Of a stretch of DNA of 64,000 nt, positions 1 to 64,000 are shown one piece after another. The DNA comes from Blastocystis sp. Blastoise (lineage: Eukaryota > Protista > Bigyra: Opalinata). The notes under the pieces were generated by a model. The model saw nothing but the letters and a program-made list of their open reading frames with translations, was not told the origin of the DNA and made no database searches. Where the stretch lies: contig JBBPEB010000007.1 of the NCBI GenBank assembly GCA_039096225.1, positions 1,240,001-1,304,000 of the forward strand, in the 5' to 3' direction. Numbering within the stretch: the first letter of the stretch is position 1; each line of letters begins with the position of its first letter. A program made the position numbers and the translations under genes.

Positions 1-165
1 AATAACATTGTCATAAACATTTATTTTGATTTCAGAAGAATCCAAAACAGATGCATGAAGTAATTCTTGACTCAAAGTACTTAGCTTCTTAATTTTTTCT
101 GGTAATACATAATTGATAATATGCTCTGCTGATTCTCCTTGTGTTTTTGTGATATTTTGACAATA
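1..165 (-). CDS. Partial exon of a host gene running off the window start
   Basis: Minus-strand frame is open across ~1-163 (CQNITKTQGESAEHIINYVLPEKIKKLSTLSQELLHASVLDSSEIKINVYDNVI). No family recognised. Confidence 0.35.
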
Positions 166-1503
166 CTATACATGGATAATGATAATATTTATAGATAAAA
201 CACATTTAATAATTCTGGATCGACCTTATTCATTTTTTAAAGAAAAAAATATATAAATAAAGACAGGTCACAAAAATATATACTAGAAAATATTCTTTTT
301 TGAATTTGAAATAATAGATAATGGAGATTCTTACACATATTTATATTTTATAATTTGAATAAATTCTGTTTTGAAATCATATACTTATAGAGTTGTTCCT
401 TATATATCTTATTTTAATTTTTGGTTCTAGGTCATTTAAAAATTGTATATTCCAAAAAACAAATAACGCAAATATGAAATACATATGTGCACATATTCAT
501 CTGATGAAATGCCAATCGATATAAATTATGAGTTTTAAATTGAAATTTGTTACTCTTTTTCTTCCATGTAACATTATTTACTCATAATTAAATTCTAAAT
601 GTTTTCTACATTATTTCGATGATATTGTTATAATAATAAAGTTTTAAAATTTTTACTTTTCTTCTACATTCGAATCTTAACAAGAACGTATATGTATGTT
701 GTTGTATATATTTAATGATACTGATTATTTATATTATTTTAATAATGCATAACTGTTTGAACGAAGAATATATATAGATTATTTCACTAATCTTCTAGTT
801 ATTCTCGTCAAACAAGTTCTCCTTCATTAAATTTTTGCTTTATATAGGTAAAAACCATATCTAGTTCTTATACGGATCTTTATGTTGCTGACTATATGCT
901 AATTAGATTTAAATATCAACGAATGTGATTTGAAGAGAAACACAACTATTTATATTCTATAATTATATATATACTATCTCAATCTCTTTATCAAATGCAT
1001 ATATATCTGTTTTCATATCGAATAAATCAATAATGTTTAAATAAAAATAATTACTAAGCATAATAGAAGAATAACTATAGTCTATTACGGAAGAGAAATA
1101 CTCTTTCTAAAACCGAATATCGATTATATACAATTGTGATTGATTATACAAATAGTAGATAACAAAAAAAATATTACCATATGAACTCTTTAAAACGAAA
1201 TTCCATGAAAAACTATTGATTGTGATTTGTAGTGTTATGAAACAATTAAATAAATGCTTTATTATCACATAATCTACAATTAGTATACATCAACCTCTAT
1301 GATTAAGATCATCGAATTCTTCATATTATTGGAATATCGATTCATTTATTTTTCTTCTTTTTGGAGCTATTCCTCACTTTGGTTCCACCAATGATTTATT
1401 GTTTTCTTTTCATTTACCAATGATCTATATGAAAAAGAATAACTGGCACTATTCTTTCCCATGGAAATTCCACTGTTGACCGCAGAATTATTGAAAGAAC
1501 CGT

Positions 1504-1528
1504 GTTCTCGAATATTCTAGGCTATTCT
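1504..1528 (+). promoter_or_regulatory. Heat-shock element upstream of the small HSP gene
   Basis: gTTCtcGAAtaTTCta(ggc)taTTC: alternating nTTCn/nGAAn pentamers ~150 bp upstream of the HSP20 ATG. Confidence 0.7.
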
Positions 1529-1672
1529 CTTTTTCTTTTCTTTTCTATTTTCTTCTTTGATGTTTATCATGGTTAACGACTCTATTTGAAAATATGTTTT
1601 AATACTTCTTCATAAATTATTTAATTTAAAAAAAGTTTATTAAAAGTTATTTTATAAAGTTATTGATTAACA

Positions 1673-2320
1673 ATGAGTTTCTTATTTGGTGATTATGATC
1701 CTTTCTTTGATGCTTACAGAGCTGCTCCTCGTCGTGATTTCTTCAGACCTTCTTTCTTCTTAAATAGTATTATTCCTGATGAAGAACAAGAAGAACCTGA
1801 AGCTGAAACTAAACAAACAAATACTTGTGATAATAAAAATTGTCCTTGTCCTGCTGGTACTTGTACTTGTCCTAAAGGTGAATGTAAATGTACAAAAGAA
1901 CAATGTAATTGTCCTAAGAAGAATAATAAGAAGAATATGAATACTCTTACTAGACAAAGAAGTAATCAGTTGATTCATCCTACTTCTGGATTTGGTCGTT
2001 TAGATGTAAAAGAGAATAAGAATAATTTCGTTGTTTCTGTTGATCTTCCTGGTATGAATAAAGAAGATATTCATATCGCTACTGATGATGATAATCTTAC
2101 TATTGAATGTGAACGTAAAGATGAAATCCATGAAGGTGATGACACTACGAATTATCGTTATGTTGAACGTTCTTTCGGTTCATTCCAAAGAACTATTGCT
2201 CTTCCTGACCATGTTGATCAAGATAATATCTCTGCTCAATATGAAAATGGTGTCTTACATTTAACTCTTCCTAAAGAACAAGCAAATACTAAGGAAACAA
2301 AGAAGATTACTATTAATTAA
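1673..2320 (+). CDS. Small heat-shock protein (HSP20/alpha-crystallin domain) with a Cys-rich insert
   Basis: C-terminal alpha-crystallin motifs LDVKE..VVSVDLPGMNKEDI..ERSFGSFQRTIALP..ISAQYENGVLHLTLPK and an IxI tail; intronless; HSE upstream. Confidence 0.93.
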   Translation: MSFLFGDYDPFFDAYRAAPRRDFFRPSFFLNSIIPDEEQEEPEAETKQTNTCDNKNCPCPAGTCTCPKGECKCTKEQCNCPKKNNKKNMNTLTRQRSNQLIHPTSGFGRLDVKENKNNFVVSVDLPGMNKEDIHIATDDDNLTIECERKDEIHEGDDTTNYRYVERSFGSFQRTIALPDHVDQDNISAQYENGVLHLTLPKEQANTKETKKITIN

Positions 2321-2728
2321 ATAATCTATGTGTTGTCTTTTTTTTTTCTGCTTTTGCTCTATTATTTTTAAGTCTTTTAACTTAGTTGTACATTCTATAT
2401 ATATATTGTTTGGTTGAAAATAAATAATTTAAAAAATATTTTCACAACAGGAATAAAATAATATGTAAAATTCTTTTTTTTATATTACATGAACATGAAG
2501 TATACTTATGTTTAGGTAGTTACAGAGAAGAAAAAATAGCAAACAAAAACAGTATATATGAATAGTAAATCTTCAGAATATATGCAAGAAAACAAAGGAG
2601 ATTTGATTGACAATTAAAAGGAATAAAAAAAAAGAACTAGAGAAACAGGGTATAGAAAAGAATGTTAATATACATAGATATACATAAGAAGGAGTTGAGA
2701 ATAATATTTATTTTGCTAATTACACAGT

Positions 2729-3610
2729 TTATAGTTTATTATCCTTACGTAATGCATTCTCAAGTCCACGTGCTTTTTGGTACATTGGATTGGCTTGTTC
2801 TTCCCACTTATGACCGCGCGAATTCGAAACGGCATTTGTATATTCTTGATTTAATATATGATTTCCAAGATGATGAATGCATGCCATCATTTTCTCTTGT
2901 TCTCTCATATAACTACCTTTTTGAGCAAGTAATAATCTATTCCTGCGGTTAGCTGTTTCTAATTCTTCCATCGCTCGCTTATTCTTTGATTCGCTCTGCT
3001 GAATACGAGAATCAGCTGTGCTGGAACTAGACTGAATCTGACTTATTTTAGTTTCATATTGTTTTATTTGTTGTTGATGAATATCCTCATTCTGTTGAAT
3101 AGTAGTTTTCAACGTAACTATTTCTTGTTGCGCTTCTTGAAGTGATGTCAATAATCCATCTTTTCCTTTCATCTCCTATATATATATATATATATAGATT
3201 ATATATATATAGTATAGATTATATATATACTTGTTTAAGAGCTATAATAGTTCGTTGCTGATCGGAATTTGCCTTCTTTAAATTGATATTCTATATATAT
3301 ATATATATATATATATAATAATAATAAAGTGAAAATCCACAAATTAATCAATATAAATAATGAAACAAAAAAGATGAAAAGATAATCTATATTATTATTA
3401 TATATATATACTTCTAAGTTGAGTTGCGTCATCTTTTGAATTTGTTGTTTATTTAAATCGTTATATCGCTCTGTCTCTGAAGCTAAAGCTTGTTGTTGTG
3501 CGGATCCCCCTTGTTGTAATTGTGTTTTGAGGGTATTAACTTCTATTTGTAATGTCTTTATTTGATCCTAATATATATATATATTAATATAATGTGTATA
3601 TAAGAACAAC

Positions 3611-3688
<78 letters not shown>

Positions 3689-3955
3689 TTGATATTCCTT
3701 TTCCTTAATATTGAAAGTATCATAAGTATCAAATGAATCCGTTGTATTGGTAGACATTCGAATACTATTCCGATCGACGCTAGGGTTCGTCATACACTGA
3801 ATCTCCATATCTTTATTTAATCGTTTTAATTCATCATTTTCATTCATCAATTCCTGCAGTCTTGCACTCATGGTTTGTATCTCTACTTGTTGCTATATAT
3901 ATATATATACATATATATATACATATATATATATATAAGATATAAATATTGATTA

Positions 3956-3994
<39 letters not shown>

Positions 3995-5785
3995 AGATAT
4001 AAAATATATACATTCGTGTTTTCCATTTGAATTTTAACATTTTGATCATTGAGTTGTTTGTATTTCTCGGTAAGGGAAGAAACATCTTCTGACTTTGTCT
4101 GTAGGGCAATAAGCTCTTGTTTAATAGAATCTCTATCTTCTTCAAGTTGTTTGTTAACTTGCTTGTATTGTTTATATTCTTCTAATCGTTTTTCTAAATC
4201 ATTTATTCTCTTTTCACTCTTTTTGGCTTGTTCTACTTTGAGTTTGAGTTCTTGTATATGTGACTGAGAGAGAGAGAGTGATTTCTCTTTTTCTTGAAGA
4301 TCAATCTAGTAGTAATATATATACATATATTATTATTATAAATAATGAAATAATAACATTATATAGAATCAACATAATCATAAGAATTAATATATATATA
4401 TATACTTGAACTTTTTGAAGAGCTATCTCGTGTTCCTTCTTCTCTTTATCTACTTCTTCCTGAAGGTCTTTTATATACCCCTCATTACGATGAAGCTTCT
4501 GCTCCTATATTCGCGGGAATCAGAATAAAGATAATATGGATAATAATAAGTATAGTAATAAATATAGTAATATATATAATAATAAGTATAAAACAAAATT
4601 CTATATACATATTGTTCAACGAGACTCGTAGTATCACCTGCTGCTAGTACATCTTTTCTAAGTTGAGCAATAATATTTTGATTTTCTTGATTCTGACTCT
4701 TTTCATATTCTAATTCACTCTATAGAATAAATATAATATAATCTAATAATATATATAATATAATAATATAATAATATAATAATATAATAATATATATAAT
4801 ATAATAATATATATAATATAATAATATATATAAAATAATAATATATATAAAATAATAATATATATAAAATAATAATATATATAATATGCCTTTAAATTAC
4901 TATTTTCTACTTTCAGTTGTTCATTTGCATTTGTTAACGTAGTGATTTCTTCCTGATAATTATTCATCATAGTATTATTAGAATTGGTATTCACTTCTAT
5001 ATATAGAATACACATAAATATAATAATATAATAATAAATATAATATAACAACATAATAAATAAATAATAGTAATATAAATAATATAACAACATAATAAAT
5101 AAATAATAAAAAATAAAATAAGCCATAAATATATTTACTCATTGACATATCATGTATAGATTCAGATGTATCTAGAATACTTTGAAAACGATTATAATAA
5201 TCTTGACCAATAAGTCCTAATATATTCTATATATATATATTTATATAGATTGTCAAAAAAAATAAAAAAAAATTAAAAATAAAAAAAAATTTAAAAATAA
5301 AAATACTTGAGCATTTTTATCCATCTCTGAGATCTTAGTAAGCATTTGATCGCTATTTCTAGAACGAAGAGAAACAGCTAATACCCAACTAACTATATCA
5401 ATACAAGCTTCCTCATCTTTATCTATAATTTTATCCACATCAACGACAATATTAGTTTCACATTTAATGATATTATCACAATAACTCTGCATATCGTCAA
5501 CAAGTGTATTGAGATTATCCTTTTGAGATTGAGTATCACCAGACATAGATGGATCAATATGAAAATAAGTATAATCACTAAAAACATTAAAAAAAGGAAA
5601 GAAAAGGAAAAAATACATTTCGTTGATTACCATACATAGTAAAGTACCATCAGATACATCTGTAATGGTATTGATATAATCCTTTACATTAACAAATGTT
5701 TTCAACTAAAAGAATATAAAAAATAATGTCATTCACATACCCATAAAACAAGACAATCGCTCTTTGTAAGCGAATCACTATCCAT
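2729..5785 (-). CDS. Multi-exon HOOK-family-like protein (N-terminal Hook/CH domain plus long coiled coil)
   Basis: ATG at 5785 gives MDSDSLTKSDCLVLW, then GT..AG intron, then LKTFVNVKDYINTITDVSDGTLLCMVINE, resembling the Hook-domain W..TF..DLSDG motif. Downstream exons (e.g. 3584-3871, 2729-3172) are E/Q/K coiled coil separated by (TA)n-rich introns. Exon boundaries approximate. Confidence 0.6.
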
Positions 5786-6603
5786 TTCTATCTATAGGAC
5801 ATGTACATACATAAATTACAAGAATATACTTTATATTTCTATAAAAAAGCAAACAAATTATTTAAATTAGAAATAATACAGAGAAAAGGAGAAAAACCAT
5901 GATTATATTATACTATTGTTTCTTTTCGTAGTTTATTGAATTAAACTGTGTAATTCACAGTATTTAACTCATTTATGTAGCTCATCTTAGTATTCAAGAA
6001 TGTCAACGAAAATAAGTGTTGATCTGACTGTAGATATTATTGAAAAAGTGTTCTATTAATATAAAAACTTGTTTCTGGATGTCACAAGAACTAATTAAAC
6101 TGAATTAGCATAATAAAACGACATATAAGAACTAAATTGAATTGAATCAATACATAAGATTATTAAGATATTTTATTCAAAACTGAACTATATGAATAAT
6201 GAATAATATATTAATGAACACGCAATCTATTCAATGTTAATAGCAAAGAAGATAATTAAAGATATATCTTAAAGATAAAATCCCAAAACAAATGAAACGA
6301 ATCGGTGATATTTTAAAATAATCTTGGAAATCGAAGTTGACCCGACTTTTTTTATAGATGTTGTCAAGTGATTGATTGAAAAAGTCATATACTCTATGGA
6401 TCTTTCTATGGATTTCTTGGTTTTTTCGATCACTTAACAAACAAATGAAAGAATCGAATAAGGACTGGTTTTTATTTTTAGTAGCCAATGAAACATGTTT
6501 AATAGAAATGCATGTAAAAATAAAAACCTTGTTATAGATTTCTTACAATTTGTTAAATTATCTGTCTTTATATTAGATTCTTTTGTATAATTGATCGATA
6601 AAA

Positions 6604-8128
6604 ATGAGATATTCTTATCTTATATGCCTTGTTTTATTCGTGTCTTCTGTATATATACTCTAATATACGTATAATTAGTTTCTTTCTTTAGGCATTTGCT
6701 GAATACTATCGTTGTATGCTATTAAAAGTAGTGTTAAAAGATTAAACAAAATATATAGGTTCTTACACAGCCACTGGTAGCGATTCTTTCCCTTTAAGTG
6801 CTAATTACAACTTAAGTCCTCTTCGTAGTACTTCTGAGTATCTTGTTTTTGTCTTTATATTGAATCATATTTTTATTTATTTAGATGGAAAGTTCTTGAT
6901 AGTCAATATTCTTCTGAAGTTAACAGAAATTTCACGTAAATATATTATATTTTTATTATTATTATAAACAAACTAATTGAAAATTCTTCAATAGTTATGT
7001 TTTCAACATTTGTGGTACTGTAAAGAATGTTCCTAAAGATGGTAGTGTTAATGGAACTACTTGCGATAAATATAAGGGTATTTAATTAAATTATATTTAT
7101 AGAATAAATCATATTTATAAATATATATTTTTTATATAATAGTCTTTATAAATATATATATTTTTTTTATATAATAATAATTATTTTCTTGTGGATGAAC
7201 AAGGTTTAACCAAGCTCTATGCTGCTTATCAAGTTGCTAATAATCACGCTCTTTGCCTTAGTCTTCATGACGGTGAAGCTGGACATTGGGGTCTTTTAGG
7301 TATCTATTCTATTATTCAGAACATATATTATTGTTACTCTAGTTATTTATATTTCTATGTAGAACTCTATTATATTAATATGAATAAAATAATATATATT
7401 ATAATTATATTATATTTTAGATACTACTGATCCTTCTGTTGGTATTACTTATTCTTATACTGGTGGTGATGATTATGGTTGTGGTGGTGTTAAGAGAGCA
7501 TTCGAACTCGATTTATATTGTCATGATTCTTCTTACAATCTTCCCGATAAAAACCCTATTGTTGAAACTCATGGTTGTTATTATGTTTTAACTACTAACT
7601 CTGTTTATGGTTGTCCTTCTGGTAGGTTTATTTATATTATTATTATTATTATTATTTTATTTTTTATTATTATTTATTATTATTTATTATATTTGATATC
7701 ATTGATTCTATTATCTATGTAACAGTATAAATCGATATATATAAATATATATATAGAATGTGGTATTGGTGATCGTAAGCTTTGTGGTGGTAACGGTGTT
7801 TGTAAATTTGATAAAGATACTAGATCTCCTCATTGTTATTGTTATTCCGGTTATTGGGGTTCTTCTTGTATGAATGAAGGAGAAGAACAAGCTGAAGGAT
7901 TCACTGAAACCACTTGGGCTCTTGTTGTTGTCTTCTGCTTCTTAGTTCTTACTGAATTAGGCGTGTATGTACTTTCATAATCTATTATATTATTATTCAT
8001 ATCTTATTTATATATATATATAATAACTATTTTATTTCTATAGTTTATGTATGTGGAAGAGAGTTAGTGGTCTTCGTTTAGATCCTGCTGCTTACAAGAA
8101 TATGATGATCGATGATGTTGCCGTTTAA
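6604..8128 (+). CDS. Multi-exon type I membrane protein with mannose-6-phosphate-receptor-homology (MRH)-like and EGF-like domains
   Basis: Signal-like MRYSYLICLVLFVSS; exons encode FNICG.., YTGGDDYGCGGVKRAFELDLYC..GCYYVLTTNSVYGCP (MRH-like), CGGNGVCKFD..CYCYSGYWGSSC (EGF), a TM segment WALVVVFCFLVL and a short tail ending at TAA 8126-8128. Confidence 0.7.
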
Positions 8129-8852
8129 ACATTGTTATATACATTATATATATATATCTATTTGTTGTATCTGCTACACACTTTTTTTAATCACTTTTCT
8201 GTAATACATATTCTTAATTTTTATATACTATAACATACTTTATAACATATTCTATGTCTTTTTGTTTATCTTAATAAATCATGAACACTTGTATTACACA
8301 GACAGTTAGTTTTTTTTTTAATTTTAATTTTATTTTTTGTAAATAAAACTTTAGTGTTTTTTTTTTGTAATCATAGAGCATTTGCTCACTTAAAAACACA
8401 TATATAAATATTTGGATTTCAATGGCAAAAGAATCTTGTTTCTATATCCCAAAACAATTCATTTTTGATTCCACGAAATAACGAATTTTTTTACTGGAAT
8501 TGCCGAATTCGAAAAGAATGAAGGAAGTTGTTTGTTTTCTTTCCAGAAAAAGAAACCGTGGTAATTGAGTATTCTTCACTGAAAGAAATAAGAGAATCAA
8601 GGGAATTTTTCTTGCTGGAAACAGAAAAGTATATGACAACATTTCAACTTGTTTTTATATTGGTGAAATGGAACTGTCAATTATAGAATAAGAAATGGGT
8701 TTTTCTTTATTCACTTTTTCATTATTTCCAGAATTAGTTTTGTGTATATGACTCAATTATTTTATTTTATAATTCTTCTATATAGATTTAGGAATATATC
8801 CATATTCAAAATATTAAAAGAAAATTAATCGTAATACTGTTGTCAGAATAAA

Positions 8853-10899
8853 ATGTTTACAAGATTAAGAATTCCTGGACAGAAGATCTTGAAGGTCGTC
8901 CCTCAATTTGAGAATGCGACTGCACAGAGTTTTATGCCTAAATATCAGCCATTTAATCCATATTACCGCTATCCTTATAATCCCCAACCCAATTTCTTCT
9001 CAACTATGCCTCAGTATATTATTAAGATTCTCTTGGAATTATTATTTTTATTATATATAACATTTTTCTTGTTCATTCTCTATTCATTATTCTCTTATAT
9101 ATCTTTAAACTAATTTATATGACTATAGTCCAAATGCGGATCGTAATCTAGAGTTCTTCGCTATCAAACGACAGAAAGATGAATTATTAAAGCACTTGAA
9201 TCCTAAGAAATTGAGTTCTGATGAGATTCACGAAAAGATCGTTCAATTGATGCGTTTACCTTTAGATCTTGATATTCGTGAATATACAAAGGCCCTTTCT
9301 TGTTGTTATTCATTAGAATTATCAGATTATGTAATGGGTGAAGTTCGTAAACATGGAATTGAGCCTGATTTGTTAATGTATAACATATATTTACGTAAAT
9401 GTGATGAATTCCATAAGAAGGATGAAGCGTTCCGTACTTTAAATGATATGCTGTCGAATAATATAAATCCAGATCGTTATACATTGAATTATTTAGTAAA
9501 GGCGTGCTTAGGAAGTGACTCTCCAAAAGAAGCAGAAGATATTATGCAGCGATTAATCAGTGATGGAATCGATGTTGATGCTTATATATTTAATTTATTA
9601 ATAGATTATTATGGTCGTAAAGAATTACCTAGTGAAGCTTTTCGTATACGTATAAATATGCAGAGATATAATATTACTCCTGATGAATATACTATTTCGG
9701 GTCTTATGGCTTCTTGTTTTCCTAATGTTCCTTGTAAATCACAAATTAAAATCTTATTAGAAGATGTAAAGAATTATCCTTTACCTGCTCGTCAAGTCTG
9801 TACAAACTCCTTATTTGCTGGGTTATCGAAAGCGAATCATCTTGAACCTCATTTGAAATTTAGTCTAATGCTAGATTTTTTTAATACTTTAAGAGAACGA
9901 GGATATACGTTAGGTCAACATGCATATACTTCCTTAATCTCTACTTGTGCTAAGTTAGGAGATATAGAAAATGCTCAAATGTTATTAGAAGATATGAGAC
10001 ATTGTAATATTCCTATTAATTATTATGTAGCTACAGCTTATATATCTACATGTTCAAAAGCAAAGAATTATCCCTTAGCTCTTGAAATGTTTAATTTTAT
10101 GAAAACATGTGTAATTGATCCAAATCAGCCTTATCCTATTCGTCCTAATAAATTGACGTATGAAGCAATGATTATGGCCGCAGGAACAAGTCAACGATTA
10201 GACGATGCATTCAAATTCTTTGATGAAATGGTACAGTTATCGATGTATCCTGATGCATCTACTTATAGTCGATTATTAATAGCTACTGGATTCTGTAATA
10301 ATAAACAACGTGCATTAGAAGTTATTAAAGAAGCTGAAGAGAAACGAATTGAGAAGACTACATTCTTCTATCATGCTATGATTGATATGTATTGTCGTGT
10401 AAATGAACCTGAGAATGCATATAAAGTATTAATGGATGTATGTAAAGATAAGAAGATAGTTCCTGGACATCATCATTATGAACCCTTAATTCGTTATTAT
10501 TGTAATCAAGATAATTGGGAGAAAGTGGATGAATTACTGAAAATGTGGAAGAATGTGTCTTATGTTACGTTCCAAGAACTTATATTAATATCGAATAAGA
10601 AGAAGAACTACGAATGCATTATGAAATATGAAAAGATGATGCGTGAACATAACCTTAAACCGTATAGTGCTTTATTACCTATAATTGAAGATGCTTATGC
10701 TCATTCTACTGTTGCTAGTCCTGTATCCAACAATCTCTCTTCTTCTATAACGAATAATAATAGTGATACAAGTTCTATAGGTTCAAAGAGTGACAAAGAT
10801 AGTAAAGGATATAATAGTGATGAAGATATAGAAATATTAAAAGGAGTCGATCTCTCATTTATGTCGGATGACGAAGGGTATACAGCACTCAAACATTAA
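8853..10899 (+). CDS. Pentatricopeptide-repeat (PPR) protein, probably organelle-targeted; one intron 9014-9128
   Basis: Repeated ~35-aa units (PDLLMYNIYL, PDRYTLNYLV, DAYIFNLLIDYY, PDEYTISGLM, PNKLTYEAMI, PDASTYSRLL). GT(9014)..AG(9128) joins the 8853 ORF in frame. Basic N-terminus MFTRLRIPGQKILK. Confidence 0.9.
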
Positions 10900-11440
10900 T
10901 TTATAAAATAGGTTGGTTCTCTGTATTGATATTCTGATTTCATATATATATATTCTTTTTTTATATTTTAAAATCTCTAGTTCTCTCTATTATTTCGTTA
11001 TAAGTTTATTTATATGTTGTGAAGAAAAGTTCGATTGTTTTTAAATTTCTTTCTTTTATATTCTACTATTTGTTATTCGTTCTCTTTTTCTCTTTTTCTT
11101 TCATCCTTTTTTGTTTTTATTTGATATGTAATACAATTTAAATGTATTACTACTGTGTTATTTTTGATGTCGTTACTCCTAATTGTTTTCAATATTTATT
11201 TGTTTTGTTTAATTATTATTTTATTAATTATTATTAGTTTGGTTTTGGCTTTACTAAAAATAAAATCGTAATTTTAAAATCACTATGGACATTCTTTTGT
11301 GGTGTAATAATAAACGATATAGCAAAACAAACAAATTAAATATTATCAAATAATCATTAAAAACAAATAATAGAAAACAATAATAATAAATATATAAAAA
11401 GAGATAATAAAACATATAATAAGCAATATAATAAAATATA

Positions 11441-14400
11441 TTATATATATTAATTTAGCAGCCTAACTGAGCCGTTTCAAAAATTTCATTATATATATTA
11501 ATTTAGCAGCCTAACTGAGCCGTTTCAAAAATTTCAAATGGCTGTAACTTTGGTGCATTTTATTGTAACGGCAAGATTTTTTGTAATTAACAAGATACTT
11601 ATGACAAAAATTGATACTCAAAATTTGATTGGTCAATTTTGAAAATCCAAGGAGAAAATCGACTTTTAAGAAAAAAGAATATTCGACATAAACAGTTTTG
11701 TGGAGCCATTAAAAATTGTGTTTTGGTGCATCCAATTATATTTATCTTACTTTTTCATTCACTATACTTACTTTTGTGATTTATAATTTATATTGATAAA
11801 AGAGTCTTTTTTATTTTTATTTTATTTATTACTCATCTATATTAGTTAAACTCGATTCATAATTTTTTTTTTGTAAAAATAATAAATTTTGACGAAGTTA
11901 TTCAAATAAAAGTAAAAAACATAAAAATAAAATGAAAAGATCAACATATTTATTTTTGTGATTCGTCGTTCTCACTCATTAATAACTTTTTAATTAAAAT
12001 AAATTTATTTTTGTATTAATATGATGTTAAACTAAATTCATTTTTTTTATTTTGCCAAAACTCATACTTTTAATATTTGGATGTGTAACTTTTGTTCTTA
12101 TTTTCTTTTGAAACGGTATTTATGAGTATTATACAAGTGTGATATCTAAATCAAAACAAGAATTTCTTAATATAAATTCAAGTTCACCGTATGTTGTTAC
12201 AGATTTGTTTTTTATTTTGTTTAATAACATGATACTTGAATGTATTGACCCTTAATATAGTCATAAAAGTTGTATTTCTTAATTTTTAAATCTTTTTAAA
12301 CTCACTTTACAAATAATTCTTTTTTTTTCGTTTATTTAAAATAAGGGATTCAATATATTAAGTACATTTTATTACACTACTGATTCAATAGTATAACATA
12401 TCAAAACAACAGAAGAAATAAAAAAGGTCGAGTGTATCTCGAAATGTTAAAGTCTATTTAAACAATTTGATTTTGTATTGTTTCTGTGTCTATAGCTATT
12501 TAATACTCAAATATAAAATATTGGTATCAAATAATGATATTATTTTTTATAATGTGAAAAAACACCAAATAATGTCAACTCAATAAACTTTAAAATGTTT
12601 CAATTACTATATATAAACATTCATAAACACTATATATCACATATTGACAAAAGTTAAGCCAACATGTTAGACTGATACAGACAATGTTTGTTTTAAAAAG
12701 TTAGTTATCAGTCTTTATGAATTGAACATGCTATAATTACGCTTTAAATAAATTCATTAGTTATTAAAAGCTTTTAATTAGTGAAATAAATCGTTTAAAA
12801 AGAAGAAAACATTTTTGATACTATAGTTTATTTTGACAATTTTTCCATCAATATTAATTTTTAAAAAATAAATAAAACTTATTTATAAACTAGATAACAT
12901 ATAGTTTATAAATTTACAAAAATATTATCAAAATATAGAATAAGTTTTAAGATAAAAAATTATATATGCAAAACATAAAATAATTAATTTTTGAAAAAAG
13001 GGTATATTTTATATTTTTAATTTCTCAGTCAATATTTAATTATTTTATATAATTTTAACAAATTAATATAGAGAATAAAACATATTAACAATATAATTTT
13101 TAATATTTAAAATTAATAAAAAAATGAGTTCAATAGAGTCAATAGTATAACATGTTAAAAAACTGAAAATTGAAAAATGTTTATTTTTTAAATTTTCCGA
13201 AAGTTGATAAATCAAATTCATATTTGACAATTAATTTTTACATATATGAAAACTAGACCTTATATGTATTGCATTTCTCAAAAAAATAGTCAAAAATAAG
13301 TTTGAGGAGTGTATGAGTATATGCACATGTTGACTCATAATTTTGTAAAAAGTAGTTAAATGTGTCCTAAATCACATATTAGGACAATTCTGAAAATATT
13401 ATCACTTTATAATGACTTTAAAGGATAAAATAGTTTTGAATTGTCTGTTTGACTGTCTTAAGTCAAGAGATTCAATACAACTTTTGTAATTATGAGTATT
13501 AGGGTGTTTAATGTTTATAGTAATAAAAGAATTGTTTGAAATAAAGGTGGTTGTGATTTGACCAAAATGTTAAAATGAGTCTATTTTTTAAAAAATGGTT
13601 GTAATAAGTATGTATAGAGTGTTTTTAAATTGTTTTATATTAAAATCGACAATAAATAAATATTTTAAGTTGTTCAAAAAATTATTTTTTTAGAATTACA
13701 ATAGTTAAGTTAAGAGATTCAAGTCACTTTTTATAATAATAATAAATAGACTTATTATAGAATATAAAATATTAAAAATTAGTTTAATTAAACATGGTTG
13801 ACTGTTTGATAGGAATGTTAAAATGGGTAAAAAGATTTTAATTGTTTCTAAAACAGTATAATACGTTTTTTTGTCACTAAATACAAAACTATTATTGTTT
13901 AAAGAATGTTTTTTGTCTTTCAAAAGAACTCATTTTTTGTAATTGTGACTTTAAACAAATGAAATTCAAGTTACTTTTTATAAATTAAAATAATAAATTA
14001 AATATATATGTATATTAATATAAAATTCGTTTTAATAAAAGTGAATGTGTGTATTTCAAATGTTAAAGTCTTTTAGAGTTTTTTAAAAATAACTTATTTG
14101 TTGTATAAACTATATTTTATGTACAATAATAAAAGTTTCCAAAGTATTTAAATCTATTTAGTTATGAAATGAAATGTAATTTTTGTTTTATATTTTAGTT
14201 TTTATTTTTTATTTCTAGAATGATTTTGATAACACTATAAAAATTGAATTAAATTTGAATTAATTAATTTTAAATAATGAAAAGATAATTTCTCTATAAA
14301 TATTCTCTTTTACTTAAAACGAATAGATTCTATTAATGATAAATATTAAAATAAGACTCTAATTTTTTTGTTTATTATATAAAGTAATAAATATCTTTTA

Positions 14401-15733
14401 ATTATTAAGAGTACTTTTGTATTAATAATTCAAACTAAAATAAGTATAATAAAAGAAAAATTATAATATTTATCAAATAATATCAAGATATGATTACTAT
14501 TTATATAATTAAACATTTATTAATTGAGAAAAGCTGTATAATAAAATTTCTAAAATATTTATATAATAGTATATATAAAAGGAAAGGATAAAATATAAAA
14601 AAACAAATAGATATCAAAATTATAATATTTTAAAAATAAAACAAAACAATATATGAAAAGAATAAAAAAGAATATATAATATTTTTTTAGACAAGAGAAT
14701 AAGCTATTTCTCACAATAATAATTATATAGACTAATTCAAATAAAACATAAATATTTAAAGGTAGGGTATAAGTGATAATAATATGTTTTAAAAGAAAAA
14801 GTATTTTATAATCATATTGATATTATTTAAAATACTAAATATTTATAAAACTAAATGAATTGATAAAATACATAGAAAGTTATAAATGAAATAACAAAGA
14901 AAAGTGAATTAATATTGAAAACTAAAAACTAAATAGAAATAGAAATAGAAATAGAAATAGAAATAGAAATAGAAATAGAAATAGAAATAGAAATAGAAAT
15001 AGAAATAGAAATAAGATCAAAAATAAAACACAAGAGTTAATTAATTATCATTGATAAACAATAAATATATATAGTCAATAATAAAAATGGCTAAAAAGAA
15101 TATTAAAAAAAAAAGGAAATAATACTCAAGAACATATAGAATGTTAAGTAAGAATTATCAATATGTATGAATTAAATTATTTAAAATACTAAATTGAAAA
15201 TTAAGATTAGAAGATAACAATTAAAAGCAATTGAAATAATATTTTATAAAATATGAAATAGTTTTAATCCTAAAAAAAAATAAAAACAGAAATGAATAAC
15301 AAAAACATAAGAATAAATATTCATTTTTTAAAATTCAATGTAAGATATAACAATTGAGAGATAATAATTATCTAAACTCAAGCGTAGGCTGGCGTAGCCA
15401 GTCGTGAAACGCTTGTATGTATTTAAAAATGTTAAAGTCTTTTAGAGTTTTTTTAAAATGACTAATTTGTTTTATAAACGATATTTTATATCAATAATAA
15501 AAGTTTTCAAAGTACTAAATCTATTTACTTATGAAATGTAGTGTATTCTTTGATTAATATTTTAGTTTTTAGTTTTTATTTAATGAAATAGTCATTAATG
15601 TTATTATTAAATTTTAATTTATTATGAACTATTAATTTAAAATAATGAAAAGATATTTTTTTATAAAACTATTTTTTTTTTATTTTTATCTAGATTCAAG
15701 CGTAGGCTGGCGTAGCCAGTCGTGAAACGCTTG
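11441..15733 (+). mobile_element. Nested pair of non-autonomous Helitron-like elements (family A): outer mini-element 11441-11488 + 15416-15733, inner ~3.9 kb element 11489-15415
   Basis: Duplicated 48-bp 5' end (TTATATATATTAATTTAGCAGCC..) and duplicated 3' end (GGCTGGCGTAGCCAGTC hairpin + GTGAAACGCTTG ending 15415 and 15733). Each junction is A|T with no TSD. The body from ~12550 is homologous to 45100-45459 + 48218-50900. Confidence 0.75.
14933..15013 (+). repeat. (ATAGAA)n microsatellite within family A element
   Basis: ~13 hexamer units here versus roughly 40+ in the copies at ~40040-40320 and ~50225-50505. Confidence 0.9.
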
Positions 15734-17022
15734 TATCAATAAATAATAAATATATATAACAGAAAAAGAAAAAAAGAATATAAATAAATACATACAGGTA
15801 TAAATAATAAAATAATAGTTTGCACAACTGTAATGAGAACCGTTACTCACTTTAATAACCAAATAAAACTTTCTTATTTGATTCAAAGCTGATTGTAAAA
15901 ATGAACTAGAATCTAAAGTTGAAAACGATTAGAATATAAAGATAAGCATATAATTACAACTAAAATGATTCACGAAGCGTATGGGAACGTCTGGATAAGT
16001 ACCAAATTAAAAACTTAATCAATTGTGTTGTCAACCATGTTACAATAAAGCTGATTAAAATTTGAAACATCGACATACATCATCCACAACTTAAGGGTAC
16101 TTCTAATAAAGACCAACAAAACCAATTCACTTTACCAATTAGAAGACACATTTCAATTTACAACGAAGGTAGCTTTCAAGAACTTCTCTGACATAAGGCA
16201 CTCCATCATTTCAATTTTAAAATCAAATACTCAAGGATATAACACTACACCAAGAATAAAAAAGTTTGTTTGAAACAAAAATTTTGTTTTTCGTATTTAT
16301 TCGTATTCAAGTTAAAACTTGCTATTAATGTCATTTTTCCCATGTGAAAGAGTTTGTGTAAGTAGGAAACCTATTGTTTGAAGCAAAGCTCAACATTAAT
16401 GTAATTGTCTATTTATTTTCTAGGATATACAGTTATTATTTCTATCATAGGGTCGTCCTTGGAGTTTGTAAATAGTATTCATGTAACTTTACTTCATCAG
16501 CAGATAGAAGATGAATCAGAATGGACTAAGAGTAGTGATATGACATTATAATTGTTGGTGTATTAATTACAAATACGATCTTATAAGCTAAAAATAATGT
16601 AATAGACTTTTCCTGTCAATGAGAAGAATTACTTTAACTTCTGACTTTTATTTTACTGTTATTTTTCTTGTCAAGTATTGTAAACATGTTGTCAGTTCTA
16701 AGTTGATAATAAACTAAATTATATTTTTAAAAAAACCTAATTGAACCTAATTAACATTTATCTCTATTTAAAAAACATTACTGTCTTCAATATATGTTTT
16801 TATATGTATTACATATCATAACAAATTGATAATATATTTATATTTTATTTTTCATAACCTATTTATATTAAACAAAAGACAAAGAGACTTTTTTCATTAA
16901 TAAATATGTTTCTGTTTTTTAAAAATTTCTAAGTCTTTTTTATTAATTTCTTTTTGACTTTTAAATTCTATATTTTCTTTTATTTATGTTTTTTTCTTAT
17001 TTAAATAACTTAGACATATCAT

Positions 17023-17714
17023 ATTCTTCCGTTCTTCGAACTGCAGAAGGGGGTATGCAAACCCCGCATAGAGTCTGCGCGACGCGCGCAGCCATAAGCG
17101 GGGAAGTCATCCCCCCTTTTTGTTCTCGACGGAAGAATTAATAACATTTCTGAAGTAAAATAACCATGGGAGTGTAGGGTAGTGTGTGTGTATTTTTATT
17201 TTTCCCCATGTTTATTTATTTTTAATTTATTTGTGTTCCGATTCCAACGTGAAACGTAAAGTGATCAAGGAGAAACTCATAGTAATCATAAAAGAAATAA
17301 AATACACAGTCCAACCCTCCCCTTTACAGGGAATATTCATGGAAAATGACTCCATCGTTGGTAAAGTGAGTAAAATAATCACGGGAATACAGAAAGAAAT
17401 ACGAAAAGAAGCACAGAATGTGCTAAATAAACACACACCCCGACCCTCCCTTTATATAGAGAAAAGATGAAATGGATGGTTCTATCTAAAAAGAAATAAT
17501 AAGAATAATCACGGGAATATATAAAAATAAAAATGTATGTATAGTGATCAATAAATAATATAAAAAGTCATGATAATCATAAAAAAATTTATATAAAAAG
17601 AGTAAAGTGATCAAGGTATGTATTTATAGTGGGTGAAAGAAAAGCTGGTGGTGGTGTGGTCTTGTAAAAAGATGTACCCACCACCACGATTATAACGAGA
17701 GACTTTTGGAAACA
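17023..17714 (+). repeat. Left terminal inverted repeat of the viral element
   Basis: Reverse complement of 52973-53662 with only a few substitutions/indels; starts ATTCTTCCGTTCTTCGAACTGCAG. Confidence 0.95.
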
Positions 17715-17742
17715 TGAGCGACCGATATGGAAAAATATAAAT

Positions 17743-17782
17743 TTTCTAGAACATTCTAGAACATTCTCGAAACTTCTAGAAT
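17743..17782. promoter_or_regulatory. HSE array (8 pentamers)
   Basis: TTCtaGAAcaTTCtaGAAcaTTCtcGAAacTTCtaGAA, ~45 bp upstream of the ORF at 17827. Confidence 0.75.
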
Positions 17783-17826
17783 AATAAATTGTATTATTCT
17801 TTTTTTATATTTTTATACTATATATT

Positions 17827-17994
17827 ATGGATTCTCCAAAGCAATTTGCTCCAGATTATAAAGAAGGTACTTGGAAACCTTATGGAAATTTTGAAGTTGA
17901 TGAATTAAGTAATAGTGATTCTGATGTGGATACTATTCAAACTGAAAGTGAAGATGATTATGAAGATTATATAAAAAATTTTATTGATTTTTAA
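17827..17994 (+). CDS. Small acidic viral protein (55 aa), not in the ORF track
   Basis: MDSPKQFAPDYKEGTWKPYGNFEVDELSNSDSDVDTIQTESEDDYEDYIKNFIDF*; directly downstream of an HSE array. Confidence 0.6.
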   Translation: MDSPKQFAPDYKEGTWKPYGNFEVDELSNSDSDVDTIQTESEDDYEDYIKNFIDF

Positions 17995-18068
17995 ATTAAT
18001 TTTTATAAATAACAAAACAAATTGTTTAGTTTTTAAAAATAATAATAAATAAAACAAATTAAAATTAA

Positions 18069-19559
18069 CTAATGTTTTCTACGTTTATTTCTTAATTTTT
18101 TATTTTTTGAAATACGTCTTTTTCTACGTAATCCATTACCTTCTTCGAGATCATAAAATACCTCACCATCATCTTCATCAAATGATTGAAATTCATCATC
18201 TTCTTTTTTATTTCTTTTATTGTTATTTACAAGAGTGACATTTTCTACTGGATTAGGAATAGGGGCTACAGGTGTAATATTTGAAGTGAATTTATTCGTG
18301 ACTGCTTGAGACATTGGAACAGTATCAGGTAAAGGAACAGTAGGATCATTTATAAGAGGAATTAAATTTGGAGGATTTGAATCTTCAATAGTAATATTAT
18401 GAATATTTTCTTGTGTTAGAGTATCAGGAGTAGATGAAGAAGTTGGTATAACATTATTATTTGCTTCTATTGGATTTTCTGTTTGTGGTATTTCTTCATC
18501 TGGATTCTTACCATACCACCAATTTGAAAAACTATTAAACGCGTTCTTTGTACCGCTAATAACAGAGTTTGCAACATTCTTAACACCATTAACAATAGGT
18601 GTTCCTACATTTGTTGCAGTATTAACAACTTTATTAACAAATGTAGGGTTTTCTGCATATGGAATATAATTATTATGAAATGTTTTTGCTTGATCTTCTA
18701 AAGATTTACTTTTGTTAAGTCTTTGTTCTTTAGTATCATTGCCTGACATATGAGCAAATCTGAAATAGTTTTCAGCTAATATTTTATTTTTTTTCTTAGC
18801 TTCATTATCATCAGTTAATTTCCAATTATCATATAAATTATTTCTATCACTTACAAGTTTTCCTTTAATATCATTGAATCCTTCTTTTGGATCAACATTA
18901 ATATCTCTCCACCAATTCTTGAGATCTTTGAATTTATTTGCACCATAATCAACAGCATTACTTATTCCATGAGTGATGTTATTAATACCTCCAGTTAATT
19001 TATCAGACACATTGTATACATCACTTACAGTGTGATAAATATTAGAAAATAAATTACCACCTCTAGAATATAAGTAACCATCACGATCTCTTTTAGTAAA
19101 ATCAATAGCACTATCAATTGTACGAGGATTTAATAATCTAGAATATTTAGAATAATCAGACATATGATTTTGTTTCATATAAGGTAAGACATAATCATGA
19201 GCATAAATAAGTTTTCTTGTAAAGTTCTTTGGAATTCTACCATCAGGTAATAGCCCAGATCCTTCATCTATTGGTTCACTTTCTTCTGATTCTTCTAATG
19301 AATTTTGTATAACATCTTGTCTGGTTTCTGACAAATATGAATAGAATGGATTTGACGTTGCTCTATTAACCATATTACTTTCAATTTTTTTAACAGCATA
19401 TAATGAATTTGGAGCAATAGAATAATTAATTGGATGACGTTCTTCCCCATCAGGAATAGATCCTGGAACAATATAATTTCGATATTCATGACCAGTAGCA
19501 CGATGATTTACGCCTACTAATCCTTTATTTGAAACATTTAAACGAGCACTTTGTATCAT
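18069..19559 (-). CDS. Viral hypothetical protein (496 aa), possible virion core/membrane protein
   Basis: Intronless ORF; EGSGLL, RGGNL and EGNGL motifs; basic C-terminal tail after the last GxG; amphipathic ..NWW segments. Confidence 0.7.
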   Translation of the reverse strand: MIQSARLNVSNKGLVGVNHRATGHEYRNYIVPGSIPDGEERHPINYSIAPNSLYAVKKIESNMVNRATSNPFYSYLSETRQDVIQNSLEESEESEPIDEGSGLLPDGRIPKNFTRKLIYAHDYVLPYMKQNHMSDYSKYSRLLNPRTIDSAIDFTKRDRDGYLYSRGGNLFSNIYHTVSDVYNVSDKLTGGINNITHGISNAVDYGANKFKDLKNWWRDINVDPKEGFNDIKGKLVSDRNNLYDNWKLTDDNEAKKKNKILAENYFRFAHMSGNDTKEQRLNKSKSLEDQAKTFHNNYIPYAENPTFVNKVVNTATNVGTPIVNGVKNVANSVISGTKNAFNSFSNWWYGKNPDEEIPQTENPIEANNNVIPTSSSTPDTLTQENIHNITIEDSNPPNLIPLINDPTVPLPDTVPMSQAVTNKFTSNITPVAPIPNPVENVTLVNNNKRNKKEDDEFQSFDEDDGEVFYDLEEGNGLRRKRRISKNKKLRNKRRKH

Positions 19560-19683
19560 TTTAGTTTAATAAAATAATTATGATTTTTAAAACAAAACAA
19601 AAATATATATATATATATTAACAAAATTATAATTTAAATGGCAAACATAATATTGCATAAATAAGTAAATATAATATAGTCTA

Positions 19684-20862
19684 TTAAGTTTCATCGTTTT
19701 GCTGATTTCTTAATCCACTATGTTCTTTATCAGGAAGTGCCTTATTTTCATTAAATAAACCTTCATTATATTTGATAATGAATTCATCAAGTGGCATTGT
19801 TCCGTACGTTTTATATATATAGCCTGACTTTTCAGCTGATCTAACATAAATTTTTTCATCTTTAAGAATGAATACCTGATCTTTAAACTCTGGATTATTA
19901 CATATTACTTTTGAGTTCTTACCATTAACATAAATTGTGAATGGTATACCACTTTCAACAATATCATAATGCATACCTTGTTCATCCATCTTATCTTCAA
20001 ATGCTTTGGCATCTTTTTTACGGTTACTCTCATAATTATCCATCTTAGCGTTTGTTTTATTAGTATCATTTTGACGATTCTTTTCATATTTATCCATTCT
20101 AGATTGTGTATTGTTATAGTCTTGATGACGATTATTTTCATATTTATCCATCTTTGAATTTGTATTGTTAACATCTTTTTTACGATTATTTTCATATGTA
20201 TCCATTTTAGAGTTTGTAATATTATTATCTGATTGACGATTATTTTCATATGTATCCATCTTTGAGTTCAAATATTCGTTATCTTTATGTAGATTTTCAT
20301 AATTACCAGTCATATTTTGTTTCATTGAAGCTGCTTCAGCATGTATGTCATCATTATTGGTTTTAATTTGATATGAAATATTATTTAATTGATCATACAT
20401 ATCTTTTTGAGCATTTGAATAGAATTCATAATTCTCTTTATTCTGTTTATATGCTTCTGAATTCAATCCATTTAAGCCTTTTATTGAAGATAATAATGTT
20501 TCATATTGATAATTATTAGGATTACTAGCATCATACCATATCTTACTGGTAGTAGGTACACCATAATTCGTTTGCCATTGAGATAACATAGATGAGTATC
20601 TTGCAGTATCTCCATTAGCTTTAGCTGAATTCATAGTAGCTATAAACATATCTTCAGGTGATTGACCATGATTTCTTAATGCTTGAACTGCCATTGAGCT
20701 ATACATAGATCCTTGTGCATTAGGATCATGTGCTAATGGTTGTACAGGTTGTTCATCTTGACAAATATATGAATTGGGTAACCATGGATCCCAAGATTGT
20801 TTTTTCTGATTTCTTGATAAAATATCATAGAGAGTTACACTATCTCCTAAATTACTTTGCAT
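19684..20862 (-). CDS. Viral hypothetical protein (392 aa) with ~18-aa tandem repeats
   Basis: 5-6 copies of NSKMD(T/K)YENNRxxDxNxT. Confidence 0.75.
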   Translation of the reverse strand: MQSNLGDSVTLYDILSRNQKKQSWDPWLPNSYICQDEQPVQPLAHDPNAQGSMYSSMAVQALRNHGQSPEDMFIATMNSAKANGDTARYSSMLSQWQTNYGVPTTSKIWYDASNPNNYQYETLLSSIKGLNGLNSEAYKQNKENYEFYSNAQKDMYDQLNNISYQIKTNNDDIHAEAASMKQNMTGNYENLHKDNEYLNSKMDTYENNRQSDNNITNSKMDTYENNRKKDVNNTNSKMDKYENNRHQDYNNTQSRMDKYEKNRQNDTNKTNAKMDNYESNRKKDAKAFEDKMDEQGMHYDIVESGIPFTIYVNGKNSKVICNNPEFKDQVFILKDEKIYVRSAEKSGYIYKTYGTMPLDEFIIKYNEGLFNENKALPDKEHSGLRNQQNDET

Positions 20863-20938
20863 TATTTATTGTATTAAATTAAAAATAATTATATAACAAA
20901 ACAAATAATTAATTATGAAATAATAAAAATTAAAATAA

Positions 20939-21976
20939 TTAATTTAAATGGAATTTTTTTAAGAAGAATTGAACAAGATTAATAATTAGATTAGTAGTAG
21001 TATCAAAGGATGTAGAGTTGACAAGAGCACCACCACAACGTTCAGCATTCTCTTTTGTAACACCACTTCCACTAGGATTTTTAAAGTAGTTATCAGCAGT
21101 TTCTTTACGTTTCTTATCATCATCGGTAGTAATCATATTATAAGCGAAATCAATAGGGATACCAAGAGAAGGATAATAGTATTTTAATGCATTCACTACA
21201 ATAGGAACAATCGTTTTAATAGTTTTAATAGCAGTATTCGCAATAATAGAATGCTTTTGTTTTGGATCCATAGGATATTCTTTATCGATAACGACATTAA
21301 CAATATCACGTACAGACACATGCTCATCATTTTTAGGTAATCGTTCTTTAATATCTTGTAATTTCTTCTTATTAGACTTTACATTACTAGAACGAATAGC
21401 CTTCTTAGCAATAATTTTTATTTGAGGAGTTACAAATTTACTTGTTTTCTTTTCTTTTTCTCGGTGACTCCCATGTTCTTTACGATGTTTCTGATGCCTT
21501 CTATGTATACCTTGACCAAATATATCATCATAATTTTCATCTTCAAGATTTGCATTATTATAATCTTTATCATCATCAGCCATCATTTTTCTTGTTATTC
21601 TCTTTGGTTGATAAGTATCATCATCGTTATATAATTCATCATCTCTATTAGCATCTTCAATATGTTCTTCAAATTGTCTTTTCTTTTCTTCTTTTGCTTT
21701 TTCTTGACGTTTTTGTTCTTTACGTTTCTGATAATAATTATATCCAGCAAATGCTCCTAATGTACCTAAAATAGGTAATGCAGTATAGACACCATTTTTA
21801 AAATCAGCCCAATCAGCATCTTTAGCTTGTTGTCTAACAATTTCTTCAAAACCAGTTCCTCCATATCTTACATAACGTTTATGATAAAGATCACGTCTAT
21901 TTGATTTTGGTGGTGATCCTCCAAATAATCGTGGATCACAATTTTGTTTTAAATATCTTTTTGTAATTGAACTCAT
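20939..21976 (-). CDS. Viral hypothetical protein (345 aa) with a hydrophobic segment and GxG motifs
   Basis: ALPILGTLGAFAGYNYY hydrophobic helix; YGGTGF, FGQGI, SGSGV and CGGAL motifs. Confidence 0.7.
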   Translation of the reverse strand: MSSITKRYLKQNCDPRLFGGSPPKSNRRDLYHKRYVRYGGTGFEEIVRQQAKDADWADFKNGVYTALPILGTLGAFAGYNYYQKRKEQKRQEKAKEEKKRQFEEHIEDANRDDELYNDDDTYQPKRITRKMMADDDKDYNNANLEDENYDDIFGQGIHRRHQKHRKEHGSHREKEKKTSKFVTPQIKIIAKKAIRSSNVKSNKKKLQDIKERLPKNDEHVSVRDIVNVVIDKEYPMDPKQKHSIIANTAIKTIKTIVPIVVNALKYYYPSLGIPIDFAYNMITTDDDKKRKETADNYFKNPSGSGVTKENAERCGGALVNSTSFDTTTNLIINLVQFFLKKFHLN

Positions 21977-22029
21977 AACAAAACAATAAAATAATTATGG
22001 TTTATTTAACAAATTAAAATATAAAAAAA

Positions 22030-23067
22030 TTAATGAAAAGAAGGATAACCAGAATAATGTTTTTTATTTAAATAAGGATTGAAAATGCGTCGTTGACTAT
22101 CTTGTATGATTTGATCTTGTATGATTTGTAAGATGGATTCTTTAGGTTTATCTTTTTCATCTCGTTCAATACCTTTCAATGAGACTTCTTCTTCAACAGG
22201 TAAAAACTTCTTCATTTTCTTTTCATATGTAGATACACGTTCATTAGGACGTTTAATACCACTACCTGATACTTCACCTTGTTCTTCTCGTTTCTCTTTT
22301 TCACTATCTTCTTCTGTCCATTTCCTTTTCTTTACCATCTTATATACATTCTGTTTACTACCACAATCAGGATTTGTCCATATTGTTAAATCATCACTAC
22401 CTTGTTTTAACATAAAGAATTGATGTGGATCATTCATTAATTCTTCATCTGTAAGAATTTCATTTAGATTCGATGGCATAATCTTTAATTTATCTGGTAA
22501 GAATCCAGGATCACGTTTTAAGATTTGACTATTAATAAAGAAATGAGATACTTGACTTAATATAGATTGATTGGTAACATCTGTATGACTTTGAAGACAT
22601 ATAATAGCATTCTGTTTATAATGACGACCTTTAGATAATATAGATACAATCAATTGTTTGGTTTGTCTAGATAATGGATAGATATCATCCAATACAATAA
22701 AATTATGTTCTGGTAATTTATATGTATTGACTAATTCATCAACAGTTTTAATCTTTTTAAATTTATCATCTACAGAATCATACCATTTATAATCAATTCC
22801 AGCATGTTCACAAATATCTTGAAAGGATGTATAACATTCATTCTTATTGGATGCATCAGGACAAATTACTGTGACTTGTTTATATTTATTTTTAAGATCC
22901 ATAGAACATAAGAGGTTCACAGTTAAGAAAGATTTTCCTGAGAATGTTCTTGCAATAATCAATATGAATTTTGATTCATATGTTTTATGATGGGATTTTC
23001 CATATTTAAATTCTAAGACTCCACATCCTTTACGTGTTTCTTTTAATGGATTTATTTTATTCACCAT
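22030..23067 (-). CDS. A32-like (FtsK-HerA) genome packaging ATPase
   Basis: Walker A ILIIARTFSGKS, Walker B FIVLDD, and the A32 signature LSKGRHYKQNAIICLQ. Confidence 0.9.
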   Translation of the reverse strand: MVNKINPLKETRKGCGVLEFKYGKSHHKTYESKFILIIARTFSGKSFLTVNLLCSMDLKNKYKQVTVICPDASNKNECYTSFQDICEHAGIDYKWYDSVDDKFKKIKTVDELVNTYKLPEHNFIVLDDIYPLSRQTKQLIVSILSKGRHYKQNAIICLQSHTDVTNQSILSQVSHFFINSQILKRDPGFLPDKLKIMPSNLNEILTDEELMNDPHQFFMLKQGSDDLTIWTNPDCGSKQNVYKMVKKRKWTEEDSEKEKREEQGEVSGSGIKRPNERVSTYEKKMKKFLPVEEEVSLKGIERDEKDKPKESILQIIQDQIIQDSQRRIFNPYLNKKHYSGYPSFH

Positions 23068-23135
23068 TTTATATGATTTTAATCAACAAAACAAAAAATA
23101 ATTAATGATAAGTTAAAGATAAATAAATGATTTTA

Positions 23136-23807
23136 TTAAGATGCAGTAAAGTATATATAAAGATTTGTATTTGATAAATCAATTGGATTATTTAATTGAT
23201 CATATATTTCCCATTGGATATCTGTATATTTACCATCAATACATGGAATAGATAAATCACTGAGAGCAAATGTATTATCAAATCCTTGTTTAGCATATAA
23301 AGGAATAGAAATTAAATCATTATCTTTATTAATAATATCACAATACACACGTAACATATAGATCTTATACCATGAAATATTATTGGATATATATTCATCA
23401 GTAAATACGATTGTATCACCCGGTGAAAAGTATGATGATTTAATGCCTAAGTATTTAAATAGTCCAGAACTAAGACCACATTCAAACCAATGATTTGATT
23501 TAAAAGTTTTAGTTTCTTTATTATAGCTGAAACCATAAGGTTCTCCTTCAACATAGGATTTCATTTTTTTTCCAATTTCATATAATTGATCTAAAAAATC
23601 TTCTAAAGTATAATTTCCAGCTGGAAATGTATATCTACCAGCATTATCAAAAAACTGAATATTGAATTCAGGAATATTAATGATATCACTTGTATTCACT
23701 AATGTATTGATATGAGTTATATTTTTACCTACTAAATCCAAAGTATAATTGAATTGCTCATGACAGATTTGACTTGTAATTTTACTTAGATGAGATATTG
23801 ATGTCAT
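23136..23807 (-). CDS. Minor capsid (penton)-like protein
   Basis: Polinton/PLV penton-like motifs TFPAGNYTLEDF, LFKYLGI, LRVYCDII and IQWEIYDQLNNPIDL; lies between the ATPase and MCP. Confidence 0.7.
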   Translation of the reverse strand: MTSISHLSKITSQICHEQFNYTLDLVGKNITHINTLVNTSDIINIPEFNIQFFDNAGRYTFPAGNYTLEDFLDQLYEIGKKMKSYVEGEPYGFSYNKETKTFKSNHWFECGLSSGLFKYLGIKSSYFSPGDTIVFTDEYISNNISWYKIYMLRVYCDIINKDNDLISIPLYAKQGFDNTFALSDLSIPCIDGKYTDIQWEIYDQLNNPIDLSNTNLYIYFTAS

Positions 23808-23903
23808 TTTTATTAAATAAATTAATTATGAAATTATAAACAAAACAATATTTTTAAGATTAATATAAAGTTGATACAAATAAGAAAATATTATATAATT
23901 AAA

Positions 23904-25127
23904 TTAATTGGTTGCACCATCTCTAACAAATTTAACAAATATAAAATGAGCATATAAAGTATAAGTACCACTAGTAATATTTGCACCATTATATTCAGTT
24001 AATAAGGAGATATTAACTTCACAACCACTACGAGTATTGACATCAACAACACTTGAAATAGGGAATATATAAATAGGTTGTTCATACCATTTCTCACCAT
24101 TCAAAGGAGATTGAGGATGACTATTACATCTCCAAGTATTATAAAGCATAGCATTAGGAATAATTTGTGATGGATTCGTTGTTTTATATGTAGTAGGGAA
24201 ATCCGTCTTTGGTAAGATATTTTGACCACCAATTTGGAATTGACACATCTTCAATAATTCAGTCTTAATAGGAATCATACTCTTCTCTTGAGTTGTAAAA
24301 TATAACATACAGTAATCAGGTACGAAAACAACACTTCTATTGGATAAGAATTGTTGTGGAGTTGGTTTACCTGCTGTTGTGAATGTTTGTGAATAAACAG
24401 GTGTAGTAAATGCAGATATTTGACAATTATTAGGAATACATTTAATCAAAGCACGTGGATCATTACCAAAATTAATATCATAGATTTGTTGAAGATGAAT
24501 ATAAACACGATCAAATGTTAATGCAGTGATTTTAGTGGTTCCAGTAAATAGATTCTTTAAATAATTTGTAACGAATTGCATCTTCAAAGATTTTACTTTA
24601 ATAGCACAATCAAATGTACCAAGACCAGTAATAAGAGATAAAGGAATAATAACTTGAGCTTTAGTAGAACTTTGCATTCCAGAAATACTGCTTAATGTTG
24701 TATTATATAAGCATTCAGTCATACTATACATAGATTTATCAATTTCATCTTTACTTAATTCTTTAATAGTAACAAATTTTCTTGCTTTACTGGATTCAAT
24801 AGAAGATTCAGAATAATTAATAAGAATATCTTGACCCGTAGGAGATACAAACGTAAGATCTGTAGTAATTTTATCAATAATACTATAGATATTAGAATGT
24901 TGTACAACAGAACTAGTTGTAGCTGCATTTGTTGTAATATTGAAATTCAGTTCTAAGAATGAATTACTGAAATCAATAAAAGGACTATCCACTGAATTAT
25001 ATAAGAATTCAAATGGATAAGGTTGATTTAATAAATCTTGACTTGTAGAAACTAGAATAGGAATTTGTACAGGTTTAATAGTTTGATTTGCCTTTGAAGG
25101 TAAGAATTGTCTTGGGAATCCTTCCAT
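23904..25127 (-). CDS. Major capsid protein-like (double jelly-roll), paralog 1
   Basis: 407 aa, beta-rich; FEF..FIDFSNSFLELNFNI, NIYSIIDKI and IIPLSLITGL resemble the Polinton/PLV MCP N-terminal pattern. Confidence 0.75.
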   Translation of the reverse strand: MEGFPRQFLPSKANQTIKPVQIPILVSTSQDLLNQPYPFEFLYNSVDSPFIDFSNSFLELNFNITTNAATTSSVVQHSNIYSIIDKITTDLTFVSPTGQDILINYSESSIESSKARKFVTIKELSKDEIDKSMYSMTECLYNTTLSSISGMQSSTKAQVIIPLSLITGLGTFDCAIKVKSLKMQFVTNYLKNLFTGTTKITALTFDRVYIHLQQIYDINFGNDPRALIKCIPNNCQISAFTTPVYSQTFTTAGKPTPQQFLSNRSVVFVPDYCMLYFTTQEKSMIPIKTELLKMCQFQIGGQNILPKTDFPTTYKTTNPSQIIPNAMLYNTWRCNSHPQSPLNGEKWYEQPIYIFPISSVVDVNTRSGCEVNISLLTEYNGANITSGTYTLYAHFIFVKFVRDGATN

Positions 25128-25303
25128 TTTAATAATTATTGTTTATGTATTTTTTTAACAAAAATAAAAATAAAATAATAATAATATTTTATAATTATTA
25201 ATTAATTTAAATTTTTATAACAAAACAAATGATTGGAATATAGAATAGAATAGAATTAATTAAACAAGTTAACGTTAAGAATAGTAAGTAAGAAATATTA
25301 AAT

Positions 25304-26776
25304 TTAAATATCACGTACACTACGTACAGCAATCATATGTAATGTATAAGGATGCTTCTCATTTAGTTCAGTATTAATATGTTTATAAATACCAGCATGA
25401 GAAGCAACGGCATAAGAAGCACCAGTGTCAGGTGTCCATATTTTAGTAGTTTCATTATATGTACATGTATATCCATCAGGAACAGTAGATGAATCAGCAT
25501 GACCATATTCAATATCATGGACATCTAGATTACAATCAAAATTCATTTCTATACCACTATCTGATTGGATATTCATTAATGCTTTAGTTGGAATAATATA
25601 AATAGGATGTTTAATCCATTCATCATATTTAAGAATAGTTTCAGGATTTGAATTATCAGCCCATAAACAATATAGATTTTTATTAGGACAAGATAAACTA
25701 GCAGTTTCTTCATTATTGAAGACATGACCTTTAGTAGTAAGATTATGATAATACATTTGAGTAGGGAATTCAGTTTGAGGGAACATTTGAACATCACCAA
25801 TCAAACAACTTTGATATTTAGGCCATACAGATGGACTAGCTACATTACTAATAGTTGTTGAACTATAACCATTTGTAAACCAGTATAATATATATTCAGG
25901 TATAAATGGTAAAGCTCTATTGATATTGAAATGATCACTAGTTATTCTTGTATTTTGATAATCGACTTGAATACATGTAGGTATAGTTTTATATAATTCA
26001 TTCGTTTGGAATTGAATATCTTTATAAGTCATTAAATTCATAGTAGCTGATTCCAATTCAAATGTCTTAAACCATTTTTCATCAGTTAGATGTAACCATT
26101 GTGTTGATAATTTAGCACCACCATTCTTGAAATAAATACTCATATTATTATCAATTAAGGATTCAATTGTACTCGTTCTAAATAGCATATTGAAATGTTT
26201 AGTTAATATTAAAGAATCTCCATCAACACCTAAACCACTAATGAGATATAAAGGAATAGCAATATGAATAGATTGTTTTGGATGTGCACGTATATAACGA
26301 ATAGAATTCAATTCATAAGTATCTGCAGATAAATCTTCACCATACATAGATTTTTCTAAATCATTCTTACTGATATCTTTTAATAAAATCATCTTACGAC
26401 CACGTGAAGCATGTGTACAGTTTTCTTCATATTTCAAAGCACGATCAGATCCATCAGGTAAAGTATAAACCATTTCAACATCAGTGGAATCAATAATAGA
26501 ATAAATATTAGCTTTCTGAACTAATTGATCCAAGAAATATTGACATAATTGATCATAGGTGAAACTAACAGAAGTACCTGTTTCATCTAAATAAACAGAA
26601 ACTGGTCCAGCTTTATCTGTTACAGTTGCCTTGACAGTAAGATCCAAATATGATTGATTGAAATTGATATAAGTATTATCCACATTAGTCCAATGATATT
26701 GAAAGATATAAGGACTTGATAGAATATCAGTATCACTTTGAATAGGAATATTATCTTTAATTCTTAAGATTCTCAT
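25304..26776 (-). CDS. Major capsid protein-like, paralog 2
   Basis: Collinear similarity to 23904-25127: YINFNQSYLDL, NIYSIID, DLEKSMY, IPLYLISGLG, FIPEY, FPQTEFPT, PIYIIP, YTLH. Confidence 0.7.
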   Translation of the reverse strand: MRILRIKDNIPIQSDTDILSSPYIFQYHWTNVDNTYINFNQSYLDLTVKATVTDKAGPVSVYLDETGTSVSFTYDQLCQYFLDQLVQKANIYSIIDSTDVEMVYTLPDGSDRALKYEENCTHASRGRKMILLKDISKNDLEKSMYGEDLSADTYELNSIRYIRAHPKQSIHIAIPLYLISGLGVDGDSLILTKHFNMLFRTSTIESLIDNNMSIYFKNGGAKLSTQWLHLTDEKWFKTFELESATMNLMTYKDIQFQTNELYKTIPTCIQVDYQNTRITSDHFNINRALPFIPEYILYWFTNGYSSTTISNVASPSVWPKYQSCLIGDVQMFPQTEFPTQMYYHNLTTKGHVFNNEETASLSCPNKNLYCLWADNSNPETILKYDEWIKHPIYIIPTKALMNIQSDSGIEMNFDCNLDVHDIEYGHADSSTVPDGYTCTYNETTKIWTPDTGASYAVASHAGIYKHINTELNEKHPYTLHMIAVRSVRDI

Positions 26777-26851
26777 TTTTTTTTTAAATAAAAAAATATT
26801 AATAAATAAAATAAAATTAATATAAATTATTATTTAATAAATTAGAAAAAT

Positions 26852-29290
26852 ATGGAACTTGATGATGATAATTATGAAGAACAGACTTCATTAGAAGAGA
26901 AGGATACTCGTATTAAAACACATGTAGTCCCTATTGATGTTCGTTGTATTGATAATCAATTCAATATACATTTATCGAATTCTATTGATATCACTAAAAA
27001 TATCATTTCTTATATTGATCTTAATTTAATTGGTAGTGAAAGTGTGCCTCTATTTGATACATTCACAAAAACACAAATATTCAAATATATAAATACTCGT
27101 GTCAATGGTAATAGTTCCGTATATACAATCACTTTAGATCAGAAAAATTATTCCATTCCACAATTATTAGAACTATGTCATTTTGATGTATGTGATAGAC
27201 CAGTAATAAAAGATTCTCCTGATATTGATCCTACTGTCAAAATTAATGAATCCCCTACAATAACCATTGATAGAGATGATTGGTATTGTGAATTCACAAT
27301 TGCTAATACTAGACGTGGCTTTTATTTCCCAAGAGGAACCTATACAGATATAGAATTTTGGTGGGTTGCTGTATGTTGTGTATCAGCTGTATGGAAAAAA
27401 CCGGTAGGTAATCGAGTAATGATGAAATATGATGATGATACTATAACAATATATAGACCTGAAGTCCCCACTTATAAAATTCCTGTTACAACAACAGGAA
27501 CTTATACATTAAATGGATTCTTAACTAATGGAAGTAATGATTATAAAACATATACTGTTTCAACACAAGATAGTGAAAATAAAATAACTTGTGAAGTAAA
27601 TGGTGCTCATACATTTTATTTTAATTGGTCAAGTAGTAATATACTCAGTTTAGAAAGGCAATTATTCACTGGTTTGAAAATAAATAGCAATACATTGGTG
27701 TATACTACACCTCAAAAAGAAATTACATTAAATAGAATGAAAAGAACAGTTACAGTTGAAGATAAATATAATACTATGATTATTAGACATATAAATAAAT
27801 ATGATGGTAATTATGACACTACATTCACTGTTCCTCCTGGTGACTATACTGAAGATGAATTCTATGATTTATTAGAAAGTTCAATTAATAATACTATTAA
27901 AACAAATTATTTAAGTATATCAAAAGATGCTCAAACTATGGACGATAAGGATGGATATATTTTATATTTATCATTTCAAGATATTGATTCAACATCATGG
28001 ACACTTACAGCTATAGATATAGAACATTCATTATTTAAGTATCGTGGTGCTCTACATAATATACGACCTGATCTGGTTTATGATGAACAAGGATGTTTTG
28101 CTTGGCATGTATCTTATGGTAAACAATTATTACCAGATACACCTGTTGATTTGAATACATTAGATTTAGATGGTAATTATAAGTGTTATACTGATAGTTA
28201 TCATATAGATTTTTCTCAAGCTCAAGAATTAGGTGAAATCTTAGGTTATAATAAATTAGGTCATGATGAAATTATTAATTATGGTGTTCATAATATTGAT
28301 AGTAGTCGTCCAAAAGGAATGTTAATAGCTCAATCGAATATAGTAGATAATAGTCAGAATTCTTTATATTCATTCAATGTGAATAATTATAAAGGAAATA
28401 ATGAATTTCATGATATTATGAATATTAATGTGTCTCCTTATTTGAATACAATACAAGATATTATTATACGATATACTGATAAGAATAAACAATATGTGAA
28501 TTTCAATGATAATTGTATTTTAAGAGGATTCTTAGAATTCTCAGATACAGTAGATACGATTCAACCAAGTGAAACTATTAAGAAATTATGTTTGAATTGT
28601 CAAACAGCAGACACACAATTCTATGCTGAATATCCTACATTGAATATCCAAAATAAGATCTTAAAAGATATTATTATTCAGAATGATACTGATACGATCC
28701 AAACAAATGCATCTAAATTATGTACTGGATATATAAATGGATCTTATTATCCTACATTTAGTTTTCCTTTATCGGATAAATATGTTACATATAGTAATAT
28801 AAATTCTCCAATTACAATTGATCATCATATAGATTTAAGATTTGATGAATTATTCAAAGGAAATATCATTTGTAATATATGTGAACCGAATGGTAGTGAT
28901 ATACGTTTCAAAGCTTATGATGAAGTATATTGTGATTTTAGTACGAGTAAGAATTTAATTTATGAATTGAAGAAAACCAATGTCTATGGATATCAATACT
29001 TAACGAATATACAAATTATATCAGTGTATGGTCAATCCACTGATTACTTATATCCTATTTCATTAAGATGCTTTACTAATGAATATGAGAATAATATTCA
29101 TGTTATTGATACTACAAATCTACCTTATTACTATTCGAATGGTATTAAATATGAAGGTATATCAAATAAGATCAATAAGAATGTTTATTATTGTAATCGT
29201 AAATTATTAAAGTTATTACCTCATGATAATATGTTCTTTATAACATGTGATTATCCTTGTGTTGTTTTATTAACTATCTCTTATATATAA
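26852..29290 (+). CDS. Large penton/fiber-like structural protein (812 aa)
   Basis: Three penton-like motifs (ITLDQKNYSIPQL, FYFPRGTYTDIEF, FTVPPGDYTEDEF) plus LGEILGY, AQSNIV and IIIRYTDKNKQYVNF. Confidence 0.55.
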   Translation: MELDDDNYEEQTSLEEKDTRIKTHVVPIDVRCIDNQFNIHLSNSIDITKNIISYIDLNLIGSESVPLFDTFTKTQIFKYINTRVNGNSSVYTITLDQKNYSIPQLLELCHFDVCDRPVIKDSPDIDPTVKINESPTITIDRDDWYCEFTIANTRRGFYFPRGTYTDIEFWWVAVCCVSAVWKKPVGNRVMMKYDDDTITIYRPEVPTYKIPVTTTGTYTLNGFLTNGSNDYKTYTVSTQDSENKITCEVNGAHTFYFNWSSSNILSLERQLFTGLKINSNTLVYTTPQKEITLNRMKRTVTVEDKYNTMIIRHINKYDGNYDTTFTVPPGDYTEDEFYDLLESSINNTIKTNYLSISKDAQTMDDKDGYILYLSFQDIDSTSWTLTAIDIEHSLFKYRGALHNIRPDLVYDEQGCFAWHVSYGKQLLPDTPVDLNTLDLDGNYKCYTDSYHIDFSQAQELGEILGYNKLGHDEIINYGVHNIDSSRPKGMLIAQSNIVDNSQNSLYSFNVNNYKGNNEFHDIMNINVSPYLNTIQDIIIRYTDKNKQYVNFNDNCILRGFLEFSDTVDTIQPSETIKKLCLNCQTADTQFYAEYPTLNIQNKILKDIIIQNDTDTIQTNASKLCTGYINGSYYPTFSFPLSDKYVTYSNINSPITIDHHIDLRFDELFKGNIICNICEPNGSDIRFKAYDEVYCDFSTSKNLIYELKKTNVYGYQYLTNIQIISVYGQSTDYLYPISLRCFTNEYENNIHVIDTTNLPYYYSNGIKYEGISNKINKNVYYCNRKLLKLLPHDNMFFITCDYPCVVLLTISYI

Positions 29291-29358
29291 ATATTTTAAT
29301 TCATTTCATTTAAATTAAAAATGTTTTGTTATATTATTCATTTAAAAATTATTAAAAA

Positions 29359-29781
29359 ATGGAGCCTAAATCTGTATCTGAATCCTTACATTCTTTATCA
29401 AGTACAAGTTCAACAAGTTCAGATAGTTCAACAACAACCACATTATCCGAAGAAGAAATAGAAAAGAAAAATACTTTATTAGAATTTATTATAAAAGCTA
29501 TAAAATGTTTATTTGAGAAATCAACTGAATTCTTTCAATTAATTGTTAAAAATATAGATATTCATTGTAATTGTTGTAATCCACAAACAAAGAAAGTCTA
29601 TTATAAGACAATGAAAATACAACAAACTATTATAGAAGAAGAAGTCAAACATATATCAGAAGTCTTGAATGAATTAGAAGAAATTGATTCTAATCAAAAT
29701 GAATCAATACAAGAATTAGCTGTTCAATTAATGAAATTAAATATAAGTGTTGATTCTATTGTTCAATCTCTTCATTTATAA
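29359..29781 (+). CDS. Viral hypothetical protein (140 aa)
   Basis: ATG-initiated ORF; S/T-rich N-terminus, HCNCC motif, coiled-coil C-terminus; followed by the TTGTTTTGTT motif. Confidence 0.7.
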   Translation: MEPKSVSESLHSLSSTSSTSSDSSTTTTLSEEEIEKKNTLLEFIIKAIKCLFEKSTEFFQLIVKNIDIHCNCCNPQTKKVYYKTMKIQQTIIEEEVKHISEVLNELEEIDSNQNESIQELAVQLMKLNISVDSIVQSLHL

Positions 29782-29848
29782 TTCTATGAAATGTTATAAA
29801 ATATTAATAATAAATTTGTTTTGTTTATAAATAATTTAATTTTTAATA

Positions 29849-31645
29849 ATGCAATCAACAGGTTATTCAGATAAAGATTGTGAAGAATTCTTTACAAATT
29901 GTATAGATCAATTATTACATTGGAAGAAAATACAATTATCAACAAGTATAAATTGGAAGAAATGGATCAAGACAATATGTAAGAAATTTCGTAATGAAGA
30001 ACGAATTCAAATAGATGATATGGAAGAACCATTCTTTTGTGTAGAAGTCTTAACAGATCCATTTCAATTTCAAAATGTTATGCAACATACACAAACAGAA
30101 GCTCCTGGACAACAAGGTGGATTATCCAATACTACAGTAGCTAATTATATGCAAATGATTACTTATATAATGAAGAATATATCTATTTGTACAGATGATG
30201 AAGATATCATTAATTATAAAGCATTTACTCCACAAAATATAAAGAAATGGGAACATTTATGGGGTTCTTTACAAATTGATGCTACTTATTCAAGACATTA
30301 TGAAATCACTCAGAAAATTATTAATTGTGAAGCTGATTGGGGAGAAATCATTAATATCACCAAAAAGAATTATTTAGAGAATCCTAATGATTTATATTAT
30401 GTGAATAGTTATTTATTAGTTTTAACTTATGATACACTCTGTGCTCGTAATGATTATAATGATTGTGTAATCTATACTCGTGGCCAACAAATTCCTTTAT
30501 CCTTAAGAAGAACAACCAATTATATTGATTTAAATACTTTGACTATTCATGTGAATGATACAAAGAATCGATTTGAAATCGGTAAGAATGAATATCCTAC
30601 TTATCAATATTTATCAGAAGAATATTTGAATGTCTTAGCTAGATCCTTACGTTTATTTCCAAGACATTATTTATTTGTTACTGAGAATGGTGGTAAAGTA
30701 CGTGATTTGAAATTTGGTGATGAATATATAAAACCCCATTTAGGCTGGATTTATAAAACACAACAGAATAATTCTTTAATTAATGGTTGTGATATTATAA
30801 GACATTTATTTGCTCAATATTATTATAGATTATCAAGAGAAGCACAATTCCAACATAATGATTCAGAACACGAATCTAAAGGTGTAGAACTCTTTGAAAA
30901 TTCGATTATGAAGATGTTACATAGTCAATCAACACATATGGAAAATTATATATCTCCTTATTTATCTTCTCATTCAACTAAATTACAAGATTTAGATAAT
31001 AAAACAAGAACATTTCATATTGATATGAATAATATTACTTATACAAGAGAAATTAATCAATTAAATAAATTATTATTTTTATGTAAACGATTTAATGATC
31101 GTATAGAACAATATGAAGAAGACTATGAAGATGTATTTGGTAAAGAGAATTTCAATATGAAATCAGAATCGATATTAAGTAGTCTAGAACAATATTCATC
31201 AGATAATGATACTATAATGATTACATTAAGATATTATAAAGATCTATTAAAGCATAAGTATCCAGATAAAAACGATTTAGAAAATGAATTACCTGTAGGA
31301 TGTTCGTTAGAATCTGAAGAAGTTCCAGAGAATTCTAGAGATCGTTATAATCGTTTTATACGTAATAAACAATTATTACCTGATCATTTACATAATAATA
31401 CAACAGATTCAGAATTAACGAATACTCAAGCATCTCTTATGCAACAGAATACTCAAGATGAAAACTCTACACCTATAGTTATGAATAATTCAGATACTTA
31501 TGCATTACGTAGTCTTTCTACTATGCCTCCTTTAGAACCTATTCATCGGGGTCATGGTTTATGTAAAAAACATAAAGGTAATGCATTCTTTAAAGTCAAA
31601 GTCCCTAAAAAACATTTTCATGGAATTCAATTTAAATTTTATTAA
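29849..31645 (+). CDS. Tyrosine recombinase-like protein 1 (598 aa)
   Basis: Catalytic order R (LCARNDY), K (VNDTKN), xxRH (DIIRHLFA), H..Y (MLHSQSTHMENY); parallels the 315-aa recombinase at 51735. Confidence 0.7.
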   Translation: MQSTGYSDKDCEEFFTNCIDQLLHWKKIQLSTSINWKKWIKTICKKFRNEERIQIDDMEEPFFCVEVLTDPFQFQNVMQHTQTEAPGQQGGLSNTTVANYMQMITYIMKNISICTDDEDIINYKAFTPQNIKKWEHLWGSLQIDATYSRHYEITQKIINCEADWGEIINITKKNYLENPNDLYYVNSYLLVLTYDTLCARNDYNDCVIYTRGQQIPLSLRRTTNYIDLNTLTIHVNDTKNRFEIGKNEYPTYQYLSEEYLNVLARSLRLFPRHYLFVTENGGKVRDLKFGDEYIKPHLGWIYKTQQNNSLINGCDIIRHLFAQYYYRLSREAQFQHNDSEHESKGVELFENSIMKMLHSQSTHMENYISPYLSSHSTKLQDLDNKTRTFHIDMNNITYTREINQLNKLLFLCKRFNDRIEQYEEDYEDVFGKENFNMKSESILSSLEQYSSDNDTIMITLRYYKDLLKHKYPDKNDLENELPVGCSLESEEVPENSRDRYNRFIRNKQLLPDHLHNNTTDSELTNTQASLMQQNTQDENSTPIVMNNSDTYALRSLSTMPPLEPIHRGHGLCKKHKGNAFFKVKVPKKHFHGIQFKFY

Positions 31646-31690
31646 TTTTAAAACAAAACAACTTTTTATAATAAAAAAATAAATATATAT

Positions 31691-34600
31691 TTAATTTGGT
31701 ATAGCATATAAAGTATTATCTATTAAAATTCGTTTTGTTGATGACGTATTATGATATTGATCTTCACTATAAACAATTTCTTCTTTCTTAGATAAACAAT
31801 TGGATAAACAGAATAAATCTGTATCTACACATTCATTATAAGTATTATCAATCATTAAACCACAAATACCAATAGCATTCCCTCCCTTATAGAAATTTGA
31901 AGTATGTTTTCTATGAATATTCACAATATCTATAGAATTAAATGTATCTTTACTACTTAAACAACCAAATAAAGCATTTGTAAATTTATCTAAATCCTTC
32001 TTAATCGTAAATTGATTATTATTATTCACTTTCTTATAACTATTAAAAATATCTTCAATAGTAACTACATTCAAATAATAAGGATCTATAGTAATATGGT
32101 TATCAACAAAAGATTTCAAATCATATCCTTCTGTACTACGATCAAAGAATCGTTTCTTACATTCACTTATATGATATTCATTATCTAATTCATGCATATC
32201 TAATTGCATACTAGAATAGAAATAATTACTTACTAGATAACTAAAGATAATAGAACGATTCTGATAGAATTTATCGGATAGAGTATAATCCATTTCATAA
32301 TGATTTGGTTTCAATCTCTTTTCTACTGTCTGTTTACGTTTCGGTAAATTATGATCTACATAATCTTCATATAAATTAGCATTACCAGGAGGGAAATAAC
32401 GACAACATGAAGGTAAGAAACAGACTCTTCTTTCAATAGGACCAGCATTCACAGCAGTAGGTTGGATATTACTTGTCATAAATAAAGTACCCGTGAAATG
32501 AACTTTTGTAAATATATTACTGAATAATTTACGAGCACTAGCACCTTCTTTCTTTTCTGCTATTTCTTTAAATACTTTAGAAGAGAATGGATTAAATGTT
32601 TTCTTTCTACCAGTAACATCTTCTTCTATTAATTCATTCATATAATACATTGTTTTATTAGACATATCTACAATCTTAGGAGCTATAGATGTTTCTTCTA
32701 AATTATCTGGATTTACTATAATACATTGATTACTACCTACAATACGAGATATTAAATCAGTTGTTATTGTTTTACCATTACTACCTGTACTACCATATAA
32801 TATATAAGAAACTGTTTTCTGAGTATTGACATAGAAAGCAGTGGTTAGAATACGTAACATAATACTTTCATATTTCTTATCGAATTCACAATATCTTGCA
32901 ATATGTTGTTCAAATAATTGGATAATATCTTTCTGTTCATTATTAATATTCCAACTTACATTAAATTCAGTATCAATTAATAAATCTTCAAATACCATAT
33001 CTTCTTTATGATATGGTTGGATATAATATTGTCTAGGATCTTCTTCTGTAGATTCTTTTGGATATAAATAACCAAGTTGTGTATAGATAACACGTTCTTT
33101 ATGAACCATATAAGTATCTAAATATTCTTTATAAGATTTACCATAAGTCTTCAAATAACGATTCAACCATTCTTTATAATGATATTCATTAGTAACAGAA
33201 GCAGACATTATTTTATCAACTATTTTTTGATGTTGTTCATTCTCTTTGGAATATAATCTTGATAATTTGAATTTCTCGACAATCGATTTCATAAATGTAG
33301 TTATTTTGGTTTCAAAGAAATTAATATCATAATTATTCTTACAACGTCTTAAGATATTATATTCATCAAATGTATATAAGATAAAATTATCTTTATCTAA
33401 TATAATAGAAACAATTTCATTAAATTCTAATAATTGAAATAACATAACTAATGTTTGTGAATCTACAAGATTAAAGGATTGAATACATTCTAAAATAGAC
33501 ATAAATATGAAATCATTATCATCATCTTTATTAAATAATTTATTATCCATTAATATCTTCAAAATATAATTATTCGATAAATGAGTAGGATCAACTTGTA
33601 TATGATTCCATGTAGATTCAATTACATCATCACTTCGATCATGACCATAACGTAATGAATAATTTTTAAATAATTCTAATCCTCTTGTTGTATTACAAAT
33701 CTGTTTTGCTGCACAACATAATTTATACCAAGTATTATGGGATTCAAAATAATTCATATCTTCAATAGAACCAATCAATAATAAATATCGTTCTAATAAA
33801 GCTTCTTTAGATGCTGTAGTATCCAATATAGTATCTGTAGAAATCAACATAGGAATATCTTTAATATCTTGTATAGAACATAATATAGTACGTGAACAAT
33901 TATTTAATCTTGCATAATAACGTTTATAACGTGAATATTGTTTTAATTTATAAAAAATAATAGGATTAATAATATCACTTATAAGATCATCTTCATTCTT
34001 ATAATTCAATAATGTTTTGAAATAATAATGTTCATCGATTTCATCATCTATTTTCTTCCATGTTTTATTGGTATATTCTTCATATAATTTATAAGTAGAT
34101 GGAGAATTATCTTTACTACAACCAAGAAACATACAACCATTATTCTTTCTGGGTTTACCAATAACATTATAATCAATGAATTCTTTTATATCTAAATTAT
34201 ATGTTTTACATAAATCAACCAATTTGGTATTCAGAATCATACTATTATATAAGAAAAATAAATAATCACCATTTACAAACCAATTTGTATATATATGAAT
34301 TCCCCATGAATAATGTATTTCATTATGAACTGTCTTCTTATTCACTTCTTTCTTTGTATACAGAAGCGAAATAAATTCTTGATTATAATAATGAATACAA
34401 TGATTACATATTTCTTCAATAAATTCATGAATAAATGAATCTGTTAGAAAAGAAAAATCATTTGATATTTGGTGATAATCTAAATCAAACCATAATCTTC
34501 TATAATTAGTTGATGTATTACAAGGAGTACAATCAATATAATGTAGTAATTCTTTTGGATTTTGATAATTAGTAAATAGACTTTTATAAAATGGTAATGG

Positions 34601-34693
34601 ATTTGGTATAATAATTTCACTATGATTATCTTTTGAATTATCATGATTAAAGGAACCAAAAGTATAAACAAAATGAATTTGTGAATTTTCCAT
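31691..34693 (-). CDS. D5-like primase-helicase (AEP primase + PriCT-2 + SF3 helicase)
   Basis: AEP motifs LWFDLD and WGIHIY; PriCT-2-like HNTWYKL..FKNYS..TWNHI; SF3 Walker A YGSTGSNGKT, Walker B YMNE, motif C MTSN and IERRV. First ATG is at 34693 (1000 aa). Confidence 0.9.
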   Translation of the reverse strand: MENSQIHFVYTFGSFNHDNSKDNHSEIIIPNPLPFYKSLFTNYQNPKELLHYIDCTPCNTSTNYRRLWFDLDYHQISNDFSFLTDSFIHEFIEEICNHCIHYYNQEFISLLYTKKEVNKKTVHNEIHYSWGIHIYTNWFVNGDYLFFLYNSMILNTKLVDLCKTYNLDIKEFIDYNVIGKPRKNNGCMFLGCSKDNSPSTYKLYEEYTNKTWKKIDDEIDEHYYFKTLLNYKNEDDLISDIINPIIFYKLKQYSRYKRYYARLNNCSRTILCSIQDIKDIPMLISTDTILDTTASKEALLERYLLLIGSIEDMNYFESHNTWYKLCCAAKQICNTTRGLELFKNYSLRYGHDRSDDVIESTWNHIQVDPTHLSNNYILKILMDNKLFNKDDDNDFIFMSILECIQSFNLVDSQTLVMLFQLLEFNEIVSIILDKDNFILYTFDEYNILRRCKNNYDINFFETKITTFMKSIVEKFKLSRLYSKENEQHQKIVDKIMSASVTNEYHYKEWLNRYLKTYGKSYKEYLDTYMVHKERVIYTQLGYLYPKESTEEDPRQYYIQPYHKEDMVFEDLLIDTEFNVSWNINNEQKDIIQLFEQHIARYCEFDKKYESIMLRILTTAFYVNTQKTVSYILYGSTGSNGKTITTDLISRIVGSNQCIIVNPDNLEETSIAPKIVDMSNKTMYYMNELIEEDVTGRKKTFNPFSSKVFKEIAEKKEGASARKLFSNIFTKVHFTGTLFMTSNIQPTAVNAGPIERRVCFLPSCCRYFPPGNANLYEDYVDHNLPKRKQTVEKRLKPNHYEMDYTLSDKFYQNRSIIFSYLVSNYFYSSMQLDMHELDNEYHISECKKRFFDRSTEGYDLKSFVDNHITIDPYYLNVVTIEDIFNSYKKVNNNNQFTIKKDLDKFTNALFGCLSSKDTFNSIDIVNIHRKHTSNFYKGGNAIGICGLMIDNTYNECVDTDLFCLSNCLSKKEEIVYSEDQYHNTSSTKRILIDNTLYAIPN

Positions 34694-34778
34694 GATTATT
34701 TGACTTATAAATAATGAAAATAAATATGGTATAAAATTCAAAACAAATAATATATTAAAGATTCTAGAAGTCAGTTTT

Positions 34779-34900
34779 GGAAGCTTCTAGAACATTCTAG
34801 AACATTCTAGAACATTCTATAATAGTAAATATTACTTTATATTTTTAAATGTTCTAGAACCTTCTAGAACCTTCTAGAACCTTCTAGAACCTTCTAGAAC
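34779..34900. promoter_or_regulatory. Two HSE arrays (8 and 10 pentamers) upstream of the primase-helicase
   Basis: 34779-34818 GAAgcTTCtaGAAcaTTC.. and 34851-34900 (nTTCTAGAAC)x5. Confidence 0.8.
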
Positions 34901-35009
34901 ATCATTTTTATACTTTAGTGTTTTAAATGTATATACAATAAACAAAACAATTTTCAATGATTTTTTACAAGTTTATAAGTAAAAATAGAAAAATAAACAA
35001 GAAAAATAA

Positions 35010-35633
35010 TTAAATTTCAATTGGTTCTTGACTATTAATATATGTACATGAATGAGGCCATCCATTCTTATCATATAAAATACCATCCCAGAAATACATT
35101 TGTTTTGAAGGATCTCTTTTAATCTTGTTAATACTCTTAGCATGAACAACTTCATAAGAATAAACTTTACCTTTTTCATCATAGAGAAATCCATCTTCCA
35201 TATGGAATTTCATAATATCAAAATCATCATCTTGAGAATTCGAATGTTCTTTAGAATCTTCAGAACATAAAATAGTAGTTCTATCACTTTCTAAAAGATC
35301 TTCAGTATTGATAATATCTTGAATATCTTGTTCTTCATTAAGTTGTTGAGTATAAATATCAGCAGCGAATTCTTCATAATCTTCAAGACCTTTAATAACC
35401 GCGTTTATACGTTTTAAAGCTGATCTATAGTTTTCGACTTCGAAAGAAGCAAGACGTTCTTTAGATTTTGCAATACCCAATAGATTCTTTTCTCTATTCA
35501 ATTGAGACTGATGTAAATCAATATCACGAAGAACATTCTTATGAACTTCAACAGCCTTCTTAGAATTCTTTAGAAGTTCCATACGAACAGTTTGAAGACA
35601 TTTACGGGAATCAGCAGAAAGATTAAATTGCAT
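35010..35633 (-). CDS. Viral hypothetical coiled-coil protein (~207 aa)
   Basis: First ATG at 35633 (MQFNLSAD..); C-terminal duplicated DG(F/I)LYD(E/K)xG motif; 4-unit HSE at 35744-35763 upstream. Confidence 0.7.
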   Translation of the reverse strand: MQFNLSADSRKCLQTVRMELLKNSKKAVEVHKNVLRDIDLHQSQLNREKNLLGIAKSKERLASFEVENYRSALKRINAVIKGLEDYEEFAADIYTQQLNEEQDIQDIINTEDLLESDRTTILCSEDSKEHSNSQDDDFDIMKFHMEDGFLYDEKGKVYSYEVVHAKSINKIKRDPSKQMYFWDGILYDKNGWPHSCTYINSQEPIEI

Positions 35634-36031
35634 TATAATCGCGAATATCGTTACAGAGAGAAAATTTGTATTTATCAAAATGAAATAAATAATACATTTA
35701 AATGGAATATTAAATATTCTAGGAGACAGTGTAGAATCTCTATGGAATGTTCTAGAAGGTTCATTTGATTGGCTAATTTTGTCTACTTAGCATTTTTTAT
35801 TTGTGTTTCGATGACGAGTATAGTCGGCATCTGTAATCTGATTGGATAAAAAAATTAGTAAAACACAATTAGACGATGACGACGATGTGTCATACGAAAT
35901 AAGTTATTTTATTGGCTTATTTTCCAGCTGGAAGCAATAGGCTTTTGTTAGCAACTGAAATGAAGAACTGTACACTAAAAATAGTATATTTAATATATTG
36001 TATAAAAATACTTTTGAAGGTTTAAATAATC

Positions 36032-36559
36032 ATGGAAATTCCTGATAGTCTTTCTGCCAGTTTATCCCCTTTCGGTCAAGCCATGATATCCCCCTTGTTG
36101 AATCCATTTGAAAATAGTGTTTCTGCAAATCCTATGGCTTTACCCAATGATAATGATTTCTGTTTTAATTCGCGTGACGAAATCATGTTTGAAGATCCAC
36201 CTCAAGAAATTCATCCAATCAATGATGTTTACGTATCTAAAAATCCAGATAGATATCATTCGGTTAACAATCAACCAATACAATTTCAAGATCAAGTAAA
36301 TACAAATCCTAATAAGCAAGCATTATTATTTACAAATGAGGAGTTAACAAATATATCCAGTCAATTCGAATCTTTATTTCAAACTATGGAAACGGCTGAT
36401 AATATATTAAATAGTATTTATTGTACTGTTGATCATTTAAAAACAAAGATTGAAAGTCAGAAACAAGATTTAAAACAGATTCATGATGATTCTAAAGAAA
36501 TTGTTTCATTATTATCCGAATATTCTATTCCTTCTATGTCTGAAATATTTGATCATTAA
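36032..36559 (+). CDS. Viral hypothetical acidic/coiled-coil protein (175 aa)
   Basis: ATG ORF divergent from 35633; followed by TTGTTTTGTT at 36582. Confidence 0.7.
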   Translation: MEIPDSLSASLSPFGQAMISPLLNPFENSVSANPMALPNDNDFCFNSRDEIMFEDPPQEIHPINDVYVSKNPDRYHSVNNQPIQFQDQVNTNPNKQALLFTNEELTNISSQFESLFQTMETADNILNSIYCTVDHLKTKIESQKQDLKQIHDDSKEIVSLLSEYSIPSMSEIFDH

Positions 36560-36757
36560 TTTATTTATTTAATTAATTATTTTGTTTTGTTTATTTTTTT
36601 TTTTTTAAATTAATTACACAAAGTTTAAATGGAGAATAGAATAGTTTCAAATAGAATTCTTGAATGGTCTAATGGATCTATTAAAGAAATATGTAACCAC
36701 AGTATCATGGTTCGATTCCGTTAAAATGTTTCCATTAGATTATTCAAGTGTTCTTTT

Positions 36758-36807
36758 TTTCTAGAACCTTCTCGAACATTCTAGAACCTTCTCGAACCTT
36801 CTCGAAC
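36758..36807. promoter_or_regulatory. HSE array (10 pentamers) upstream of the putative SSB
   Basis: (TTCt[a/c]GAAc[c/a])x5. Confidence 0.8.
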
Positions 36808-36882
36808 ATTGATTCATTTGAAAAGAATATCTAAATATATTAGTATTAAAATACTTATATTTTTACTAAATACTTAACTAAA

Positions 36883-37476
36883 ATGTCTTCAACTGAATTT
36901 AAGAAACCTGCTATTCTTGATACTTCTAACTTTAATTTACAATGGGATGACACCAAAGAAAATGCTGTTCTTTTAAATAATAATCATCGTGTATGTATTT
37001 CTACTGATGCTACACCATGTTTATTTGGTTATATTGTTACACGTGATAAATGGACTTTATTAACAATTGAAGATGATAATCAAGTATTCTTAACTGCTTA
37101 TAAAGAACTTTATCGTAAATTATGTGAATTATGTCCTGATGGTGATATTGTTAATTTTGTACGTATGGATAATGGTAAATATAAGATTACAATTAAAGTA
37201 CCTATTAATGCATCGAAGAATGTTACTATTGATATTACTGATAAAAGAGATAAGAAGATTAATATCGGTAAAGATCCTAAGTTAACTTACGAAGAAATAC
37301 GTGAAAAGTATATTCCACCAAATACGTTATGTAAAGTATTATTTACAATACATGGTATTCATCGTTATAATAACAAGTATTATATTGGTTTATATGCTCG
37401 TTCTATTAAAGTCATCGATAAATCTACGAAGAATACTAATAGTAATGATACTATTATTGATTTAACTAATTTATAA
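36883..37476 (+). CDS. Putative OB-fold single-stranded DNA-binding protein
   Basis: C-terminal IPPNTLCKVLFTIHGIHRYNNKYYIGLYARSIKV resembles T7 gp2.5-like/NCLDV SSB beta strands; acidic-hydrophobic tail; lies in the replication block. Confidence 0.45.
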   Translation: MSSTEFKKPAILDTSNFNLQWDDTKENAVLLNNNHRVCISTDATPCLFGYIVTRDKWTLLTIEDDNQVFLTAYKELYRKLCELCPDGDIVNFVRMDNGKYKITIKVPINASKNVTIDITDKRDKKINIGKDPKLTYEEIREKYIPPNTLCKVLFTIHGIHRYNNKYYIGLYARSIKVIDKSTKNTNSNDTIIDLTNL

Positions 37477-37551
37477 ATTTTTAATGTTAAATTTATTTTT
37501 TATTAATATATTTGTTTTGTTTATAAATAATTTTATAATTGAAATAAAAAA

Positions 37552-39180
37552 ATGCAAAGTTGTATATTAGGAATGCCAAGTCCTGGTACTTTTGGTATGA
37601 ATTTAATTTCAACTGGAAAAGAATATAGGCGATATAATACACAACCATTACATAAAATGGATCAATATAATCCAATATTTCATGAAATAGGTCCAAATTC
37701 ATCTATGCCTGTGTCTACTTTAGAAAGTAAAGAAATACATGATGGTAAAGAAGATGATTATGTAGATCGTTCTAAAACATTTGGTAAAGATGCTGTTCCA
37801 CAAGGAAATGGTGCTTTAATTCGTGCTAGAGCAGCAGGTAAAGGTGTAATGAAAGCAGCTGGTCCAGAAGAAGATAAAATAGATGGTGAAGATCGTCAAT
37901 ATAAAGTATTAAATCCTTGTAAACCAAGACGTAAATCTGGTAGAGGAATTATTCCAAATAAATCAGAAATCAATAAATTAGAGAATAATCAAGGTTCTGG
38001 TATTGGTGATGCAATTAAAAATAAAGTAAAAGATATGTATCAACGAAATGTATTAGATATAAGAGATGCTATTGTAGATAAAAAAGCTAATAGAAAAGCT
38101 CGTGATGCATTAGCTATTTTAGCTCAATATGTTGGTGATGGTCATCATGATCTTGATGATGAATTCAAAAGATTCTATGAACATAAAATTAAACGTGGTG
38201 GAAAGATTCCTATATCTGTTGCTTCAGCAATTATGAATGCAATTAAAAATAAGAAAATGATTAAGAATCCAAAATTAAGAAGAATGTTAAGACCTTCAAT
38301 TATACCAAAATATATAGATTTAGATTCAGCTCAAAGTGGTGATGGTATATTAAGAGTTAAAAGAGGTGGTGGATTCTGGAGTGGAGTAATGAATTATGCA
38401 CCAGCTCTATTAGGTGTAGTTGATAAAGGTATGGATTCTTTTGCTAAAGGTAGAAAAGCTTATTATGATACACATTTGGCACAACAGTCAAGTGAATTAA
38501 ATGATATGGAATTTGAAATGGAAAAATTAAAACGTCAACAAGCATTAAATGAAATGAAAAAACAAATAGGTTCAGGAAATACTATAAATAAGATGTTTGA
38601 AGGATATTATGATGTAGCTGATGAAATGCAAGATGCTCTTGATGAAGATGATAGATTACATCCACAACCCGTTGTTCAACCTCCACCACCTCCACAACAA
38701 CAAGTTGTTAGACCTCCTCAACCTCAACCTCCTCAACCTTATAAGCCAATGTCTCGTGATGAACAAAGTTATTATTATAAGATTTATGGTTTCCCTCAAA
38801 ATGATAAGGAGAAAGTCGATAGAAAATGGAAAGAAGATGAAAGGGATAAACGAATAGCTGCAAGAAGAGCTAAACGTAGAGGTTATGGTGGTCGAGTTAA
38901 ATTAAGTAAAGCAGAATTCTTAGAACGAATGAGAAGAGGAAAAGAAGCTAAAAAGAAAAGAGGTGGTGATTTACCTCCATTGGTAACAGCTTATACAGAT
39001 TTTGTAATACCTGCACAAGTAGAACAAAGGAAACGTAAAGTAGCTAAAAATGATTTAAAACAATTACAAACAATAAAACAGAAAATGGATAATAATGAAA
39101 TATTAGATAGAGGTGAGCAAATGTTTTGGAAAGAAAAGAAGTATATGTTATCAAAAAACTCAGGGGAGGGGATCTGGTAA
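37552..39180 (+). CDS. Putative virion core polyprotein with many GxG/GG cleavage-like motifs
   Basis: QGNGA, AGKGV, SGRGI, QGSGI, RGGKI, SGDGI, RGGGF, IGSGN, YGGRV, RGGDL; basic segments, an amphipathic FWSGVMNYAPALLGVV helix and a Pro-rich tract. Confidence 0.7.
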   Translation: MQSCILGMPSPGTFGMNLISTGKEYRRYNTQPLHKMDQYNPIFHEIGPNSSMPVSTLESKEIHDGKEDDYVDRSKTFGKDAVPQGNGALIRARAAGKGVMKAAGPEEDKIDGEDRQYKVLNPCKPRRKSGRGIIPNKSEINKLENNQGSGIGDAIKNKVKDMYQRNVLDIRDAIVDKKANRKARDALAILAQYVGDGHHDLDDEFKRFYEHKIKRGGKIPISVASAIMNAIKNKKMIKNPKLRRMLRPSIIPKYIDLDSAQSGDGILRVKRGGGFWSGVMNYAPALLGVVDKGMDSFAKGRKAYYDTHLAQQSSELNDMEFEMEKLKRQQALNEMKKQIGSGNTINKMFEGYYDVADEMQDALDEDDRLHPQPVVQPPPPPQQQVVRPPQPQPPQPYKPMSRDEQSYYYKIYGFPQNDKEKVDRKWKEDERDKRIAARRAKRRGYGGRVKLSKAEFLERMRRGKEAKKKRGGDLPPLVTAYTDFVIPAQVEQRKRKVAKNDLKQLQTIKQKMDNNEILDRGEQMFWKEKKYMLSKNSGEGIW

Positions 39181-39272
39181 AGAGTAAAGATGAAAAACTT
39201 ATTCAAAATTCAATGAATTGTGATAATCCTATTATATCTGATAAAACTCGTCATGTTACTCCTAGATCCCCT
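39153..39272 (+). other. Predicted -1 programmed ribosomal frameshift signal
   Basis: A_AAA_AAC at 39153-39159 in frame 0, a 7-nt spacer, then stem AGGGGATCTGG..GAGTAA..ATGA pairing with TCAT.TTACTC.CTAGATCCCCT (39251-39272). Confidence 0.7.
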
Positions 39273-39644
39273 GATAATTTCAAACAAACTCTATCTCAAT
39301 ATTGTAATATACCAAATTCTCTAATATCTCAATTATATAATTATGCTTATTTAAATAAACCTACCTCATCTGTTGCTTGTGATCGTGCTGAAAATGTTAT
39401 GAAACAATTAAATAAAACAAATTCTCAATCTTATAATTATTATAATAGTTATGATGATTTTGAACAAAATATAGATCAAGATCAAACTAAATTTAATATG
39501 ATCTTCCATGAAAGTCCTAGTGATCCTTATAATGGTCATTTTGAAGCTGTTATTTATAATGGTAATAAAAATATAGAACACTATTCATCATTAGGAAATA
39601 AACCTACTTTTTCAAAATCATTTATTCAAAATCATAATATTCAA

Positions 39645-42600
39645 CAAGCGTTTCACGACTGGCTACGCCAGCCTACGCTTGAGTTTTGATAGTTGTCATC
39701 TCTTAATTATTATATTTTATGTTGATTTTTTTTTAAATATTATGTTTATTTTTATGTTTTTGTTATTCATTTCTATTTTTTTATTTTTAGGATGAAGACT
39801 ATTTCATATTTTATAAATTATTATTTCAATTGTTTTAGTTGTTATCTTCTATTGTTTAGTTATTAGTTTAGTATATTCTAAATAATTTAATTCACAATTT
39901 ATTCATAATTCCTATTTAACATTTTATATTACATTTTTTGAGTATTATTTCCTTTTTTATTTAGTATTATTTTAGCTATTTTTATTATTGATTATATATA
40001 TTTATTGTTTATTAATGATAATTGATTAGCTCTTGTGTTTTAGTTTTGATCTTATTCATATTTCTATTTCTATTTCTATTTCTATTTCTATTTCTATTTC
40101 TATTTCTATTTCTATTTCTATTTCTATTTCTATTTCTATTTCTATTTCTATTTCTATTTCTATTTCTATTTCTATTTCTATTTCTATTTCTATTTCTATT
40201 TCTATTTCTATTTCTATTTCTATTTCTATTTCTATTTCTATTTCTATTTCTATTTCTATTTCTATTTCTATTTCTATTTCTATTTCTATTTCTATTTCTA
40301 TTTCTATTTCTATTTCTATTTAGTTTTTAGTTTTCAATATTAATTCACTTTTCTTTGTTATTTCATTTATAACTTTCTATGTATTTTATCAATTCATTTA
40401 GTTTTATAAATATTTAGTATTTTAAATAATATCAATATGATTATAAAATACTTTTTCTTTTAAAACATATTATTATCACTTATACCCTACCTTTAAATAT
40501 TTATGTTTTATTTGAATTAGTCTATATAATTATTATTGTGAGAAATAGCTTATTCTCTTGTCTAAAAAAATATTATATATTCTTTTTTATTCTTTTCATA
40601 TATTGTTTTGTTTTATTTTTAAAATATTATAATTTTGATATCTATTTGTTTTTTTATATTTTATCCTTTCCTTTTATATATACTATTATATAAATATTTT
40701 AGAAATTTTATTATACAGCTTTTCTCAATTAATAAATGTTTAATTATATAAATAGTAATCATATCTTGATATTATTTGATAAATATTATAATTTTTCTTT
40801 TATTATACTTATTTTAGTTTGAATTATTAATACAAAAGTACTCTTAATAATTAAAAGATATTTATTACTTTATATAATAAACAAAAAAATTAGAGTCTTA
40901 TTTTAATATTTATCATTAATAGAATCTATTCGTTTTAAGTAAAAGAGAATATTTATAGAGAAATTATCTTTTCATTATTTAAAATTAATTAATTCAAGTT
41001 TAATTCAATTTTTATAGTGTTATCAAAATCATTTCATTAAATGAAACGAAAAACTAAATATAAACCAAAAATTACATTCCATTTCATAACTAAATAGATT
41101 TAAATACTTTGGAAACTTTACCTATTATACATAAAATATAGTTTATAAAACAAATAAGTTATTTTTAAAAAACTCTAAAAGATTTTAACGTTTTTAAATA
41201 CACATATCCACTTTTATTAAAACGAATTTTATATTAATATACATATATATTTAATTTATTATTTTAATTTGTAAAAAATAACTTGAATCTCTTTTGTTTT
41301 AAGTCACAATTACAAAGAATGAGTTCTTTTGAAAGACAAAAAACATTCTTTAAACAATAATAATTTTGTATTTAGTGACATAAAAACGTATTATACAGTT
41401 TTAGAAACAATTAAAATCTTTTTACCCATTTTAACACTCCTATCAAACAGTCAACCATGTTTAATTAAACTAATTTTTAATATTTTATATTCTATAATAA
41501 GTCTATTTATTATTATTATAAAAAGTGACTTGAATCTCTTGACTTAACTATTGTAATTCTAAAAAAATAATTTTTTGAACAACTTAAAATGTTTATTTAT
41601 TGTAGATTTTAATATAAAATACTCTAAAAACACTCAATATATACTTATTGTAACCATTTTAGAAAAATAGACTCATTTTAACATTTTGGTCAAACACACA
41701 ACCACCTTTATTTCAAACAATTCTTTTATTATTATAAACATTAAACACTCTAATACTCATTTTTATAAAAAGTGTATTGAATCTCTTCACTTAAGACAGT
41801 CAAACAGACAATTCAAAATTATTTTATCCTTTAAACTCATTATAAAGTGATAATATTTATAGAATTGCTTTGATATGTGGTTTAGGACATATTTAACTAC
41901 TTTTTTCAAAATTATGAGTCAACATGTGCATATACTCATACACTCGTCTAACTTATTTTTGACTAATTTTTTGAGAAATGCAATACATATAATGTCTAGT
42001 TTTCAAATATGTAAAAATTAATTGTCAAATATGAATTTGATTTGTCAACTTTCGGAAAATTTTTAGAAAAATGATTTTTCAATTTTCAGTTTTTTAACAT
42101 GTTATACTATTGACTCTACTGAACTCATTTCTTAATTAATTTTAAATGTTAAAATTTATATTATTAATATGTGTTATTCTCTATATTTATTTGCTAAAAT
42201 TATATTAAATAATTAAATATTGACTGAGAAATTAATGTTATAAAGTATACCCTTTTTTTCAAAAATTAATTTTTTTATGTTTTGCATATATAATTTTTTA
42301 TCTCAAAAGTTATTTAATATTTTGATAATATTTTTATAAATATATAAACTATAGGTTGTCTAGTTTATATATAAGTTTTATTTATTTTTTAAAAATTAAT
42401 ATTGATGGAGAAATTGTCAAAATAAACTATAGTATCCAAAATGCTTTCTTCTTTTTAAACGACTTATTTCACTAATTAAAGATAATTAAAAGCATATTTA
42501 TTTATTTAAAGCATATTTATGATATTTACAACTTAGTAAGACTGATAACTTACTTTTTAGAACAAACATTGTCTGTATCAGTTCAACATGTTGTCCTAAC

Positions 42601-43867
42601 TTTTTCAAATAAATCATATTCAGTGTCCATGAATGATTCTAAACACTAATTAAAACGTTTTAAGAGTTTATTGAGTTAACATTGTCTGGTGATCTGTTGT
42701 CACAGTCTTTTAAAAACAAAATAAAATTATAAAATATGTTTATTTTGATATATAGTTTTTAAATATAAAGTCTAATGTCAAATAAAATTGTTAATGATGA
42801 AAATATAAACAAAAAACAAATGAAAACTTTTTAAGAAAATTTTTTGAAAGTCATTTTTTATTGAGTTCAACTATTGACTCTTGTCACCTGAGTTTTCAAT
42901 TAATTAAAAAAATGAAAAATATGTATCTGCTATGACATGTCTAGTTTCTAAATATGTTCTAACTTTTTTATTTTATTAAGAATTGATTGAGAAATCACAA
43001 TAACAAACTATACCCTTTTTTGAAAATTTTCATTTTTATGTTTTTCATATAAATGAATGTTTCTCAGTCAATATTAAATATTTAGATAAAATAAAAAATA
43101 TGTATCTGCAATAGCTTATCTTAATTATAATTATACTTTTATTTTTAAAAAATACCCAAAACTCAAGGAGAAAGACGAATAACAAACTATACTATCAAAA
43201 CATCAAAATTTCTATTATCAAATATTTTCTTATTAAAACATATTATTAAAATATAAAACATATTTATGACGGATACAGAGTTAAATAAATACATTAAAGC
43301 TCAAATAAATTTATAAAGAAGGAATGTGTCGGATATCAGTTTGACTTTTGTTGTTATTTAAAGGAATTATTGTGGTTTCAGAGTAGTTGAGGTCAGTATC
43401 ATAACAACTGAAACCATTTTAGAGTTTATAGTTAGTGATGTGTGTATTGATATGTTGTCAAGTTGTAAATATAAACAAATTTACCCGTCAAAACTATTTA
43501 TAAGACTAACCCGTCAATAAAAGTCAATTTTATAAAAATAAATATAGAGTATGTGAAGTGATATAGGAAAAATAAGAAAACAATAAAAAATGAAAATGGA
43601 AAAATAAGTGTTTTTATAAAAATGAAAAATATTGGATAAAATAAAAATAATCCAATAATTTTGGTTAAAATTTTGTGCGAAAATGGTTTTTTGCGATTTT
43701 TAGCCAGAAATTTAGAGTTTTTGAAAAATTTCTTTAACAGTCATTTTCAGAATTGTGTTCCGGATTTTATGATGTTATTTTTATTTTATAAAAGTTAATA
43801 ACAAAGTCAAGAATAGTGAAAGTCTGTGAGACACCGTACGCTACATGAACTAAATTAAGGATATTAA
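39645..43867 (-). mobile_element. Non-autonomous Helitron-like element, family A, copy 2 (4223 bp)
   Basis: Minus strand 5'-TTAATATCCTTAATTTAG...hairpin GGCTGGCGTAGCCAGTC..CTTG-3'; inserted at A|T with no TSD; no long ORF. Confidence 0.8.
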
Positions 43868-43920
43868 TATAATCCTATTCAACACCAAAAAACTACAAGT
43901 AATGCAAATGGTTGCTTTTA

Positions 43921-46900
43921 TTAATATCCTTAATTTAGTTCATGTAGCGTACGGTGTCTCACAGACTTTCACTATTCTTGACTTTGTTATTAACTTTTAT
44001 AAAATAAAAATAACATCATAAAATCCGGAACACAATTCTGAAAATGACTGTTAAAGAAATTTTTCAAAAACTCTAAATTTCTGGCTAAAAATCGCAAAAA
44101 ACCATTTTCGCACAAAATTTTAACCAAAATTATTGGATTATTTTTATTTTATCCAATATTTTTCATTTTTATAAAAACACTTATTTTTCCATTTTCATTT
44201 TTTATTGTTTTCTTATTTTTCCTATATCACTTCACATACTCTATATTTATTTTTATAAAATTGACTTTTATTGACGGGTTAGTCTTATAAATAGTTTTGA
44301 CGGGTAAATTTGTTTATATTTACAACTTGACAACATATCAATACACACATCACTAACTATAAACTCTAAAATGGTTTCAGTTGTTATGATACTGACCTCA
44401 ACTACTCTGAAACCACAATAATTCCTTTAAATAACAACAAAAGTCAAACTGATATCCGACACATTCCTTCTTTATAAATTTATTTGAGCTTTAATGTATT
44501 TATTTAACTCTGTATCCGTCATAAATATGTTTTATATTTTAATAATATGTTTTAATAAGAAAATATTTGATAATAGAAATTTTGATGTTTTGATAGTATA
44601 GTTTGTTATTCGTCTTTCTCCTTGAGTTTTGGGTATTTTTTAAAAATAAAAGTATAATTATAATTAAGATAAGCTATTGCAGATACATATTTTTTATTTT
44701 ATCTAAATATTTAATATTGACTGAGAAACATTCATTTATATGAAAAACATAAAAATGAAAATTTTCAAAAAAGGGTATAGTTTGTTATTGTGATTTCTCA
44801 ATCAATTCTTAATAAAATAAAAAAGTTAGAACATATTTAGAAACTAGACATGTCATAGCAGATACATATTTTTCATTTTTTTAATTAATTGAAAACTCAG
44901 GTGACAAGAGTCAATAGTTGAACTCAATAAAAAATGACTTTCAAAAAATTTTCTTAAAAAGTTTTCATTTGTTTTTTGTTTATATTTTCATCATTAACAA
45001 TTTTATTTGACATTAGACTTTATATTTAAAAACTATATATCAAAATAAACATATTTTATAATTTTATTTTGTTTTTAAAAGACTGTGACAACAGATCACC
45101 AGACAATGTTAACTCAATAAACTCTTAAAACGTTTTAATTAGTGTTTAGAATCATTCATGGACACTGAATATGATTTATTTGAAAAAGTTAGGACAACAT
45201 GTTGAACTGATACAGACAATGTTTGTTCTAAAAAGTAAGTTATCAGTCTTACTAAGTTGTAAATATCATAAATATGCTTTAAATAAATAAATATGCTTTT
45301 AATTATCTTTAATTAGTGAAATAAGTCGTTTAAAAAGAAGAAAGCATTTTGGATACTATAGTTTATTTTGACAATTTCTCCATCAATATTAATTTTTAAA
45401 AAATAAATAAAACTTATATATAAACTAGACAACCTATAGTTTATATATTTATAAAAATACTAGGGTCACGCCGCAGGTCCGGGGCCTAACGGCACCGGAC
45501 CGCGGCTGCATAAAATAATAACAGTTTGGCTTTTATTTTCTTTTTTTCATTATTATATATTATCTATTATATATTATTATTTATTATCTATTATATATTA
45601 TATATTATATATTATATAATATATAATATATTATATATTATATATTATATATTATATATTATATATTATATATTATATATTATATATTATATATTATATA
45701 TTACTTTAATAACACTTCTTATACTCTATATGGAGAGTTACAATCATTTATTGATTGTAATCAGGTTCAATTCCTGATATAAGAATTAAATAAATTCTTT
45801 AAATGATATCAAAAAAACTAAAAACAATACTTGAAAGAAAATTAAAAAACTATTTTGAATCATTATACATATTATTTATTATTTTTAAAATATATTTTGT
45901 ATTTATTAATAATTAAACAACTGTTTTAAACATTTTGTGAGTTTTTAAAGTCAATAACTTTAGAAATGAGTCACAATGTGAAGAACTCTGAAGTATTTTT
46001 AATTCATAAAAGTTATTTAAATAAACGTAATATAATGATTTAAACTCATTTTCATACTTTTTAAAAGAATTAGAAAGCTTTAATCATAACAAAGTCAGCA
46101 TTCATTCTAACTTTGACTAATAAAACATGGTTTAAAAAGTTAATATTTCTTCAGTTGTCTCAAATACTTATTTTAATCATAAATGACTCGAAAAAGTGAC
46201 TTTTAAATAGACTTTACCCATTCAAGATCCACTGTATCAAAACAGTTTCCGTCAGTCTTTTGATATAGTATAGAGTTTATCATACTATTTATTAAATAAA
46301 AGTAAATGTTTTGAATCTCTTTCTTAAAGACCCTTTTTGACACATTATGAAAAGTTGACACACTTAAATTCATTTTTATAAGCTAATATTTACACACTAT
46401 ACTTAATAATACCATAGCTACACATTGGTCATCACTTTAAGACATTTCGTAAACCTTTTGCATTTGCTCATTTACTTTGACCAAAATATTTTCGTCCCTC
46501 CTTTTGATATAATATAGACTGTGTGGTCTAGTTATATGAAAGTGAGATGGAATTTTGAATCTCGTCCTCTAAGTCAAACATTTTCACATTTTTAAAAATT
46601 AAGACCCTTAGAGTTGATTTTTGAAGTTAATTTTTCTACAGTGTTCCAAAAACACGATTTTGCACAAACTGAAGTAAAAATATTTTTTCAATAACTCTCA
46701 CAACCCTTTACACATGCAGTCTCTAAAAATAGATTTTGCTATATTTTTGATATGTTGTAGAGTGTCTCTTAGTGTATACTGAACAATATCTCGTTTCTTA
46801 AAACTCTCATTTTATGACTCTCTTTAAACATATTTTTACTAATTGAAAGACTTAAACACATTTTTAAAAGCTAATATTCACATAGTAGACTTTATATGAC

Positions 46901-49900
46901 TCTATAATCACATTAGTCAACACTTTAGACTTATTAAGAAGACTTTACCATTTGGTCATACACTTCGACCAAAATATTTTTGTCCCTCCTTTTAACATAA
47001 TATAGATCATACACTCTAGTTTAATGAATAAAAGCTCTTATTTTGAATCTCGTCCTCTAAGTCACTCATTTTTACATTTTTTTAAATTTAAGACCCTTAG
47101 AGTTGACTTTTTGACTCAATTTTTCTACAGTGCACGAAATTCACGATTTTATATAAACTGAAGTAAAAATAAATTTTAAATAATAGTCACAACCCTTCAC
47201 ACATCCACTCTCTAAAAATTATTTTCTTTGTACTTTTGATATGTTGTAGAGCTACTACAGCTGTACACTAATTAATATCTCTAAATTTTTTATTCAAAGT
47301 CTAAGACTATGTTTTACACATTCTTTGAAATTTGACAACCTTAAACTATTTATTTAAAGCTCTTATTCATAGAATATACTTAATATATGATTCGAAACAC
47401 ATATATAAACCCTTTTACTTTTTAAGACACATTTTGTCATTTGGTCATACACTTTGACCTTCATAATTTTGACTCTTCTTTTGACATAGAATAGAGTATT
47501 ATCTTTAGTTTACTAAATAAAAGTCATTATATTGAATCTCTCACTCTAAGACCACTTAATTCACATTTTTCAAAATTGTGACACTCAAACTCATTATTTT
47601 AAAACTTTGTTTTAACTATAGTAGTTTGAGGACCTATTGATTACTATGATACAATATTAGTCCATTATAAGAAGATCGAAGAAAAATATCGATCACTCAA
47701 AAATCGTCCTCAGGAGCTCAAAATTGGCACACCTAGGTTTTTTGACCTCCTGAATCAGAATATCATGTCAAAATAAGAATCTAAATTTGACCGTTAAGGC
47801 CTCACGTGTTCAATATGAAAAAGTATTAAAAAATAGATAAATATAAAGAATAAACACGGATAACGTATATTGTGGGATTGAGAAAAAATCAAGTTTACCC
47901 CATGTTTATTTTTCAATTGTCTGGTCAACAATTTTTATCGGGATGATCCCAAAGAGCCAATCAAAAACGACTCAAAAATCATGTTTTCTGTTCTTTTATT
48001 AATAACTTTTTAAATATAAATAATATCGCTTAACCAAATATATGGTGCACAACTACATGTTATATCCTATTGAACTGTGTTTCAACGAAAAGTTAACTCC
48101 CCGTAAGTTTAGAGGAGTTGTGGGTACAAACTTGAGTATATAGTAGCCAATCAAATGAATTTTCCAAAAACTGACCAATGGGAATTTTTTTGCCTATTCT
48201 CATATATATAGTAATGATTATCAAAATATTAAATAACTTTTGAGATAAAAAATTATATATGCAAAACATAAAAAAATTAATTTTTGAAAAAAGGGTATAC
48301 TTTATAACATTAATTTCTCAGTCAATATTTAATTATTTAATATAATTTTAGCAAATAAATATAGAGAATAACACATATTAATAATATAAATTTTAACATT
48401 TAAAATTAATTAAGAAATGAGTTCAGTAGAGTCAATAGTATAACATGTTAAAAAACTGAAAATTGAAAAATCATTTTTCTAAAAATTTTCCGAAAGTTGA
48501 CAAATCAAATTCATATTTGACAATTAATTTTTACATATTTGAAAACTAGACATTATATGTATTGCATTTCTCAAAAAATTAGTCAAAAATAAGTTAGACG
48601 AGTGTATGAGTATATGCACATGTTGACTCATAATTTTGAAAAAAGTAGTTAAATATGTCCTAAACCACATATCAAAGCAATTCTATAAATATTATCACTT
48701 TATAATGAGTTTAAAGGATAAAATAATTTTGAATTGTCTGTTTGACTGTCTTAAGTGAAGAGATTCAATACACTTTTTATAAAAATGAGTATTAGAGTGT
48801 TTAATGTTTATAATAATAAAAGAATTGTTTGAAATAAAGGTGGTTGTGTGTTTGACCAAAATGTTAAAATGAGTCTATTTTTCTAAAATGGTTACAATAA
48901 GTATATATTGAGTGTTTTTAGAGTATTTTATATTAAAATCTACAATAAATAAACATTTTAAGTTGTTCAAAAAATTATTTTTTTAGAATTACAATAGTTA
49001 AGTCAAGAGATTCAAGTCACTTTTTATAATAATAATAAATAGACTTATTATAGAATATAAAATATTAAAAATTAGTTTAATTAAACATGGTTGACTGTTT
49101 GATAGGAGTGTTAAAATGGGTAAAAAGATTTTAATTGTTTCTAAAACTGTATAATACGTTTTTATGTCACTAAATACAAAATTATTATTGTTTAAAGAAT
49201 GTTTTTTGTCTTTCAAAAGAACTCATTCTTTGTAATTGTGACTTAAAACAAAAGAGATTCAAGTTATTTTTTACAAATTAAAATAATAAATTAAATATAT
49301 ATGTATATTAATATAAAATTCGTTTTAATAAAAGTGGATATGTGTATTTAAAAACGTTAAAATCTTTTAGAGTTTTTTAAAAATAACTTATTTGTTTTAT
49401 AAACTATATTTTATGTATAATAGGTAAAGTTTCCAAAGTATTTAAATCTATTTAGTTATGAAATGGAATGTAATTTTTGGTTTATATTTAGTTTTTCGTT
49501 TCATTTAATGAAATGATTTTGATAACACTATAAAAATTGAATTAAACTTGAATTAATTAATTTTAAATAATGAAAAGATAATTTCTCTATAAATATTCTC
49601 TTTTACTTAAAACGAATAGATTCTATTAATGATAAATATTAAAATAAGACTCTAATTTTTTTGTTTATTATATAAAGTAATAAATATCTTTTAATTATTA
49701 AGAGTACTTTTGTATTAATAATTCAAACTAAAATAAGTATAATAAAAGAAAAATTATAATATTTATCAAATAATATCAAGATATGATTACTATTTATATA
49801 ATTAAACATTTATTAATTGAGAAAAGCTGTATAATAAAATTTCTAAAATATTTATATAATAGTATATATAAAAGGAAAGGATAAAATATAAAAAAACAAA

Positions 49901-50900
49901 TAGATATCAAAATTATAATATTTTAAAAATAAAACAAAACAATATATGAAAAGAATAAAAAAGAATATATAATATTTTTTTAGACAAGAGAATAAGCTAT
50001 TTCTCACAATAATAATTATATAGACTAATTCAAATAAAACATAAATATTTAAAGGTAGGGTATAAGTGATAATAATATGTTTTAAAAGAAAAAGTATTTT
50101 ATAATCATATTGATATTATTTAAAATACTAAATATTTATAAAACTAAATGAATTGATAAAATACATAGAAAGTTATAAATGAAATAACAAAGAAAAGTGA
50201 ATTAATATTGAAAACTAAAAACTAAATAGAAATAGAAATAGAAATAGAAATAGAAATAGAAATAGAAATAGAAATAGAAATAGAAATAGAAATAGAAATA
50301 GAAATAGAAATAGAAATAGAAATAGAAATAGAAATAGAAATAGAAATAGAAATAGAAATAGAAATAGAAATAGAAATAGAAATAGAAATAGAAATAGAAA
50401 TAGAAATAGAAATAGAAATAGAAATAGAAATAGAAATAGAAATAGAAATAGAAATAGAAATAGAAATAGAAATAGAAATAGAAATATGAATAAGATCAAA
50501 ACTAAAACACAAGAGCTAATCAATTATCATTAATAAACAATAAATATATATAATCAATAATAAAAATAGCTAAAATAATACTAAATAAAAAAGGAAATAA
50601 TACTCAAAAAATGTAATATAAAATGTTAAATAGGAATTATGAATAAATTGTGAATTAAATTATTTAGAATATACTAAACTAATAACTAAACAATAGAAGA
50701 TAACAACTAAAACAATTGAAATAATAATTTATAAAATATGAAATAGTCTTCATCCTAAAAATAAAAAAATAGAAATGAATAACAAAAACATAAAAATAAA
50801 CATAATATTTAAAAAAAAATCAACATAAAATATAATAATTAAGAGATGACAACTATCAAAACTCAAGCGTAGGCTGGCGTAGCCAGTCGTGAAACGCTTG
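43921..50900 (+). mobile_element. Non-autonomous Helitron-like element, family A, copy 3 (contains a nested Helitron)
   Basis: Reverse complement of 39645-43867 (one homopolymer indel noticed) apart from the 45460-48217 insertion; A|T target. Confidence 0.8.
45460..48217 (-). mobile_element. Canonical non-autonomous Helitron (family B, 2758 bp)
   Basis: Minus strand begins TC (TCATTACTATATATATG) and ends CTAG; GC-rich subterminal hairpin CCGCaGGTCCGG..CCGGACCGCGG at 45471-45505; the empty site in the other palindrome arm (42328/42329) shows A|T insertion with no TSD. Confidence 0.92.
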
Positions 50901-51035
50901 TTATTCTTTACTTTATTTACTTTCTAATGGAAATCTTATGCCTTGTTAAAACATTCTAGAATATTCTAGAATCTTTAATTTATTATATTAATATTTTGTA
51001 TAATTAATTTGTTTTGTTTATTATTTAATACTATA

Positions 51036-51191
51036 ATGACAAAGAAACGATTTGGCAATTACTACTTAGATCGTAGTGCAGAAATTTTAGAGAATGTAAA
51101 TGAAATACTGTCAGTTATTGAAATTGTTCTTATTATTATATATATTTTACTTTACTTTTATATGTCCAAGAAACGTTCTAGAACATTCTAG
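51036..51191 (+). CDS. Small viral membrane protein candidate (51 aa)
   Basis: MTKKRFG.. with hydrophobic ILSVIEIVLIIIYILLYFY; 4-unit HSE upstream (50953-50972) and TTGTTTTGTT downstream. Confidence 0.45.
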   Translation: MTKKRFGNYYLDRSAEILENVNEILSVIEIVLIIIYILLYFYMSKKRSRTF

Positions 51192-51293
51192 AACATTCAT
51201 TTTGAACTGGCTCTATTTGTAGAATCTTTAATTTATTATATTAGTATTTTATATAATTAATTTGTTTTGTTTAATCATTGGTTAATTTAAATA

Positions 51294-51668
51294 ATGAACA
51301 AGAAATATCTTAGTTATTCTTATTTTTGTCGTGTGATGAAGAATCTAAAAGAAGAAGGAATTAAATCCAAAAAGAATGAAATAGCAAATCTATTAGAACA
51401 ATTTTTAAATAATAATAACAACAAGAATCTTAGTGATTTGCAATTGAGTTACTGTAGAAACATGTTACTTTATATAGATGATCCTGTGATTCATCAACGT
51501 CTTGAAATGCTATTGGATAAACAATATATGAAGAATGAGAATCAATATCAAGATGATAAGAATCTTATTCAACCCAATAATATGTTTATGCCAACTATGA
51601 AAAGTAATCAACAACAAAATCAATATCAAAATAATAATAATAATCTATCTTTCTTACCTTTTAATTAA
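51294..51668 (+). CDS. Viral hypothetical protein (124 aa)
   Basis: ATG ORF with N/Q-rich tail; 5-unit HSE at 51175-51199 upstream. Confidence 0.6.
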   Translation: MNKKYLSYSYFCRVMKNLKEEGIKSKKNEIANLLEQFLNNNNNKNLSDLQLSYCRNMLLYIDDPVIHQRLEMLLDKQYMKNENQYQDDKNLIQPNNMFMPTMKSNQQQNQYQNNNNNLSFLPFN

Positions 51669-51734
51669 TTTTTATATCCTTTTATTACTAGTTGTTTAGT
51701 TATTAAAATTATTAAACAAAACAAATATTAAAAA

Positions 51735-52670
51735 TTATTCAATTAATTTTTTAAATAAATTATTATTTTCTAAAGATACATAAGAATTAATATGTGTATA
51801 ATCATTATGACATAAAGCAGAAGCAGAATTTTCTATATCTTGGAATGTATTGGTTGTAGTTGTAGCATATAATTTTCTTAATGCATTAATGGTTAATTTT
51901 GGATGGATTTGTTTTAAATGCTTATTCACAAACCAATCAAATGCTTTAGTAGTAAATCCAGTTCTTACAGAAGATTCAAATATAAATTTACGATTTGGAT
52001 TTCTTTTTAAGAGTAATTCTAGATCTTCAATCAATTCTTTTGGTGCATCTAATTGAATTGTAGAGTATTTACCAGCAGTTTTATAATCATTCAATAGAAT
52101 AGAACCAGTGTGTTTCTCTTTATCATAAACAATATAATTCTTATGAATAACTGGATCAATAGTATCTTCTGGAGTTAGAATGAATAATTGAGCATAATCA
52201 GCACGAGCAGGAGGAAGATAGGAGTAAAAATCTAATATTAATCGTAATGGATTATAATTTTCTAATTTATCGTGATATTCATGTAAATATGGAGTCGTAA
52301 TACCATCTTTAATAAGATCTTGAATCAAAGTACGTTTCTTATTATCCAGATATTTTTCATACATTGAATTGATAATCACATAAAATTCACACCATTTATT
52401 TAAAATACCTTCTTTATTTAATGAAGAAACATTACGTATAATAAATAATATCAATTCACATAACGATTTCATTGGACTAATTTTGATTTTACGTTCATTT
52501 ACCATATAATCCATGAATGAATAAGGATTCTTTAAGAATTCTGAGAACTTTTTAAATGGTAATGGGAAAATATATAAATTGAAATAATTGGTTAAACGTT
52601 TTTTCCAAATATCAGAATAATTTGAATTCTGTATAACCAAAAGATACTTGTCATAATTTGTATTTTTCAT
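51735..52670 (-). CDS. Tyrosine recombinase 2 (PLV/virophage type)
   Basis: YSYLPPARADY (R), LNDYKTAGKY (K), TINALRKLYAT, ALCHNDYTHINSY (H..Y); first ATG at 52670. Confidence 0.85.
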   Translation of the reverse strand: MKNTNYDKYLLVIQNSNYSDIWKKRLTNYFNLYIFPLPFKKFSEFLKNPYSFMDYMVNERKIKISPMKSLCELILFIIRNVSSLNKEGILNKWCEFYVIINSMYEKYLDNKKRTLIQDLIKDGITTPYLHEYHDKLENYNPLRLILDFYSYLPPARADYAQLFILTPEDTIDPVIHKNYIVYDKEKHTGSILLNDYKTAGKYSTIQLDAPKELIEDLELLLKRNPNRKFIFESSVRTGFTTKAFDWFVNKHLKQIHPKLTINALRKLYATTTTNTFQDIENSASALCHNDYTHINSYVSLENNNLFKKLIE

Positions 52671-52757
52671 TGATTTTCTCAAGTAGAATCTCTAAAACTT
52701 CTATTTTCAAAAGAATAATACATAAGAAAATCAAAATAAAATATCTAAGATTCTCAT

Positions 52758-52807
52758 GTTCTCGAATGTTCTAGAAGTTTCGAGAATGTTCTAGAATATT
52801 CTAGAAA
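52758..52807. promoter_or_regulatory. HSE array (10 pentamers) upstream of recombinase 2
   Basis: TTCtcGAAtgTTCtaGAAgtTTCgaGAAtgTTCtaGAAtaTTCtaGAA. Confidence 0.8.
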
Positions 52808-52972
52808 ATTGATATACATGCCGCCACATAAAACCACTGGAACACAATTAGTTTCCCCAGTTTCCCTATTATAATTGTGTTTTTGTGTTCCAAAATCCCT
52901 CATTTTTACAATTTTAAGCAATTTGATTGGACAATTCACGATGACGCATCCTATTTCCATAACGGTTACCCT

Positions 52973-53662
52973 TGTTTCCAAAAGTCTCTCGTTATAATCG
53001 TGGTGGTGGGTACATCTTTTTACAAGACCACACCACCACCAGCTTTTCTTTCACCCACTATAAATACATACCTTGATCACTTTACTCTTTTTATATAAAT
53101 TTTTTTATGATTATCATGACTTTTTATATTATTTATTGATCACTATACATACATTTTTATTTTTATATATTCCCGTGATTATTTTTATTATTTCTTTTTA
53201 GATAGAACCATCCATTTCATCTTTTCTCTATATAAAGGGAGGGTCGGGGTGTGTGTTTATTTAGCACATTCTGTGCTTCTTTTCGTATTTCTTTCTGTAT
53301 TCCCGTGATTATTTTACTCACTTTACCAACGATGGAGTCATTTTCCATGAATATTCCCTGTAAAGGGGAGGGTTGGACTGTGTATTTTATTTCTTTTATG
53401 ATTACTATGAGTTTCTCCTTGATCACTTTACGTTTCACGTTGGAATCGGAACACAAATAAATTAAAAATAAATAAACATGGGAAAAATAAATACACACAC
53501 ACACTACCCTACACTCCCATGGTTATTTTACTTCAGAAATGTTATTAATTCTTCCGTCGAGAACAAAAAGGGGGATGTCTTCCCCGCTTATGGCTGCGCG
53601 CGTCGCGCAGACTCTATGCGGGGTTTGCATACCCCCTTCTGCAGTTCGAAGAACGGAAGAAT
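52973..53662 (-). repeat. Right terminal inverted repeat of the viral element
   Basis: Reverse complement of 17023-17714. Confidence 0.95.
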
Positions 53663-54507
53663 TATTAACATGACTCATTTACATAATAATTTTCATTTAA
53701 TAACACAACAAAATATTTTCTGATTTTGACTCAAATATTGTTGTGTCAACTCATAGAGTTATCTACAAGACTTGAAATGATTATATAAACAATAGTTTAA
53801 CAATAAAAACCTTTAGAAACTAATATTGAAAAAGTTGACTTAATTATGACTCTTATCTATTTGTTTTGAATAATAGAGATCATAGTTGCATTACAAGTAA
53901 CTCTCTACACATATACACATAATAAACAACAAACAACTCTGACCTCACTAATGAACTGATCCTGAAGACTCGGTCAAAACTAATAAATTTTTGTATTTCT
54001 ATACCTTATACACCACAATAAGTCATTATTCATTGTCTATTGCCTAAATAGACTCAAAATGAAAATTCAAAAACTCAACTTTTATCAAAAATTTCTCAAA
54101 GTCGATGAAAAACAGTCAACCTTTTGCATTTTTTGAATTTTCTAAAAAAAAATGGTTTTCCCCATGGGAGACTAACCTTTTTGACTGGAAAAAAATTACC
54201 AAATTTTTCCGTACCTGCTAGTGCATGATTCGAATGTTTTTTTGCATTATGTGTTTTTTAATAATCAGTGAGTTGAGATACACATAGTAATTTACTTAGA
54301 AGCCACTAAAGTATTCAAACAAGAAGTATACAAAAAGAAAAAGAAAAACCTGCTTTTTCTATAGTTGAAAACACAATTAACGGTGACACATCCCTCAAAG
54401 AATAATGACCAACCGTTGGAAGGAAAAAAAATTATATTCGGTAAAAATGTTTCATCAGAGTTAAAGATCACAATTGTCTCCATTAAAAATATTTATTTAT
54501 TGAACTC

Positions 54508-55605
54508 ATGCTCTTTCTGCTTATTTATGTATATCTAAAGTATTTCCATTTCGTTATCCATTGTCTAGGCAATACTAATTGTGGGTCTTTGCCAAGCTTA
54601 TGTTGTTAACAACAATCCTCAGTTAATCACTCCCTTCTACATACATCAAGAAGATATTTATATGAATACTGATTACTTCATGTTGAATCGAAAGAAATAT
54701 AAGAATATTTTGAATGTAGAATTAAAGTTCCAGAGATATCATTCACCGACACGATTTGATGGAGGTCTTGCTGTATTTGAATCAATCGTCTTGCTTTTAT
54801 TTTTGTTATGTATATAGGTTTTAATAGCAGATCATAATGTGGCTCAACATCTAGGATATCAAATTCATGATAAAAATTATTTTTGTTGTACTGATGAGCT
54901 TTATAAAGTATGTTTTTGGTTTTCATTTTATATAAAAGTGTTTAGGAGAATATTTGTCCAGAAAAGAATCATCTTATCTTAAACAATATAACTCAAGAGT
55001 CTTATTATGACTTGAATTATATTGATATTGATGATCGATCTCCGTTTTCTATGAATTCATATATAAAACATACAGGATTATATTCTATTGTTATAGCTAC
55101 GTATATTATTATATATATTATTATATATATTATTATATATATTATTTATATATTTATTTTTAATACTTTAATATATATATTATTTATATATTTTATATTA
55201 TATATATTATTTATATATTTTATATTATATATATTATTTATATATTTATTTTTAATACTTTAATATATATATTATTTATATATTTTATATTATATATATT
55301 ATTTATATATTTATTTTTAATACTTTAATATATATATTATATATATATATAGATGTGAGAGTACACCACCAAATATGGAGGTTCAAGTAAAATATACTGT
55401 GTATAATCACTATGGTCATCTTCCCTCTACTCTGTATCCTCAACTATACTTTGATATAGCTGTATTCTCCTTCTTTTTCATATTTATTATTTTTTGGTGT
55501 GTTTTGTGTTATCGACGTTATGAATGTATTATTCCATCTCTTCATTATTCTATACTTGTATCTAATTTATATTCTTATAATTATATATATTATTTATTTA
55601 TATAT

Positions 55606-55656
<51 letters not shown>

Positions 55657-55837
55657 TTATTATTTATACTATAGTTTATAAATCTTGGATATTTTGTCGT
55701 CTACTTACTTCATTTTGTTTATTTATATCTCTATAATAATTCAGGTATTTCTCCTCTTCCTATTCTATATACTCTCCTTGGAGTTCAAATCATCACTAAA
55801 ATATTCCTTAAAATCATCTGTTTGGGCTGCTCTATGG

Positions 55838-55897
<60 letters not shown>

Positions 55898-56717
55898 CAT
55901 TTCTATTCCTTATATAGCCGATTTAATAATAATAATTACATTGATATATTAATATATCATTGCTATTTCTTACATAATTTATTCAATAATAATAATAATA
56001 ATATATATATGTATAGTATGTATTACCATACAAAGCAGTTCAATTGGCGCCATTCTATTCTCCTTCTGTTTTTCTGTCTCTATAGTATTATATATATGAC
56101 TATCGATATTCCTACTTCCATTATAAAGCAACAAAACGCACTCATCTATATACCTCCTTCTACTATATAGTATATATATATATATATAAACTGTAAGTAT
56201 AATCTATATTTTTTTCTATATATATAATGTTATATCTAAATATTTATAGTGTTGATTTCTTCCTTATTATCTGCTCTTTCATCTTACAGAAAAAATCAAC
56301 TAATTTCTTAAAAGAACAAATTGATCAATATTTTTATCATACTCAAAAGAAGTTCATTCTCTATTTATATATCTTCAGCTTCTTCTATCTCTGTTGTTTC
56401 CTCTCTAATCAAATCATACTCAATTATATGGATATATCTGTATTCTATAATTATCTCTGGTTTCTTAATGATAATATCTGGGATGTTTTCGATGTCTTAT
56501 TCCTTCTTATTATTGTAGTATATATATAATATCTATTATAACTATTACCCTTGTTATCACTATTATTATATTCATTGCAACTATTCTAACTATTCTACTA
56601 ACTTATTCCTCTATATATATATAGATAATATGGTATCCGGTTACTTCATATTATGAAGATTATGATTCAGACAGTGAAATCATTAAAGATATCAACGACC
56701 TCACCATAGTCATCTAA
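54508..56717 (+). CDS. Multi-exon TMEM87/GPR107-like (GOST) seven-transmembrane protein
   Basis: Luminal domain (..IKHTGLYSIVIAT|CES..) then YNHYGHLPSTLYPQLYF, WCVLCYR..LHYSIL and further hydrophobic exons ending IIWYP..DLTIVI*. Start and exon boundaries approximate. Confidence 0.6.
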
Positions 56718-57214
56718 TGCGCCTTATATATATATATATATATTCAGAAAAGGCACAATTTATTTATATGAATACAGTCTCTTTTCCATCATCGTTTATT
56801 TTCTTATCATTCTGATGGAATATAAATATCTATATATATCTATATATCAACTTTTGTTTACGTTTGTGTTTTTCAAAAACGTATTTCTTTTATAGTTCCG
56901 ATTAGTTCATTACTAATTTCTTTCGTTTTCTTGTTTCTTGTTCAATTTTTGTCAATTATCTTCATTATTGTTTGTTTTCTTTTTTGTTTTCATTTCATTC
57001 ACCTCAGTCTTTATCCTAAATATGTCATTTGCAAAATTCTATTATCTTCATGCTTTATATATGTAAAAAACTCATTTAATTCTATAAAACTAGCGTTCTA
57101 AAAATAAATCTAGTTATAGAACCAGTACTTAAGAATAACCATGATTATAATTTTTTACTCATAAAATTATTCTTTTCTTCCATTTTTTATTTACTTCATA
57201 TTAGATAAATTAAA

Positions 57215-64000
<6,786 letters not shown>

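Follow-up and report, generated by a model that had tools for sequence, protein, structure and literature searches.

Introduction

Polinton-like viruses (PLVs) are operationally defined by a double jelly-roll (DJR) capsid protein (MCP), an A32-like ATPase, a penton protein, a genome of 15-45 kb, terminal inverted repeats (TIRs) and an integration gene (bioRxiv 10.64898/2026.06.19.733378). Primase-helicases and tyrosine recombinases (YRs) are listed as standard alternatives in PMC10120064, and a strong association of YRs with AEP/PolA is described in bioRxiv 10.64898/2026.10.13.758929. In the Tetraselmis S2x PLVs, which are reactivated by a giant virus, a D5 helicase-primase adjoins the YR. PLVs carrying a YR together with AEP/D5-SF3 (TsV-S2x, cryptophyte cluster C1; PMC10120064, PMC12220804, bioRxiv 10.1101/2025.10.09.676808) resemble the Blastocystis element described here in their size (15-30 kb), TIRs, DJR MCP, packaging ATPase, primase-helicase, YR, lack of target-site duplication (TSD) and multicopy presence in a protist genome. 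The element differs from them in having no sequence-detectable MCP link, two MCPs, two YRs, heat-shock-element (HSE) arrays, terminal hairpins and an anaerobic gut host.

The Blastocystis hominis MELD virus (PMC8502044) comes from the same host genus and its virion proteins are also divergent beyond recognition, but it has an adintovirus-like PolB and an integrase, and the element has neither. Trimcap PLVs (bioRxiv 10.64898/2026.06.19.733378) likewise have several MCP paralogs, in some cases two pentons, and hosts that include stramenopiles; the element has two MCPs rather than three (two paralogs were found, unfolded ORFs lying outside that count) and no sequence link to them was found. Virophages such as Sputnik and mavirus share the DJR MCP, although theirs is shorter, and the signals of the element are of host type and not of giant-virus type. 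Sputnik also has a YR and a primase-helicase. The criteria for virophages (Maveriviricetes) are an MCP, an ATPase and a protease detected by ICTV HMMs (PMC9952930).

Among mobile elements, ONSEN/Copia78 uses the sequence nTTCnnGAAn and the host heat-shock factor (HSF) for its activation (PMC3907296). Induction has been tested for ONSEN, which is an LTR retrotransposon; the element presented here is a DNA virus that encodes capsid proteins and has several separate putative HSE promoters, through which induction is predicted. A 2026 review described as unresolved whether Blastocystis hosts viruses (PMC12835684). The sequence analysed here points to a candidate trigger, different from a giant virus, for an endogenous PLV in a culturable host.

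Results

Extent and ends of the element

The window, by which we mean the whole 64,000-nt stretch of Blastocystis sp. DNA analysed, carries an element whose net length is 25,380 bp after taking out a nested insertion (39643-50902); 82% of it is coding, and its GC content is 26.8% against 24-26% in the host flanks. The sequence-only reading had proposed a TIR-bounded element of about 25.4 kb with nearly identical TIRs, and this was confirmed: the left TIR (17023-17733; about 0.7 kb with a core of about 690 nt) and the right TIR (52954-53662) are 98.5% identical over 711 nt, with two gaps and nine mismatches, five of them within the innermost 20 nt. The length, the TIRs and the two YRs fit the 15-45 kb genome, TIRs and integration gene of the PLV definition.

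The left TIR has at its outer end (17023-17139) a GC-rich (55%) imperfect palindrome of 117 nt that folds into a single long hairpin (z -5.7 on the plus strand and -7.2 on the minus strand; 0 of 200 shuffles folded as well), and the right TIR closes with this hairpin too (53547-53662, z -6.1). An Rfam search of the sequence gave no match. No TSD was found at the element ends, the best agreement being 4 of 6 positions, as expected for YR PLVs; by the criteria for Maverick-Polintons (Polintoviricetes group 1), the 6-bp TSD is lacking, and pPolB and RVE are absent both among the element ORFs (ORF list, Pfam, PHROG, NCBIfam) and within the insertion. At 8 of 9 nt, the right flank agrees with the sequence that continues the hairpin stem inward, a degree of agreement shared by 0.14% of host 9-mers; the likeness is seen at one of the two ends only and was noticed post hoc.

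Virion genes

All ORFs named in the sequence-only reading are present. MCP1 (23904-25127, minus strand, 407 aa) was modelled by AF2 from a 105-row alignment with a pLDDT of 86.2, a single-sequence model having reached only 32, and has a double jelly-roll fold that aligns with a PBCV-1 capsid chain (VIA Z 19.6, rmsd 5.2, 320 aligned). Its scores are level between Sputnik-type and NCLDV capsids. The top PDB match in Foldseek was Sputnik (TM 0.52, 11% identity), and the best structural match overall, in BFVD, was the 420-aa protein A0A8S5L5M3 of 'MELD virus sp.' (TM 0.72, E=1e-18), yet at 15% identity; we do not equate this label with the B. hominis MELD virus. MCP2 (25304-26776, minus strand, 490 aa) is a paralog of MCP1 (28% over 418 aa, E=1e-39), so that both proteins stand as the DJR capsid proteins first proposed, MCP1 by its model and MCP2 by homology to it. 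In a tree made by a quick method from 32 rows picked from about 250, MCP2 and its metagenomic orthologs form a separate clade. Pfam matched neither MCP, and no PDB sequence was hit by the alignment of the MCP, of the primase or of the YR.

Adjoining the capsid genes is a P-loop ATPase (22030-23067, minus strand) that matches PHROG terminase (E=1.4e-10) and, weakly, Pfam FtsK (E=0.058), in line with its earlier naming as an ATPase. Its Walker A/B and GRH..Q motifs, which we take to be of the A32 type, make an A32/FtsK-type packaging ATPase likely. The 223-aa protein (23136-23807, minus strand) is a penton candidate through a short motif that it has in common with the 812-aa protein (26852-29290, plus strand). 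The latter has this motif three times, varies among copies and is likely a vertex or spike protein.

The motif GxG[ILV], chosen after the sequences were seen, was found 13 times against 1.7 expected. Three proteins that have it are likely core precursors: a 496-aa protein with a basic C-terminus and two motifs (18069-19559, minus strand; probably a virion core precursor), a basic 345-aa protein with two (20939-21976, minus strand) and a basic, proline-rich 542-aa protein with five (37552-39180, plus strand). A 392-aa protein with 18-aa repeats that varies among copies (19684-20862, minus strand) is likely fibre- or tape-like. The ORF at 39213-39642 (plus strand), broken by the insertion, is a cysteine-protease candidate by a GHF...YSSxG pattern that we assume to be the signature of such enzymes. 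The penton, SSB, protease and 812-aa candidates had no sequence match in Pfam, PHROG, NCBIfam or PDB. No assignment was made for a 140-aa ORF (29359-29781, plus strand).

Replication and recombinase genes

The 1000-aa protein encoded at 31691-34693 (minus strand) combines an AEP primase, PriCT2 and an SF3 helicase, and the domain motifs and profile matches uphold its initial description. Catalytic motifs were found in both of the tyrosine recombinases that had been proposed. In YR1 (29849-31645, plus strand, 598 aa) the R/K/R/H-Y motifs are kept in 118-119 of 119 homologs, most of which are near-copies, and it falls in YR clusters in Atlas (0.95-0.96). It has no HSE, and its C-terminal GxG[IL] and basic tail suggest that it is likely an integrase carried in the virion. 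YR2 (51735-52670, minus strand, 311 aa) matches Pfam Phage_integrase at E=0.084 and aligns with YR1 (27% over 269 columns, E=2.7e-5), catalytic motifs included; with an HSE 88 nt upstream, it is likely an excision or resolution enzyme. The motifs of the two YRs do not distinguish a protelomerase role.

The remaining ORFs are small. A 197-aa candidate, SSB-like according to the sequence-only reading (36883-37476, plus strand), has an HSE 76 nt upstream, and an acidic 55-aa ORF (17827-17994, plus strand), a candidate early protein, has one 45 nt before it. ORFs of 207 aa (35010-35633, minus strand) and 124 aa (51294-51668, plus strand), with HSEs 111 and 95 nt upstream respectively, and one of 175 aa (36032-36559, plus strand) have no assignment; a 51-aa ORF (51036-51191, plus strand) has a single hydrophobic segment.

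The absence of pPolB and RVE had been taken as an unusual gene set. This did not stand, as YR with AEP-SF3 is a standard PLV kit (PMC10120064). What is unusual instead is the confinement of HSE arrays to non-structural genes, the terminal hairpins and the two differently wired YRs.

Heat-shock-element arrays

Eight arrays, each with 4-10 perfect nGAAn units, were counted in the element, against 0.01 expected (at most one in 100 shuffles). They lie at 17744-17781 (eight alternating GAA/TTC units), 34780-34899 (two arrays of eight and ten units, at 86 and 158 nt upstream of the primase-helicase start codon), 35745-35762 (four units, amid the divergent 207-aa and 175-aa ORFs), 36759-36806 (ten), 50954-50971 (four), 51176-51198 (five) and 52759-52806 (ten). 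GAA/TTC is invariant while the spacer dinucleotides vary, and the arrays conform to the nTTCnnGAAn consensus of PMC3907296. Arrays of at least three nGAAn units upstream of genes, as found here, are the sequence feature of an HSF-inducible mobile element.

The primase-helicase, the SSB-like gene, YR2 and four other small ORFs have arrays 45-158 nt before them. Within 260 nt upstream, an array is present in 7 of 20 element ORFs and in none of the other 13, among them the ATPase, YR1 and the two MCPs. None was found in the 11.3-kb insertion or in 4.6 kb of neighbouring transposons. The host DNA provides an internal control: the sole perfect array of at least three units in 22.7 kb of flank is a three-unit HSE 155 nt before an HSP20 gene (1673-2320, plus strand, 1505-2320 with the HSE; Pfam HSP20 E=3.8e-26).

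A literature search on a Blastocystis HSF gene turned up no paper on the subject. HSEs act in both directions, and the arrays at 50954 and 51176 have the putative 3'-end 9-mer described below between them and the ATG, which makes their gene assignment less clean. A triple TTCTAGAA array occurs in one stretch among 2.9 million IMG/VR contigs, and that locus is unrelated to the element.

A putative 3'-end signal

The 9-mer TGTTTTGTT occurs 20 times in the window against 1.85 expected. Sixteen of these are in the element, all intergenic, and 14 sit on the sense strand, 12-85 nt past the stop codon of an ORF in the list. The 9-mer equals the Blastocystis polyadenylation motif TGTTTGTT plus one T, and we rank a host-like 3'-end signal above a late promoter, since it is missing from the divergent gap between MCP2 and the 812-aa gene and follows five of the 14 genes where no ATG comes after. 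The downstream motif is not enriched in tortoise-clade isolates (PMC10690189), and the 9-mer may therefore be something other than a host signal.

Copies and relatives

Protein clustering found about 20 further copies, thus about 21 in this Blastocystis sp. genome, occupying roughly half a megabase (about 21 x 25 kb). They are 94-99.8% identical, and in most of them the 812- and 392-aa proteins lie outside the 90% cluster. Together with the MCP1 fold, this clustering bears out the proposal of an endogenous, multicopy, recently active and divergent DJR virus of a protist. The claim of intact ORFs held in part: they are mostly full-length among copies, but the protease candidate at 39213 is broken by the 11.3-kb insertion.

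A close match to a described family, envisaged earlier, did not arise, homologs being found only in this genome and on metagenome contigs of up to 27.5 kb (39-63% identity). An MCP search of 1.84 billion representatives returned 11 matches, consisting of the MCP1/MCP2 family itself and one 403-aa outlier. DNA of relatives was not found in IMG/VR, JGI metagenomes, GTDB or phage records, and one JGI metagenome candidate was a spurious bacterial locus; current capsid profiles and IMG/VR miss these viruses. By sequence comparison the lineage appears to be undescribed; membership of Gossevirus and other named PLV clusters is judged by an MCP hit to the cluster HMM and by ATPase phylogeny.

MCP1 and YR1 matches lie on metagenome contigs of equal size (23048, 23573), which only hints at co-location. 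Contigs of one run, presumed to be RNA, reached 24 of the 30 bins across 22030-34693 in a patchy way and at low depth. They come from a single study that may itself be the source, and as the run may be DNA they were not counted as expression; two other runs covered none.

Discussion

Because perfect HSE arrays precede the primase-helicase, SSB-like and YR2 genes, we consider it fairly probable that the element is an integrated multicopy PLV in which the host HSF switches on these genes under stress, starting excision and copying. Stress would activate the host HSF, host RNA polymerase II would transcribe the HSE genes in the nucleus, and 3' ends would form via the host-like TGTTTTGTT. YR2 would act at the hairpin-ended TIRs and free the genome, which the primase-helicase and the SSB-like protein may copy with the element's own AEP or host polymerases, probably from the terminal hairpins. 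The HSE-less block would yield capsids of MCP1 and MCP2, vertex proteins, the ATPase and protease-processed core proteins. YR1, with the same putative cleavage motif as the core proteins, would travel in the virion and integrate the genome without TSD.

More tentatively, the element may represent an undescribed family of DNA viruses of the gut that need no helper and are induced in the manner of prophages, occurring in Blastocystis as proviruses and widely in metagenomes. In it, HSF would fire an early regulon of primase-helicase, SSB and excision recombinase, replication would proceed from hairpin ends that one YR resolves, and a second, packaged YR would re-integrate the genome. If true, this would be a eukaryotic counterpart of prophage induction, and a very common gut protist genus would bear stress-inducible DNA viruses.

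Reactivation could instead depend on a giant virus, as in the Tetraselmis S2x PLVs with their D5 helicase-primase and YR. Of the element ORFs, none was recognised as a DNA polymerase or a late transcription factor (Pfam, PHROG, NCBIfam), and the HSE-less capsid genes have no assigned driver. We regard such dependence as unlikely, given that the signals are of host-nuclear types (HSE, DGE-like 9-mer), that an AEP may serve as polymerase (bioRxiv 10.64898/2026.10.13.758929) and that an egovirus preprint reports gene flux to be absent between its gut giant viruses and Blastocystis.

It is improbable that the TTC..GAA arrays resemble HSEs by chance and are bound by a protein of the element itself, as iterons, arm sites of a recombinase or operators for autoregulation. 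That reading would fit the palindromic repeats with their 10-bp period, which are suited to dimeric DNA-binding proteins, the siting of two arrays 10-150 nt inside the TIRs, and the larger palindrome made up by the 34780/34852 pair. Against it stand the exact nGAAn phase with free spacers, the steady position 45-158 nt before ATGs and the same element before the host HSP20 gene. Very improbable is a virion-less transposon whose capsid genes are intact only through a recent burst, a reading in keeping with copies that are nearly identical, several of them neighbours judging by locus tag, the interrupted protease candidate and the truncated ORFs of some copies, and opposed by the 43-63% identity that capsid and YR genes keep among four families of the genome and many metagenome contigs, and by putative surface proteins that vary more than the enzymes among copies.

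Under HSF-driven induction, the copy in the window, with its broken protease candidate, would depend on a sister copy. The insertion responsible is a non-coding transposon of 11.3 kb with 2.7-kb TIRs (99.8% identical), a 4-bp direct repeat at the junction, an inner 3.1-kb palindrome and a 489-bp tandem repeat. Relatives sit at 12.5-15.7 kb.

Results

The element, a Polinton-like virus (PLV) at 17023-53662, is bounded by terminal inverted repeats (TIRs) at 17023-17733 and 52954-53662, which share 98.5% identity over 711 nt by self-BLAST and differ in their outer ~690 nt by 4 substitutions and 2 indels. It is split by an insertion of 11,260 bp (39643-50902) that is bounded by separate TIRs of 2.7 kb, shows a 4-bp direct repeat where it joins the element and contains no coding ORF; net of this insertion the element measures 25,380 bp, 82% of it coding. 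The sequence-only reading had described these TIRs, the insertion and the net length, and they are confirmed here. On the 1.43-Mb contig its left-hand neighbours are the host genes for HSP20 and a PPR protein, and intron-rich host genes lie to its right. No target-site duplication (TSD) was found at its ends; tyrosine recombinase elements without TSDs are described in the accessible part of PMC12220804. The insertion belongs to a large non-coding foldback-type transposon family with relatives at 12497-15733, characterized by a (TATTTC)n microsatellite and by TIRs of several kb that carry a GC-rich palindrome at the terminus; no transposase ORF was found in the insertion or these relatives. Nested in it are a near-perfect palindrome of 3.1 kb (42326-45462) and a 489-bp tandem repeat.

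At its outer end each element TIR carries 117 GC-rich nt that fold into an imperfect hairpin (z -5.7 to -7.2), and the folds over the two termini were the strongest of 658 scanned windows. In the right flank (53663-53671), 8 of 9 nt agree with the sequence that continues the hairpin stem inward, possibly a recombinase core-site similarity or a remnant stem.

The 407-aa capsid protein MCP1 was modeled with pLDDT 86.2 and pTM 0.85 from a 105-row alignment, and in a wide structural search the top 16 rows were all double-jelly-roll capsid or scaffold proteins: the PBCV-1 chain (Z 19.6, rmsd 5.2, 320 aligned), faustovirus (Z 18.8) and Sputnik (Z 17.9) were among the matches, and the first unrelated row had Z 7.1. 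Foldseek was concordant, with an uncharacterised protein of 'MELD virus sp.' as clearly the closest match (TM 0.72, 15% identity). An Atlas feature search placed MCP1 with viral clusters at 0.97, one having the double-jelly-roll-like PF21738 in 10% of its members. The 490-aa MCP2 is a paralog of MCP1 (28% identity, E=1e-39) with separate metagenomic orthologs. Since MCP1 folds as a double jelly-roll and MCP2 is paralogous to it, the double-jelly-roll fold proposed earlier for both proteins held up. Profile support for the ATPase was weak yet consistent with that label. The penton, SSB and protease labels, drawn from sequence motifs, are putative. As the protease candidate ORF (39213-39642) is interrupted and the Q..CG motif is absent from all three frames beyond the insertion, even its family assignment is tentative.

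In the 1000-aa primase-helicase the AEP motifs WFDxD and GxHxxT and the Walker motifs of an SF3 helicase are kept in 7/7 aligned sequences. The protein also has profile support from P4-primase and PriCT_2. The R, K, R and H-Y motifs of the 598-aa tyrosine recombinase YR1 are kept in 118-119 of 119 homologs checked, and the 311-aa YR2 aligns with YR1 across them.

Perfectly alternating GAA/TTC units on a 5-nt grid form eight arrays in the element, each 4-10 units long, against 0.01 in dinucleotide shuffles. According to the part of PMC3907296 available, this pattern is the heat-shock element (HSE) consensus. Seven ORFs have such arrays 45-158 nt ahead of their start codons: the primase-helicase, which has two, YR2, the 197-aa SSB-like ORF and four more of 207, 124, 55 and 51 aa. 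The remaining 13 element ORFs have no array in the 260 nt upstream of them, and the 175-aa ORF has a shared array at 270 nt. The sole perfect array of at least 3 units in the host flanks is upstream of HSP20. The blocks at 50954-51035 and 51176-51293 are near-duplicates composed of an HSE, AT-rich sequence and the 9-mer TGTTTTGTT, and a similar block lies upstream of the primase-helicase. The host HSP20 (1673-2320) has a cysteine-rich, metallothionein-like stretch ahead of its alpha-crystallin domain. In IMG/VR, a triple TTCTAGAA array was seen in a single case, exactly where a 960-aa ORF begins on a giant-virus MAG contig (L002 3001-3028).

The same 9-mer, TGTTTTGTT, lies after stop codons; the element has 16 occurrences of it and the whole window 20, where 1.85 are expected. 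It is similar to the Blastocystis polyadenylation motif TGTTTGTT (PMC4159000, in part), being the motif of human-associated Blastocystis plus one T, and may be an overlooked variant of this host signal; the accessible portion of PMC10690189 reports no enrichment of the polyadenylation motif in tortoise-clade isolates, the clade in which the 9-mer is seen here. A near variant lies ~90 nt past the host HSP20 stop.

In the HSE-less proteins GxG[ILV], a motif picked post hoc, occurs 13 times against 1.7 expected, 12 of these in the 496-, 345- and 542-aa proteins, the ATPase and the YR1 tail. We read these as putative maturation-protease sites, in which case YR1 would be a virion protein; the YR1-tail motif is kept in 114/119 homologs, mostly near-copies.

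Discussion

The element is almost certainly an endogenous PLV, and by the features tested it is a PLV. A Maverick-Polinton identity was rejected on features tested, and these features do not suffice to place the element in a named PLV cluster. The sequence-only interpretation stands as to the double-jelly-roll capsid and the PLV assignment, but not in regarding the lack of pPolB and RVE as unusual: a tyrosine recombinase and AEP-SF3 kit is ordinary for PLVs in the accessible text of PMC10120064, bioRxiv 10.64898/2026.10.13.758929, PMC12220804 and bioRxiv 10.1101/2025.10.09.676808, where no precedent was found for two tyrosine recombinases within one element. Its interest lies instead in an apparent stress-induction circuit and in the host.

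The GAA/TTC arrays are likely functional HSEs. We somewhat favor a scheme in which host heat-shock factor would turn on the early gene set, YR2 would cut the element out, the primase-helicase would carry out nuclear genome replication, the HSE-less block would assemble virions, and YR1 would be carried in them for re-integration. Whether stress alone would yield excision and virions we judge evenly balanced; the division of labour between YR1 and YR2 is a tentative proposal, as is an origin function of the terminal hairpins. Dependence of the element on a giant virus is unlikely, and arrays serving as binding sites for an element-encoded protein are less likely still. A virion-less transposon is very improbable.

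The literature covered, mostly non-subscription, held nothing linking heat shock elements with virophages, or Polinton-like elements with hairpins and protelomerase; heat shock element with polinton gave an unrelated review only. The Blastocystis hominis MELD virus differs in gene set from our element, having PolB and an integrase (PMC8502044, accessible part), and no match was found in the available portion of that paper's supplement. In the accessible text of PMC10690189 'endogenous' does not occur, and 'viral' and 'virus' occur once each; in the supplement of PMC10120064, as far as available, Blastocystis is confined to 10 rows of Table S1; and the available part of a 2026 PLV framework preprint (bioRxiv 10.64898/2026.06.19.733378) does not mention it. 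The accessible part of PMC12835684 regards Blastocystis viruses as unconfirmed and associates reported 30-nm particles with dsRNA; these are probably something other than the virus of this element.

Homolog searches matched 87 (MCP1), 7 (primase-helicase) and 163 (YR1) sequences, which among the matches listed all came from the Blastocystis sp. Blastoise genome or from ENA/Logan/NCBI contigs, several of which are 23-27.5 kb long. Against 1.84 billion representatives a profile search recovered 11 proteins, the MCP1/MCP2 family plus one outlier, P0268; this 403-aa protein is distantly homologous to the MCP (21% identity, E=2.4e-4) and possibly forms a bridge to the MELD-virus protein A0A8S5L5M3. 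In a quick MCP tree of 32 selected rows the window family clusters with metagenomic sequences, with the other three Blastocystis families outside. The metagenomic viruses may infect Blastocystis.

In cluster look-ups of window proteins, 9/10 and 6/10 were present in the collection, and all named members, including those of the host HSP20 cluster, were 'Blastocystis sp. Blastoise' hypothetical proteins (21 members for YR1, 19 for the primase-helicase). By manual count among the matches listed, up to 15 per cluster, 20 locus-tag blocks beyond the window copy, 1 of them partial, conserve gene order, and some may be haplotigs rather than separate copies; relative to the window copy, the median identity ranges from 94.7 to 99.5% between genes. 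Because the 812-aa penton-like and 392-aa repeat-containing proteins have just 4 members each in 90% clusters, despite a one-gene gap in locus tags marking the 812 position in other copies, these genes probably differ among copies. Three more MCP1 families occur in the same genome at 48-50% identity; with P0169, P0171, P0172, P0258 and P0363 as members, the divergent sister families of this virus there number at least three. Several copies appear adjacent, in tandem or inverted (WA158_003900-003932, 007607-007636, 003338-003368 and 003480-003515), and a sister family adjoins one copy at locus tags 003468/003472, which suggests integration hot spots.

Follow-up and report, generated by a model that had tools for sequence, protein, structure and literature searches.

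Eight arrays of the heat-shock-element (HSE) type precede non-structural genes of a provirus in tortoise-type Blastocystis. We consider it probable (about 0.6) that these arrays bind host HSF, and that the predicted viral replication and recombination genes would thereby be switched on under host stress. To our knowledge, the trigger of silent protist Polinton-like viruses is known only for those reading giant-virus promoters; here the sequence of the element names a candidate host trigger that is cheap to test.

A Polinton-like provirus in Blastocystis sp. Blastoise

The window, a 64-kb stretch of genomic DNA that was analysed as a whole, contains an element that the initial annotation took for an endogenous DNA virus, and its double jelly-roll capsid protein and TIRs bear this out. 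The TIR-bounded virus measures 25.4 kb without an 11.3-kb insertion that splits it and interrupts a protease-like ORF (Table 1). A related strain holds about 18–20 copies that are about 99% identical, and such a near-identical multicopy family suggests recent movement.

On gene content and predicted folds, the element is a Polinton-like (MELD-type) virus. We found a double jelly-roll MCP, a packaging ATPase, and TIRs with a size in the range of 15–30 kb; as replicase and integrase, there is a primase-helicase recognised at E 2.4e-9 and there are two recombinases recognised by motif, with Pfam giving only Phage_integrase at E 0.084 for recombinase 2. Assignment as a Polinton/Maverick in the strict sense was rejected: none of the 18 viral ORFs had a Pfam match to pPolB or rve, and no target-site duplication, of 6 bp or otherwise, was seen at the flanks of the element. 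Nor was any gene for a DNA polymerase recognised.

The capsid assignment comes from an alignment-based AlphaFold fold, which matched the Sputnik capsid best in the PDB (E 7.7e-13) and MELD virus sp. best in BFVD (E 4.2e-18, TM 0.69). The predicted ATPase shows Walker motifs in alignment A1 and has nine relatives, all of them Blastocystis sp. Blastoise or unnamed ENA/Logan proteins. The primase-helicase has nine relatives among 1.84 billion representatives and belongs to a 19-member cluster. Recombinase 1 (21-member cluster) had no Pfam match at E 10, and does not align with recombinase 2 (10-member cluster) beyond the last motif. Atlas look-alikes of the SSB candidate, at 0.94–0.95, are viral clusters with DUF5871/DUF2738 on 10–18% of their members, a recognition below the strong threshold; we take DUF2738 to be linked to SSB. 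The core or fibre labels of the 496-, 392- and 345-aa ORFs come only from basic tails, Gly motifs and repeats, with no clear family match. Profile searches gave no match for the 812-aa and 223-aa ORFs, and family searches none for the protease-like ORF, orf124 or sORF51; sORF55 had no Pfam match at E 10, and its exact sequence is absent from the protein collection. A presumed resemblance of orf175 to HSBP1 made it a candidate HSBP1 mimic, which was rejected, as searches of the PDB and Pfam at E 10 returned generic coiled coils and no HSBP1. HSBP1 is absent from Blastocystis (PMC10690189, supplement file 7).

Divergent families exist: their primase-helicases are 41–45% identical, and gut metagenomes contain capsid proteins of about 60% identity. 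Queries with the ATPase, primase-helicase and capsid found no DNA of relatives in viral, metagenome or genome contigs, and phage records gave no match. None of 192 loci from a pattern search codes for a relative of the viral proteins in the window; in L193, the lone weak capsid match (26% over 110 aa), there is a single 3-unit run, and no further gene is shared.

Table 1. Features of the provirus and of the host HSP20 locus (positions in the window; array distances are to the ATG).
Feature	Position	Strand	Description
Host HSE-like element	1504..1528		145–170 nt upstream of HSP20 start
Host HSP20 gene	1673..2320	+	Pfam PF00011, E 3.8e-26; 96% to Blastocystis sp. Blastoise protein
Left TIR	17023..17733		711 nt, 98.5% to right TIR
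HSE-type array	17743..17782		8 units; 10 nt inward of left TIR; 44 nt upstream of sORF55
sORF55	17827..17994	+	acidic 55-aa ORF; array upstream
Three ORFs (496, 392, 345 aa)	18069..21976	-	putative core or fibre proteins; no array
Packaging ATPase (predicted)	22030..23067	-	PHROG 2666, E 1.4e-10; no array
Major capsid protein MCP407, double jelly roll	23904..25127	-	AlphaFold pLDDT 82.5; no array
Second capsid-like protein (490 aa)	25304..26776	-	30% identical to MCP407 (alignment A3); no array
812-aa ORF, putative penton or minor capsid	26852..29290	+	label from initial annotation and gene position; no array
Recombinase 1 (598 aa), tyrosine-recombinase-like by eye	29849..31645	+	R/K/HxxR/H/Y-like motif order; no array
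Primase-helicase (predicted, 1000 aa)	31691..34693	-	PHROG 1156 DNA primase, E 2.4e-9; two arrays upstream
HSE-type array	34779..34818		8 units; 85 nt upstream of primase-helicase
HSE-type array	34851..34900		10 units; 157 nt upstream of primase-helicase
orf207	35010..35633	-	N-terminal coiled coil; array upstream
HSE-type array	35744..35763		4 units; between divergent orf207 and orf175; 110 nt to orf207; proximal box points to orf207
orf175	36032..36559	+	C-terminal coiled coil
HSE-type array	36758..36807		10 units; 75 nt upstream of probable SSB
Probable T7 gp2.5-like SSB (197 aa)	36883..37476	+	array upstream
Putative core protein (542 aa)	37552..39180	+	inferred label; 12-member cluster; no array
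Protease-like ORF	39213..39642	+	GHF...SSLG motif by eye; no array
Insertion	39643..50902		11.3 kb, non-coding; 2.7-kb inverted ends; 4-nt ATTC duplication
HSE-type array	50953..50972		4 units; 63 nt upstream of sORF51
sORF51	51036..51191	+	hydrophobic 51-aa ORF; array upstream
HSE-type array	51175..51199		5 units; overlaps sORF51 stop codon; 94 nt upstream of orf124
orf124	51294..51668	+	array upstream
Recombinase 2 (311 aa), tyrosine-recombinase-like	51735..52670	-	catalytic motif order by eye; array upstream
HSE-type array	52758..52807		10 units; 87 nt upstream of recombinase 2
Right TIR	52954..53662		inverted copy of left TIR

Structure and placement of the arrays

The eight arrays of perfect alternating pentamers were found exactly where they had been described, with 8, 8, 10, 4, 10, 4, 5 and 10 units, and their proposed match to the HSF-binding consensus holds: an HSE has three or more contiguous inverted nGAAn units, and 8/8 arrays have 4–10 perfect ones. 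Elsewhere in the window, runs of at least three units occur only at the HSP20 element in the host flanks, and the 11.3-kb insertion carries no array. In Markov simulations of viral DNA (order 2 and order 4, 100 runs each), chance produced 0.02–0.07 runs of four or more units per element and none of five or more. Most units (49 of 59) have the form AGAAn.

Spacers that vary around constant cores had been taken as a sign of selection rather than slippage. This stood in part: 14 of 102 interior spacer positions depart from the majority of their own array, and a scan that tolerated a break in one slot of four turned up no interrupted arrays within the virus, but the argument is weaker than first stated because tandem copying explains the arrays in part and three promoters go back to one origin. 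The arrays at 34851, 50953 and 51175 have zero spacer variation and resemble plain tandem copies. The primase-helicase, sORF51 and orf124 promoters are copies of one cassette (106/128 and 103/129 aligned letters identical), which leaves about five independent promoters, not eight.

With regard to gene class, each array was confirmed to lie upstream of the primase-helicase, the putative SSB, recombinase 2 or small ORFs, with measured ATG gaps of 44–157 nt, and the 300 nt that precede the genes for the ATPase, capsid, putative penton, core proteins and 598-aa recombinase contain no array. An array-type promoter precedes 0 of 10 structural or packaging genes and 7 of 10 others (Fisher p 0.003), a test that overstates independence because three promoters were copied from one cassette, and in which several of the ‘structural’ labels are inferred. 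Upstream gaps of the array-free genes are short (32–176 nt). Furthermore, seven of 20 genes have an AGAAT(C/A) box in the 100 nt upstream, and these are precisely the genes next to arrays; 0 of the other 13 have one. The box sits 49–87 nt before the ATG and is distinct from the array in five of the seven. The proximal box is absent from orf175, whose array is 268 nt upstream. The distribution of the box implies that the arrays have a direction, as in a promoter, and the sequence supports their acting as directional promoter parts of the non-structural gene set.

At the other end of the genes, TGTTTTGTT is found on the coding strand downstream of 15 of 19 stops, and thus on most viral genes. 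It resembles the Blastocystis downstream gene element, a likeness that fits host-type mRNA ends; since that element is reported to be unenriched in tortoise strains, TGTTTTGTT may not be a host signal. Contigs from one of three sequencing runs match parts of the element at ~99% identity, in structural and primase-helicase genes both; the RNA status of this run is a guess, and its contigs cannot rank genes. The bin with the two primase-helicase arrays is uncovered by these contigs, which proves nothing.

Host HSF and other candidate binders

The host uses the same word. The shorter HSE version described at its HSP20 gene is present as three perfect units (1504–1518), a gap, and a fifth unit ending at 1528, a run expected 0.007 times per 300 nt of host DNA. 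HSP20 is the sole host stress gene in the window. Proteins with the HSF domain IPR000232 number 2, 3 and 2 in three tortoise Blastocystis strains (PMC10690189, supplement file 7). Among stramenopiles, the HSF PITG_04701 of the oomycete Phytophthora binds TTCTAGAA by EMSA, and more tightly with three units; HSFs of this genus mostly bind ungapped words (PMC11267843).

If host HSF binds the arrays, the viral genes would presumably be transcribed in the nucleus by host RNA polymerase II, and several HSF trimers could bind cooperatively, 8–10 units having room for about three trimers, against fewer at the host HSP20 element. The primase-helicase, SSB, recombinase 2 and small ORFs would then form an early class, to be followed by the array-free late class. 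Excision and particles would be the outcome and are the least supported step: as recombinase 1 has no array, the claim that stress ‘switches on excision’ goes one step beyond the sequence, and the 311-aa recombinase 2 is a candidate for a role in excision. That the family is a helper-independent, stress-inducible provirus, in which a dedicated early regulon fired by host HSF ends in excision, replication and virion formation, is a tentative proposal to which we give less than even odds. HSF might be triggered by temperature swings in an ectotherm gut, oxygen on host exit, or proteotoxic stress from another infection. Two CRESS-virus contigs also carry an array and a TATA sequence ~100 nt before Rep, separate from the stem-loop region.

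The same sequence evidence would suit host HSF binding the arrays as strong constitutive, entry-stage or life-stage (e.g. encystation) early promoters and not as a stress switch, which we regard as unlikely. Yeast Hsf1 has basal activity, and the two small ssDNA virus contigs with arrays before Rep are not known as latent. In Phytophthora, many HSFs vary between life stages, and an obvious coiled coil is missing from most (PMC11267843); stramenopile HSFs need not be heat sensors. However, the host employs the same word at HSP20, constant replication and recombinase expression from ~20 copies would probably be costly, and HSE-bearing, heat-activated mobile elements are documented (in excerpts of PMC5059998 and PMC6927752).

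We think it improbable that the arrays are sites for a viral protein, be they iterons or origins for the primase-helicase, operators that a viral regulator would occupy or accessory recombinase sites. Phased TTCNNGAA runs do occur in phage replication-initiator genes: of the 68 IMG/VR loci that have runs of six or more units, 46 have them inside an ORF of 190 or more aa, and seven of nine tested array-holding ORFs are phage replication initiators, where HSF cannot act. Two arrays lie 10 and 146 nt inward of the TIRs, the 10-nt palindromic repeat can fold as hairpins in 7/8 arrays (-4 to -10 kcal/mol, without shuffle control), and, as no DNA polymerase gene was recognised, an origin of its own would be plausible. 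Against this, the virus has eight dispersed arrays just before start codons, with a directional box, where phages have a single in-gene cluster; the AGAAn bias contrasts with 16/70 in phage in-gene arrays; the TIRs themselves hold no array (one 2-unit site); and profile searches recognised no HSF-like or other DNA-binding domain in the small ORFs of the element, although a viral binder could lie in these ORFs or in the N-termini of the recombinases and escape such searches. A virus-encoded HSF-like domain was rejected, having no match in profile searches of the element ORFs.

Array 34851 repeats perfectly in tandem and simple repeats abound in the host, but neutral 10-nt minisatellites grown by slippage are a very remote explanation given the 14 variable spacer positions, the lack of any in-phase array with a broken core in our scan, and the confinement of arrays to the promoters of one gene class, with none in the insertion or host flanks.

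If stress-activated host HSF is the trigger, seven named genes should rise with HSP20, and capsid genes later. Cultured tortoise Blastocystis strains exist, with many near-identical copies and only 2–3 HSFs. The provirus might then also account for virus-like particles that have been reported from Blastocystis, and could lead to a DNA virus of this widespread gut protist being cultured for the first time.

Comparison with known systems

In the SOS induction of phage lambda, an integrated virus reads host stress to start replication, via cleavage of its own repressor. The Blastocystis model differs in that activation by the host factor would be direct, with no repressor identified. If it is true, then together with the CRESS Rep arrays it would make HSF a eukaryotic equivalent of the SOS signal that recurs among small DNA viruses. 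Phage iterons (lambda O-type) lie within replication-initiator genes; like the Blastocystis arrays, they are TTCNNGAA repeats in 10-nt phase that are associated with replication genes, and they differ in their single in-gene cluster, lack of AGAAn bias (16/70) and prokaryotic host.

Among mobile elements, COPIA78/ONSEN and related Brassicaceae LTR retrotransposons are likewise genomic parasites with HSF-binding elements, and their HSEs grew by duplication of a proto-element, tying activation to host heat stress (PMC5059998, in excerpt). ONSEN, as the same excerpt describes it, has one LTR promoter, an RNA intermediate and measured induction (PMC5059998); the Blastocystis element has separate arrays on about seven genes, and is a capsid-encoding dsDNA virus of a protist, with a split between gene classes. 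Caenorhabditis Helitrons, as far as the excerpted text of PMC6927752 goes, are also DNA mobile elements with many HSEs, which HSF-1 binds; these mainly rewire nearby host genes, whereas the Blastocystis arrays face the element's own genes, between TIRs.

Excerpts on Polinton-like viruses (PMC10120064) and MELD viruses (PMC8502044) describe the same 15–30 kb size, TIRs, capsid, ATPase, and Pri-Hel plus recombinase, and mention no HSE arrays. PolB and an rve-type integrase are described for the B. hominis MELD virus (PMC8502044, in excerpt); in the Blastoise element neither is recognisable and there are two recombinase-like genes. Mavirus/EMALE04 (PMC10945749) and the Tetraselmis PLVs (10.1101/2025.10.09.676808), in the available portions of both reports, are also integrated, with TIRs, a double jelly-roll capsid and many copies, and their reactivation has likewise been read from promoter motifs. 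Their trigger is stated there to be the late transcription machinery of a helper giant virus and not host stress (PMC10945749, 10.1101/2025.10.09.676808). In contrast to both, the motif of the Blastocystis virus is a host transcription-factor word, and it stands on non-structural genes only.

Phased arrays and probable array-type promoters

We scanned the 64 kb for alternating GAA/TTC cores spaced 5 nt, accepting three or more units, and found nine runs: a 3-unit run at 1504-1518 and, position for position, the eight viral arrays reported in the initial annotation. In 100 simulations each with order-2 and order-4 Markov models fitted to the viral DNA, a simulated element held 0.75-0.92 runs of 3+ units, 0.02-0.07 of 4+ units and none of 5+; of the real arrays, six out of eight reach 5-10 units. 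Spacer variation had been taken to mean selection. Interior spacer positions depart from their own array's majority at 14 of 102 places, and no interrupted viral array turned up when the scan was relaxed to tolerate one broken slot in every four; the sequences therefore favour constraint on the GAA/TTC cores, although three arrays without any spacer variation weaken the point.

An AGAAT[AC] box with an AT-rich stretch after it lies 49-87 nt before the ATG of all seven array genes and of none of the 13 others (20 genes). This box is distinct from the array in five of the seven, and in the divergent pair orf207/orf175 it faces orf207, not orf175. By our classing of genes, array-type promoters precede 0 of 10 structural or packaging genes versus 7 of 10 others (8 of 10 non-structural genes if orf175 is included), with a p value of 0.003 that is generous because three promoters are copies of one cassette and the upstream gaps of array-free genes are short. 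Recombinase 1 also lacks an upstream array, and the earlier observation that arrays shun the ATPase, capsid, penton, core and recombinase 1 genes stands. The cassette, an array plus a AGAATCTTTAAT box, occurs in copies ahead of sORF51, orf124 and the primase-helicase.

Read as nGAAn, 49 of the 59 units begin with A, and HSFs prefer AGAAn. This agrees with the TTCTAGAA site that the Phytophthora HSF PITG_04701 binds in EMSA, more tightly with three units; most other Phytophthora HSFs prefer ungapped words, differ between life stages and have no obvious coiled coil (PMC11267843, in excerpt). A host without any HSF, the objection foreseen in the initial annotation, is not what related strains present: supplement file 7 of PMC10690189, in the part available, credits three tortoise Blastocystis strains with 2, 3 and 2 proteins of the HSF DNA-binding type, and HSBP1 is absent from the same InterPro table. 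The window's host is itself a tortoise-type Blastocystis: low GC is in keeping with that clade (same source), and the HSP20 is 96% identical to a Blastocystis sp. Blastoise protein. The shorter array ascribed to host HSP20 is indeed present as the run at 1504-1518, with a chance of ~0.007 for a 3-unit run in any one 300-nt stretch of host sequence, in a host comparison confined to this one gene; a TTCTCGAA word is common to it and three viral arrays. HSP20 itself (1673-2320) carries a Cys-rich, metallothionein-like stretch ahead of its alpha-crystallin domain.

The arrays are likely to be HSF-bound early promoters, and we put the probability that HSF binds them at roughly 0.8. The integrated copy would be transcribed by host polymerase II; activated HSF would bind the long arrays cooperatively and raise the primase-helicase, SSB, recombinase 2 and small ORFs, and structural genes would come on afterwards by a route other than the arrays. 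That the arrays form a stress-responsive regulon seems somewhat probable; the full provirus-induction story, in which excision and particles would follow, is less likely than not. The trigger may be heat, a different stress or a life stage. Animal viruses make use of HSF1.

The provirus and its relatives

Coordinates and promoter distances of the features (window positions unless a locus is named)
Feature	Location	Description
Element	17023-53662	ends are 711-nt inverted repeats, 98.5% identical
Insertion	39643-50902	11.3 kb, non-coding, foldback-like; splits protease-like ORF; 4-nt duplication
Palindrome	42326-45462	inner, 1.5 kb, inside insertion
Insertion copy	12503-15667	partial, older; left host flank
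Capsid-like genes	23904-26776	two, side by side
Recombinase-like genes	29849-31645; 51735-52670	two, unrelated-looking
Array, sORF55		44 nt upstream
Arrays, primase-helicase		85 and 157 nt upstream
Array, orf207		110 nt upstream
Array, SSB		75 nt upstream
Array, sORF51		63 nt upstream
Array, orf124		94 nt upstream
Array, recombinase 2		87 nt upstream
Cassette copies	50907-51036; 51150-51295; 34690-34830	three
CRESS ssDNA contig arrays	L053:1483-1512 and 4544-4568; L068:997-1026	5-6 units, HSE-like
Giant-virus bin (GVMAG) contig array	L044:4000-4029	6-unit TTCTAGAA, in 22-nt gap of convergent genes

The element copy in the window is itself interrupted, by an insertion whose inverted 2.7-kb ends are 99.8% alike; without it the element spans 25.4 kb, 84% coding. 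No target-site duplication is visible in the flanks at the element ends. The 407-aa ORF has a predicted double jelly-roll fold (pLDDT 82.5), nearest to Sputnik in the PDB; in BFVD the closest match is a MELD virus protein (TM 0.69). PHROG matches back the ATPase and primase-helicase labels; those of both recombinases, core, penton and protease are putative, from motifs found by eye. The SSB label is probable, from weak Atlas look-alikes and from the link of DUF2738 to T7-like SSBs. Such SSBs are confirmed in large eukaryotic viruses in the accessible text of PMC4889955, where DUF2738 is not named.

There are 19 members in the primase-helicase cluster (18 named Blastoise) and 21 in that of the 598-aa recombinase (20 named Blastoise). 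Same-length members are 99.1-100% identical to the window protein for the former (12 of 15 compared, among them the window's own) and, for the latter, 98.7-99.8% (11 of 14 compared), near-identity which indicates that the family has spread recently. The same strain has more distant families as well, as do gut metagenomes. Unnamed ENA/Logan metagenome contigs of up to 24 kb hold dozens of capsid proteins ~55-63% identical and ATPases 76-80% identical (P0134-P0219, P0081-P0084, P0090 together), a wider, seemingly undescribed virus group.

TGTTTTGTT occurs within 100 nt past the stop on the coding strand in 15 of 19 viral genes (window 18011-51717, interrupted ORF excluded) and on the opposite strand at three of 19 stops, each at a convergent pair, a strand bias that marks it as a 3' element; 27 kb of host flank has two occurrences. 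It is similar to the downstream gene element known from human-type Blastocystis; in tortoise strains, according to PMC10690189, that element is not enriched. The virus may retain a 3'-end signal lost by the host lineage, or derive from a lineage using it.

The repeat word in other systems

Our largely open-access literature search found no paper describing HSE arrays in a Polinton-like virus; bioRxiv supplements or the PMC10120064 datasets might list such elements. Among the papers listed, one combines heat shock elements with polintons, a plant transposon review, and among the matches listed on endogenous protist viruses 'heat shock element' is unmentioned. The accessible parts of PMC10690189 (supplements covered for HSF terms) hold no virus or heat-shock passage, and those of the PMC10120064 main text lack Blastocystis, promoter, stress and heat. 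Other sources, likewise in excerpt, describe a B. hominis MELD virus with PolB and integrase (PMC8502044), old reports of virus-like particles (PMC12835684), provirus induction via helper promoters, not host stress (PMC10945749; 10.1101/2025.10.09.676808), a host-like latent module with HSF absent (10.64898/2026.10.09.758095) and no gene flux between egoviruses and Blastocystis (10.1101/2024.03.23.586382); on mobile elements, PMC6927752 covers Caenorhabditis Helitrons with HSE clusters and PMC5059998 heat-responsive LTR retrotransposons of Brassicaceae.

Outside the window, 68 IMG/VR loci carry 6+ units; in 46 of them the run lies inside an ORF of 190+ aa, and nine of these ORFs were tested, seven matching phage replication initiators. 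Phased TTCNNGAA runs stand mid-gene in phage replication-initiator genes, many with Lin1244_N domains (L006, L010, L023, L031, L042, L052, L072 and similar loci). An iteron role is the probable explanation of runs in phage initiator genes, these mid-gene TTCNNGAA runs included. One IMG/VR locus of the 68, the CRESS-virus contig L053, has two separate clusters; there and in L068 an array and TATA box lie ~100 nt before Rep. In the metagenomes, at least 120 loci have 8 units; the run is within a long ORF in one, and one stands before an HSP20 gene. The remaining scanned loci have mixed labels or none (57 plus 46 ORFs, the IMG/VR and metagenome sets taken together), and none of the IMG/VR or metagenome loci listed encodes relatives of the element proteins.

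Because phage initiator genes hold it too, the repeat word by itself is no proof of HSF; it is in promoter anatomy that the element differs. In the phage loci the run sits inside the gene and few units are AGAAn (16 of 70, from 11 loci, versus 49 of 59 in the viral arrays), whereas the element has AGAAn-rich arrays dispersed before start codons.

Follow-up and report, generated by a model that had tools for sequence, protein, structure and literature searches.

A predicted -1 ribosomal frameshift linking a core-like protein to a protease in an endogenous Polinton-like virus of Blastocystis

How is a viral protease translated when its reading frame opens inside the end of the preceding gene, and in a different frame? 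The question is raised by a locus in the 64,000-nucleotide stretch of Blastocystis sp. Blastoise DNA analyzed here (the window), where a 542-aa ORF is overlapped in the -1 frame by an ORF for a cysteine protease. A preliminary description had proposed that the two are fused by a retrovirus-like -1 frameshift, and this reading is supported by chance statistics, by sister copies and by fused homologs.

The viral element and the core-protease junction

The junction lies within a viral element that is bounded by 711-nt terminal inverted repeats and measures approximately 25 kb without a foldback insertion, within the 15–40 kb of Polinton-like viruses with such repeats (Table 1). The element contains both a packaging ATPase and a replication module, as Polinton-like viruses do: a 345-aa P-loop ATPase of the packaging type (PHROG terminase match, E 1e-10) and a 1000-aa primase-helicase (E 2e-9). 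There is also a weak phage-integrase match of the tyrosine-recombinase type (E 0.08). Two paralogous capsid candidates of 407 and 490 aa, 28% identical to each other, are encoded on the minus strand (23904–25127 and 25304–26776), and neither gave a profile match to a double jelly-roll major capsid protein or penton. No PolB or rve integrase gene was detected in the element by Pfam and PHROG searches. The element is an endogenous Polinton-like virus whose named relatives belong to Blastocystis sp. Blastoise. The host genes around it include an Hsp20-like ORF and a PPR-like ORF, both named by sequence appearance.

The 542-aa ORF ends in the codons TCA AAA AAC TCA GGG GAG GGG ATC TGG TAA. P0047, P0048 and P0045 have N-terminal parts homologous to this ORF and run on into the protease; the 542-aa protein is likely a core or structural polyprotein. 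Pfam, PHROG and PDB sequence searches returned no named family for either the core-like protein or the protease. The open stretch of the -1 frame spans 39117–39689 and encodes KKLRGGDL at the junction. When the sequence was re-read, the terminal codons, the -1 overlap and the KKLRGGDL reading were all found as first described, and the overlap, the heptamer and the downstream fold are confirmed. Elsewhere in the element, a 496-aa ORF on the minus strand (18069–19559) has an N-terminal motif in common with the 542-aa protein, P0045 and P0048, and is likely a paralog of the core-like protein.

The motif TGTTT(T/A)GTT is found 3' of 16 of the 17 other viral gene ends, within 12–85 nt; the one further gene end without it is at 31645. 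The 20.5 kb of coding sequence contain no copy of it, and neither do the two divergent junctions. Because it follows gene ends, is never found in coding sequence and is missing from divergent junctions, the motif marks the ends of genes and not their starts, and a promoter function is ruled out by its absence from the divergent junctions. The core-protease junction has no copy of the motif and an AT content of at most 24 of 30, in agreement with the earlier remark that it lacks the AT-rich gap and the motif of other viral gene ends. The first viral copy downstream of the core start, TTGTTTTGTT, follows the remnant of the protease gene and is likely the shared 3' end of core and protease. From the pattern of motifs, the two genes are likely on one transcription unit.

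The viral gene-end motif resembles TGTTTGTT, which is given in the accessible part of PMC4159000 as a Blastocystis polyadenylation motif lying four nucleotides after poly(A) sites. In a tortoise-derived Blastocystis, no enrichment of the TGTTTGTT element was found behind host genes (PMC10690189, section 8), so the role of the viral motif at 3' ends is read from its position only. Within the intergenic regions of 18020–51724, TTGTTTTGTT follows nearly every viral gene, unlike what is reported for the host genes of the tortoise Blastocystis, and the virus may have retained a 3'-end signal that is ancestral or of foreign origin. At the ATPase gene, the gene-end motif (21986, minus strand) directly adjoins the ATG of the next ORF (20939–21976). 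A TTCTAGAA-rich unit is duplicated in the region 50950–51290, which has two gene-end motifs and the start of a short ORF near 51037. Repeats of TTCTAGAA also adjoin both terminal inverted repeats.

Table 1. Positions of the features discussed, numbered within the window
Feature	Position	Strand	Basis or remark
Left terminal inverted repeat	17023..17733	.	98.5% over 711 nt against right end
542-aa basic ORF, likely core/structural polyprotein ("gag-like"), several GG motifs	37552..39180	+	Homology to fused proteins
-1 ORF, N-terminal part of CE-clan (Ulp1/pS273R/adenain-like) cysteine protease with GHFE	39117..39642	+	Homologs, fold
Slippery heptamer A_AAA_AAC, 0-frame phase	39153..39159	+	Sole in-frame instance in virus
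-1 frame L-R-G-G-D-L, predicted self-release site	39159..39176	+	4 of 6 codons used at 1–2% elsewhere in virus
7-nt spacer, heptamer to stem	39160..39166	+	Fold position
Predicted stimulatory stem-loop, arms 39167–39193 and 39248–39272, 11+6+5 bp	39167..39272	+	Folding
First in-frame AUG of protease ORF	39213..39215	+	U at -3; Leu instead of Met in P0044
AT-rich foldback insertion, 11.26 kb, perfect long inverted arms	39643..50902	.	Interrupts protease
C-terminal protease remnant	50902..50949	+	About 19 codons missing between pieces, including conserved Gln and predicted catalytic Cys
TTGTTTTGTT gene-end motif after protease remnant	51009..51018	+	First viral one downstream of core start
Right terminal inverted repeat	52954..53662	.	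Pairs with left repeat

The slippery heptamer and the predicted hairpin

The heptamer A_AAA_AAC at 39153–39159 lies within the overlap in the 0-frame phase of an X_XXY_YYZ slippery site, and both its position and its phase agree with the preliminary description. It is the only in-frame copy in the 6980 codons of the 18 viral ORFs, in which in-frame XXXYYYZ heptamers total 23. Codon usage predicts 0.78 in-frame copies of A_AAA_AAC across the virus, and for the 21-codon overlap the expectation is approximately 0.07 XXXYYYZ heptamers and 0.002 copies of A_AAA_AAC. Among the 23 in-frame heptamers, the one at the junction has the strongest downstream fold (-31.2; the next is -23.8) and is the only one with a long -1 frame (178 aa, compared with at most 15 for the others).

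The fold of the junction RNA that had been proposed as a check was run, and a stable stem was found (MFE -31.2 kcal/mol, z -2.57) that was equaled in stability by 2 of 200 shuffled sequences. In the model the stem starts at 39167, which places it within the 5–9 nt downstream of the heptamer that is typical of -1 frameshift signals. The spacer of 7 nt and the helices of 11 and 6 bp stand as originally given; however, the last helix has 5 bp and not 4, and the 3' arm spans 39248–39272 and not 39251–39272. Pair probabilities are 0.81–1.00 for the first 17 bp and 0.67–0.74 for the last 5 bp. Of 2070 sense-strand coding windows of 110 nt (mean -12.8, sd 4.3), none folds more stably than the one at 39162, which ties for first place; windows starting at 39540–39700 were dropped from this ranking as insertion DNA. 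When codons were redrawn with the protease sequence kept, the observed hairpin energy was matched by none of 600 recodings with viral codon usage, by 4 of 600 with uniform usage and by 1 of 600 when the 5' arm was left unchanged. This arm is built from the rare codons CTC, AGG, GGG and CTG, each of which makes up 1–2% of its amino acid's codons elsewhere in the virus.

Conservation of the -1 frame extends upstream of the first in-frame AUG of the protease: of the 13 residues preceding AUG 39213, 5–8 are identical in five homologs, and a GG at the position of the predicted self-release site is also present before these residues in P0044, P0047 and P0043. Adenain and pS273R cleave by a GG-X rule, from which cleavage at LRGG/D by the protease is predicted.

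An alternative is that the protease starts alone, at AUG 39213 or CUG 39174, through a shorter co-terminal mRNA or reinitiation, with the overlap and hairpin serving some other function. The Met at 39213 is kept in four of the five homologs compared, the exception being the Leu of P0044. CTG 39174 has G at both -3 and +4. In the P0001 and P0002 clusters, an M aligned with this codon is the called start of 8 of 21 proteins, and the Met corresponding to AUG 39213 is that of 10 of 21. The aligned M would be explained by a TTG or GTG call but may also be a real AUG; in that case, the protease may have a separate start in the P0001/P0002 lineages. A shorter protease could also be active, because the match to the CE-clan fold begins approximately 60 residues into P0002. 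However, AUG 39213 has U at -3, where 15 of the 17 other viral ORFs have A, and an out-of-frame AUG that does have A at -3 lies ahead of it, at 39190. Both candidate starts fall inside the predicted hairpin (AUG 39213 within its loop), no AT-rich gap precedes them, and P0044 lacks the Met. A separate start also leaves the correctly spaced heptamer unexplained, and we consider it unlikely.

Fused relatives, sister copies and the interrupted protease

A profile search of 1.84 billion representatives returned four proteins. Two metagenomic proteins, P0043 (Logan) and its cluster member P0047 (ENA), have core homology and the protease in one ORF. The core homology is 38% over 110 aa in P0047 (E 6e-11) and has an E of 4e-6 in P0043; the protease identity is 52%. 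Both fused proteins are colinear with the predicted shift product, so that the long, conserved -1 frame and the meaningful fusion expected of a -1 frameshift are found in the protease frame and in these homologs. The preliminary description had taken in-frame fused homologs as a sign of an indel or sequencing error. Such fusions do exist, but 20 of 20 sister proteins keep the end next to the stop codon; the fusions of P0047 and P0043 indicate that the core-protease fusion is a natural product and are no proof of an indel in the copy in the window.

Core and protease are also found in one protein in the Blastoise gene models P0045, P0049 and P0050. P0044 and P0048 combine one and the same core with one and the same protease, but the point of joining differs between the two, and both also absorb the next gene. 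Judged from the protein models, these differing joins suggest a gene predictor bridging the frame break. Splicing could in principle join core to protease, for example from GTGAGC 39113 (phase 1) to the AG before 39169 or 39190 (phase 1). Such frame-restoring donor and acceptor pairs are present, and the NCBI models P0044 and P0048 have a spliced look, but their joins disagree and take in the next gene. In addition, each of the 21 core proteins of the family extends to the stop with no splice, the CAG before 39164 that makes the best acceptor is in phase 2 and gives no fusion, and the region is purine-rich. We therefore regard splicing as very unlikely.

The core proteins retrieved number 21, comprising 20 sisters and the protein of the window itself. 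The last 14 residues are common to all 21, and the K-N encoded by the heptamer is likewise kept at the protein level in all 21. Directly before this shared end, 12 of the 21 have a second tail allele that differs at 21 of 54 residues. The exact 542-aa sequence is present in one Blastocystis sp. Blastoise cluster, and residues 390–542 are 97% identical to an NCBI protein under the same name. Since all 20 sister proteins share the same last 14 residues, an indel or sequencing error at the junction is ruled out. The invariant tail could instead stem from a recombination breakpoint and not from selection.

At least 21 core gene copies (P0022–P0042) have mosaic middle and tail alleles, which suggest recombination among integrated viruses, and the protease is carried by at least three virus families under the Blastoise name. 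Two word-based searches with the core returned four Blastoise clusters only and missed P0047, P0045 and P0048. DNA of the relatives was not found in scans of viral contigs, metagenome contigs, GTDB genomes and phage records. A search of sequencing runs gave one partial match and no RNA run; the contigs of the matching run cover parts of the core and protease genes outside 38852–39232, and one contig piece matches up to 39644 and continues with 16 letters unlike the insertion.

It might also be that core and protease were ancestrally fused in frame and that a 1-nt indel separated them early in the spread of the family, the heptamer and hairpin being coincidental. In-frame fused relatives exist, and integrated copies can decay, as the one in the window did. 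However, the common end is found in 20 of 20 sisters drawn from two tail alleles, and the downstream protease shares 60% identity with distant homologs and has no stop codon ahead of the insertion. The joint chance of the heptamer and the best hairpin falling at the junction is well below 1%, and we regard such an early split as highly improbable.

The protease was described at first as adenain-like. In a structure model of the homolog P0002 (pLDDT 77.8), the top 29 VIA rows are all CE-clan or related papain-like folds. The best match is OtDUB (Z 9.0, rmsd 2.9, 120 aligned), and Z values are 7.7 for ASFV pS273R, 7.2 for adenain and 6.5 for poxvirus I7L; Foldseek matched Ulp1 with an E of 5e-4. 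A first structure model (pLDDT 58.8) had no match that reached E 0.001. The assignment thus stands at the level of the CE-clan fold but is not specific to adenain. The homologs carry GHFE..Q..NGC, in which the His, the oxyanion Gln and the catalytic Cys are present, whereas in the copy in the window the Gln-Cys stretch is missing at the insertion.

The foldback element has 2614 nt perfectly inverted and contains a 3.1-kb palindrome internally; all of its ORFs are shorter than 70 aa. Its GC-rich terminus recurs twice to the left of the virus (approximately 15380–15415, and 15698–15733), and the region from approximately 12600 to 15400 resembles its arm. It appears to belong to a family of large non-autonomous foldback transposons. 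The -1 ORF finishes with 16 codons (from approximately 39643) that belong to the end of the insertion and not to the protease, a point that the preliminary description had missed; a native protease ending in ..PTLEF is ruled out because this tail is insertion DNA. Because the insertion removed the Gln and the predicted catalytic Cys, the protease of the copy in the window is predicted to be inactive.

Proposed mechanism and known systems

We consider it probable, and hold with good confidence, that a programmed -1 slip yields a co-packaged core-protease fusion that is released at LRGG/D. The core-like and protease genes would share one mRNA, on which most ribosomes would stop at UAA 39178, and a minority would slip -1 in tandem at A_AAA_AAC before the hairpin and produce the fusion. 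Packaging alongside the core protein would bring the fusion into the virion in a constant, low proportion. As the virion matures, the protease would release itself at LRGG/D and go on to process the other GG sites, like retroviral gag-pro. In the copy in the window, the shift product would be without the catalytic Cys owing to the foldback insertion. It also seems fairly likely that the Blastocystis Polinton-like lineage reached the gag-pro design independently, with the two proteins fused in-frame or by a -1 shift, and with the shift setting the dose of protease in the virion.

Canonical -1 frameshifting with a heptamer and a structure is characteristic of RNA viruses, retroelements and phage tail genes, and MMTV uses A_AAA_AAC itself. 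The gag-pro genes of beta- and deltaretroviruses (MMTV, HTLV) resemble the Blastoise virus in having a structural polyprotein, a protease in the -1 frame, a heptamer of the highly shift-prone class and a downstream structure. However, the Blastoise virus has a dsDNA genome and a CE-clan cysteine protease, whereas the retroviral protease is aspartic. ASFV pS273R, poxvirus I7L and adenovirus adenain share the CE-clan fold with the Blastoise-type protease, whose putative substrate has GG motifs; these three are separate genes and are not frameshifted from the ORF of their substrate. LTR retrotransposons are similar to the Blastoise lineage in that the two modules of gag-pol are in-frame in some lineages and frameshifted in others. 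Unlike them, the Blastoise element is a DNA virus without reverse transcriptase that has a primase-helicase and a weak tyrosine-recombinase match. According to the accessible part of PMC5009743, gag-pol is at -1 in 28 of 51 animal LTR retrotransposons, and A_AAA_AAC is among the most shift-prone heptamers. The MMTV gag-pro structure described there is a kinked pseudoknot, whereas a long stem-loop is predicted in the Blastoise virus, for which only simple stems were modelled.

No core-protease frameshift was found in the literature searched, which reached few subscription papers. For -1 frameshifting in Polinton-like viruses or virophages, that literature gave only the preprint of Buck et al. 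(PMC11071296) on midsize eukaryotic dsDNA viruses, whose accessible text offers it as a hypothesis: slippery pentons and "Hexain" (hexon-adenain) fusions in adintoviruses, with -1 predictions from KnotInFrame and Hexain sequences in supplement file 2. Hexain, like the Blastoise fusion, joins a structural protein to an adenain-like protease in a frameshift context. However, Hexain has the major capsid protein as its partner and is, in the text available, briefly put forward as a hypothesis, whereas the Blastoise partner is a core-like protein of a protist virus with sister copies and fused homologs. The earlier statement that such a frameshift is undescribed for Polinton-like viruses thus holds for core and protease, but the hexon-adenain idea is related. 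The word "frameshift" is absent from the main text, so far as accessible, of two 2026 surveys of Polinton-like viruses (10.64898/2026.10.13.758929 and 10.64898/2026.06.19.733378) and of the egovirus preprint (10.1101/2024.03.23.586382).

The Blastocystis MELD virus (Starrett et al., PMC8502044) is likewise a midsize linear dsDNA virus associated with Blastocystis, and no description of a frameshift in it was found in the available part of that paper. The same part reports PolB and an rve integrase in the MELD virus, whereas neither was detected in the Blastoise element.

If real, the proposed shift would provide a clear example of canonical -1 frameshifting in the morphogenesis of a eukaryotic dsDNA virus. 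A fusion made in-frame by some relatives and through a shift by others would account for the way in which a maturation protease is packaged and dosed, and the reading would name a core protein for a viral group whose virion interiors are poorly known. The signal is a cassette of approximately 130 nt and is directly testable. Gene callers mis-split or falsely splice core-protease genes of this kind, and their models at such junctions should be read with caution.

What the first reader, a model, noticed from the sequence alone, without database searches (positions are those of the whole stretch)
39645..50900. 11-kb palindrome = two near-identical Helitron-like insertions bracketing the protease catalytic cysteine
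Seen: 39645-43867 and 43921-50900 are inverted near-identical copies. The 53-bp spacer (43868-43920) is not filler: it encodes YNPIQHQKTTSNANGCF, the Gln/Cys catalytic segment, and removing both elements at their A|T junctions restores the ORF without loss or gain of a base. Inference: two independent hits 53 bp apart in a 25-kb target are unlikely, suggesting local re-insertion or a coupled inverted double insertion during rolling-circle transposition. The result disables virion maturation while the other viral ORFs look intact, so it appears recent. Read-through could also produce a multi-kb hairpin RNA.
Basis: partly seen in the sequence, partly recalled or inferred. Interest (0 to 1): 0.8.

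Follow-up and report, generated by a model that had tools for sequence, protein, structure and literature searches.

The report
Mirror-image Helitron pair inside protist virus
Two identical 4.2-kb copies of a likely rolling-circle jumping element sit mirror-image and only 53 bases apart inside a gene, predicted to be a protease, of a virus built into a gut protist's chromosome; one copy was probably made right beside the other, which would be a local copying route that these elements are thought to lack.

Summary
The palindrome is in the sequence as described. The arms, 39645-43867 (minus) and 43921-50900 (plus), show 0 substitutions in 4,222 aligned bases. They differ by one homopolymer base and by a 2,758-bp canonical TC...CTAG Helitron nested only in the right arm. 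Each arm runs TT...hairpin-CTTG at an A|T site without target duplication; the closest known ends are those of the Phytophthora proto-Helentron. The 53-bp spacer is viral gene sequence: the three gene pieces match consecutive parts of intact 177-aa homologues, with nothing lost or doubled. The virus is a Polinton-like virus (double-jelly-roll capsid) with many ~99% identical siblings named from a Blastocystis. A single-insertion fold-back artefact does not fit. No reads bridging the centre were available, so the structure is unverified. Best reading (0.5): one copy was re-inserted on the opposite strand just upstream of its donor's 5' end. This runs against the Helraiser experiments (no local hopping in 701 events). 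Rivals: independent hits at a Helitron hotspot (0.27), misassembly (0.12), template switch (0.08). One locus only.

The parts
39645..43867 (-). Left arm: 4,223-bp non-coding Helitron-like element, 5' TT (inner end) to hairpin-CTTG 3' (outer end), inserted at TA|TT without target duplication
   Evidence: no stop-free frame of 70 aa or more other than low-complexity ones among the longest listed
43868..43920 (+). 53-bp spacer = middle piece of the viral protease-like gene (QHQ...NGCF; the predicted catalytic Cys codon is 43913-43915)
   Evidence: catalytic role inferred
43921..50900 (+). Right arm: identical element in the opposite orientation, inserted at TA|TT, interrupted by a nested Helitron
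45460..48217 (-). Nested canonical non-autonomous Helitron1 (2,758 bp; 5' TC, GC-rich hairpin 10 nt before CTAG 3', A|T site; internal 489-bp tandem array 46350-47577); present in the right arm only
   Evidence: (hairpin z -5.33)
50864..50900 (+). 3' terminal hairpin of the large element; its outer stem closes on the last base (mirror copy at 39645-39681)
   Evidence: -10.7 kcal/mol, z -3.36, 1 of 200 shuffles as good
50226..50483 (+). (ATAGAA)43 microsatellite of the right arm; same unit count in the left arm (40062-40319); 13 units in the third copy
39213..39644 (+). 5' piece (144 codons) of the viral adenain/Ulp1-like protease gene, with the GHF motif
   Evidence: (89 of 144 identical to P0003)
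50901..50949 (+). 3' piece of the protease-like gene up to its stop codon
   Evidence: (9 of 15 identical to P0003)
17023..17733 (+). Left terminal inverted repeat of the endogenous Polinton-like virus
   Evidence: 98.5% over 711 nt; 9 mismatches in 709
52954..53662 (-). Right terminal inverted repeat of the virus
23904..25127 (-). Double-jelly-roll major capsid protein (407 aa)
   Evidence: model pLDDT 82.6; Foldseek best hit Sputnik virophage capsid, E 9e-13, then PBCV-1, iridovirus, PRD1
25304..26776 (-). Paralogue of the capsid protein (490 aa)
   Evidence: 28% identical over 418 columns, E 1e-39
22030..23067 (-). Predicted packaging ATPase (345 aa)
   Evidence: PHROG 2666, E 1.4e-10; packaging role inferred from context
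31691..34693 (-). Predicted primase-helicase (1000 aa)
   Evidence: PHROG 1156, E 2.4e-9 over residues 574-749
51735..52670 (-). Putative tyrosine recombinase (311 aa)
   Evidence: weak only: Pfam Phage_integrase E 0.084, below cut-off; no PDB sequence match to a recombinase
12497..15415 (+). Third, 5'-truncated and diverged copy of the same element outside the virus (element positions 1103-4223), same hairpin-CTTG|T end
   Evidence: 191 substitutions; identical tract at element positions 2871-3825 apart from microsatellite length
15416..15733 (+). Short deleted derivative directly behind the third copy, ending in the same hairpin-CTTG|T

Best explanation
The palindrome consists of two identical copies of a non-coding, probably rolling-circle (Helitron-type) element inserted 5'-to-5' and 53 bp apart in the predicted protease gene of an endogenous Polinton-like virus, and the second copy was likely produced by local re-insertion from the first. 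Shown: identity of the arms, their ends, the A|T targets without duplication, the in-frame spacer, the arm-specific nested Helitron, the capsid fold. Inferred order: (1) one copy inserts into the viral gene; (2) a RepHel transposase supplied from elsewhere (none is in the window) nicks that copy's 5' end and peels off its strand; (3) fraying or resection at the nick would expose the opposite strand just upstream as single-stranded DNA, the only substrate HUH nucleases cut, and the peeled strand is joined there at the next usable TA|TT, which gives a 5'-to-5' inverted twin; (4) a second, canonical Helitron family later inserts into the right arm. Step 3 is a hypothesis; nothing here shows the intermediate. 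Which arm was the donor cannot be told. The result is a dead protease gene in one of many near-identical viral copies, with no sign of a function for the palindrome.
For: 0 substitutions in 4,222 nt and equal microsatellite length, whereas the only other long family copy in the window has 191 substitutions. All four junctions fall exactly on element ends, at TA|TT, with no flank lost or doubled, which points to a transposase rather than a generic rearrangement. The 3' end of 4 of 4 copies in the window is the same hairpin-CTTG followed by T. Uniform-chance expectation is low: about 0.001 for two hits in the virus; 0.0002-0.2 such pairs per genome for assumed 20-400 copies and 10-30 Mb of target (copy number assumed, not measured). 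Intact homologues run uninterrupted through both sites: 16 of 17 aligned and 2 of 2 related proteins named from the same host species. Viral TIRs keep 9 mismatches in 709 nt, so this assembly does not erase all differences between inverted repeats. Precedents for near-self insertion: duplicated 5' ends of Fusarium Helitrons ascribed to self-insertion (PMC5148889, passages) and a suggested 'local transposition burst' on one chromosome (PMC13342296, passage). HUH nucleases cut only ssDNA, and CTTG-3' ends occur in Helraiser products and maize (PMC4778049, passages).
Against: Helraiser showed no clustering of 701 retransposition events near donors and uses free circles (PMC4778049, passages). [quoted passage not shown] In a burst from one master copy all young copies would be identical, so identity does not prove a donor-daughter pair. 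An identical tract in the diverged third copy shows that copies can be homogenised by conversion or polishing. One locus only; no genome-wide count, no autonomous partner, no read across the centre.
Confidence: 0.5

Rival explanations
1. Two independent insertions of identical young copies from a recent burst, brought together by a hotspot (dispensable viral DNA, or chromatin that attracts Helitrons). Ordinary transposition through free circles.
For: No local hopping for Helraiser (PMC4778049). Third, unrelated Helitron nested in the right arm; two more family ends in the window. Helitrons insert near other Helitrons (PMC12477314, passage); dissimilar adjacent Helitrons from consecutive insertions in maize (PMC2267711, passages). 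Endogenous virophages are preferred targets of Ngaro elements in Cafeteria (PMC8547959, passages). With 400 copies and 10 Mb of tolerant target the expectation reaches 0.2 pairs per genome.
Against: Needs both a high copy number and the same sub-lineage twice; the other long copy in the window is only about 93% identical. TATT occurs 996 times in the virus, so sequence preference alone gives no clustering (5'-to-5' pairs within 53 bp are 0.12% of site pairs).
Confidence: 0.27
2. Assembly artefact: a misjoin of two viral copies or haplotypes that each carry one insertion, or an arm rebuilt from its mirror during long-read consensus.
For: Perfect identity including a 258-nt microsatellite. Many sibling viral copies at about 99% make misjoins conceivable. 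Nanopore base-calling degrades in inverted duplications (PMC7229812, abstract), and the named Blastocystis records were assembled from Nanopore reads (PMC10690189, passages); the window's own assembly route was not established.
Against: A fold-back of one insertion would mirror the flank and the nested element; here the flanks are the unique 5' and 3' parts of one gene, the spacer occurs once, and the nested Helitron with a clean A|T junction is in one arm only. A misjoin would have to pass through 53 shared bases and still needs two real insertions 53 bp apart. TIR differences are retained.
Confidence: 0.12
3. One insertion followed by a replication template switch that copied the element in reverse (no second transposition), using the terminal hairpin as a stall site.
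For: The terminal stem closes on the last base; 2-nt microhomology at both switch points; identical arms.
Against: Both switch points would have to coincide with the element's ends to within 2 nt, and the new copy sits at the same TA|TT motif as the old; no flank is duplicated, unlike the inverted triplications of ODIRA-type models (recalled; only search listings seen).
Confidence: 0.08

Closest known systems
proto-Helentron-Pi of Phytophthora infestans (PMC4067079, passages; PMC11417382, section 24)
   Same: 5' TT start, insertion between A and T, no target duplication, stramenopile host
   Different: Here the end is CTTG, not CTAG; the hairpin is at the 3' end and closes on the last base; no coding capacity; no convincing short inverted repeat found; no sequence comparison was possible
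Canonical Helitron1/HLE1, e.g. Helraiser (PMC4778049, PMC11417382, passages)
   Same: A|T target, no duplication, 3' GC-rich hairpin; the nested 2,758-bp element meets TC, hairpin, CTAG and A|T in full
   Different: The large element lacks 5' TC and 3' CTRR; Helraiser shows no local hopping, whereas this pair suggests it
Adjacent or self-inserted Helitrons: maize AF466202 pair (PMC2267711, passages), FoHeli multiple 5' ends (PMC5148889, passages)
   Same: [quoted passage not shown]
   Different: The maize pair is dissimilar and head-to-tail in the text (the abstract says head-to-head); FoHeli cases are same-orientation 5' duplications; here two identical full copies face 5'-to-5' across intact target DNA
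Ngaro retrotransposons inside endogenous mavirus-like elements of Cafeteria (PMC8547959, passages)
   Same: Transposons interrupting endogenous small DNA viruses in a stramenopile
   Different: Those are tyrosine-recombinase retrotransposons; no inverted pairs in the passages read
Endogenous Polinton-like viruses of protists (PMC10120064, passages); Blastocystis MELD viruses (PMC8502044, passages)
   Same: 15-30 kb, TIRs, capsid, ATPase, primase-helicase, putative tyrosine recombinase, protease
   Different: The Blastocystis hominis MELD viruses carry PolB and a retroviral-type integrase, neither detected here; this virus has two paralogous major-capsid-like genes

Membership tests
Helitron1/HLE1 (large element) | 5' TC | tested here: not met
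   starts TT in 2 of 2 full copies
Helitron1/HLE1 (large element) | 3' CTRR | tested here: not met
   CTTG in 4 of 4 ends; CTTG is a reported variant end (PMC4778049)
Helitron1/HLE1 (large element) | GC-rich hairpin near the 3' end | tested here: met
   z -3.36
Helitron1/HLE1 (large element) | Insertion at A|T without target duplication | tested here: met
   TA|TT at 2 of 2 sites, frame and length match intact homologues; a 2-nt boundary ambiguity remains
Helitrons in general (large element) | Autonomous partner encoding RepHel with the same ends | not testable with these tools
   no genome held; no RepHel hit among the 21 window ORFs scanned
HLE2 (Helitron2/Helentron) | Short asymmetric terminal inverted repeats of 12-17 nt | tested here: not met
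   best match between the first 80 and last 150 nt is an A/T-rich 11-mer with 1 mismatch
HLE2 (Helitron2/Helentron) | Insertion at T|T | tested here: not met
   a T|T reading would shift the gene's frame relative to the homologues
proto-Helentron | 5' TT, A|T target | tested here: met
proto-Helentron | 3' CTAG and HLE2-type RepHel | tested here: not met
   CTTG end; no coding sequence to place. Works like it; not filed as a member
Helitron1/HLE1 (nested element 45460-48217) | TC, hairpin, CTAG, A|T | tested here: met
Polinton-like virus | Double-jelly-roll major capsid protein | tested here: met
Polinton-like virus | Terminal inverted repeats, 15-30 kb | tested here: met
   711-nt TIRs, 25,437 nt without inserts
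Polinton-like virus | Packaging ATPase, primase-helicase, tyrosine recombinase | tested here: inconclusive
   ATPase and primase by PHROG hits; recombinase below cut-off
Polinton/Maverick in the strict sense | Protein-primed PolB and retroviral-type integrase | tested here: not met
   no such Pfam or PHROG hit among the viral ORFs scanned
Clan CE (adenain/Ulp1-like) protease | Fold and His-acid-Gln-Cys order | tested here: inconclusive
   model of homologue P0001 has pLDDT 58; best viral-library hit 'Protease [MELD virus sp.]' E 1.5e-4; PDB hits mostly clan CE but none at E<=0.001; no Pfam family passes; motif order recalled

The most novel reading that the evidence does not exclude
A Helitron-type family with TT...CTTG ends has a cis route that drops a daughter copy onto the opposite strand within about 50 bases upstream of the donor's 5' nick. 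It would thereby build multi-kilobase perfect palindromes in one step and show that rolling-circle transposition can proceed by concerted local strand transfer, not only through free circles.
Probability: 0.3. Interest if true: 0.75.

Novelty: new variant of a known kind. Interest (0 to 1): 0.42.

Why it matters
Whether Helitrons move only through free circles or also by direct strand transfer next to the donor is an open mechanistic question, and the one experiment read here found no local hopping. An excess of identical 5'-to-5' pairs with short spacers would be a simple genomic signature of a cis route, and this locus defines exactly what to count. It would also name a way long perfect palindromes arise. 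If it is a one-off hotspot event, it is an ordinary knockout of one of many copies of a protist virus. The locus also gives the ends of an apparently undescribed Helitron-like family and a multi-copy endogenous virus in Blastocystis.

Tried and rejected
No whole genome is held, so copy number, other pairs, sibling protease genes and an autonomous partner could not be counted. Run search: 3 runs of 1 study, no RNA holder listed; best share 0.19. Laying on 43790-43998: 0 contigs in 3 of 3 runs; no conclusion. Related-locus scans found nothing: protease alignment in viral and metagenome contigs, capsid alignment in viral contigs, 25-nt element end in metagenome contigs. No tRNA or Rfam match. A diverged 5' end for the third copy upstream of 12497 was sought and not found (score 165 against shuffle mean 165). 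Wide structural search and Atlas gave no result. Yang and Bennetzen 2009 was not held; only a review's sentence on it was seen. Rejected: one fold-back element with 4.2-kb TIRs (the spacer is viral gene sequence and a solo copy exists); a TT target-site duplication (2 of 4 ends are followed by TA); head-to-head Penelope (no coding frame, clean A|T ends); self-priming at the 3' hairpin (would join tails, not heads). Literature searches that found no description of identical 5'-to-5' Helitron pairs: (listings; 30 of 37 listed, 2 of them opened). Searches that found no description of this virus family. PMC10690189 has 0 occurrences of 'helitron' or 'palindrom' in its main text; its supplements (repeat table S3) were not seen and may bear on this.
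Full report
OBSERVATION. Self-comparison of the window shows two long inverted blocks covering 39643-50902. A global alignment of the reverse-complemented left arm (39645-43867) with the right arm (43921-50900) has 4,222 aligned columns and 0 substitutions, one 1-nt homopolymer indel and one 2,758-nt insertion in the right arm. The 95% upper bound on divergence is about 0.07%. Both arms carry (ATAGAA)43.

THE ELEMENTS. In its own orientation each arm begins TT and ends in a GC-rich hairpin followed by CTTG; both sit at TA|TT. The hairpin folds at -10.7 kcal/mol (z -3.36) and its outer stem closes on the last base. The same end occurs 4 times in the window, always followed by T: the two arms, a 5'-truncated copy at 12497-15415 and a short derivative ending at 15733. 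The longest stop-free frames in the element are low-complexity, so it is non-autonomous. The nested insert (45460-48217, minus) is a canonical Helitron1: TC start, hairpin (z -5.33) 10 nt before CTAG, A|T site. The large element fails the TC and CTRR tests of Helitron1 and the short-inverted-repeat and T|T tests of HLE2 (definitions from PMC11417382, passages and section 24). Its ends are closest to the Phytophthora proto-Helentron (5' TT, 3' CTAG, A|T; PMC4067079, passages), and CTTG is a reported variant end (PMC4778049, passage). It works like a Helitron; membership is unproven without a RepHel partner.

THE TARGET. The insertions lie in a 25,437-nt element bounded by 711-nt inverted repeats at 17023-17733 and 52954-53662. 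Its 407-aa ORF folds confidently (pLDDT 82.6) into a double jelly roll matching Sputnik, PBCV-1, iridovirus and PRD1 capsids (best E 9e-13); the 490-aa neighbour is a paralogue. ATPase and primase-helicase are supported by PHROG hits, a tyrosine recombinase only weakly; no PolB or retroviral-type integrase was detected. This fits a Polinton-like virus (gene set as in PMC10120064, passages). Ten viral ORFs and 1 host ORF (HSP20) fall in 90% clusters whose named members are all 'Blastocystis sp. Blastoise'; 4 further look-ups (3 viral, 1 host) were not in the collection. Viral cluster sizes are 4-21. Identity to siblings was 98.7-99.7% (9 of 9), 95.3-99.7% (10 of 10) and 99.1-99.8% (14 of 18 others) for three ORFs. 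So the host is most likely a Blastocystis with many young copies of the virus. The gene models skip the small protease ORF, so sibling protease genes were not seen.

THE SPACER. The 144-codon 5' piece finds 2 homologues among 3 candidates (62% identity), with clusters of 15 and 6 members. I aligned 17 of these 21 (4 short partial ones dropped); 16 of 17 run uninterrupted through QHQ...GCFWYCLLYL, one diverges at its C-terminus. Compared piece by piece with two 177-aa members, the window's pieces give 89 and 88 of 144, 12 and 12 of 17, and 9 and 8 of 15 identities at consecutive positions; the spacer scores 70 against a maximum of 35 for 300 random 53-mers. The pieces total 177 codons plus stop. 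Two longer proteins named from the same host species also run through both sites. That this is a clan-CE protease and that the spacer Cys is catalytic is inferred: the homologue model is weak (pLDDT 58, the Gln-Cys segment under 50), the best viral-library hit is a MELD-virus protease (E 1.5e-4, 1 hit at E<=0.001), PDB hits are mostly clan CE but none reaches E<=0.001, and the motif order is recalled.

REAL OR ARTEFACT. A fold-back of a single insertion would mirror the flank and the nested element. Instead the flanks are the unique 5' and 3' parts of one gene, the spacer occurs once and the nested Helitron is in one arm with a clean junction. The viral TIRs keep 9 mismatches in 709 nt (4 in the core, 5 at the inner edge), so inverted repeats in this assembly are not all homogenised. 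Against complacency: the named Blastocystis records come from Nanopore, Flye and short-read polishing (PMC10690189, passages and section 28; the window's own route was not established), Nanopore accuracy falls in inverted duplications (PMC7229812, abstract), and no read evidence for the centre could be obtained. I leave 0.12 for misassembly.

MECHANISM. Under uniform insertion two hits in the virus are within 53 bp and 5'-to-5' with probability about 0.001; per genome 0.0002-0.2 such pairs are expected for assumed 20-400 copies and 10-30 Mb. TATT is common (996 sites in the virus), so target sequence does not explain the clustering. All four junctions lie on element ends with no flank lost or doubled, which argues for transposase action twice. 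The simplest reading is that one arm is the daughter of the other. A route that predicts the geometry: the transposase nicks the donor's 5' end; fraying or resection there would expose the opposite strand just upstream; HUH nucleases cut only single-stranded DNA (PMC4778049, passage); joining the peeled strand at the next TA|TT gives an inverted twin facing 5'-to-5'. The other Helitron then inserted into one arm. This route is my hypothesis. Against it, Helraiser showed no clustering near donors in 701 events (PMC4778049), and a hotspot is plausible: an unrelated Helitron hit the same stretch, Helitrons are said to insert near Helitrons (PMC12477314, passage), and transposons favour endogenous virophages in Cafeteria (PMC8547959, passages). 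Identity also dates the pair only softly: the third copy has 191 substitutions yet an identical tract at element positions 2871-3825 apart from microsatellite length, so conversion or polishing can equalise copies. Odds: local re-insertion 0.5, independent hits 0.27, artefact 0.12, template switch 0.08.

CONSEQUENCE. This viral copy's protease-like gene is broken in two places while the other long ORFs are open and match sibling lengths. With many near-identical siblings, loss of maturation for the family is not shown. A hairpin RNA would need read-through of more than 4 kb; it was not testable.

COMPARISON AND NOVELTY. Adjacent Helitrons are known but dissimilar and head-to-tail in the text (PMC2267711, passages); Fusarium self-insertions duplicate 5' ends (PMC5148889, passages); the passages read on the active wheat family showed nothing on local insertion (PMC13286980). 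Searches gave no description of identical 5'-to-5' pairs, but most hits were seen as listings only. Blastocystis MELD viruses with PolB are known (PMC8502044, passages); searches showed no account of this family. The scan's own notes held nothing for this genome or for look-alike DNA. Verdict: a real-looking, well-defined single event; a new variant of a known kind; interest 0.42, rising to about 0.75 if a genome-wide excess of such pairs appears.

Noticed in passing
window 17023-53662: Multi-copy endogenous Polinton-like virus in a Blastocystis, without PolB, with two paralogous major-capsid-like genes; the capsid has 87 homologues among 2,363 candidates, mostly unnamed ENA/Logan proteins at about 55-61% identity, plus more distant relatives named from the same host species. 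No description found.
   Followed up: partly
window 12497-15415: Third family copy is a mosaic: 85-95% identical to the palindrome arms but identical over about 680 unique bases before the microsatellite; suggests gene conversion or recombination between copies, or a polishing effect.
   Followed up: partly
window 15416-15733: Short deleted derivative of the element directly behind the third copy, with its own hairpin-CTTG|T end.
   Followed up: no
window 11440-11536: Tandem duplication of an about 49-bp motif upstream of the third copy; no alignment to the element's 5' part beyond chance.
   Followed up: partly
window 17023-17150 and 53535-53670: The viral TIR end motif recurs inverted about 110 nt inside the TIR, and the bases just outside the right end resemble those after the internal copy; no target duplication is evident. 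Could be recombinase att-like sites.
   Followed up: no
window 29849-31645: 598-aa viral ORF with motifs that look like a second tyrosine recombinase by eye (recalled motif); no Pfam or PHROG hit, and no significant similarity to the 311-aa ORF.
   Followed up: partly
window 36233-38732: Contigs of run X1 cover parts of three viral ORFs with 4-12 differences each; the run type is a guess, so this is not evidence of expression.
   Followed up: no
window 1673-2320, 9250-10899: Host genes: intronless HSP20 and a PPR-repeat ORF; flanks are intron-rich with (AT)n and (ATT)n tracts.
   Followed up: no
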